The notes under the pieces were generated by a model. That model was given only the letters and a program-made list of their open reading frames with translations, did not search any database and was not told the DNA's origin. A DNA stretch of 63,246 nt, the filler included, from Reclinomonas americana ATCC 50394 (lineage: Eukaryota): NCBI GenBank assembly GCA_048213135.1. It is 11 parts of 11 records of this genome, joined end to end, with 100 filler letters (N's around TTAATTAATTAA, not from the genome) between each part and the next. Parts side by side here need not be neighbours in the genome. Positions count along the whole stretch, not along the records: positions 1 to 9,288 come from AFZH01021648.1; positions 9,389 to 15,526 come from AFZH01021649.1; positions 15,627 to 24,622 come from AFZH01021650.1; positions 24,723 to 26,424 come from AFZH01021651.1; positions 26,525 to 33,270 come from AFZH01021652.1; positions 33,371 to 37,541 come from AFZH01021653.1; positions 37,642 to 47,073 come from AFZH01021654.1; positions 47,174 to 49,873 come from AFZH01021656.1; 3 more parts are not named here. The stretch is one strand, 5' to 3'. Every line of letters starts with the position of its first letter. Positions within the stretch are counted from its first letter, which is position 1. The position numbers were made by a program, and so were the translations under genes. Shown here one piece after another: positions 1 through 63,246 of this stretch.

Positions 1-31
1 AAAGGCGGATGGTTGGATCATGACAACTCAC

Positions 32-739
32 CGCCCCGATAAACAGATTGCTTCCTGGTGCACCCCCTGCCCCAAACCGGGAACGAGCCGACATGGCACT
101 CTTAATCGGCTTGTCGCCCTTGTCACCACCTGGCCCTCTTGCACTGCCCTGCGGCTGCACCGAGCGTGGCGACACGCCCGTCTGTGACACATTACTCTGA
201 TTCGAGCCTCTCCGCTGCAGACGACGCGCTGCAATCGACGACAATGGTGGCACTCCTTCGGGTCTGGGCTTCTTCGCACCACCACCCTCTCCATAGTCCG
301 AGTCGCAGTCCGAGTTCACCTCATCATCCGATGACGAGTCGGAATTCACGTCGGCCTCTGCTGCTGTGCACACCACCACCAGTCAGTCGCGTGAGTGAAG
401 GGAGAGAGAGGAGGGGGGGAGGAGACACACACCTGCGGGTTCTGGTGGTGCTCCGTTCTTGGCCTCCCACGCCTGCAGCTGGATAGGGTTTCCGTTTTCG
501 TCAAATACCTGCGCGTATGCGTGCCCAGCACGAGTTCAGCCGGAGGGAAAACACACACGCATGAAGCGGGAGCGGGAGAAGAGAGAAGAGAAAGAGAGAG
601 AGAAAGGAGGAGGGGAAAAAGAGATGACGATTCACACCTCTTCCATCAACAACGTGTCTGTCTTTTCGTCGCCTGTCTTGAGCGGCTGGAACCGCCGTAA
701 TGGTGCCACAGCCGCTGCCTTGCTTCCTCCACAACCCAT
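32..739 (-). CDS. 5' part of a spliced gene for a putative N-myristoylated/palmitoylated protein (3' partial, runs off the window)
   Basis: Exons 739-638, 508-433 and 357-32 join in phase through GT-AG introns to give MGCGGSKAAAVAPLRRFQPLKTGDEK...VFDENGNPIQLQAWEAK...EADVNSDSSSDDE...NLFIGA, followed by a GTGAGT donor at 31. MGCxxSK is the classic dual-acylation motif. Confidence 0.65.
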
Positions 740-1270
740 TCCTGCTGTCTGCTTGCCTTGCTTGCTTCCTGTTGTGTGGTCGTCGTCCCGCACAGAGACA
801 CACGTGCACAGAAAAAGAAAGAAGCAGTGCGGTTGACTCTTCCTCTCTCCACAAACTCCTCAAATCGCGAGAAAGAGAAACGCCCTCACTCACAACGATA
901 CACACGCGCGCACACAGGAGCGTTGTGTGTGTCTAATGTATAGGTGTGTGAGTGAGTGTGTGAGTGTGTGTTCAGCGACGCTTCCTTTGCGTTGAAGAAA
1001 CGGAAATCGAGGCACGCTTAAACCAACCAAAAAAACCGATTTTTCGGTCCGTTGGAAAACTCTGTCGCCACAACACACGAACGTCTCCGTGCACGTACGT
1101 GCAAGAAGCGTGTGTGTGCGTGTGTGCGCGTACATGCACAGGTGACGGGGCGACGAACTGCAGGAGTGGAAAAACCAAGCCACTGCGTCCACACGACCAA
1201 GAATTGCCAAGAGGATTGGCTGCCAGGCTTCACATTGGTCTGCGTATGACCAAAAGCGGTCACATGAGTT

Positions 1271-2995
1271 TTAACGTTCATTCGTCGCCGCTAGTTGTTT
1301 CCGCACTTCTTTGACGGCACGAGCCGACAGTCGTTGGAGAAGGCTCGGAGGACCGCGGTGGATCAATTGCAGGAGACGATCGACTTCCTGCACCGTGTGT
1401 TGTGCGACATCGATATTGGCAACATTGGTCTTCGCTGCGCATGCCGAGGACCGTTGGCGAAGTGCGTATTCGACGGCCTCCACACGAACGACGGCGTTGT
1501 TGCACAGTGGGCACTTGCCGGCACGTTGTGTGTTCTCTAGCGCCTCCAGGCACTCTCGGCAGAACCCGTGGCCGCACGGAATCAGGCGGTGCGACGGCGC
1601 CACGAAATCGAGCTGATCCGTGTCGTCGTGGGCATTCATGCTCGACTCGGGTCCCATGCAAATGAGGCACTGGCGGTTGGTGTGCGCGCTAATTTGTACA
1701 GGAGGGGCGCCGGCGGCGAGAGTGGACGCCCGTCGCCGCAGCTCCGAGGCCAGCTGCAGTCGCTGCTCGACATTGAGCCGCTTCCGAAGTGCGCCCGTTG
1801 GCAAGGTGAGGTACTCGGCGAGTTGCAGTGCTGCGCAAGTGGTCGGAGTGCGGTCAGCATGGGAGAAGCCGGAGGGAGAACGCATTGCATTGAAAAAATA
1901 CTGGGCGCACTTGTGGAGGCTCCAGTGTACAGTATCGGCCTCGGCGCTGGGGGCGGGGGCGGAGCAATCGGCTCTGGTGGTGGCATGCGTAGCTCTACTC
2001 GGCCTAGAAGTCGCTGGCCGATGGCGCGACCCCATTCCCACAATATTCCGCCGGCGATGACACCGGCGGCCACACATTCGATAAAGGCACCCACCAGCAG
2101 CGCTCGGAATGCCCACGTGTGCGTGGCGTTGGTACTGCCGATATCGACGTAGCCGCGGTAGACAAACAGCCAGAGTGCGGTTGCACTGAGGGAGACCCCG
2201 GAAGTGCTGAGAGTGGCCAGCCAGAACGGTAGCGCCTGACCACCGCCTCGCACGAGCAGCACGAACACGAGCAGGCCTGTTGTGTTTGGCAGAACACCAC
2301 AGAGCAGGCGTCCTCCAAAGGCAGAGACGCCCAGCTGACTGTCGAGTTGTATCAGCAGCGAGATCGACGCGCTGATCGCCCACACGGTCCACACGCTGTA
2401 TACTTGCAGCAGGCTGTCCGGGTCTGCAGAAGGCCTGGTTTCCTCTTTGGAGTGCACGCACGACAAAGAGGGAGAGGCACAGTGAGCAATCTGCACTGCT
2501 CAGTCAGGAAGAAGCATCGTGAGCGCGCGCGCGCGCGCACCATTGTGTCCGTTTCGACGCGGAAACGACGGTTGCCAGCGATCGAAAGCGGCCATCAGCA
2601 GCATGGCCAGAATGCCCACGGTCGACCACAGCACCCGGTGTCTGAGCTGATCCATCTCCACCGTACTTCGGCAGTGTTCTGCGCCGCGATTGCCGACGCG
2701 TTCGAGATAGCGGCGACTGATCTCCTCCCTCGAGCGTTCGTATAGGCGACACAGGTACTGCGAGGGAAACGTCAGATGAACGTCTGTTCGCGATCGCCTG
2801 TGTTTGTGTGGGTGTTCCACTCACCGACATGAGCGCCAACCATGTGCCGTAGGCGAGGATCGCGCACGCTGCCATCGAGAACGACCACTTGTCGAACCGC
2901 AGCACTCCGAGGCGAGCGGCAAGCCAGAAGCCGACGGCGTCAAAGAGCCACTGAGTGCCCGTCGGAAGGCGTCGGAGACTGTAGTGGTACCACAT
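1271..2995 (-). CDS. Multi-pass membrane protein with C-terminal RING-HC (C3HC4) finger, putative E3 ubiquitin ligase, paralog A (4 exons)
   Basis: ATG at 2995 (MWYHYSLRRLP), several hydrophobic segments, then CLICM...PCGHGFCRECL...CPLC and a TAA stop at 1271. Intron positions are shared with the paralog at 5035-6677. Confidence 0.85.
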
Positions 2996-3127
2996 AATGG
3001 GGTGTTGGTGTCCGCGCGCTGATCAGAGTGAGAGCTGTGAAACGCGCCAAAGGATCGTTTCGGTGTTGTCAGTCCATGCCGGATCCCGCTTCAAAATATC
3101 CTGTCAAGCGTGACTTTATTCGCATCA

Positions 3128-4846
3128 TCAGCACAGCGGCGACGCTGTGCTCGGAGTCGGTGGACTCACAGCACTAAACAACTGATCATCGCCCGTGAGT
3201 CGCAACAGGCGTGAAGGTCGCAATCTCCGCAGTTTCCGCTGTGCAGGATCCTCGGCTGCCTCTTCCGCGTGCTTCGTCGGCGTGCTGGCCGGTGCGTCAT
3301 CGATGCAAAGGTCGCTCGGCATCTTATCGATCGAGTCCGTCGACGTCGCCACAGTCGCTGCCTCCAGCTCGATCCGCGCCTTCTCCGCCGCTTGTGCCTC
3401 CACCAGTTGTCTGCTGGCCACAATCTCCGCGAGCGCCTTGTCCACCATGCGCCTGTCGTGGAGAATGCAACAATGAGCGACAACTAATCAACAGATAGAG
3501 AGAGAGAGAGAGAAAGAAAGCGCACCGTCCAGAGTAAGCACCGGTGCCGTTGACATCGACTGACGCGAGAACGCCGCCGGTGGCACTGTCCGCGACAATG
3601 CGTGCCACGCATTGGTGGCCACGACTGCGGAACGGATTGTTGCGTAGCTCCCAGCAGCGCAACACACCACGGCGCATCAACGCACAGAGAGCCGGTTCGG
3701 CGCGCAGCAGTCCTTCCTCGCTGATCTCGCAGTCTGCGAGTGCGTGCGGATGTTTTTGGAAAGTCAAGTCACACATTGTTTTGACCACCACAATCGCCGA
3801 CACAAACCATTCAAACGCAGCGTGGTCAGTGACGGGCACCGTGCAAGGCTCTCCATCAGCGTCGCAAAACTCCGCGCATTACTCAGGTTGTTGCCCGCTG
3901 TACGCGCGCGATGAATGATCTCAGAATGCAGAATATCGAAAGTCGACCCTCGCGCGGAAGCACGACGCAACAGAGGTCCAGTGTGGCAAGTGACGGCATC
4001 GCAGGCACCGCCATGGCCACCGCAAACACCCAGTCATGCACGTCGCTGTTGCACGACGCCAGCGAGAGCGTATGCAGTCGCGGACACCCGAGACCAACGG
4101 CGCACACCTGTCAGCGACCGAGTGAGCACGCGACATAAACGACGACGGACTCTAACAGCTGATGTCCTGCGCACCAGGTCACCCACTGCACGTCCACCGT
4201 GGCTGCCCACAAAGCAGCCTGCACAACGAGTAGAGTTGAGGAGAGGGGAAGATCAAGAGGCTCTCACTGCACTCACGTTCCACTCGCAGCGATTGGAGCG
4301 CGTGCATGTGTCGCACAGCTTCACTCAGGTCGCTCACGTCGTCCAGCAGAATATCAAAACCTGGAGAGGAGGAGAGAGAGAGTGTGTGTCAACTTGTGAT
4401 CTTCAGAAATGAGTGTGTGTGTGCGAGACGTACCCTCCAGCTTCAGGTCTTCCAGTGCGGGGCACGAGGCGGCCACTGCCGAGAAGAACGCGTCACTGCC
4501 AGTGAACTGCATGCAGCAATCTGTGTGTGTGTGTGTGCGTCGCGTGAGCAGCCGTCCTCTTCATTTCGCGCCCACTCGCATTGCACACTCACATCGCATG
4601 TCCAGTGACCGCAGAGGCAGTCGCGCACTGTGGAGTGACTGCTGCTGCAAGTGGTGCGTCAGGGCGTGGAAGGAGACATCGCCGAGGCCGGTGACTGTGA
4701 CGAGGGAAAGCGATCTTAGGACATTGACGCGGGACGCCTTCTTATGCCCCCCAACCCGAGTCGCTCTCTCTCTCACCCACGATGGTTTCCTCGGTTCGCC
4801 ACTCTTCGATCAACGACTCGGAGGCGTAAGCGTTGGGCGATGTCAT
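3128..4846 (-). CDS. Leucine-rich repeat (RNI-like) protein, about 8 exons
   Basis: Spliced LRR motifs: CPALEDLKL, CPRLHTLSLASC, SLATLDLSGNNL (across intron 3971-3898), CPSLTTLRLNDCEI, WELRNNPF. Stop at 3128. Start inferred at ATG 4846 (MTSPNAYASESLIEEW). Confidence 0.7.
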
Positions 4847-5034
4847 GGCGCGTTGTTGTGTTCGCTCACAAAAAATACTGGTGGTGTGTCTTGATTTCCC
4901 AAGTGGCGTCGGAAAAACACCACGGGACGAAACAAAGCAGGCTGGCACTGGGCACCGTGTGGCCCACGCGAAGCCTACTTGATCGTGCGCGATCCAGTGA
5001 CAAACTGCAAGTCGGAATCTGTCTGTTGACATGA

Positions 5035-6677
5035 TTAGCGACGTTCACTCACGCCAACGGTGCACCGTCGCACCGCATCCACCGCGCCTGCCGACAGCCG
5101 TTCCCATATGCTCGGAGGACTGCGATGAATCAGCTGCTGCAGACGGTCCACCTCACAGGCCGTGTGCGTCGCCACATCAATATCAGCTGCTGCTTTCGGC
5201 AACCGCTGGCGGAGCCTGTACTCCACGGCCTCCACGCGGATTACGGCATTGTTGCAGAGTGGACATGTTTCGGCACGATGCTGGTCCTCCAGTGCCTCCA
5301 GACACTCGCGACAGAACGCGTGGCCGCACGGAATCAGGCGGTGCGAGGGCGCCACAAAGTCCAGCTGATCTGAGACGTCGGTGCTCGACTCTGGTCCCAT
5401 GCAAATGAGACACTGGCTGTTGGTGCTCGCCGCCTGCGCGCCTACGGGCATAGGTGGAGCGCCGGCGGCAAGGGTGGATGCGCGCTGCCGCAGCTCTGCG
5501 GCCAGCTGCAGTCGTTGCTCGACATTTAGGCGCTCACACAGCGTGCCGGCTGGCAAGGTGAGGTACTCGGCGAGTCGATTAGCTGCATGTATTGGTGGTG
5601 ATGCACAAAAGTAATGAGCATCGAATTGCATTCTGCGCAGCATGTATGCGCGCGCGCACGGTACGCGTACCTGTTGCGAGAGCACCGTACTCGGTCGGTA
5701 GTGGTGGATGCGCTGGCACCATTCTCATCTCCACTCGGCCAAGAAGTCGGCGGCCTACAGCGCGACTGAAACCGCACGCAATCGTTATAGCGATAATGCA
5801 GGCGATCCCACATTCGTAGACCACGAGTGGAGTGGCTATAGGATAGTACCCGTAGCCTCGGTAGTTCATGAGCCACACGGTAGTCGTGCTCTGCAGAACA
5901 TCCGAAGTGCTGAGGGCAGCCAGCCAAAACGGCAACGGCTGACCACCACCACGCACGAGCAACACGAACACGAGCAGGCCTGACGTGTTTGGCAGCGCAT
6001 TGCAGAAAAGGCGACATTTCAGATACAAGGCGCCCAGCAGCCCGTCAACCCACACCATCGCACTAATAGTCAAACTGATGGCGCCTGTGGCCCACACTCC
6101 GTAGACTTGAAGCAGGCTGTTCGGGTCCTCGGATGGCCTCTCCTTTGCTTTGATGTGCGCACAAGTACCGCAAAATGAGTGACTGCAATGGACACAAATG
6201 GCACGGAAAACGCACAGTAGTAATCTCGTTGCGTAAACGACGGCTCCCATCGATCCAGAACCGCGAGAAGCAGCACCACAAGCATGCCCATGGCCCCCCA
6301 CAGCCGCATGTGTTTTATCTGGTCTTCCCACACCACGTCTGCATAGAGTTCGGCGTCACGATAGCCGACTCGTTCGAGATACCGACGACGAATTTCATCC
6401 CGGGAGCGCTCGTACAGGCGTGACACGTACTGCACGCCCCGTCCGTGTCAGATGGCACAAGGTACATATAGGATGCTGAATCAGCACATGTGCACGCGTC
6501 ACTCACCTCCGAGAGAACGAACAAGGTGCCGTACGCGAACAAGGTCGTTACTGCCATGGAGAGTGACCACATGTCGTATCGCAGCACTCCCAGGCGTGCC
6601 GCAAGCCAGAAGGCCGCCGCGTCAAAGGGCCATTGGACACCCATCGGAAGGCGCCGCAGAATGCAATGGTACCACAT
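5035..6677 (-). CDS. Multi-pass membrane protein with C-terminal RING-HC finger, paralog B (4 exons)
   Basis: ATG at 6677 (MWYHCILRRLP), aligns end to end with paralog A, RING CLICM...PCGHAFCRECL...CPLC, TAA stop at 5035. Confidence 0.85.
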
Positions 6678-6812
6678 GGTGTGTGCGCGCTACACGGGAA
6701 TACAAACGTGAAACAGGATGACTGGACACCATCCTGTTGTCCGAGTCAAGGGACTGACCGCGCGTTTCGAAACCTACTGTCCGCCTTGTATCGAAAAAAT
6801 AACCTACACTAT

Positions 6813-9288
6813 TTACTTGCTCATTACTTGTACATACGTCGACGGCACAAGTCCCTCCTGCGCATCACACAGTGAGCGATCCACCGCATTCACAGACAGA
6901 ACAGAATCGATCTATGAATGCACTGACCTGGTTCCGCTTGTTGACACCAAAGAACCAGTCGCCACTGTGTGCACAAAACGAGGTGAGCAGCGTGATTCGC
7001 GCGGAAGCCTGACAAGAATACGAAAAACGCACCGTCGCCACAGCAGATCGACGATTTCGCCTTCGTACAATCTCAGCATGCGTGCATCGTCGGGGGCGTA
7101 ATCGTACAACACCTGCGTGGCGAGTCAGCATAATCAACCAAAGCCGTGCCTGTGTGCAACGCTACTCACCAAGCACTGCGTTCCAGTAACATCCTCGTAC
7201 GAGGGTGCCACTGCAGCCTGCGAGTTGTCGTTTGACGACTGCGCGTTATCGTTCGCAGCGATCGAATTTGTGTTTGAGGCAGTTGCCGTCGCCTCCCTAC
7301 TCGCGCCTGAATGCGCAGCTGGAGGCGCTGCCGCTGCCGCCGCTGCCGCTGCCGTCGTGGTGGTGGTGGTGGTGGCGGTGGTGGCGACAACTGGCGTGGA
7401 GGCTCGTAGACCCATGGAGGCCAATGTGCGCTTCGCGCTCTCATCGAGATGCGAGTCGGAGCGTGCGGCCGACGCTGGGGCCGCCGCCGCCGCCGCTGCG
7501 GCTGGTCGCGCTGGACTGATTCGTCCGTTCGCCACCCCACCACCGCTCACTGCTGTTGCCGCCGCCGGCGACGATGACATGGCCATCGGCAGCGTCGTTT
7601 GTGAGTTGACGACACCTGTACCAACAAAAAAGCGTCAGGAAATGGCGCTCACTTTAAAAAGTGTGCGTGCGCGTGTGATTGTGAAGAACGCACCACCACA
7701 CTTGGCCTTGCGGAAGGCGGCGAGGCAGGCGTGCAACAGATTGCGTCGCTTCGTCTTCAAGTAGATGATCGGCTCACCCGGTGCGGCACGAATGGTCATC
7801 TCGTTGCCTGACGACAGCGACGGCGTGAACTCCACCACCGGCGTGAAGCGAATATGCGCAATGTCTGCTTCACGGCCAAACACTCGCTTCTCGTACAGCC
7901 GGAAACCCTATTGGGCGCTCACCATGTCAGAAAGAAACACTCGCCAGGTGCGCACTCGAGTAGAGACGCAACAGATGAGTCAATATCGAGTCGCACTCGG
8001 CGCTCCTTGTGCTTACTGCTGCCAGCAGCCGTGTACACCTCGAACGCCACCTTGCCCTCGCGCATGTACTCTTGCACGTCGCGCTCCTCGGCCTCGGTAA
8101 GCGGAATGATTTCCTCTGCGGCGCAGCAGCCGGTGTACATGAGAACAACAGGAGAACACAGGCACATGAGAGAGGAATCGACAACGTCGCACACACCACG
8201 GAAGAGCGACTCTTGCGGAACAAAAGCATTGGCAGAAAAGTTGCTGTTCATGGCCAGGATGGTGACCGATTGCTGCACGAGCCACATGCGAAGGGTGAGA
8301 GCAAGCCACCACCAACAAAAAGAAAACCTAACGCACCGAATCATCCTTGGCGTGGATCGTGTTTCGTCGACGCTGAGGGCTCACTGCACCGCCACCGTCC
8401 AGCGGATCGCGTGGCGAGATGCCTGAGGCGGCCGATGCAGGTGCCATGGTCAGCGGAGTGGCAGCTCGAACGACAGGTGCAGCTGCAGCTGGCGTCGCTG
8501 CTGGTGGTGCTGCCGCTGATGCCGCCGTCGCAGGTGGCGCTACTGCGACACCACTCTCCGACGCCAGTCGCTCCTTCTCGTGCTTCAAAATCTCCATCAT
8601 CTCCACTCGTATGGCCTCCTCGGACTGCGCGCCCACCAACGACGACGATGGCGCATCGCCGATACTCGGCAACGCGTGCGCAGGTGCGCCACCAACACCA
8701 ACACCACCGGCAGCAGGCACAGCGTTCGGGCTGGTGGCGTTACCGCCGTCATCGTGGTGTTTCCTTCTTTGCAGCTTTTCGTGTATCCTTGCCTTGATGG
8801 CGTTGCGCTGCTGACTTGGATCGTCGGAGGGCCTCTGCATCTCAAAGTGGGTGAGAGGAAGAAGTGGAGACACACGTCCGTGGCAACCCCCACTCACACG
8901 CACCTCATCGACACCACCATTCGCGTCACCGGCATCACTGCCGTTGGCGGACCTGGCGGACTTGGGTGAGGTATCGCTCGCACCAAGGGGTGGCGTCGAC
9001 GACACGATTTCGCGCTTGAGACGGGGCAGTCGTGGCGGCTCCACACCAGCACCCTCGACAGATTCGTCCAACGGGGTTCTCGCTCGTGCCGCCTCGAAAC
9101 CCTGCCGCCTCGGCTGATAATCTCGGCCCGACAGTGAGAGAGACTCACTCGGCACCGGCGACGCAGTCCGGCCACCACTCTCCGGCGAAGCGCGATCATC
9201 CAGCAGTCGCTGCGCACGGGGTCAGACGAATCATTTCTTGCGTCTGAGCAAGCACGCAGTGGCAAGAACCTTGGCGGGAGACTTTGGA
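6813..9288 (-). CDS. SH3-domain protein with low-complexity Ala/Ser/Pro linkers and a possible PH-like domain (5' partial)
   Basis: The last exons splice to VLYDYAPDDARMLRLYEGEIVDLLWRR..GDWFFGVNKRNQ..EGLVPSTYVQVMSK*, which carries the SH3 ALYDY / W / GxxPxxYV pattern. A globular segment at about 7700-8100 is only tentatively PH-like. Confidence 0.75.
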
Positions 9289-9388
9289 NNNNNNNNNNNN
9301 NNNNNNNNNNNNNNNNNNNNNNNNNNNNNNNNTTAATTAATTAANNNNNNNNNNNNNNNNNNNNNNNNNNNNNNNNNNNNNNNNNNNN
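9289..9388. other. Artificial assembly spacer (N44-TTAATTAATTAA-N44)
   Basis: Identical 100-bp block with six-frame stops, present ten times in the window. Confidence 0.98.
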
Positions 9389-9591
9389 GCACGCGGACAC
9401 AACGCGCAAACGAAGAAAGACGGCCCGCCTCTCGCGAAATTTCACCAACTCATCCTTAAGCTTCTCACCCTCTCATGCGGCGGCGATCGGACCACGAGCG
9501 AGTGTGGAGCGCGGGAGAGGCGGCCGCCGCTCGCTGCCGTTATTCGCGCAATGGCGTTGTGCTGCACTACCGTCGTGGTGGGTGCGCTCTC

Positions 9592-11076
9592 ATGACCATG
9601 CTGGTCATTCCGTGTCTGGGTCTGCTGGTGGCCTGGGCGGTGGCCGCCAGTGCCACCTTTCGTTGCGTCGCATATCTTGTGCTGGTGACGTGCGTCTGTC
9701 GCTCACTGGTGTGCAGAGGTGACGTGGACGTACACGCCGAGCAACTTTTCGCTGTTTCCCAAGTACTCGACCACGGGCTCGCGAGTGGTGAACGTGCACG
9801 TGCAGGCCACGTCGTTCAATGCACCGACGGCGTCGCCGTATTTGATGATTGCGGGCACAGGGCCCAAGTACTACAACATCCTGTATGGCGTCGATATGAA
9901 CACGCAGTACACGGAGACGCTGCGGTTGACGACGTCGGCCATCAATCAGAACGGACAAGTGTGGGTCAATGAGCGGCTGCCGGTGTCGGATTCGTGGCGG
10001 TCGACGTTCCGCTTCCGCTTGTCGCGCGATCATGCGCGGATCAATCGGTGCTTTGACTGCTTGGATGCCAACACGCCCGATGCCACCGATCATCACCTCC
10101 CGTACAATGTCGGCGAGGGATTCGCCTTTGTCATCTACAACACCAAGCGTGGCACGCAGCCGCTGCTCGGAGGCGGCGGCTCGCAGCTCGGCTACGGCAA
10201 CTTGAAGAATCTGCTGGCTGTGGAGTTTGACTTTCGCCTGTCGACCGACTTGCTGGACCCGAGCATGGCACACATTAGCGTGCGCTCGCAGGGCGACCAG
10301 GTGAGTGGGGGAGAGAGGAGCGTGTCTTGCTGTGCGCGTGTGTTGATTGCTTCTATGTGCTGCAGTTGGTGACGGCCACACACGCGCTGCCGTTTCCGCC
10401 CACTCCACCACCAGCGTTTGGCACGGCGTTGGAGTTCACGGGAGACCAGTCGTACGCGCAGTACAGCTGGGAGAACAAGTACTCGCTGGTCAACTACTTG
10501 TCGCCGAACGTGACGCCACCGTACTCGTTTGCGCACATTCCCGAGGTCTACGACAGTCACGTGCACAAGGTCGACATTCAGTACGACAACAAGATTCGCC
10601 GACTGCAGGTCTTCATGGACGACAGCCCCATTCCGGCGCTCACGAACACGGTGGATCTGCGCAACACAGTCATCCTCAACCAGTCCGACAAGTGCCCCTA
10701 CAACGACAGCTGTCTGTGGTGCACCGAGGACTACGACGATCCCGGCTGGCTCTACTCTAATTGTCGCTGCGGCGGGCAAGACGGCGCACTGATCTACGAC
10801 ATTGACCTGCGGCCGATCAACAACATCATGACGCGCGCCGCCTACAGGATCGTCGTCATCAAGGGCAACCGCGGCGGCAACCAGTGGCCCGACTGGGGCA
10901 AGTGCTACCCGTGCCAGTACCGCATCGCCTGCGCGGCCTGGGTCGGCTTCACCGCCACCACCGGCAGCACCACCGACGCCGTGTCCAATCTGGACTTGTA
11001 CGACTGGACGTTCGACGGCACCTCGGTGCTCGATCCAACCACGCGCTGGATCCAGAACTGGGCCGGCAACGTCTGA
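9592..11076 (+). CDS. Secreted legume (L-type) lectin-domain protein (3 exons)
   Basis: Signal peptide MTMLVIPCLGLLVAWAVAASA, then L-lectin motifs LRLT..GQVW, GEGFAFVI, LGY..LAVEFD..HISV, HKVDIQYD..LQVFMD..VDL and AWVGFTATTG..DWTF. Introns at about 9662-9716 and 10301-10365. Confidence 0.85.
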
Positions 11077-11123
11077 GTGAAAACCACGAGGAAAATTTGT
11101 TTTGTTTCTTCTTGTTGTTGTGC

Positions 11124-11868
11124 ATGGCCGCGAGCGCAGAGAGCAGCAGTGTGCGAGTGGAGGAGGGGGAGGATGCCGAGGTGGAGGCCCACATCACTGC
11201 CATGATCGAGCGCGGCGAGTGGACCGTTGAGTGTAGTAAGAGAGAGTGGCGAGCCTGTCTGTCGCACTGACATGCAGTGTGCCAGGTGGACAAGGCCTCA
11301 CAGGCATTCATCCTCAGTCTGGGCATGTACCCGGTGCTGACACGCTCACTGGGCGGCGCACAGACCACTCGTTGCGTTGTGTGATCATCGCTGAACAACA
11401 GCAACAACAAGCCCTCTCACATCGCGTGTACACACAGGCTCCGTCCTGTCAGTGGTTCTGGCCGCACGCGACCCCGCCTCCACCTCCACCTCCACCTCCA
11501 CCTCCTCCATCGACATGGAGACGGCGCTGTTCACGGCCCTCATGGACGAGTGGAACGCGATTGTCCGTCGCGTCTTTGCGCAACTGGAGCTGTGCGCTCG
11601 CTCCACCTCCTCCTCCTCGGCATCACCCAAGGAACGCGAGGAGCTTCTGATCCGCGCATACGTGCGCGGAGCACTCGACCTGGAGATGAAGGTCCTCGAT
11701 CCGCTGCGCCAGTTAACGTCGCACATTGAGGGCCAAAGCGCACTGGACGAGTTGCTGCCCATGGCCGCTGCTGGCATGCGACTACACGATGATGGTTTGT
11801 TAGGCTGCAGCTTCTGTTGCTTCCCTTCTTGTCTTTTTTATTTGATGTCGACGTTGTGCGCAGAATGA
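11124..11868 (+). CDS. Hypothetical helical protein (spliced; 3' end uncertain)
   Basis: MAASAESSSVRVEEGEDAEVEAHI..VDKASQAFILSLGMYP..DMETALFTALMDEWNAIVRRVF..LDELLP, with coding-like codon usage and phase-compatible introns. No family recognised. Confidence 0.5.
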
Positions 11869-12044
11869 GCTGTTCTCGATCAGCAGCAGCGACCGTCGTC
11901 GAATGCGCTGGCCGTGTATAGTAAGCACACACGCGCATGCGCACAGTTGACGAAAGCCAGGCTTTCGTTGTGAGAAATGAACCTCGACGCGCGTGTCCTC
12001 TGAGTCACTCGCCGCATCTTATCTTTGCGTTGTCTTTCCGCACA

Positions 12045-12319
12045 ATGTCTTCGGCATCGAGCAGCACTGTGAGCTTTGCGGCCTCCACCACCACTGCGCA
12101 TCTGGAGGAGCGCTACATGACAGAGTTGCGCGTTGTCTCACGCGCGCAATATACACACACACGCGAAATGCGCGAAAAGAAGACAGTTGACCAGTGGCAC
12201 TTTGTGAGAGCTTGTGCGCGCAAGTCTGAGTGTGTGTGCGCCTGTGCGCGTCTCTCTCACTCTTCACTCTCTCTGTGTGAGAAGTCGTTCATATGGCTTT
12301 CCCGCGCGCCATGGCTTCT

Positions 12320-12351
<32 letters not shown>

Positions 12352-13057
12352 TGTCTCTCTCACACACACTCTCACACTGTTTCACTCACTGTTTCATTGT
12401 GGTTTCATCATTGCCAGTCGCATCGGCAGCGAAATCTTCTGCTTGCGATTCTCGACTGATGGACACTATGTCGCGTGCGGTTGTGGCGATGCCTCAGTGA
12501 AGGTCAGTGTGCTCTCTGTCTCTCTCACATACACTCTCTCCTCATTCATCGATCACCATGCTCAATTTGGTTTTTGCGATGAAAGGTGTTTTCGACGGCT
12601 GACGGTCAAAAGGTCTACAACATGGATCTCAAGCCGGAGCGCGGTGTGCCACTGCCTGTGACATGCATGCGATTCCGTCCCAGCTCAGTGTCGCGCTCCA
12701 AGAACATTCTCCTCTGCGCCAGTTGCGTCTGAGAGAGAAGACGACGAAGAATGCGTTGAGAGGAGTGGGACTCGCTCTGGTTCACTCTCCCCTCCTCACC
12801 TTCTGCTTTTCGCTGCCTTCCCTGTTTACTCTCCACTGTGCTCTCTCTCTCTCTCTCTCTCTGTTCACTACATTCCATATCTTTGTTCCTCTGTCCTCCA
12901 CCACGCTCTCTCTTCCGCTCTGCTTCACTCTCCTCGCCTTCCTCACCTTCTGCTTCCCTTCCACAAGCTTCTTTTGTTGTCTATCCTGTTTCCCACTCGG
13001 TTCTTTCTCTCGCTCATTTCCTTCTTCTCTTTCTTCTTCTTCTTCTCTCTTCTTCTT

Positions 13058-13098
<41 letters not shown>

Positions 13099-14042
13099 TC
13101 CACCTTCTCTCTCATCCCCCTTCCCCTCCTTGCAGCCGCCAACGGCACGGTGGAGCACTGGCACCTTGGCTCGGCGAAGCGCGTGTCGTGCATCACGGAG
13201 CCCGGCAATCAGGTGTTTGGTTTGGACTACCATCGCAACGGGAGCACCTTTGCGACGGCCGGCAGCGACTTCAAGATCCGCATCTACGACGAGGGCACCA
13301 AGGAGAAGACGCAGACGCTGGAGGGTGGTCACGGTCAGGAGACGGCCGGACACTCGAATCGTGTGTTCTCGGTCAAGTTCCACCCGGAGGACGACAATCT
13401 GCTGATGTCGGCCGGCTGGGATAACACGGTGCAGATCTGGGACACGCGTGTGGACTACTCGGTGCGCTCCATCTACGGACCACACATTTGCGGCGATGCC
13501 ATTGACATGTACGGCAACCTGCTGCTGACGGCATCGTGGCGGCGCGAGGAGCAAGTGCAGGTGCGTGTGTCGCCACCGCCTCATGTACGTCTTCGCTTGC
13601 TTCTCCCTCTCACGTGTGGCAGATCTGGGACTTTGGCACGGGCGAGCTCATCAAGAACGTGCGCATGCCGAAGCTGGCACAGGGCGAGATGCAACCGTAC
13701 TGCGCCGAGTTCAGTCACGACGGCAAGTTCTTTGCGGTGGCCGGCTCACACTCGTTCGAGGGTCTCCTCTTCAACACCTCCACGTTGAAGTGCGAGGCGT
13801 CGGTGTTTGGCATGGAGGACTCATTGTACTCGCTGAACTTTTCACCCGACGACGAGTGCCTCGCGTTTGGTGGTGCCAGTGGACAACTCAATGTGCAGGT
13901 GAGTGTCGTGTGTGCGTGGGGAAGTGGTGGTTTTGCATATTGCTGATGAATGGGATCGCGGGGGACGCAGAATGTGGTGCGAAGAAGCGGATATGCGGAC
14001 CCCGACAGTCCACGGTTGGGCGAGAGTGCCGTGTCACCGTGA
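12045..14042 (+). CDS. WD40-repeat protein (6 exons)
   Basis: Repeats IFCLRFSTDGHYVACGCGDASVKVF, ATAGSDFKIRIYD, GHSNRVFSVKFHP..SAGWDNTVQIWD, LLTASW..QVQIWD and LYSLNFSPDD. TGA stop at 14040-14042. Confidence 0.88.
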
Positions 14043-14295
14043 TGCTCTTTTTCTGCTCTCTCCTTTCGTTGCCTCACCTCTCTCTCTCTCTCTCTCCAAC
14101 TTTTGTTTCATTTGCTTTTTCCTTCCCTTTGATCGACCGTTCGCTTCACCGGGTCCCTCTCCCCTCTCTTTCCCCCCGACACTCGTGTAAAATCGTAAAG
14201 TAGCGAGGCCGATGCATATATTCCGCCACCGACGATACCACCACAACAACATTATAGAACATACACAGAATCCACAACGACCTGCAGCAACGCGA

Positions 14296-15526
14296 TTAAT
14301 TGGTCCACTTCAGGGCAAACCACGCAGCGACCGACAGGACAGCCACGCCTGCCGCCGCCGAGTAAAACCTGTGAGGGAAAGAGGAGAGAGAGAGAGGGTT
14401 ATCATGCAGATTGTCACAAATGCTTGCGCGGAAATGGACGCACCGAAAAGTACGACTGCGTTTCCACAACCGCTGCAAAAAGTTGACCCCGCGCTTCCGC
14501 AGCGCCAACTCGGACCACTCACACAGCACTTCGTTCTGCAACTGCAGGGGAACACCCTCCTGTCGCATGTACAGCAGCGAGTCGTCCAGTGGTGCCAGTG
14601 GTGACCGCTCACTGGCCACCCTCTCGAGCTTCCACAGAGGCCACATGACGCGCAGCGACGCCGCTCGCACCAGCAGCGAATCAAAGTCGGCGTCGGCTGG
14701 GAAGTGCTGCAGGTGGTGGTGCAGCTGCGAAGCAGGGAAAGGAAGCAGAGTGAGTGATCCACACTACTCCATCTTTCTTTTCTAAGTGTGCTCACCATGG
14801 CCGCATCGCACTCCACAGCCAACAACTCATCACGCTGCGACAGTACCACCTGATTCCACGACGTCAGTACGGAAGGAGGAGTGAGAAGCATCAAGAGATG
14901 TGTGGTTGGTACGCACCGCCACGGACAAGTAGAGGCAAAAGTCTGGCGGCTGCGAGAGCAGCACGTCGTACACGCGGCACACATCGTCGTAGTCGTCGAC
15001 CACGTGACTGAACCAGGTGAGGATCCAGCTTAATGCAAAGTACGCCTGCTCACACACACACGCACACGCACAAAGGTGAGGATCTTCGCCGCCCTCCCCC
15101 CTCCCTCCCTCGCTAAAATCTGACCTCCAATCGCGCCTCGTGCAGGTGCTCAAAGAGCTCCTTGTCCAGCGCCTCGATCGCCGGAATCAGCAGACGCAAC
15201 AGCGAGATCACCGGCTCAAAGTCCGTGCGCATGCTCTCCCGCACATAGTACTCACACAGACGATCGATGGCGTAGTAGGCCAGCGATTCGCCAAGTGTGA
15301 GGTACAATACCCCACAGAGCTCGTGGAAACCCTGTCGGCGCGGATGCAAGTCAGTCTACTGCGTGTCTGCATGCTCGTCCAGTCCACCAATCCACACCTG
15401 AAAGTAGTACAGCGACGGCTGCCTCTCCATGGTGCGATGCACCAGGCGGTACAGCACCTTTTGCTCCCGGTCTCGCAACCTGTGTCACAAGTCACAAACT
15501 GACACCAGCACGCGGTTGTCTGCTGT
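14296..15526 (-). CDS. TBC1D20: TBC-domain Rab GAP, TBC1D20/Gyp8 family, with C-terminal membrane anchor (5' partial)
   Basis: LYYFQ|GFHELCGV (TBC Gln finger), AYFALSWILTWFSHVV and YDVLLSQPPDFCLYLSVA, ending in a hydrophobic tail AAAGVAVLSVAAWFALKWTN* typical of TBC1D20. Confidence 0.82.
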
Positions 15527-15626
15527 NNNNNNNNNNNNNNNNNNNNNNNNNNNNNNNNNNNNNNNNNNNNTTAATTAATTAANNNNNNNNNNNNNNNNNN
15601 NNNNNNNNNNNNNNNNNNNNNNNNNN
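15527..15626. other. Artificial assembly spacer
   Basis: N44-TTAATTAATTAA-N44. Confidence 0.98.
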
Positions 15627-15689
15627 GCGTCACACCGCCCTTGTTCTCATCTCTGTCCTTTCTCACACGATGTTATTATGCCGCGACAG

Positions 15690-15919
15690 GTCTGGTGGCA
15701 CAAGCCAAGTTCACTGTGCTGATCCTGCCTACTGGCCCGCTGCGCGTCACTGACGTGCTGGCGCCGCCGCGCGAGGCACCACACAAGCTGGAGGATCCGG
15801 ACGTGCTGGCACTGCTGGCTCAGGCGGTGGGCAGGAAGAAGAAGAACAAGAAGGCACGCAAGGCCAACGCCGCCGGCGCGTCGGCTGCCGCAGGCGATGC
15901 CGCCGAGGGCGACGAGTAA
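15690..15919 (+). CDS. PA2G4: Terminal exon of proliferation-associated protein 2G4 / EBP1
   Basis: LVAQAKFTVLILPTGPLRVT...LEDPDVLALL..GRKKKNKKARK matches the EBP1 C-terminus (VAQFKFTVLLMPNGP..Lys-rich tail). CAG acceptor at 15689. Confidence 0.8.
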
Positions 15920-16030
15920 CACGCTTCGTTGGATTACACACACATACCTAGGTCATCTCTTTTCTCTCTTTCTCCCTTTGCGAGTGAAAATTTGCATTCA
16001 TTGTCGTCATCCTACACAAGGGAGAGGAGA

Positions 16031-16839
16031 ATGAGTTCTCCCAACGACAAGCCCGACAAAGAGGGCAAGAAGGCGGTGCCGCGTGACCGCATCTTCACCA
16101 CGCCGCAAAAGGAGGAGTGCTGGAGCCAGGTGACGACCTGACCAACACACACATGAGCGCTCACTCTCTCCATTCTCACTCTGCGACAAAGGCCACACTC
16201 GTCCCAGGTCGCGATCCAACACGCTGGCGCGCTGATCCCGCTGGCAACGTGGTTGCGTCGCATGCACTCACAAGGCACACAGAGAGACAACTCTCTCCCT
16301 CTCATGCATTCCCGCAGGTGTTCAAGGCCATGCGTGGCTGCCTCGGCTGCCTCTGCCACGAGTACGATCACATCAAGCCGTACTCGAAAGGTAGCTTCTC
16401 TCGAGGGGGACTGTATACAGTGATCGTCATCTTGACTGACTGAGTGCATGCAGGCGGGAAAACCGAGCTGAGCAACTGTCAGATCCTGCAGACGCAAGTC
16501 AACCGCTACAAGAGCGACCGTGACCAGCTTGCTGTTGAGGAGATGCGCAAGGTCTCTTGTGCCGTCACCTTTTCAGGTCCGTTCCCCTGCTCTCCCTCGC
16601 TGTGAATGTTTTTCCGAGTCGACGAGTTGGCAGAGCGTGAGCTGGACGTGATTGAGATGGCGTACTTTGGCAACGTAAACCGCCTCGGCCTCAAGTGCAA
16701 GTGTCGCACCGTGGCCGAGATGGAGAAACTGATGGGAGTCCCGAGATCCGCGCTGGCACCGCCCACCGCGAGCAACAACAACAACAACATCAACTACAAC
16801 AAGCCACCACCACCACCCTTCATCAATTACAATCCGTGA
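16031..16839 (+). CDS. HNH endonuclease-domain protein of the small family known from plants (5 exons)
   Basis: Spliced product RIFTTPQKEECWSQATLVPGRDPTRWRADPAGNVVFKAMRGCLGCLCHEYDHIKPYSKGGKTELSNCQILQTQVNRYKS..ELDVIEMAYFGNV, with the HNH motif DH..P.S.GG....N.......N. Confidence 0.85.
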
Positions 16840-16910
16840 TAAGGCTTCCCCCTGCTCTTTCTCTCCGGCAAAAAACCCGATCTCGCACGTCGAGGACGAG
16901 AACACAGTCG

Positions 16911-19900
16911 TCACTTCTTGTCGGTGGCCTGTTCGTGAATGATACCGTCCTTGATGAGCTGCGAGTAAATGCGCCGAGCATCGATCCACTCCATGCTCTC
17001 CTGTGTGACGTGGAGTGACACAGAGAGTGAGTGGGCGAGCCATGTGCATGGGAAGGGCAAGGGAAGGGCGCTCGTGAACCTCGTACGAGTGCGGCATGAC
17101 GGTCTTGGTGACGGGGCACTTGAATGCAAAGTGGAAAATGTTGGTGCGTTCACGCGCAAACGTCTTGGTGTTCAGCACATCGGCCTCCACGCGCACCACC
17201 ACCACGTCGTCCGCGTCCGACGCGAACGACACCTGACTGTTGAACTGCACGATCGAGCCGAGGGCGACGGGTGAGAGGAAGGTGTTGTCGTCGAGTGACA
17301 CGAACAGGGGGCGTGAGTGGCTGAACGTCGCGGCCGACACCCAGCCGAGCTGCGCGCGAGGTGAAGAGAGAGGGAAAGGGTTACGATCGACAGAGGTGGA
17401 CACATTCTATAACTGGCATGGGTACCTCAAAGGCTTGGCGCATCAAATCTGGAGAGGGAATGAGCAAATGTGCAGGAGAAGGAGAGACATGCACGCGCGA
17501 CGCAACAGCCGCCGAATGCCTTGCCGTGAATATTGCGCACTTGAGGCATGATGATGACGGTCTTCTCGAATCGCGTTTCCTTGATCCACTGGTACGTATT
17601 CGGTGCACTGGGATCGCGAAGAGATGTCAGCAGAAGACGGATGATAAAGTAAAGAGGCGGAGAAGCGCACATCTTGCGGTGGTTGATGAACAGATCGTGA
17701 ATGAGCAGGCTCTCCGCAGGCGACGGAGGGGTCTTGATCAGCGATGTGGCGGCGCGCTGCTTGCGCACCTCTCGCCGCTCTGGGGCGCCGCATAAATATC
17801 AGGGGACAGAGAAGGAAAACAAAAGACGCGAAATGCACGAACCCACGGCCTTCTCGAAGCGTGCCTTCTCCTCGGCAGTCTCCGGTCGCAGTTCGGGCAC
17901 CTCAGCCGCACCCGACGAATCCTTCTCACGCGCCACCATCACAAACATGGAATCCATTACATGGCGACCTGGGGCGAAAGGACTCAGTGACGATGGGGAA
18001 TGAGCAGCGTGCGATATAAATTCCAGAAGACGAAACGGTTGTTGCCGGTGCCCTGGAACACATTGATACCAATCTCCATGGACGAGCGGCCGACCCACGT
18101 CACGTTGCCTGCACGCGGTCAGAAGCGATGGCCGAGAGAAGGGCAAGGGAAGGAGACCAACCATCGATTGTCACATCTTCCACGCCCGTCAGCACGTCGA
18201 GCAGCGTGATGCGATCGACACTGGCCGTCACTGCGCGACACAAAATGTCAGCACGACACAGACACCACTCGTTGACGAGAAGCACGTGAAGCGCACCAAT
18301 GGTGACCGGTGCCACGTTGAAGCCACCGCAGTGCTGGTACGAGATCTCGCCGGCCACGGCGTCGAGATCCTCCAGCAGCTTGCCCACACGCAGTTGCTGT
18401 GCAGACACGGGGAGTGTGAGAGAGGGAGGGAGGCCATGAAAGGAACAGGAAACTGCGCGCAACATTGAACGCGTTGACGTAGGACTCGCGCAGGCTGGCG
18501 TCGGAGCCCAGCGGAATGTCGTAGGTGACCTGCGTGGGGATGGAAAGAAGGGGCACGGAGGTCAGCAACAGCAAAGAGGCGATGAGGCAAGACGACGAAG
18601 TAGGGAAAGACGAATGAGACGAGGCACGAACAACACGAAAGAGATGACAGGAGGATGGGCGGCTAACCATTCAGAAGGATTATGAGAGTGTGGGAGAACC
18701 GATACGCAAGTGCAGACGGCGAGACACTCCGAGAGAGAATGGTGGACGGGGGACAGGAACGCAGCAGAGCAAACAACCAGCGCGAAACAAAAAAAGGAGA
18801 ACAAACAACGATGGGATGCAATCGATTCTGAGGAACAGTGGGAGGCACAGAGAGACATAGAAGGACGGCTGGAGGGGTGCATAAGAGCAGACAGCCAGAA
18901 GCAAGAGAAGGGTGGAGGGCACTGAGCGACAATGTAGGATGAGAAAAGCGATGCACAGGAGAAGACGAGCCAGAGCGAAACAGAACGGTCTCAGAACGAA
19001 TAGAGGAACTGTAAGAGAAGGGGAGAAGGCAATGGGCGACAGAGAAGGATGGCAGGAGGGATATACAACAGCAGAGGAACTCTGTAAGAGAGCGATGGAA
19101 GGCACCGAGCGAGGGAGAATGATGCACAGGAGAGCGCGAGCCAGAGTGAAGCAGATTGGTTTCAGAACACGCAACGGTGAGCGCCCATCGATTCTGAGGG
19201 ACTGAGAGAACAGTGGAACGCACTGAGAGACAGAAAGGCACGGGAGAAGGGATGCAGAAGAGCAGAAGACAAAGGAACTCTGTCAGAGAGCGATGGAAGG
19301 ATGCACAGGAGAACACGAGCCAGAGTGAAGCAGTATGGTTTCAGAACAAGCAACGGTGAGCGCCCATCGATTCTGAGGGACTGAGAGAACAGTGGAAGGC
19401 ACTGAGAGATAGGAAGGCACGGGAGAAGGGATGCAGAAGAGCAGATAGCCAGAGGAACTCTGACAAAGAATGGTGGACGGCACTGAGCGATAGAGAAGGA
19501 CGCACAGGAGAGAACGAGCCAGAGCGAAGCAGAAGAGTCTCAGAACAACACAACGACGAGCGCCGATCGATTTCTGACGAATAGTGAGAGGAAGGCACTG
19601 AGAGACAGAAAGGCACGGGAGAAGGGATGCAGAAGAGCAGATGAGACAGAGGAGCTCTGCAAGAGAACACTGACTGATTGCAAACCACAAACAATCAAGA
19701 ATGCAATGCAATCTCACAGCAAACAGTCGAGCAAGAAGAGCACAACCCGAGTAAACATCAACGAAAACCCCAGTTCACACAAACCCGCGAATCACTCGGT
19801 TTGCGATACGTTCGCGTGTGAGCGCCCGTGGAGAGCGCACGCAGCTGACAGCGCTTCACTCGAGCCTCCGCAAGGCGCTTCTCACGATCGGCCACTTCAG

Positions 19901-20088
19901 ACTGTCGCCACTGCTTCAGAGCCTGCATACGCACACACGCACACACTGAGTGAGAGACACAGAGTGCCTGAGAGAAAGATCATGCGTTGCGCAACAGTCA
20001 GCACTGGTCCATAGTTCTGCGACGATGAGGACGAGGAGGAGGACGAGGAGAAGAAGGCAGCTGCACGCCTAAAGCTCGACAGCAACAT
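16911..20088 (-). CDS. ACOT9: Mitochondrial acyl-CoA thioesterase 9-like (double hot-dog fold), about 12 exons
   Basis: Transit-peptide-like MLLSSFRRAAAFFSSS, then IPLGSDASLRESYVN, LRVGKLLEDLDAVA, VTASVDRI, GNVTWVGRSSMEI, RNIHGKAFGGYLMRQAFE, FLSPVALGS and TNIFHFAF..VMPHSYEESM. Confidence 0.88.
18730..19680. repeat. Degenerate tandem repeat, about 5 copies of a 170-200 bp unit, inside the 1255-nt ACOT9 intron (18530-19784)
   Basis: The anchor GA(T/C)GCACAGGAGA..CGAGCCAGAG(T/C)GAA recurs at 18950, 19121, 19300 and 19499, with a more decayed copy near 18757. GGCACGGGAGAAGGGATGCAGAAGAGCAGA occurs three times. Confidence 0.85.
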
Positions 20089-20216
20089 GTTGAACACACA
20101 GTACTTTGTCTGTTGACTCATGACATGTACAATGAAAAACACTTCATTCACCACATTCCAATAATGCGACAAATGTCCACAAATCCCTTGCCGACGATGA
20201 CCATACATACATTCAT

Positions 20217-22624
20217 TCAGCGATGTTTCGCTCGTTTCTGTGGAGGTTCTAATGAGGATCCGCGACCGCCACCGCCACGTCGACTGCCGCCTTTGCCTCT
20301 TCCGCGACTGCTGCTGTGGTGTCGACCGCGCTTGCCTCGACCGGATTGCACAAGAGGCGGAGGAGGAGGGGGAGGAGGAGGCGGAATAGCTGGAAGTGGT
20401 GCAGGTCGATTGTGGTGGTGGTTGTGGTGGTGTGGATGGTGATTGTGTGGGCGGAGTGGTGGTGGATTGTGTGGGAGGTGCTGGTGAGTGCCGGCGGGTG
20501 GAGCTGGGCGTACGGGGTGCGTTTCGCCCGACAGCAGCGATGGTGGTGGTCGCGATGGCATGGGTTCGTGCCAGAAGAAGGCGTGATCGAGGGCTGTTGG
20601 AAGTCAGAACAGGAGACAGTGGAAGAAGACGTGGCGTGTCAGCGCGCGAACCGGTCATGGCTTCCAGGCGCAGCATTGGATTCAGTTGCAGCAGACCGTC
20701 GATGAGATCAATCGCCTCTGCGGGCACGTGTGGACTGTGCGCGCGACACTGCGGTCAACCACAACGAGAGGAGACGCGAGGCGTTGGTGATAAGACGCAC
20801 GGTAGGCGCGAGGCCAGGTATTCGCGCAGCCGTCGTGGTCGTGAGTGTCGCGGTCGCAGCGTGTCCCATCCGGGAAGCACCTGCGCCGCCGACCAGTTCT
20901 CCACATCCGGCGTCCCGCACACGTCAAAGATCAACGACAGCTGCAGGCGCGGTCAAGGGTCAGACAACACACACAAACAGCGCGGGAGGCTCACTCCCAC
21001 CTGTGCAAAGTCGTCGTCGCCCGGCAGCAGCGGACGACCACCGGCCAGCACCTCGGCGATGAGACAGCTGGACAGTAGAGGAAGAGAAGAAATGAGGCAC
21101 TTTCGTTGTGACTCCGCTCTTCCCCAACTAACTCACCCTGCCGCCCACATGTCTGTCTCGAGACCGTACGAGTTGCAGCCGAGCAGGAGCTCTGGTGGTC
21201 GGTACCATCTGCGGCCAAGACATTTATAAGCGAGCGGAGGACTCACATCTCGCACATCGAGAAGAAACACCACCTCGAAAACGTGCGCGGCGTCATGAAC
21301 GGAAAGAGCCACTTGGAGAGACCAAAGTCGGCGAGCTTCACATCGCCGCGAGCCGTCACCAGCACATTCTCGCCCTTGATGTCGCGATGCACGATGCGAT
21401 GCACGTGCAGCTGAAAGAGCGCCTTGAGGAACTTGCGGCAAAAGTACTTCAGGTGTGCCAGTGAGAAGCGATCGCGCCGTGCGCGGATGAGATGCCGCAA
21501 GTTGTGTTCGCAAAACTCGAGAACCACATACGGCACTATGGCATAATGGCGTGAGGAAAGGCCGGCAGCAATGCGTGTGTGTGCGACGAAGGCACTGACC
21601 ATCCTGCCACATGAATATATCGAGAGCACGCACGACGCGCTTGCAGTCGAGCGCGGCCAATCGCTTGAGGATCTTGATCTCGCGCAGCGCCGTCACGGGG
21701 AACTACATGCAAGGCAGAAGTGAGTGAAAAGCAAAGAAATATCAACCAGAAGAAAGCGAGTAGACGCAACACCCTCCGTCTCCTGCTCCGGGTGCACTGC
21801 GAATTGCTTGATGGCTACCACTGTGCCGCTGGCCTCGTGGACGGCTTTGTAAACGTCACTGTGGGGGGAGGAGAACAAGGGGGGAAGGGTTAGAGAAGAA
21901 CGAGCGACGATCAGGATGCATGATGCCACAAGGAAGTGAAGCATCGCAGCAACGAAGGAGAAGGCGAGAGAGACCACGAGAATGATGACCGAAACCAGAA
22001 CCGAGAAGGAGGCTCGCCTCCGACTGAAGAAGAAGAAGAAGAAGGGGAATGAAAGCGAGACAATAAGAAGGACGACGACCAACAAGACAAAGAGTGAGTG
22101 GTCAACAAGAAACTCAGGTGGTAAACGAAGGAGAGTGTGAGGATCTTAAGCCATAAAACGATCGCAACATGGCTTACTACGACAGCGAGCGCATCAAGCG
22201 ACAAGAGAACGAGGGAGAGAGAGCAGATAGAGAGAGAACAAGAAGAACAACGATCGAAACACATTCTCCGGCAGATGCGCAACAAGCAACAAGGGAACGA
22301 GGGAGAGAGAAAGAGACGAGAAAAGGGGGACAACAAAAGCGATTGATCGAAACCAGAACAGACAAGGATCGCTGTCGAGGATCGGCACTCTCTTGTTGTC
22401 TTCGCAGTCTCATAGTGTCTCTCTTCATTCTCTCATTCTCTTGTTGCGCTCTCTGTCGGGGAATGCCCTGTTGTCTCACTGTTGCGATCGTGTTTTTCGT
22501 CATACTTTTTCTCTCTCTTCATTTCTTGTTGACGGATTAATGCCTGTCGGAGCAGAGTGATTGACAGAGAAGAACACAACTGGGCATTCTCCGACAGACG
22601 ACTGAACGCAAGTCTTCCTTTCCC

Positions 22625-22664
<40 letters not shown>

Positions 22665-22768
22665 CCTTAGCGCATCACTCACCCATACGTCCCACTTCCC
22701 ACCTTGGCCACCACTCGATACGCACTTCCAATGCGCCTCACACTCGCCTCTTCTTCCACCTCATTCAT
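20217..22768 (-). CDS. CDK9: Cyclin-dependent kinase, transcriptional CDK9/12-like, with His/Pro/RGG-rich C-terminal tail (about 9 exons)
   Basis: KVGSGTYG|DVYKA, VAIK, EG|FPVTALREI (PITALRE-like), HRDIKGEN, DFGLS..MTPRTFSR|WYRPPELLLG, DMWAAG|C and AIDLIDGLLQLNP. The CDK family is clear; orthology to CDK9 versus CDK12/13 or CDK10/11 is uncertain. Confidence 0.75.
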
Positions 22769-22871
22769 AAACAAAATGTGATTTGACGGCCAACTTCACA
22801 GCGTCCCACGCGTCCTCCACGCATATTGTCCCCATACCATCATCTTTTGTGACAGAGTGTGAGAGTGTGAA
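22769..22871. promoter_or_regulatory. Very short (103 bp) divergent intergenic region, probable bidirectional promoter
   Basis: Lies between the CDK ATG (22768, minus) and the BAR-gene ATG (22872, plus). Confidence 0.5.
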
Positions 22872-23571
22872 ATGGACAAGCTCAAGGGACTGTGGAGGCG
22901 CGGCAAGCAGGCTGTGATGCAGAAGCTCGGCATGAGCGATAAGACGCTCGGTTTGTCTCTTTGTGTGTGTTCCAATGTGTGTGTGTGTCTGTTGCGCTGA
23001 CTCGTGCGTTGTTTTACAGATGAGGACTATGTTGTTGCGTAGACAGAGCAGATAGAGTGAGAATGAGAGAGTGTGTGAGAGAGAGGGCGACCATGGCCGC
23101 GGAGATTTCGTTCGTGTGTGTGCGCTTTCTCTCACTCTTTCTGTGTGAGAGTGTGTGTGTCTTATGTGTGTGTGAGTGTGTGAGAGTGTGTGTGCCTGTG
23201 CCTGTGTTTGTGTGACATATAATGTGTGTGTCAAGTATTTCCGCATAAGCACACACACACGTGCACACAGAGTCGCGTGGACACAGAGACACGTAAGAGT
23301 GACATGTTGCTCTCTCTCTCTCTCTCTCTGCGTGTGTATAGGTGCGCAATAGAGTGCGCGTTCTCGCACCCTGTCACTATCGCACACGCACGCTCTCTCT
23401 CTCTTTGATTCTGTCTTTGTGTGTGTGTGTGTGTGTGCGTGTGTGCGTGTGTGCTCTCATACTCGCGCATGGACTCGTTAGACAGACCGCGAGAGAGCGG
23501 AGATGTGCGCATACTGAGATGCGACGAATGATCTCCTCTCTCTCTCACACACTCTCACTCTGTTCTCCGCG

Positions 23572-23607
<36 letters not shown>

Positions 23608-23623
23608 CACTCTGTTCTCCGCG

Positions 23624-23666
<43 letters not shown>

Positions 23667-24622
23667 GCACGTACTCTTGTGCGTGTCACGAGAGAAGAGC
23701 AAGACAGAGAGCGAGTGCACTGCGCGATGAGTTCCATATCTTCTCCTTTTCTCCTCTGTCTCGCTTTCTCCGTTCTCCGCAGAGACACACGCGCATGCAC
23801 ACAGACACCCACACGCTCTCCTGCGTCTGTTGCGAGGGAAGCGAGAAGGAGAGAGATAGCGCACTGCGCGATGAGAAGGGCTTTGAGATTCATTTTCCCA
23901 CATTCCCTCCTCTCTCTCCCTGTCTCTCTCACTCACTCCCTGCTCCGCGGCGACACACACGTACGCACTCACACGCACACACAGACACGCTCTCACACAC
24001 TCTCCTGTGCCTGTCGCGAGAAAAGAAAAGAAAGACGGAGATGAGCTGTTTTTGAGTTCCATTTCCCGTCTTTCTCCCTCCCCTCTCTCTCTCTCTCTCT
24101 GTCGCTCCTCTTTCACACACACACTCGCACACCGCGACGCACACACAACACTCATTGCAAGGCATCACACTCTTCTTTCCGTGTGCATGTATGTGTTTGA
24201 TGAATGTTCGTATTCACGCTCTCTTCATTCGCAGGCCGTGTACGATCGGTTTGCGCAGGTGACGAGCAATGCGTCGAGCGCGCTGCGCTCTGTCAAGTCG
24301 CTGCAGCACTCATATACGGGTGTGTGTATCCTCATCTCTCTCTTTTGTGGAGAGCGGGCGCTCAATTGCTGATTGATTTTTTCAACAGAGACGCTCATTC
24401 ACTACAAGACGCTCTCCGAGAGTCTGGAGGCGGCCTACGAGGACGGCGATCGATATGAGTTGGCCGCCAGTCGCCTTGTGAAGAACATTGAGCGGTGAGA
24501 GCCATGATCATGTTTCTTTTTGTGTCGCTCAACATTAATTTTTTTGCGATGATTGCAGACTGGAGGACCTCACGCGCCCGTGCCTGTACGAAATCATTCC
24601 AAAGGACTGCGTCACCACCCTC
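22872..24622 (+). CDS. N-BAR (amphiphysin/BIN-like) domain protein (3' partial)
   Basis: Spliced [62 protein letters not shown].. resembles the amphiphysin N-terminus (R.Q.K..QKLG..D.T.DE.F). Includes a 1.2-kb intron at 23034-24234. Confidence 0.7.
23040..24150. repeat. Microsatellite-rich intron with (GT)/(GA) tracts, (CA)/(CT) tracts and local duplications
   Basis: ACTCTCACTCTGTTCTCCGCGCACGCAC(AC)n is duplicated at about 23550 and 23602; GCACTGCGCGATGAG is also duplicated. Confidence 0.8.
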
Positions 24623-24722
24623 NNNNNNNNNNNNNNNNNNNNNNNNNNNNNNNNNNNNNNNNNNNNTTAATTAATTAANNNNNNNNNNNNNNNNNNNNNN
24701 NNNNNNNNNNNNNNNNNNNNNN
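24623..24722. other. Artificial assembly spacer
   Basis: N44-TTAATTAATTAA-N44. Confidence 0.98.
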
Positions 24723-24723
24723 G

Positions 24724-24725
<2 letters not shown>

Positions 24726-24809
<84 letters not shown>

Positions 24810-24810
24810 G
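24726..24810. repeat. (GT)n(GA)n microsatellite
   Basis: Direct inspection. Confidence 0.95.
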
Positions 24811-38600: not shown

Positions 38601-41600
38601 GAGGCCACACAAACGAACCACCGACGACGCCGTGTCGATGAAGAGGGCATCCACGCCATTTCCGGCAATCATGTTGCCGATGGTAGTGGAGGTCAGAGAA
38701 GCCAACAGGAATTGGTACGCTGTGCATAACATCCAAGGCAACTGTGATAACATGGAGCACTCTCATCGAAGAAAATCAGTAGCAACGCAACAGTCATTCA
38801 GGTCAACCAGAGCGACTTGCCCAGAGCTCTGCAACGACGTGAATAATCAGTAGACCGCAAGGAAAGAAAGAGAGAAAGAGTGGAAGGTGCACACCGCGCC
38901 GCCAATGAGCAGTCGCTTGGAGGGCGTGTTGCCGTCGTCGACGAGTGTCATTCCGCTCATGCTACACACATTTACACACACGCGCGACACCAAATTCAGT
39001 GAGGATATGATCATCATGTTTACAGAGACGCAAGCACAAGATGCACCTTGTCGGCACTCCACTTGTGAGAAGCGGTCCTTCAGCATATGCCGCCATGGCC
39101 GCCGTTCCCACCACCGTCGTTGCCGTGCCTGTAGCGACCCATCGAATATAAGCGCACCTGCACGTGTGAAGGAGGAGGGCACGAGAGCACAACACGCACA
39201 TGGCAGATACACGTCGCAGGTGCTGGTCAGCGCCAGCGTGCTAACGGTGCGCAGTGACTCGTCTGCACATCATAGTGAGGTAAAGCACTTTTCTCTCTTG
39301 CATCCTCTGTGCACAACAACACTTGCCTGCGACATACAACTTGGAGTTGACCGAGTCAAAATACAGGGCAGTTGGCCTGACGAATGCTGCCGATATGGTG
39401 CTCACAAGACCTGCGGTGCACTCCAGTTGGTGTGCGGTAGTAATGCAGGTGAATGAGCAGGGAGCGCTGCACGCAACGTCCTTGCAACGACACGCGACGG
39501 ATAGAGCCACTGCCAACATCCGCCACGTACAGGATCATGTTCGTACTATCGGCCTGCACGACAGAAGAAGAGAGAGAGAAAAGAGAGTCAGACACGGAAC
39601 GACTCGCTCGCCATCAAGCAAGAAGGTGGCCTTCACCTGCATGGCGGTCGGTTGTGAAAACTGCGCCGACTCAAACGGCGCGTCTCGTGTTCCTGCCGTG
39701 CCGTAGGTGCCAGCGACGCTGGTCATTGTGCCTTGTGGATCGATGCGCCACATGACATGCGACTGTCCGCAGTGCACACATGTCAACTCACTACTTATCA
39801 AGTGGCACAGGGAACCAAGACAACTCACCGTCGAATCCGTGACAAACACGTCACCGCCGACGCTGGCGACTTCGGCAACCGCAGATGCGCGCGATGTAAG
39901 ACCGGGTGCGTTCACGGGTACGCTGCATGCGGTCGGCGACACTGCGCGCGCAAGAGAGGAACATCAGCGGGCCGACAGATGCTGATGGTTCTTTTGCACA
40001 AATCAAACTCACCGACAGTGACCGTGCCGAGCAGCAAGTACGACCAGCCCGAATTCCACGACACACACAAGTACCACGTGCCGGCGGTGGCAGTCGACGC
40101 ATCTACTTTGACGAACTTGCGGGAGTCACCAGACGGCGAGCTCATCATGGCACTTGGCAGAGTTCCAGTCGTCGATGACGCGCCGTTGCAGTTGCTACTG
40201 GTCATGATGATCGCAGTCGCCGAGCTCGATAGGTCCGGAAGCGCTGTGCCCTTGAGTACAAGCACCTGATTCGCGGCCGCATATATGGTCGATGGCGTGG
40301 GAGTGCCCGTCACCGACGCTGAGAAAAACGAAACGAGTGAATCGACAGGAGCTGTGTCATGCATTTGCACATGTACGAACCAACGCGCAAGACACCAGCG
40401 GCAGAGGCCTGACCACTCTTGGTGGCGCACACGTGATACACGCCAGCCACTACTGTTACTCCCACGGAGATATTCACAGTGCAGAGAGACGTGCTACTGC
40501 AGCTGTTTGACGGAACGCTCGTGTCGTTAACCTGCGTCGTGCAGTCGGCAGTGGTGGCCAGCATCCACGTCGAATTGTCAATGTTGCAACCCTTGACAGT
40601 GACGGCGACCTGCGACGACAGCCCAGCCACAACAACGGGATTCGACACGAAAATCGGAGCCACTGCACGATTGAAACAACTCGAGTGTGAGACTTTTTAC
40701 CGTATCTAGGCGCGACTATCCAATCACGCAAGACGCACCGCGATAGCCGAGGAAGGTGATGCTCGTCTGCATTCACATAGACGTACATCAGTGAGCCGTG
40801 TCACAAACGGGAAGGTAAAACGAGAGAGAGAGCGACTCACCGCCTGCGAGAAGAGAGCATTGTAGCCTTTTAGCGACACGCCGGTAAGGTTGTTCTGCGA
40901 GTACCGCGGCGATGCCACTGCAGGGAGAATCAGAGGTCAGCGAGGACAAGGAACTCACGCACAGGAAAAGGCGCTACGCACCACCGCCACTGGTAAACTC
41001 ATACAATCCTTGAGTAGAAAACAGCGCAAGACCGACAGAGGAGGACCCGACAGGAGTCAAGGCTGCCGCTGAGGTTGACGCGATCACGACTGGTACTGCA
41101 TTTTGGGCAAGCAGAATGATTGGCGCTCACACCTCTCAAAGTCAACAACACCGCGTAAATCACACAAACCAGCGACCGCGGGTCCAGTAATGATGGTTTG
41201 CGTGGACGTAGACACGTACAGGGTAGTGGGGCCACCCAGGTCCACGGCAATAGCCTTCGGTGATGTGATGCCAGTGAGGTATGTGGTGACAGCGCCGGTG
41301 CCTGCAACACAGACAAGAAAAATGACGACTCAGTCAGCCAAGCAACTGGTCACTCGACAGAAGCGATCGGCGAACCAGTGAGTGCGACTTGGCGAATCGA
41401 ATTGTTGTTCGTATCCGCTACGTACAGCGATGTGCCAGACACATCGAGTCCGGAGGGGGAGTTGAACTGCACACATACATTCCCTTGCTGAGCGAGTGAC
41501 TGGCGACGACACCTGATGAGGATTTCACTCACCGTGGCACTCGTTCTCACAGCACTGTTAGTCGAACCAGCGACACCCGCCGTTCCGGCATAAGTTGTCA

Positions 41601-44600
41601 CGAAGCCTGCATGAAGGGAGACAACAATTAGATTCATCATCCGCCGCCACCAATGCGCGAACCGGGCACCGCAGTCAGGCATACATACCATCAGCCGAAA
41701 TCCGTCGAATCACATGGAAGCTCTGCACCATGACGTCGTGCAGTCAGTACACGATTCTCATAACAAAGATGAGCGTGCACGCGTACCGGCTCAGCCACAA
41801 ACACATTCTCCGAATAATACGCAATGCCGCCGGTGGTGGCAGTCCAGCCGACTGAGGAGGCCACACCGGAGAGCGACGATGCACTTGTAGCGCGGGCTCC
41901 ATTACCAGCAAGAGATGTTACGTTGCCGGCGGGATCCACGCGACGAACGTACGACGCCTGCACACATTCAACCGTGAGAAACAGCGATGCGAGCACAATC
42001 GTCCCTGTCACCGCACTGACCGATTGATCAACCACGAATATGCTCGACACACTCGGCGTATACAACACGGCAGAGATGCCCGAAAACGAGTTACCGGTAA
42101 GGGTTGGAGCACACACAGCCGTATCTGCGCGAGGTGCAACACGCATTCACATTTGCGATTTCAAGCCGATCATGCACACACACTCACCAGCAACAATGGT
42201 GACGGTCACCGTGAGAACGAGAGCAGCATAAGTGCCGTGAGTAGCCTTGATACTCAGGGAGGTCGTGCCGGATGGGAGCGCACTGCCCACGACTACAGTC
42301 GAGCCAGTGACCTTGTATCCAGTCTGGAAACAGCGCGAAAGCAAGTGAGCACGAGTTGCTTTACAGCAGCACGGCATGCGCACACGAGCACACCGTCACA
42401 GTGATGAGCGAGTAAGAATACACGTTGGCACCCGCAGCGGTGTTGCTGGGCGGTAATAGTGTCGATAGTGATCCGACCAGTGTGTCCTCACTGGAGCCCA
42501 GAGACACCACGTTGGGTGACAGGCTCACGGTAGTGGGTCCGAAGAACACTGGGTGGCAGGTGAGCGGACATCAGAATTTCTGCGCGCCATCGTTTCAATT
42601 GCTTACCATTGATGGTAAATGACACTGGTGTGGCGATCGATGAAGTTCCGTCGCTCACAGAGACCGAGACGACAAACTTCAAGTTGGCGGTGGAGGCGAG
42701 AGAGAGCGGAATCGTCGTCGTCGGTTTCCACTCCAGGTAGGCGTATGAGCACGGGCTGGCCAATGATGTGAGCTGCAGGTAGGTCGTGTCGCCCGACGTG
42801 AACGTAAACGTGTGACAGTCCTTTGGATTTTCTGTCGGAGAACAAAAGGAATAAGATAGGGCGATTCGGTGCGACGGGAGACACGCACGTCGCAACTGTC
42901 GACGGCGCGAAGCGTGCCAATCGGTCGCGACGCAGTGTACGGCGTGCTGACGGTGGTCCCGTCAGTAACCGATGTCGCCGAGGCGACAAACAGGTTGAGG
43001 GTCTCCGCCGCGCACGCAGTCCCGGAACAACAGGTTCCAACGGCGCCGGAACACGCCAAGATGTCCGTGGGAGCATAGTTTGCTGCACACAAACGATGGT
43101 GTCAACGCACACGCACAGGGCGACAGCAGAACCGTGGCGTACTGCGGGACGAAACTCTCATTGACGGTGCATGTTGTGCTGAAATTCAGCGTTGCTGAAC
43201 CAGAATCGGTCGCGGTGACGCTGAGTACGTATGACCCTGACAAGGCCAGACTGCCTTTCTTGAACGAGAGGCCAGTGACACGGAATGCATCGACGAGAGG
43301 AGTCGCATCGCCAACCGCCGTGACAGAGTTGAGTGTCAGCGTGTTGCTCGCGCCACTGCCATCCGGATCTGCGCAGCAAAACACAAAAATGCACATGAAC
43401 AATGCAACGTGTGTGCACCATCACCATTCAAGCTCGCCCAACCGTACCGGTAATGGAAAACGAGCCAAGTACAGTGTCAGCAGTCGCCGACGGGTCGTAC
43501 GATGTCGGACACGTAATGGCTGATGGCGCGCGATTCACCGCCACAGTGAGTGCCTGCGAGAACGTCAAGTTGCCGGTGCCACTATCTGTGGTCTGTAGCC
43601 GAATCCGAATCGAGGTGCTGGAGAACGAGTTTGCCAGAATTGTGGTTGCATTGTCGACCACAAGCGAGCTGTTGCTGATGGAGAACAAGCCGTTATCGTT
43701 GTCGCCGGTTCCCGCCACCTTGGCGTACTGGAATGTCTGCGCCGGCAGATTGGGATCCGTGGAGGACAGCGTGCCAATGGTGGTACCAGCCGGCACACCA
43801 GCAGTCGGGATCAGAAGCACGTTGCTGGCGGCGTAGGCGCCACTGAGCGTCACGCTGATGGCAGTCGGAGCACGATTCTCTGTGAGCGGAAGCACGTGGT
43901 CAGCTGCAGTCGCTAGCCGAAGCAATAGATGCTCACGCAACGCTCCGTGAGTGTCAGCGACACTGTTCGCGCCAACGTTGAAAATTGAGTATCGGTCGCC
44001 GTGAGGCTGACGACAATGGTGTTTTTGAGTTGCGCCGACGTGGCAGCCAACAGCAGCTGGTTGCTGCTGTCGATAGTGAAGAGCGACTTCAGGTCAAAGT
44101 TGTCGATCTGTCGCACCACCGCGCTTAGCGACAATGTATTCTGCCTGTATGCGGCGGCAGAATCACCATCTGCAGACAGAGATCAGCTAAGGCAGAGAGG
44201 CACACACAGAAAAAACGCGGTGACGTACCAACAATGGCAAAGGTGCCTATTACTGCGCCTACCGTAGCTGTCGTGTCGTAGGTCGACGGTCCCGTGATAT
44301 CGGTGGCTGGATTGTTGAGTGGAAACGTAATGGTCGTGGTGGTGAACAGATTCGTCGGAGTGCCATCGTCGGTGGCGCGAACGCGGATGGTCAGCGAGGT
44401 AACACCACTCGAGTATGCGATGCCACCGACAGCGGGAAACAGCGTGGTGCCGACAATGCGGAACTTGGCATTGTCCAATGCACCACCCACACTGTCGAGG
44501 GTAAAGGTCAGCGTCTGACCGACGTTGGCGTCCGATGCCGACAGCGTGCCGATACTGACTGCATCCGACCGCCCAGTACCCGTGATGGGCACCACGAGCG

Positions 44601-47073
44601 CCCCCGAAGTCGCATAATCGGTGCCAGCTGTCGCTTGTAGCACAATCGACGTCGGCGCCACATTGGCTGCACAGGACAGAATAGAGCGTGGATTCGAGTG
44701 AGCGACATGTGGCGGCGACAAAAAAAAAGCCAGACGCTCTTGACTCAACTCTCCTTCAGCTCAAACGTCTCCTCATAGAACAGCGTACTGAGTTGCGAAT
44801 CTTCCGCGCGCACACGGACGGAGACCGTGCCGGTTGGAATCGCGGAGCCCAGCTTTAACGTCAGTCCAGACAAGGTGAATGCATTGGTTAGTGCCACGCC
44901 ATTCTGTGTCACCGACACCAACGAGAGCGTGTTGGTCTTGTACGGTGCCGCATCGGCATCTGTTACAGTAACGGGGCAGAAGGAGGCGTCAATACGAGAA
45001 GCAGCGAACTGGAGCACAACAGCACCACGCAAACACACCAACAATCGCAAAGTCGGTGGTGACCGAGTCATTTTCCATGCCATTCTGGTTGTAATTGGTG
45101 GGTCCGGTGATGTCGGTGGGGGCATTGTTCAGCGTCAACGTGTACGACAGGTCTTGCGAAAGGCCGCCAGAGTCTGTCACGCGGAACTTGAGCGACAGTG
45201 TGCCGTATGTCGGAGCCGCAACACCAGATGCCGACACGCGGATCTTGTTGGTGGAGTACACCTCGAACAAGCTGTTACTCGTGCTGTTGTCCGTCGGCAG
45301 CGAGTATGTCAGCGTCTGCGCCGGCAGATTGGCGTCGTTGGCGCTTAACGTGCCAATGTCGGTACCCGCCACGAGACCACTGGTTGGAATCGGCAAAACA
45401 GTTGTCGTTCCGGTATAGGGACTTGAGAGGGTAAAGGCGAGGCTTGTCGGCGCCACATTGACTGCGAGAATGTGAGGCGTGAGGAATGTTGACAATCAGA
45501 TGTACGCAATTTGTTGACGAAACTTTCCGAGAGCGTGAACGACTTGGTGACAAACAGAGTCGACACCACCGAGTCGGTGGCCTTCACGCTGACGGTGACG
45601 TTCCCGGAGGGTGTACTTGTCCCGAGAGTCAGCACGAAGGTGGAAGAATTCAGCGACAACACGTTGTTGCTGAGTGCGCCGCCGAGGCTGTCAGTTATCG
45701 AAACGATGCTCATCGTGTTGCTGTTGTACGTCGTGTCGGCATCTGGTGATGATGAAGTGGCAAAGTGAGAGAGCCTGTTGACTGAGCATACACGCGCGCA
45801 CAGATGACACAGAAAAAGCACGCACCGGTCACGGTGAACGTTCCAATGGCGGTGCTTGTGCCGGTTCGATCGTACGTGCTGTTCGAGAGTGTAATGTCGG
45901 TTGGAGCGTTATCAAACGCAATGGAGATGACCGAGTCGGTGGATGCTGGAGTGGAGCCAGAGTCGGTGGCGCGCACCAAGATGCTCAACGACGCTGATTG
46001 ACGCAGTGGCAGCGCCGTGGCCAGCACGAGATTTGTGCCGGTGATGGTGAACTTGGAGTTGTCTGTGGATCCTACGCCACTCTGAAGGCTGAATGACACC
46101 GTCTGGCCCGTGTTGACGTCTGTCGAGGAGAGTGTGCCGACGGTGATGCTGGCTGCCAGTCCGCTTGCGGGCACTGCCAGCACCAGAGGATTCGAGGTGG
46201 AGTATGCATACGTTGCTGAGAGGGTGAGGGCCGGTGCCGTTGGCGGCGTGTTGACTGCACACACCGCTCTGTCAGACCACGGAGAGTAGATGATGGATGG
46301 AAGAGCAGAGGTCGCACGCAACATTCAGACACCGTGATACTTTCCTCGTACCAAATGCCCGGGAACGTTGCATCAGAGGCACGGATGGTGAGCACATATG
46401 TGCCCGAGGGCGATGACGTGCCGATGATGAGAGTTGACCCGTCTGATCCGGAAACATCAAAGAAGCCCGACTGCAGCACCGAGTTCTGACTCACGCCAGA
46501 CAGCGTGTACGAGTTCGTCGCGTACGTAGCAGAGTCCGTGTCTTGTGACCGCAAAAACACATCGTAAGTCTCCGGCTACTTGTGCTCGTGTCAGTGACAC
46601 ACACACCTGTGCTCGATATTGTGGCTACTGTACTCCCAGTTGTCGGCGGCACAACGTACGCCGTCGTGGACAGGTTGATCTTGGTGGCCGGGCGGTTGAG
46701 AGTGATCTGTTTCAGGAATGCCGTGCTGGTCATCGCCGGTGAACTGTGTGTTCGTGTCTCGTGAGTGAGCGCGCTGTCCAAACCATCCGCACACGCACGC
46801 ACACACAAACACACATACCCATTATCGGTGACCAAGATGCAAATATTGAGTGTGGACGTCGACGACACAGTACTCGGCGTGATGGTGGATGCTGTCGACA
46901 CGAGTCCGGTGGAAGAATTGATGGAGAACAAGTTGTTGTTGGAGGTACCACTGCAGCCGGAGCCGAGTGAAAAAGTCTTCGTCTGCCCACTGTTCACATC
47001 GGTTGCCGCCGCTGTGCACACGCTGGTGGAGGCGGCGACACCAGTCTTGAAAATGTTGAACGCTCCCGTGAAA
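29616..47073 (-). CDS. Giant cell-surface protein: >=12 cadherin-like domains, NHL propellers, Ig/IPT-like domains, Pmp-type beta-helix, multi-pass TM region and acidic cytoplasmic tail (5' partial; spans two gaps)
   Basis: 42150-47073: repeats N.APT.I...IGTLS..D.N..QT.T.SL...DN..F.I...IRVRATD.G. 38300-42110: NHL motifs FNSPSGLDVSGTSLYVADTNNNSIRQV and VAGTYGTAGTRD..AQFSQPTAM. 33900-37500: FSSNTA/GGAVY/GGAIS repeats. 31100-33240: TM block FLFYPSVS..FFNC..ADYRNFCYD..RFSVLYSDYK..WW..QL..YRRP. Stop at 29616. Joining across the spacers is an inference. Confidence 0.72.
33271..33370. other. Artificial assembly spacer
   Basis: N44-TTAATTAATTAA-N44. Confidence 0.98.
37542..37641. other. Artificial assembly spacer
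   Basis: N44-TTAATTAATTAA-N44. Confidence 0.98.
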
Positions 47074-47173
47074 NNNNNNNNNNNNNNNNNNNNNNNNNNN
47101 NNNNNNNNNNNNNNNNNTTAATTAATTAANNNNNNNNNNNNNNNNNNNNNNNNNNNNNNNNNNNNNNNNNNNN
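47074..47173. other. Artificial assembly spacer
   Basis: N44-TTAATTAATTAA-N44. Confidence 0.98.
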
Positions 47174-47236
47174 AGCTGATTCGCAGTTATTTAGATAGCA
47201 GGGGCAAGAATAAAACACTCACTCTCTCTCTCTCTC

Positions 47237-48840
47237 TCACTCTCTTCTCCTTTCCCCGCATGAACACACCTCCAAGTGCGCGGGATGCGCCTCGCCCAAC
47301 TGCTCGGCAAACGGTCGCATCTCATTGAGCAACCGCACGCCGTCGTCGGGTCGGTCGAGCGAGGTGTAGGTGAGGGCGAGCGCCGAGGCCGCGAGGATGG
47401 TGTGTGGATGTGACGCGCCCAGTAGTCGCCTCCGCTGCTCGAACACCACGCGCAGCTCGGTCGCCGACTCGGCGAAATGGGCGGCCAGGTGCAGCACCTC
47501 GCCGAGGGCGAACTGCGCGTCGAGCACATCCAGCGACTGCTCTCCCACAATGAGCATCACGTCTTCACGATCCGCGGTCGCCATCAGCTCCGCATCGTCG
47601 GGCGCGAGTGCAAAAAACGAGGGATGCCGCAGCCACTGTGCGTGCGCGTTTTCACGCTGTCGCCGCAGCAATTCTCGCACCACCTCCACCGACACCGCGT
47701 AGTCGCCGAGATGTGCCATGGTGCGTGCGGCCAGCAGACGCATGCGCAACACGTCTGGGTGATCCGCGCCCTGTGACTCCTCCCACAGCTGCACCAGCGT
47801 TCGCGCCCCGTCGTTGGCCTCGGTGTAGAAACCGTCGGCAAACTTGGCCTCCACACAATGCCGATTCACCAATAGTCGCTCGGGGTGCTTCTCGCCCAGT
47901 TCCGCACGCAGAATGTCATCCGCCTCGTGGTGCAACGCATACGCCGCACCAAACTTGCCAATCCCCATCAGTACCTGGCCTCGAGCATCGACCAGCAGCG
48001 CACGATTCACCGCATCGTTCTCATGCGGCTGCAGTCGCCACTCGCACACGTGCTCCAGCTTGGCCGCCTGCGCAACTCGCCCCCTCCGAATCGCCAAGCG
48101 CGTCAACTCTCGCACAGCACCAGTCACCAGCACACGTCGCGACCGCGAGAGGAATGCCGCCGCCGGCGCCGTGCAGGCCAACACAAAGCACCGCAACAAC
48201 GCTCGCTCGGCCAGCTCCAACTGCTGCGCGGCATAGGCGGCCCGACCGAGCAACAGAAGCGCCTCGAGACTGCGCGCGGTGCCTGCACTCACTGCATGTG
48301 CCACATCCAGCTCCACGCACGCCTGCAACCAGTCGCCCTTCAGCACACTCCGCTCGCCACTGGCAATCAGTCGCCGCGCGGCCTCCTCGTCTGCGTGGTG
48401 AGAGAGAGAGAGGAGGGGGGTGAGAGAGGTGATGTGGAGACTGTCAAGGTGGGGCAACAAAGTCCACACACCGCGCACAGTGGCCGGTGGTGCCTGCGCG
48501 CACAACAGCGGAAGCGGGACCGCACGACTCAGCGCCTCATCGACCTGCGTCAGTCGCACACACAACTGCCCGTCCAGCACGCGCTCCACCAAGCCGCACG
48601 AGTCGGCGATGAAGGCATTCAGCAACTCCTCTGCGAGTGCGCGTGTGAGAGAGTGTGTGAGCAAGAATCAAATGCTGACATGCGACCGAACACGCAACGA
48701 TCGGTGGAGCACACGAGCACCTCCTCAGGTGCCGATGAGAGGGCCTCTGGAGGCGAGGCAAGGCCTAGTGCTCCAGCAGCGGCAGCACCCGCCGCAGCAG
48801 CACCAGCGGCCACAGAGGAGAATGAAGTCGCGGCGCCCAT
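47237..48840 (-). CDS. TPR-repeat protein (kinesin-light-chain-like repeats), probably 3' partial
   Basis: Repeats AELGEKHPE, ESQGADHPDVL, LLGASHPHTILAASALALTYTSLDRPDDG and EQLGEAHPAHL. Probable start MGAATSFS at 48840 (MGxxxS), with intron 48698-48631. Confidence 0.75.
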
Positions 48841-49501
48841 TTCGTTGGTGATTGCGATGAGGAGGACAACCTCGGGACAGGAGTTGCAAGAAGCTGTGTT
48901 GTTGTGTATGAGTGACGAGGGAATGCAAAGCGTAGTAGTAGGTGTTACAGGTGCGTGTGTCACGCGAGAGTGTCGACTGCGAGATCGATGTTGTCAAACA
49001 AACAAAACACTTCATTCACCACATTCGCGATCGACAAACGCCCACGAATTCCTTGCCGACAATGACCAAGGCACAACTACCATAAACTTCTCCAAACAGT
49101 CATCTTCCCTTTCAGGAGGCAAAGCCAAGCAATCGCAGCGCAGATTGCAATTGGTCGACGTCTCAATTGCAAGTGGATCCGGATCCCAGATGCACGCGCA
49201 AGCTCCAGCCACGGACCGCAGCCTTTGCCACACCTTCTCTACGTATTCATAGCATGCATTGTTATACGCGGGGCCCACACATGGCGCATTCGTGCCAGCC
49301 TGCACAAAGAGACGACGTCGATCGCGACGTCGAGATTCGCCGCGCTATCGACGTCGGTCGCGCACAAAAGCAGCTGCTTCCGCTGGCCGCTCACCACAGA
49401 CAAAAGGATACAATACACCTGGGGGCCGCAGTTGACTTCTTTTCCACATGACAACGAAGGACAAAGCGAATCACACTCACTACTCACCTCGTCGATTCCA
49501 C

Positions 49502-49783
49502 ATGGCATCACGCCCAGGCAGCACCGCGACCACTCTCTCCTCCTCCGCCTCCACCGTGTCCGTGGTCTCTGCCGCCAGTGCGGCTGCGGCTGCGCGTCGC
49601 GCGGCTGCACTGGTGCGGCCTCCGTCCATGACTCTCCAGTTGGTGGCGGAGATTAGTGGCACGCAGACACGCCGGCGACGCTCTGGGCTCACCAGCAAGA
49701 CCTACACAGAGTACACGATTCGTGTCACGTGTCGGGGCAGCACGTGGACTGTGTTTAGGGTGAGTGAGAGAGATGAGGGGGGG

Positions 49784-49873
<90 letters not shown>

Positions 49874-51070
49874 NNNNNNNNNNNNNNNNNNNNNNNNNNN
49901 NNNNNNNNNNNNNNNNNTTAATTAATTAANNNNNNNNNNNNNNNNNNNNNNNNNNNNNNNNNNNNNNNNNNNNAGAGAGAGAGAGAGAGAGAGAGAGCTG
50001 TGTGAGAGAATGTGTGTGTTTGTGTGAATGAATCAGTGAGTGAAGAGAAGTGCATGCGTGGGCGGGAGAGTGAGAAGTGTGTGAGGGAGAATGTAGGTGA
50101 TGTAGGCGTCGCCTTATCCCTCACCTTATCCGTGCTTCCTCTCACCTGACCATGAGGTGCATTGATGATCATCATCCCATCATTATTTGTGGTTTTTCCG
50201 TCATGACTCTTCTCTTTGTCTCTCTCCCTCTTTCTCTCGCTGACTAACTATGTTGCTCTCCCTCTGCCTGTCTCTCTCTCTCTCTCACTCTCTCACGCAC
50301 TCTCTCGTCCCTTTGTCTCTGCCTATGTCTTCTCTTTCTCCCTCTGCCTCTCTGTCTCTCCACTTTCCTTCTCTTCTCCTTATTTCTCACTCTCCTTCTC
50401 TCTCCTTCTCTCCCCTTCCATCTCTCCCTATCTCTCTCTCCCTCTCCCTCTCCCTCTCTCTTGCTTACCATCTTTCCTCTCATGCAGCGATACCGCGAGT
50501 TCCACAAGCTGCACGCGGCCATGCTCAAGATCGCACAGGCGCCGCACCCTGAGTTTGGCACGATTCAGACGGTGGAGTTGCCGCCGTTCCCGGGCAAGAC
50601 GCTCTTCTCCGGCTCCGACTCGGTGGTGCGTGAGCGGCGGCAGCTGCTCGGTGTCTACCTCAGCTATGTGGTGCGCGATCCGCGCTTCTGTGCGGCTCCT
50701 GAGTTGCTGGCGTTTCTGCAAGTCAATGTTGCGTCGCGCGCCCTTTGGTCATCCACGCGCGCGCACGCGCTTGCTCATTTTGTGCGCGCAGGAGAGCCCC
50801 GTGTCGTATCTCCTCAATGCCGAGACCAGCGCCCGAGCTCCACCCGAGATTCCTGCTGTGCGGCGTCGGAAAAAGTTGCGCTTCTGCTGTGTCGTCGACC
50901 ATGTCTCCGTATCACTCACTGAGGTGATGTACAGGGCGCTGCGGAGTGCCATCCAAAATGAAATGTCGGCATTCCAGGCCACATCGGCACCGCACGAGGA
51001 TGAGACGACACATCGTGGCCTGGGCACGCCAGTTGAGTTGGCTGGTCAACTATGTGTCCCTCTGCCTCTC

Positions 51071-51114
<44 letters not shown>

Positions 51115-52735
51115 NNNNNNNNNNNNNNNNNNNNNNNNNNNNNNNNNNNNNNNNNNNNTTAATTAATTAANNNNNNNNNNNNNNNNNNNNNNNNNNNNNN
51201 NNNNNNNNNNNNNNTGCCTCCACTCTTCTGTCTGTCTGTCGTTCCATTACTCCTCGCTCTCCTTTCATCCTCTCCCTCTCCACCCTACTCCCCACTCACT
51301 CACATCTCTTTCTTTCTCCCCTCTTCCCTCACCCCTCTCCCCTCTCCCTCACATGCGCGTTTGTTTGTCGACAGGCGTGAAGTGCGCAAGCGACCGGCCT
51401 TCCGGCGCACCACCAGCCTCGACTCCAACGAGAGCATCGAGCCTCTGTCACCGGCGAATCCGCGGGTGAATGTGGCGCCCATGTCGCTGCATCCGTCCGA
51501 CTTTTCGCTGGCTCCTGAACCGGAGGTGCCGGCCGACGCCGAGGACGATAAGGCCGTGTCGGAGCCCGATCGGGTGCGCGAGTCTCCCACCGGGGCGGCG
51601 GTGACAACGCGCAGCCTGCGGGCCGGTGTGGATGCGACCGACGACGACGCCGGCGACGACAGCAGTCAGGAGGCGATGCCGGCAGAGACGCTGCTTGCCG
51701 CGTCCATGTCGGAGCGGGGAGCCGGAGGAGGACCGTCGTCGTCAGCGGCAGCTTCAGCGGCCGCCGGAGCTCCGGAGGAGATCACTTCGGTGGCCTCGCC
51801 ATCGTCGGGTTTGGTCAGTTTTGGCCGCATGCTGCGCGACACACTGGAACGATACAACATTGCTCCAGCCCCCAAGCACTGGTTCTTTGTCGACCAGGTG
51901 AGAGGGAGGGAGGGAGCGGGGAGGGACAGAGTGGGCAATCCCTCTCTTTTTCGCTTTTCTCTGAAGTGCGGCTTGTGTAATTCAGATTCTGAGCGTCAAC
52001 AGCGTGAGCGGCGGCCAGTTCAGCGAAATGGGACCCGGTAATCGGCGTACCATTCGTGCCGTGGCACGCAAGTTTGAGCAATGTGCGTTGCGATGGATAT
52101 GCGGCCAGCAGCTCGATTGCATCATTCTCACACACCGTTGCAGCTTCACGCGGAGTACAACTGGTGTGCGTGCGCTGGCTGGAGTTGTCGCCAATGCCGC
52201 ACTCGAGCATGTCGTCGGCCGTGGCCGGCTTGGTCCGTGCGGGCAATCCACTCGAATCACCACCTCAGGAGGTTCATCTCTCTCTCTCTTCCCAAGCGTC
52301 ATGCTTTCGCTCCTTCCTTCCACTGACCGGCGCATGCATGCAGCGTGAAATCTTTGTGGAGACACCAGAAGGAGCCGAGCTGGTTGACGTGCTGCGCGTA
52401 CAACGCCGCGAGGCACAACTCCGTGCTCTCCGCCTGCTTTCCTCCTTGCAACACTCACACGTTCTGCGATCCACTCCGTATTCTTCGGAGAATCCACGGC
52501 ACGAGGGTCTCCTGCAGCAACTGTGGGACCAGGTTACGTACGGCAAACACCTCCATCCATGTCGATGACGGCAGTCTCACACCGCTGCGCGCCGCAGGTA
52601 TTCCCTGACACTCCGCTCGCCGCTCGTGTGACGGACCAGTGGAAGCGACTTGGGTTCCAGGTGCGTGTGTGTCTTCGTATGTGTGCGTGTGTCTTTCTCT
52701 CTTTGTTTCCCTTTTTCTTTGTCTCTGTCTTTCTG

Positions 52736-52769
<34 letters not shown>

Positions 52770-54088
52770 TGTTGCTGTATGTTTGAATAGGTGTCTTTTT
52801 CTCTTTTCTCTTTCTCTCTTTTCTTTCTTTTCCTGTCTTTCTCCCTATCTCTATTCTCTTTTCCTCGCTTTCTCTCTTCTTCTCTTCTCTCTTTGTTTCT
52901 CTTTCTCCCTTTCTCTCTCTTTCTCTCTCAATTTGTCCCTGTCCCCAATGTGTCACCAACCCTCGCTGCTCTTTCGCAGGGACGCGATCCTGCCACCGAC
53001 TTTCGGGGCATGGGCCTGCTGGGCCTGCACCAGATGCTGTACATGAGCAAGTGGTATCCGGACCTGACGCGCCAGTGCGTCGAGCAACACATGCGGTATC
53101 CGTTCGCCGTGACCTCGATCAACATCACCAGTCTGCTCGTCCGCGCGTGCGATATTGCTGCTGGTGAGTGAGAATTCAGTCCCCTCAGTTGTTGAGTACC
53201 TCCGTCGTCTCATGAATGCTGCGCTCTGCAGCCGAGATATGGAAGGAGAGCGAGCTCAAGGCAGACAGCTTGCCGCCGGCTGGCATGCCGGCGTCGCCAA
53301 CCTCTGCACTGCGCGACATGACAGAGGGGCAGCGCAAGGCCCTCAAGCATGTCAACGGCAATGCGCTGTTTTCGTTCCTCACCCGTGCCTCACTGTTCCA
53401 CAGTCCAGACGACATCTTCAACGAGGTGAGTGTGTGTCTGCGAAGTCTTTTCTTGCGGTCGCAGGTCGTGACTGTTACTGTGTGCGCACGCCAGGTTCAC
53501 GTGGCATACTTTGAGTGCTTGAACAAGGTCTACATTGAGAGCGATGGCGGCTATCTCGACTTCAACGAGGTGATGAGAGTGTGCGAGGAGCGGTTGGCAA
53601 TGGCGCTGTGCCCGCGATCGCAGGTACGACAGGCTGTGTGTGTGAGTGTGTGCCATTCTCTACAAACACAAAAACAGGACCCAACACGGATCCCCGTCGC
53701 ATCGCTGCCGGCGTTGCGCGAGGCTCTTCGTGTGACTACCATGCCGCCGGAGCTGCAGCGCATCGAGTTGAAGACAATCACTGACGAAATGTTCGCCTTG
53801 TCACCTGGTGCGTGGCCTGTCGTTCTCCGTCCCTTTGCCTTGCCCGAAAAGACTCACTCGTCGGTGGCAGAACAAGTCACGGACTTGAGCCGGCTCACCC
53901 AAGTGCACTCGGCGTCGGCGTCGCTCGAAGCCGTGCGTGACGCGCCTGTTGACATTCAGCGTGACGCAGAAGGAGACGAGGAGGTAGAAGAAGAGGAAGA
54001 CGGCGACGATGATGACGACGATGAAGAGGAGGAGGAGGGTGCGGCGGGCGCAAGCGGCAGTGGTACCGCTGCTGCGAGTGCCCTGTGA
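49502..54088 (+). CDS. PX-domain + ELMO-domain protein (spans two gaps)
   Basis: PX: YTEYTIRVTCRGSTWTVFR|RYREFHKLH..LPPFPGK..VRERRQLLGVYL..ELLAFL, a phase-0 join across the spacer. ELMO: HEGLLQQLWDQ|VFP..QWKRLGFQ|GRDPATDFRGMGLLGL..YPFAVTSINIT..W/Y...YLDFNEV. Acidic tail, TGA at 54088. Confidence 0.78.
49788..49873. repeat. (GA)n microsatellite, intronic, continuing after the gap to about 49996
   Basis: Direct inspection. Confidence 0.95.
49874..49973. other. Artificial assembly spacer
   Basis: N44-TTAATTAATTAA-N44. Confidence 0.98.
51115..51214. other. Artificial assembly spacer
   Basis: N44-TTAATTAATTAA-N44. Confidence 0.98.
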
Positions 54089-54246
54089 GACGCGTCTGTT
54101 CCTCGTCTCGCATCTTTCTTTGTTCTCATGGCGGTCGGGAGTGAACGAAAAAGAAACAGAGCACCTGTCGTTCTTGCACGCATTCACTTGTGTTCTTCTT
54201 CTTTATTCGCACCTCTTAACTCTTTTTTCATCTGTCCCGGCGCAGA

Positions 54247-57200
54247 TCACGTCGCAGTGACCACACCGAGTGACTTGGACGCGCGCTCGTCCGGCACGTC
54301 CAACGTGCCGCTCGGCTCGCCGCCCGATCCCACCAACGCCTCTAACATGTCCACACTATCCTTCTTTCTCGCTACGCTGCAAATATCGTACAAATCGTCC
54401 AGTGCATCCAGCAATGTGGCCGATGACCACGCCTGCAGCCAACCTGCGTAAGTCTCGAAACAGGAACACAGTGTAGAGGGACGGCACCACAAACCTGCGT
54501 CTCACAGCTGAACCGACAGTGCGCGCCACCCTCGTTCGTCAACTCCGGCAACCCGCGGTACGGCCCGTTGATCGCCGACACGTGTTGTTGCAGCAACCGG
54601 AAGATGTAGTAGGAGATACTTTAGCGCAAAAAAAATGTACGTCAGCACGTGCAAACAAAAGAGGATCGGTGCAAGTGGACGCAGACAAACCGGCCCGGCT
54701 CGCAAGAAGCAAAACGCGAGTCGAAACGCATCTGTTTCGGGAGCGACACAAGGAGGGTGAGAATCAAGAGAGCCAATCAATGTAAAGCAAAACAGCAGAA
54801 ACAGCAAACCTTGGCTCGCAAGTAGTATCCGAGTGGCCACAGCCTGGTGTCGACGGCGAGTGGTTGAGAAGACAATTTCACAACGGTTCATGGGATCAAC
54901 AACGCGCAGTCTCACCACTCGGGACCCTGATGATAATTGAAGCCTCGCGCCACCGAATAGTCCTCCGAGTCCAGGCTGTTGTCGTACACGGGCCTGTAGG
55001 CCCAGTCAGCCGGATCCAGTGTCTTCATCTGCGAGTACGCAGAGGTAAGACAATGGATGGATGGGAAGATCATGCTCGCCACCAACGCACCCCCAGCTTG
55101 GACACCAAGACTTGCTCGACCATCTTCAGCGCGTGCGCCGCATGCTCGTGCACAAAGAGCTCCGGCGCCACGCACATGGCCACACATTGGTTTGGTCGCA
55201 ACTGGTAATCGGTGAACTGATCCGTGCTCCGGTACACATCCTTGTAGATGCCACGACGATGCACCAACGACGGCGTAATGTCATACGTGTTGGCGTAGTC
55301 AGCCAGATCGGAGGCACTTCCCGCCGATGTCATGCTCGACGAGCACGACAGGCCGAGCTTGTCCAGTGCCGCAGAGGAGCCTCCAAAGTCTGCCGGAACC
55401 CCAGAGAATGAAAACATGTGACGATTGAAGAGGAAATCACCGCCAAACTCACCAGTCAGGCTCGTCGACGTGACCAGCCGCATGGAAGTTGACGTGGCGG
55501 GGATGTAGAAGCACCGCTCAAAGTTCTCAAACACCAACGCTGAACATCACACACACGCAGCGCAGTCAGCACATGCCAAGCGAGCGGGGCACGCAAAGTG
55601 TTGAAGAGGGAGGGCAGTGCGTACCTTGCCAGTCGCTGTAGAAGAACGTCTCCTCAGTGTCAAAGAGGAACACGCCGGCGTACGGGAACGCATCGGGATC
55701 CGAGCTCTGCAACTCGCTCAACCACCGCAGAGTGGAGAACAGGAGACCGGCAATCTCGATGGGGCACCCGTCACGGGGGGTGGCTGGAATGCCAAAGTTG
55801 TTGGCCACGGTGCTCTCGCCCACCTTGTCCATCCATGTGCCTGTGGGGAAAATGGGGTTCAGCGAGTCGTCGGCGTAGTGCAGCAACTCGTCACGAGGAT
55901 GCACGAACCGGCATTGAACTTGTTGCCGCCAAAGAGAAGACCAGTCTCGCGATCCAGATCAATGTCGACATTGAAGCCATCGGATGTCTGCGAGAGACAA
56001 CGAATGAGCCACGCGCGTCACAAAGCACAGGCAAGGCAATAATGAGTCCATTCACGCACCATGCGCTCGTCAATGTCCTTGCCGGCATTCCACTGCAGTA
56101 CGATCGATGAGTAATGCGCACGCGAGCAGTAAATCATGGGCCCCCAACAATACACACCTCGCGGAAGTGAATGCCATTGGCGTGCTCCTCCATAATGGAC
56201 TGGATAACATCACGCAGCGGCACTGTGGACTCTTGCGCAGCCGGTGTCTCGCGACGATTCTCACGGCGTCGCACCGTGGCCTCACGGCGGTGCGGCAAGC
56301 TGCGCGGACTCGACGCCGACTTGCCGCTGCTGCTGAGACTCATGGTTGGCGACCGCGCCGACGCGTGCGGGGATGGTGACCGAGATGCCGACTGTTGCAG
56401 GGAATACCATTCAGCTAATCACGCACGCACTCGGACACAAAAAGACAGCAAGCCGCGCACCACCGATCGGCCAGAGTCCTCCTGCACGTGGATGGTGCGC
56501 GGATCGGGGCGATGGATCGGGAAGCGCAGCTCCACCGGCTTGTCCAGAATGGCCAGCCCGTCGGAGGGGTGCATGGTCACGTAGTCCTGCACCGCTTGCA
56601 GGAACCACCACACTATAGCGACGGGAAAAGAAGGATGAGTGAGCTTGCTTTGACTGAGCACCACAAGCACAACCGACCTGAATCGCGACTGTTGTATCGC
56701 GGATTCCGACCGCCGTCCTTTACACAAGGCACACAATCGTCAGCATGGAAGTCTGGAAGATACAAATACACACATGCGCGCACATACCAGCAAGTTGGGA
56801 ATGAGGCCGTGGCGCAGACACCTAGCAAACCCGATAATGACGTCCTCGGCCTCCTTGAAGCGTCCCGTAACCAGCATCAGGCCTGCCATGTCAACACGAA
56901 CATGAGTTCCTTCATTCGTACGATCGTGATAATGCCAATACTTGTGACGTACCACGCAGGGAAATGAACGTGTCGCGTCCCCAGGCGCGCATGTAGCCAG
57001 TCGCAAAGTGGTCCAGACCGGCGGCCAGACTCGGCGACGGGCTCTGCGCGCACGGCAATGAGACCAAACAATCCAAGCGGCAGCGACGCGCGGACCACCT
57101 CTCCCAAACCAACCTTGTCGTGCTCAATCGGTGCATTGGGAATGTTGCCAAAGAGCTGGATGCTGGTCAGCGCCAGCGCACGCGTGAAATCGCTAGCGTC

Positions 57201-60200
57201 GACCACCGACTGCAACGAATCGGCAACAGTTCAGAGGCACACGACTTCGAGAGAAGAGTGGGGAGAAGAATGCGCAACTCGACAATTGGCAGGCAGCAAC
57301 TGCAGTGCGCGGTTGCACAGCTCGCGGCACACGTTGGACATGATGACATCAAAGTACTTGGGACGCAGGTAGTGCGGGGTCTGTCGGAAGATCTCGCCAG
57401 TGGTGGCCATCCACTGCTGCAGCCGTCGTGCACTCGGCAAGTCGCCTAGTCTGGCCGACACGTACTCGTAGAGCCAATTGCCAGCACTGCAACGGGTGGC
57501 GTGTCAGCAACGACAACAGCATCGAGTGCATGCATATCTTTCCTTGTGCGCAGTACTCACCGAACGTTGCCATACACGGGATGGCCCAGATCACGCGAGG
57601 CACGGGCGACATCGAGCGCCCACTGGATCGACGAGAAGCCAGCGTACGGCAGCTGTTGGAATCCAGGAATGCCATACGAGCCTCGGCCAAACGATGCCTG
57701 CTCTTCCGCATTGCAGCGGAACAAGACGTAGTTCAGTCCGACCAGGTCCAGCTCAGAGCACGCCTCGCGCAGTGAGTCGCGGAGAGGAGCGCGCGACGGA
57801 TTGCCACTGAAGCGAGATGAGACACACAGCATCGCAGTAGAAAAGAGGGGCAGATGTGAACTGGCACGCACCACCACAACTCGGTCAGCGGTGTCAAGCG
57901 AACGGCCAGAGTCGGATTGGAGATGGAGAACACAGCAACGGAACCCGGCGGGAAGAGCGTCATCTAGAAAGACACATATTCAGTCAGCGATAAGGCAGCA
58001 ACGCACGTCCACTGTGTGTGCGTGTGCACGCAACATCCACTGTCAACTCGTCATGCTTCCATCCGGGTGTCTCATCGCTTTCGACACGGCGCACCGAGTA
58101 GAACGAGCCGAGGCTGTGCACTTCGGCGGGCAGACCATGCAGAATGTGGTCACGCTTGCCTTGTGAACCGTGCGAATCCTGTGGCATGGCGAGTGAGGGA
58201 CAGAAACACGCACTTCAGGGACGAGAGGGACGCACATCCTTCGGTTCCACCACACCCGACCACAGGAACAACTCGAGCTCGCCGGGGAGCGACACCTCGA
58301 TGGACGATTGCGAGGCTACGCAGAGGGAGTGAGTCGGGGATGGATCACATGACCACCAGCGAACAGCGGACGCAACAGCGGCAGCTGGCAATGGCCGAAC
58401 GCACAATCATGAGGAAGCCGTGATGTGTTTCGGCTCGGTACCGCAGAATGGCATGCACGTCACTGCACTTTTGATCCACGAACAACTCATTGTAGCCGTG
58501 CCGTCCCATATGGTCGTGCAATCGGCTCAAGAACTGGAGGGGGAGGAGATTACTGAGAAGATGCACTGACGAGAAGGAGCGGGGAAACCCAAGAAACCTT
58601 GCGCGCACTGCTAATGCCAATCTGGTCCAGGATGTCGCCGTGCGGCAGCGCCGGCAGCAGGTTGTCACGCAGCGACTCGGGTTCCGACTCGGGACCCACG
58701 CAGTACGACTCGGCACCGGTCTCCGAGACACTGCGAGAGACGTGGAGAGGGAAAAGTCAGCGAACTGTGTCAACACAAGGAGGTACATGCACACACAACT
58801 CGAGTTGGAAGGTGGAGCCGCGAGTCGTGATTGCCGTCTGCTGAGCATGCGCAGGGGTGACGTACTGCAATGGAAAAGACAAATAGGGCGCGTAAGAACA
58901 TTGTCAACTCTCGAGGACGTGGCAAGTCGCGGTCGTGTACCTGCGGATACAGACGCTTCTCGTGCACCACGTGGACATTTTCGCGGAACAGCTCGTCGTG
59001 ACCCTTGACGGAGCCGACGGGGCATGCACACATGCAAACCATGGCGGTGGTCGGCAACACATCCTGCACGCCGCGCCGTTGCACAATGGTCTCATTGTCG
59101 TGCGTCACGTCGAAGAAGATCGAGGCGGGGCGGGAGGGCAGCAGCGGTCGCACAACACGGCCTTCCGAATCAAAGGTGACACTGCAACAGAACATGATGA
59201 ATGTCAAACGGGATGAACGCGGAGAATGCAACTGCGGAACAATGGTGACGGAACTCGGCAAACGGAGTGCCCACACTCTCGCCGCAGCCAAAGCGGTGAA
59301 CGAGGCTACGCCACAACAGGCAGGCACGAAGGTGAGAACGAGGAGAGTGCAGCGACTCTTTTGAGCGCATGGGGAGCTGACTCACCGTCCAAGCTCATGC
59401 GCATCGTTGGCATGCACACTTTCGCGCAACAGGCAGTCGACGCCGAGGTGCGATACGAACCACGAGTCGATCTCGTCAGAGCCGGTGAACAACTCGCCGA
59501 AAACAAACAGGTTTGGTCGCACTTCGCGCGCCTTGTCGAGCATGTACTGGCCGACGTGGACGGGGGTGGAGTGCGCATTGTCGATGCGGAAGCCGTGGAA
59601 GATGCGAGCCTGTGTCACGTGAGAGAGAGAGAGAGAGGAGGGAGGAGGGGAGAGAGAGGAGGGAGGAGGGGAGAGAGAGGGAGGCAGAGACAGACAGAGC
59701 GACAGAGAGACAGAATCAGACAGAGCGACAGAGAGACAGAATCAGACAGAGCGACAGAGAGACAGAATCAGACAGAGAGAGACAGAGAGAGAGAGAGAGA
59801 ATGAGCTCTCTGATCAGTTGCTGCTCCACCCTGACACACTAACGCACCATCCACTGCGTGTACATGGTCATGCGATCCCACAGCGGAGGGCACGACTGCT
59901 CATTGGCGCCGAATCGGAGCTTGACACAGTCGCCCCAAATCACCACCTCGCGTCGCAAGTAAGCCTTGCTTTTCTCTGCGTGCACGGCGACAGTCAGGCC
60001 AACGACGAGCACCAGTGGTTTCGCGTGTGCAACACACCGCTGACAAAGTCCTCGTGACCAGGTCGACCAAANNNNNNNNNNNNNNNNNNNNNNNNNNNNN
60101 NNNNNNNNNNNNNNNTTAATTAATTAANNNNNNNNNNNNNNNNNNNNNNNNNNNNNNNNNNNNNNNNNNNNCATCCACCCATTGTTGGCCAGGTGCACGC

Positions 60201-63080
60201 GCTCGCGATTCCTCTGATTGACGACGGTGGTGAAGTATGGTCGAGTGACAGGGTGCCAGGGAGTAATGGGTCCGTCCTTGGGGCCACGCGGGTCCAATCG
60301 TGTCCACCTGTGTGTCAATGTCAGCAACGTTGGGGCGGGTGTAATGGCAGTCAGATTAACACATCGCAACTTCATCTCGTTGCGAATGGCGTTGAAGGCG
60401 CACTCCATGTCACCGTGGTACTCGGCCATCAGGGGCGCGTTGATCGCGTCCAGTGCACGACGGAACTGAGCAATGCGGAACTCGATCTCACCGCGGTTGT
60501 CGCACTGCGGCACGTTGAACAACGACAGCGCAGTCTCCAGACGGACGCACAGCGAGAAGCTGCAGGTGGTGGTGGAAGTGAGCGTAGGGAAGCTTTACCT
60601 CTTTAACATATTGTCACTTACCGGTCACGAGAGCTGCGACGGAAGATGCCCTTGTCGCGCAGCGTCTCCACCTTGCGCTCAAACGACCACTCATTGACTT
60701 CGACACCAAAGTTCTGGAAGTACTTGCCTCGTGTCAGTGCCGAGCGCAAGTCGTGCACGTGTTGATCCACTTGCAGCGTGTAGTACTCCCACAGACACAG
60801 TTCCGACAGGACACTAAGAACATGGAAGGGTGAGACACAATGCGACGACTCGACAAGAAAAACCGCGGCGCGTACTCAACTCGCTCTTCATCTTCTCCAC
60901 CAGTGCGTCGACCTCTTCGCCCGTGTTCACCACGTTGCTGAAGCCGGGGATTTTCTTCTGATACAGTGACAGACTCCACTCGTAGAGCGCGTTGTCGAGA
61001 GCGTAGGCACTCTTCAGGTGCGGCGAGTTGCGCAGATTGTAGCCACACTCGGGGAACTCGCGGAGCCACTGAGGAGAGGCGGCGCAATCAATATCGCGAT
61101 CGGAAAAGGATTCGTGAATATGTGTCGCTCACCTGGCTGTCGGCACTGGTGTGATTGTACACCATGTCCACCACGCACAGGCAGTGAAAGTAGCGCTCCA
61201 GCTGACTGATTTGGTTCTCTGTGCAAGGGTGAATGAGAGAGAGAGGGAGAGAGGGAGAGAGATGACCCACTCACCCAGCATGCTGAACTGGTCATCCAAA
61301 CTCGGCACGGCTCCGGCGGCGTCTGCCGGGAAGATGGAGGCACCAAATGCCAGCTGATCGGCCAAGCTGTACGCACTGTGTGACAGACGGAGAAGGGATC
61401 AGTGCCTTCATTCATAAGCACGCAGGGGAAATGGAGCGGGAGATACCTGTCGGACTTGCCGATGCGTTGCACGGGGGTAAAGTGCAGCACGTTGTAGCCG
61501 TTGTGATGCGTCAGCGCCATGTGCGAGAACCACTCCTCCAACGGACCCAGCGTCTTGGTGATCAGCTGCCAATCACGTGATGGGCACAAGTGAGTCAAAC
61601 GGATGAGGTGAGCAGTCCAGGCAGTTGCAGCGCGTACCGACTGCAAACTGATGCTCGCCAGCGCCAGCGGGTGGCCATTGATGGCCAGCAGTGGTCGCAC
61701 AATGATTTGGACTGGAGTTTCACATTGCCAACGTCAGCACATCACGCGGGATAAGGAGGGAGGGAGAGATGAATGCATGCAGCACGAAACAGTAATCGGT
61801 GCGGTATCGATTGGCCACGTCGTAGCCGTAGGTCACGTACAGATCCATGCTGCCCGGGTGAACCATCTTGACGGTGGCACACAGGTCGCCCAAGCAGCCG
61901 GCGTTGCGACCATATCTGTGAGAGGGGAAGGGAGATAAGGGGGAAGGGGATATGGGGGAGGGGGATAAGGGGAAAGGAGGGGATGGAGAGGGGCAGAGAG
62001 AGAGAAGAGTAAAGAGATTAAGAAACCTTTAGTACGGAGGGGAGAGGGAGCAGACGAGCAGAGAGAAGAACAAATGCAGCGACGGACAGTTGACAGCAAT
62101 GAACAATGGATGGCAGAGGCTGCACAGTGAGCGTGAGAGAGAGTGAGAAAGAGACAGAGAGATGCAAGATGTTCGTCAGACTGAACGCAGGCCACAGCGC
62201 TTCTCTTTGTCTCTCCACAGACAACGACACAGACGAGAGAAGGCGATACGGAAGGAGGAAGGAGGAAGAGAGAAAAGGAATGAGACAGGACGATGTGCAT
62301 AAATGCACTGCCTGCACGCCGCGGTACTGGTCTGTGTCCCCAAAACAAAGAAGAATGGAGACAAGAGAGTGAAGCCAACGGAATGAGACGCCCCGCGCTA
62401 TTGGTCAGACTGAATGCGTGGCCTGCACGCCAGGGTACTGCTCTTCTTGTCTCCCAGACAACGACATACAGATGGAGGACGCACAGAGAGAAAAAGAATG
62501 AGAGAGGATTGTCAATTTCTGTTGGCGACGTGCACGAATGCATGGTCTGCACGCCAGGGTTCTGCGCTGTGTCCCCAAAACATAGCAGAATGGAGACAGG
62601 AGCGGAAGAGGACGCACAGAAAGATAATTCTCTCTCGGATCCGTTGCCGGAAGAGTGGCGTATCGCTGTTTCTTCTCATAGAGCAGCGGAGTGCCGACAA
62701 CGGGGAAGATAGAGGGAGACTTAAACAGAGAGCGAGAGAGACTGCGTGCACTGCCTGCACGCGAGCGCACTGCCCAATCTCTCCCCCACAAACAACGTAA
62801 TAGCTGAGTGACGACAAGGATAGAGAGACAGAGAGATGTTTCGTCACCCTCTCCCTGCCTCCCTGTCCCCTCCCTGCCTCTCCCTCCCTCTTGCAGAGGT
62901 ACGCAACGGCCTGCAATCAATGCTGCGGAACTCGCGTCGCTGAAACGCCTGTCCACTGGCCATGGGCGCATTCGTCCACAGCACCGGATCCTGACACGCC
63001 GGCGACTGTCGTTGCACAATCACACACACCTCGTCGCCAACATCCACACACCACGTGCCGCGTCGATCGGCCTCGCGAAC
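54247..63080 (-). CDS. AGL: Glycogen debranching enzyme (4-alpha-glucanotransferase / amylo-alpha-1,6-glucosidase), eukaryotic type, >30 exons (5' partial; spans a gap)
   Basis: [134 protein letters not shown] and QAWS. Confidence 0.95.
59689..59800. repeat. Intronic 26-bp tandem repeat (about 3 copies) with GA tracts
   Basis: GACAGAGCGACAGAGAGACAGAATCA repeated in tandem. Confidence 0.85.
60072..60171. other. Artificial assembly spacer
   Basis: N44-TTAATTAATTAA-N44. Confidence 0.98.
62170..62810. repeat. Degenerate tandem repeat (about 110/230 bp period) in the ~1-kb AGL intron (61916-62907)
   Basis: GTCAGACTGAA at about 62175 and 62404; G(C/T)CTGCACGC at about 62310, 62420, 62545 and 62753; CTGTGTCCCCAAAACA..GAATGGAGACA twice. 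Confidence 0.7.
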
Positions 63081-63087
63081 CTAAGAA

Positions 63088-63177
63088 CAGAGAGAGAGAG
63101 AGAGAGAGTGAGAGAGAGGGAGAGAGAGGGAGAGAGAGGGAGTGAAGGAGGGAGAAAAGAGAGGGAGAAAGAGAGAG

Positions 63178-63231
<54 letters not shown>

Positions 63232-63246
63232 GAGAGAGAGAGAGAG
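63088..63246. repeat. (GA)n microsatellite, forming the AGL intronic pyrimidine tract on the minus strand
   Basis: Direct inspection. Confidence 0.9.

Follow-up and report, generated by a model that had tools for sequence, protein, structure and literature searches.

A one-base-displaced class of 5′ splice sites among predicted introns of Reclinomonas americana

Do introns of Reclinomonas americana routinely begin at a 5′ splice site whose consensus tail arrives one base late, and how would such a site be read? The question arises from a 63,246-nt stretch of strain ATCC 50394 (GCA_048213135.1; 11 joined parts, together called the window), DNA that is intron-dense and protist-like. A preliminary description listed 27 donors in which an extra T follows GT, and all 27 motifs are present at their coordinates and strands. 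Here, class O denotes donors with G at +5, and class S denotes donors with T at +3 and G at +6 but without G at +5.

Junctions were predicted from reading frames, coding statistics, and homology. A purpose-written Viterbi gene finder was run with a flat donor score, in which every GT counts equally, making the test donor-blind; a second gene model applied EM on donor 5-mers after the flat-score run. The filtered set is the coding-supported subset of 157 introns from this gene finder, which is known to err, as at 12509 and 52598. The flat model recovered 22 of the 27 claimed donors and EM raised this to 23. A 24th, at 52533 on the plus strand, was predicted on its own strand, although the strand-overlap filter removed its gene, and those at 12125 (plus), 23034 (plus), and 62907 (minus) were not recovered. 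The gene models added about 10 class S sites to the earlier list.

Class S is routine in the window, at approximately 13–20% of introns. Of 259 flat-model introns, 35 belong to it (13.5%; binomial p 5.5e-11 relative to its 3.7% share of all 8,452 GT sites in the window), as do 31 of the 157 filtered introns (19.7%, 95% CI 13.8–26.8%), where class O has 95. The proposal of routine use therefore stands, but the suggested share, on the order of 10% of introns, was too low. Class S occurs in every one of the 10 contigs with filtered introns, and GTTGCGT is the top donor heptamer in donor-blind gene finding (16–19 copies). The raw counts are not striking, as GTTGCG has 69 occurrences where shuffling predicts 60, and GTTGCGT has 28 on both strands; the signal is the placement of the motifs, not their raw number. 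Forbidding S donors cost the gene model 97 nats, compared with 5.5–32.9 nats for random 3.7% subsets of GT sites, 465 nats for class O, and just 2.9 nats for donors with G at +6 and no T at +3, a class five-fold commoner than S among GT sites. The ablation loss is thus specific to class S.

A single degenerate consensus does not yield these numbers. If positions were independent, 5.0 class S donors would be expected in the filtered set, as against the 31 observed. G at +5 and G at +6 avoid each other (both in 3 filtered introns, +5 only in 92, +6 only in 39, neither in 21; p 7e-18), and the donors with G at +6 only carry T at +3 in 31 cases and another base in 8. Donors are a mixture of two types and not one loose consensus.

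The following class S introns rest on gene models, donor-blind unless another model is named; "new" marks those absent from the preliminary description.

3898..3971, minus strand: GTTGCGT, leucine-rich-repeat gene
7908..7972, minus strand: GTTGCGT, new
9662..9716, plus strand: GTTGCGT, lectin-like gene, signal-peptide region; recovered after EM
11371..11437, plus strand: GTTGCGT; no in-frame alternative donor
16252..16317, plus strand: GTTGCGT, HNH-like gene, with G at -1 (rare in class S)
17449..17506, minus strand: GTTGCGT, thioesterase-like gene
17969..18036, minus strand: GTTTCGT, thioesterase-like gene, new; gene model
18397..18463, minus strand: GTTGCGC, thioesterase-like gene
19923..19995, minus strand: GTTGCGC; gene model, weak, the upstream exon being just 8 nt
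31029..31103, minus strand: GTTTCGT
32855..32925, minus strand: GTTGCGT, new
35844..35911, minus strand: GTTGCGT
35967..36028, minus strand: GTTTCGT; no in-frame alternative donor
38720..38791, minus strand: GTTGCGT, new
39411..39477, minus strand: GTTGCGT, new; gene model after EM
39554..39600, minus strand: GTTCCGT, short (47 nt), new; gene model after EM
48631..48698, minus strand: GTTGCGT, TPR gene

For 9662, the flat model had preferred an in-frame GT lying 12 nt upstream. The exon upstream of 3971 gives a weak LRR_4 match and that upstream of 18036 covers positions 55–75 of 79 of the 4HBT profile, both below cut-off; a homologue search with the thioesterase-like gene holding 17506 found nothing. 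Two claimed donors fared differently.

12125..12131, plus strand: claimed donor; the GT chosen by the gene models lies 7 nt downstream, and homology is weak here
23034..23040, plus strand: claimed donor; the gene model runs through to a stop at 23042

The gene predicted next after 23034 may belong to the same gene, so an intron there is possible.

A giant repeat gene supplies paralogous junctions. All five repeat junctions are class S junctions of phase 1 that occupy one equivalent position of the repeat, and they use three different donor cores.

46255..46322, minus strand: repeat junction 1, GTTGCGT
45462..45523, minus strand: repeat junction 2, GTTTCGT; no other donor in frame within 45 nt
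44667..44749, minus strand: repeat junction 3, GTTGAGT
43880..43941, minus strand: repeat junction 4, GTTGCGT
43083..43155, minus strand: repeat junction 5, GTTTCGT
42832..42896, minus strand: class S intron of the same gene, GTTGCGA; donor-blind gene model

In-frame GTGCGT donors lie at +39 and +45 from 43155 and would leave introns of just 34 and 28 nt.

Homology provides a separate view of the boundaries. The junctions that it addresses outside the glycogen debranching enzyme gene are these class S introns.

12722..13135, plus strand: GTTGCGT, WD40 gene; rank 1 of 22 GT/GC-AG candidates
52533..52597, plus strand: GTTACGT, ELMO-domain gene; rank 1 of 5
21703..21770, minus strand: GTTGCGT, CDK-like kinase gene
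50728..50791, plus strand: GTTGCGT, PX-domain gene, new; gene model

With a 99-homologue profile, the S donor at 12722 scores 306.9 bits against 302.7 for the next candidate, and the junction lies gap-free in a conserved block; with a 16-homologue profile, the donor at 52533 scores 161.2 against 135.9 bits, and the alignment is gap-free over the junction. The exon downstream of 21770 aligns from its first residue to a conserved motif of CDK12/13/9 chains, the exon upstream of that intron had no match in a PDB search, and no in-frame alternative donor of the G+5 or S type lies within 45 nt. The exon upstream of 50728 spans positions 14–83 of 84 of the PX profile and ends at the donor.

The debranching enzyme gene contains several S junctions, and local profile ranking there places the S donor first at 2 of 8 junctions, compared with 14 of 25 for class O.

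60308..60370, minus strand: class S intron, GTTGCGA; rank 1 of 8 local candidates, by 7 bits
60814..60880, minus strand: class S intron, GTTGAGT; match states throughout the junction
61712..61790, minus strand: class S intron, GTTTCGT; a conserved block begins directly after the junction
57964..58034, minus strand: class S intron, GTTGCGT, new; rank 1 of 4, by 0.5 bit
58316..58376, minus strand: class S intron, GTTGCGT, new; rank 3 of 14, 1.4 bits behind, with moderate alignment support
57210..57278, minus strand: class S intron, GTTGCGC; rank 3 of 11, 2.6 bits behind, with match states at the junction
59182..59254, minus strand: class S intron, GTTCCGT, new; gene model only, rank 9 of 10
62901..62907, minus strand: claimed donor; a weak profile match (positions 65–104, 4.7 bits) ends at 62910

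The junction at 60370 falls in a conserved block that is gap-free in 8 of the best 9 homologues, the other being gapped 6 residues downstream. That at 60880 is gap-free in 7 of the best 9 and ranks 3 of 10 locally, 8.3 bits behind an alternative; that at 61790 ranks 2 of 3, trailing by 0.1 bit. The junction at 58034 is followed, 3 residues downstream, by a conserved motif. Homology says nothing about the junction at 59254, which falls in a lineage-specific insert, or about the S junction at 58799, likewise inside an insert. Beyond the claimed donor at 62907, the next profile match (positions 109–144) starts at 61890. Of the earlier statement that many joins recreate conserved protein, the part concerning 12722, 52533, 60370, 60880, and 61790 holds, with gap-free conserved alignments, while the other junctions rest on coding statistics.

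These results bear on whether class S could be an artefact, produced by misplaced boundaries, by a GC donor three bases further in (GTT/GCGTG), or by an extra T introduced into GTGCGT through misassembly. The gene finder does misplace some donors, in-frame GC alternatives exist at +3 at several sites, and the one at 12722 scores just 4.2 bits lower. However, errors in ordinary donors would keep the G at -1 that 80% of class O donors carry, as opposed to 6% of class S. A GC donor at +3 would need G as the eighth base to have G at its own +5, and 48% of S donors carry C there. At 12722, 52533, and 60370 homology gives the S donor the top rank, and the loss on ablation singles out class S. An artefact is accordingly very unlikely.

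Class S introns appear, from their sequence, to be ordinary U2-type GT-AG introns with a CAG acceptor and a second, discrete kind of 5′ splice site. GT opens all 31 filtered S introns (their AG end is imposed by the gene model), C precedes AG in 26 of them and T in 5, and the acceptor base does not differ between classes. Intron length is also equal, with a median of 67 nt in both (p 0.85). In 239 regex-seeded introns, the A of a CTSAY-type branch-like motif lies a median of 21 nt from the acceptor; the branch matrix after training reads C-T-C/G-A-C, and the motif is also visible in the S introns inspected. Minor introns were considered as well. U12-type donors have a long conserved consensus of the RTATCCTT type; S donors instead read GTT followed by GCGT, TCGT, or GAGT, and the U12 type was rejected.

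The composition of S donors is that of O donors displaced by one base. Position -1 of class S resembles -2 of class O (p 0.27), +4 resembles +3 (p 0.10), and +7 resembles +6 (p 0.19), whereas same-numbered positions differ (p 4e-7 to 4e-15). The displacement is an imperfect copy, as S donors are richer in C at +5 than O donors at +4 (27/31 vs 46/95, p 0.002) and have a tighter core. The loss of G at -1, proposed beforehand, is borne out (2/31 S vs 76/95 O, Fisher 1.3e-13).

The suggested likeness to shifted or bulged U1 registers in human donors fits, and two ways of accommodating the extra base can be compared. With a bulge, U1 would pair with -1 and with GU at +1/+2, one U of +2/+3 would be bulged, and pairing would resume at GCGU. 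A bulge at +2/+3 has experimental support in human cells (PMC4856993); a run of two U offers two equivalent bulge positions, and T is needed at +3 (31 S donors carry it and 8 comparable donors do not, though the latter pattern is five-fold commoner among GT sites). Yet a bulge predicts that G is favoured at -1, where the S donors instead resemble -2 of class O. Because exon position -1 shifts too, a shifted register explains the composition better than a bulged U, and the bulge is improbable.

The reading that we tentatively prefer, with a little less than an even chance of being right, is a one-base shifted register in which both donor words are read in the same frame, at roughly 15–20% of introns. 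The normal motif would be exon-G / GT-GCGT and the second type exon-N / GTT-GCGT, seven-base words that differ at one base, G-[G or T]-T-G-C-G-T. In a first step, U1 snRNA or another first donor reader would bind both words in one frame; in a second, the cut would be made at whichever GU is present, which in the second type lies one base further upstream. U1 is presumably the reader, and the U6 stage would have to tolerate the extra base.

Pairing energies complicate the choice of reader. With a human-type U1 5′ end, from which that of R. americana may differ, S donors average -1.3 and O donors -6.3 kcal/mol, and by nearest-neighbour rules the S consensus gives +2.1 kcal/mol shifted and +2.5 bulged, neither of them stable. 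Because S donors pair poorly with human-type U1, a factor beyond plain pairing, or a different U1, may act. A dedicated variant U1, for example with the base opposite word position 2 changed, would pair fully with GUUGCGU and leave class O to the standard U1, making the shifted register a matter of two snRNAs. The poor human-type pairing of S donors, together with the discreteness of class S and its tighter core, would suit such a molecule, and U1 5′ ends that co-evolve with donors are described for Entamoeba and Mastigamoeba in bioRxiv 10.1101/2022.06.08.495308. The same preprint reports that Thecamonas and Micromonas, with C at +4, have standard U1 only. An Rfam search of the window gave no snRNA match, and we regard a dedicated variant U1 as unlikely.

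Alternatively, later factors (the U6 ACAGA box, U5 loop 1, Prp8, U1C, or other proteins) might mainly choose S donors, and the extra T would be their preference. No register gives more than weak predicted pairing with U1, and homology-supported donors that lack G at both +5 and +6 (61446, 58940, and 58597) indicate that recognition is flexible. Nevertheless, the displacement includes exon position -1, for which the simplest reading is one continuous helix moved by one base, and recognition of the exon side is not an expected role of U6. This alternative is also improbable, about as much so as the bulge. A stronger form of the shifted-register reading would be a true two-register splice code, in which G-U-U-G-C-G-U marks about 1 in 5–6 introns and has a dedicated reader, either a second U1 whose 5′ end carries a base change or an altered U1C/U6 interface. 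We consider such a code somewhat unlikely; if true, the spliceosome would routinely cut one base off the placement of the first helix, and R. americana would be the first organism with the shifted register as a major selected class and not a tolerated rarity.

In humans, between a few dozen and a few thousand donors have shifted or bulged U1 registers, which are generally seen as tolerated exceptions. In human shifted-register donors, as reportedly set out by Roca and Krainer in 2009, all U1 pairs move one position while the cut stays at GU. Those donors and class S alike have an extra base after GU (U or C in the human sites), a consensus tail one position late, and G at +6 without G at +5. 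The human cases, however, are a handful of sites with the tail AAGU, whereas class S reaches 13–20% with the tails GCGT, TCGT, and GAGT. A literature search found no report of such a donor class at this frequency. PMC4856993 assigns the +2/+3 bulge to 54–68 of 201,541 human donors (Table 3) and bulged and asymmetric-loop registers together to 1–2%; like class S, these involve non-canonical pairing that tolerates an extra donor nucleotide, but the bulge model expects G to be kept at -1. Entamoeba and Mastigamoeba share with R. americana a lineage-specific donor consensus with C at +4, as in GUGCGC, perhaps matched by an altered U1 5′ end; in those two lineages one consensus replaces the standard genome-wide (bioRxiv 10.1101/2022.06.08.495308), whereas R. 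americana has two registers in the same genes.

A genome with 13–20% of its introns carrying one precise displaced motif would provide a large-scale natural experiment, bearing on how first donor recognition by U1 is uncoupled from the choice of cut by U6, U5, and Prp8. In a genome so rich in introns, about 1 in 2 genes would be broken or put out of frame by gene finders trained on just one donor matrix. The missing G at -1 is a simple discriminator of shift from bulge, applicable to any genome. Human donor classes that lean on U5 or U6 pairing (PMC11732430) resemble the present ones in being separable classes and not one consensus, but they share one register, while class S is displaced by one base. 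A further likeness is that a few homology-supported donors in the window rely on an exon-side AG.

Donors with an extra T after GT form a discrete class in this DNA and not the loose edge of a consensus. Class O is defined by G at +5, and class S by T at +3 and G at +6 with no G at +5. The preliminary description had listed 27 donors of the second kind (GTTGCG, GTTTCGT, GTTGAGT, GTTACGT), and all 27 motifs are present at their positions and strands. The raw count of GTTGCG (69 against 60 expected) is unremarkable alone, and regex counting of the motif followed by branch and acceptor was dropped as too permissive to be informative.

Introns were instead predicted with a Viterbi gene finder. It scores periodic coding statistics and intron composition, applies a length prior, and uses a trained signal for branch and acceptor together. 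To avoid circularity the donor score was flat, with every GT equal; regex matches with either donor type seeded the 3' signal at the start, and the score itself used no donor sequence. A gene finder based on codons alone, with flat introns, gave too much noise to be used. The 63,246 bases have a G+C content of ~57% and comprise 11 contigs, several of which terminate in long CT, GA, or GT microsatellites. Adjoining contigs need not be genomic neighbours, and gene tracing stops at each of ten identical linkers (44 N, TTAATTAATTAA, 44 N):

9289-9388, linker
15527-15626, linker
24623-24722, linker
26425-26524, linker
33271-33370, linker
37542-37641, linker
47074-47173, linker
49874-49973, linker
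51115-51214, linker
60072-60171, linker

The donor-blind model predicted 259 introns, with 131 class O and 35 class S donors. Class S thus makes up 13.5% (9.6-18.3%) of all flat-model introns, noise included, against 3.7% of the 8,452 GT sites in the window (binomial p 5.5e-11). Many donors outside the two classes are flat-model errors that adjoin an in-frame normal donor. Two errors were proven by homology, and the model counts therefore carry such noise:

12503-12585 (+), donor 12509 set 6 nt downstream of the proper site, which adds two residues relative to 99 homologues
52598-52660 (+), false intron 52598-52639 within a conserved exon

A filtered set was restricted to introns of ≤200 nt with positive coding scores in both flanking exons and a gene score >40. 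Its 157 introns have 95 class O donors, 31 class S, 8 with G at +6 and another base at +3, 21 others, and 2 GC. Class S accounts for 19.7% of these (95% CI 13.8-26.8%) and is seen in all 10 contigs with filtered introns. The class is thus confirmed and is larger than first claimed: its routine use holds, and the early estimate of ~10% of introns gives way to 13.5-19.7%. GTTGCGT is the commonest donor heptamer, with 16 copies in the donor-blind output and 19 after EM. As intron starts, 22 of the 27 listed donors were recovered by the flat model and 23 after EM on donor 5-mers; 12125+, 23034+, and 62907- are unconfirmed, and 52533+ was also predicted, in a gene removed by the strand-overlap filter. 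The models also predict about ten candidate class S donors beyond that list (7972-, 18036-, 32925-, 38791-, 39477-, 39600-, 50728+, 58034-, 58376-, and 59254-).

If positions varied independently, the 155 filtered GT donors should include 5.0 of class S, against 31 observed, so these donors are commoner than a degenerate consensus would produce. In the same donors, G at +5 and G at +6 are nearly mutually exclusive (table [[3,92],[39,21]], p 7e-18). T at +3 is required among filtered donors that carry G at +6 and lack it at +5 (31 with T, 8 with another base); among all GT sites the class with another base is five times commoner than class S. Forbidding donor subsets in the gene finder gave the score changes below.

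Score change on forbidding donor subsets (subset; share of GT sites; change in nats)
Class S; 3.7%; -97
G at +6 without T at +3; 18.1%; -2.9
Random subsets, three runs; 3.7%; -5.5, -9.9, -32.9
Class O; 29.9%; -465

Class S and class O introns are of one kind and differ in how they start: median length is 67 nt in each (p 0.85), and the acceptor base does not differ. U12-type introns were considered as the identity of class S and rejected. Donors with two extra T's were also sought as an additional class, with 0 cases in the filtered set. Among the donor-blind picks, the following do carry two or three extra T's ahead of a TCGT core; they lie in weakly supported low-complexity stretches, and none passes the coding filter:

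19768 (-), GTTTTCGT
22492 (+), GTTTTTCGT
25198 (+), GTTCTTCGT

Position by position, class S has the composition of class O displaced by one base, with the exception of S(+5).

Base composition of class S and class O donors (positions; p; outcome)
S(-1) and O(-2); 0.27; alike
S(+4) and O(+3); 0.10; alike
S(+7) and O(+6); 0.19; alike
S(+5) and O(+4); 0.002; S more strongly C
S(-1) and O(-1); 7e-13; differ
S(+4) and O(+4); 4e-15; differ
S(+7) and O(+7); 4e-7; differ

The displacement extends into the exon. The last exon base is G before 76 of 95 class O donors and 2 of 31 class S donors, a contrast that the preliminary description had also noticed. U1 could read the extra T by looping out one U, which would leave exon position -1 paired and favour G there, contrary to what is observed. 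A helix displaced as a whole by one base would displace exon -1 too, matching the scarcity of G. This favours the shifted helix over the bulge. Assembly errors adding T to ordinary donors are ruled out because such donors would retain G at -1. A reading with both ends shifted (TT...AGN) was rejected as well; it makes both intron ends non-canonical, and the first exon base is unsupportive (G in 10 of 31). Both classes share the word G-[G/T]-T-G-C-G-T, and in each the cut precedes the first GT.

Junctions were tested against profiles of homologues gathered with single-exon queries. In a WD40 gene (99 homologues), joining donor 12722 to acceptor 13135 gives the best score of the 22 GT/GC-AG combinations that keep the frame, 306.9 bits; a GC donor three bases further into the intron reaches 302.7. 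The junction lies within a gap-free, strongly conserved block. In an ELMO-domain gene (16 homologues), the best of five candidates joins donor 52533 (GTTACGT) to acceptor 52597, at 161.2 against 135.9 bits, in a gap-free alignment. For glycogen debranching enzyme, 44 full-length homologues place junctions 60370, 60880, and 61790 in match states, with conserved residues beginning at or just after the junction; 58034, 57278, and 58376 have moderate support by alignment, and 59254 and 58799 lie inside lineage-specific inserts, beyond the reach of homology. Under a stricter local ranking in this gene, first place goes to 2 of 8 class S junctions and to 14 of 25 class O junctions, and the class S junction at 60880 falls 8.3 bits behind an alternative that lacks splice signals. 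In a CDK-like kinase, the exon that follows the intron of donor 21770 matches a conserved motif of CDK12, CDK13, and CDK9 from residue one; the upstream exon had no match in the PDB. A homologue search with a thioesterase exon (gene of donors 17506, 18036, and 18463) found none, and Pfam matches to 57 single exons were too few and too short to fix junctions.

Named homologues of the conserved WD40 exon share ≤63% identity and come from very different protists. A search of metagenome contigs for a close relative of the debranching-enzyme exon found none, the best having 64% identity. Two other metagenome matches, L066 and L067, were rejected as close relatives; they were short high-identity end matches, and the genomes proved distant.

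In a giant repeat gene, the homologous junctions 46322, 45523, 44749, 43941, and 43155 are all class S and all phase 1. Core sequence varies among them (GCGT, TCGT, GAGT), and their intron bodies show no relationship; therefore, the T+3/G+6/T+7 frame was retained while the remainder diverged.

With a human-type U1 5' end (sequence from the PMC4856993 table; the organism's own U1 may differ), class O donors form predicted duplexes of -6.25 kcal/mol on average, and class S donors of -1.32. For the S consensus, nearest-neighbour rules, which leave out pseudouridines, the cap, and U1 proteins, give +2.1 kcal/mol shifted and +2.5 bulged, neither of which is stable. Given this weak predicted pairing, a variant U1 snRNA may read class S, or proteins and U6 may play a larger role. 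A scan of the window with Rfam families at gathering thresholds gave no match, including to U1 or U6.

Table 3 of PMC4856993 assigns 54-68 of 201,541 donors in human cells to the bulge +2/+3 register, and 1-2% to the validated non-canonical registers taken together; the bulge +2/+3 share is far below that of class S here. As described in a preprint on Entamoeba (10.1101/2022.06.08.495308), U1 5' ends of Entamoeba and Mastigamoeba co-evolved with atypical donors, and Thecamonas and Micromonas combine a standard U1 with C favoured at +4, a preference shared with the window. The consulted part of that preprint contains no mention of a displaced donor class. A full-text literature search, covering sources other than subscription papers and genome-paper supplements, found no report of such a class at this frequency in any organism. 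The kind of mechanism is already known; its scale here and the clean signature on the exon side are, within the reach of these searches, new.

Several genes of the window were also noted:

37642-47072 (-) and 33371-37539 (-), a pair of very large genes with open ends that encode Thr/Ser-rich repeat proteins; one has putative cadherin-like repeat borders followed further on by beta-propeller-like repeats, and the second has short Gly-Gly-Ala-type repeats
1271-2995 (-) and 4975-6644 (-), adjoining paralogous genes for predicted multi-pass membrane proteins with a C-terminal Cys-rich RING-like motif; their gene models have no predicted class S donors
54247-62543 (-), glycogen debranching enzyme gene, spanning two contigs, with an unusually dense ~40 predicted introns in ~1,690 codons (~1 per 42 codons)

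Three introns of the debranching-enzyme gene have G at neither +5 nor +6:

61376-61446 (-), donor GTATCTC
58865-58940 (-), donor GTACACG
58534-58597 (-), donor GTTTCTT

Homology puts their donors (61446, 58940, and 58597) in first place, by 6.5-13.8 bits, and the preceding exon ends in AG in all three. These introns hint at a third, exon-anchored kind of donor.
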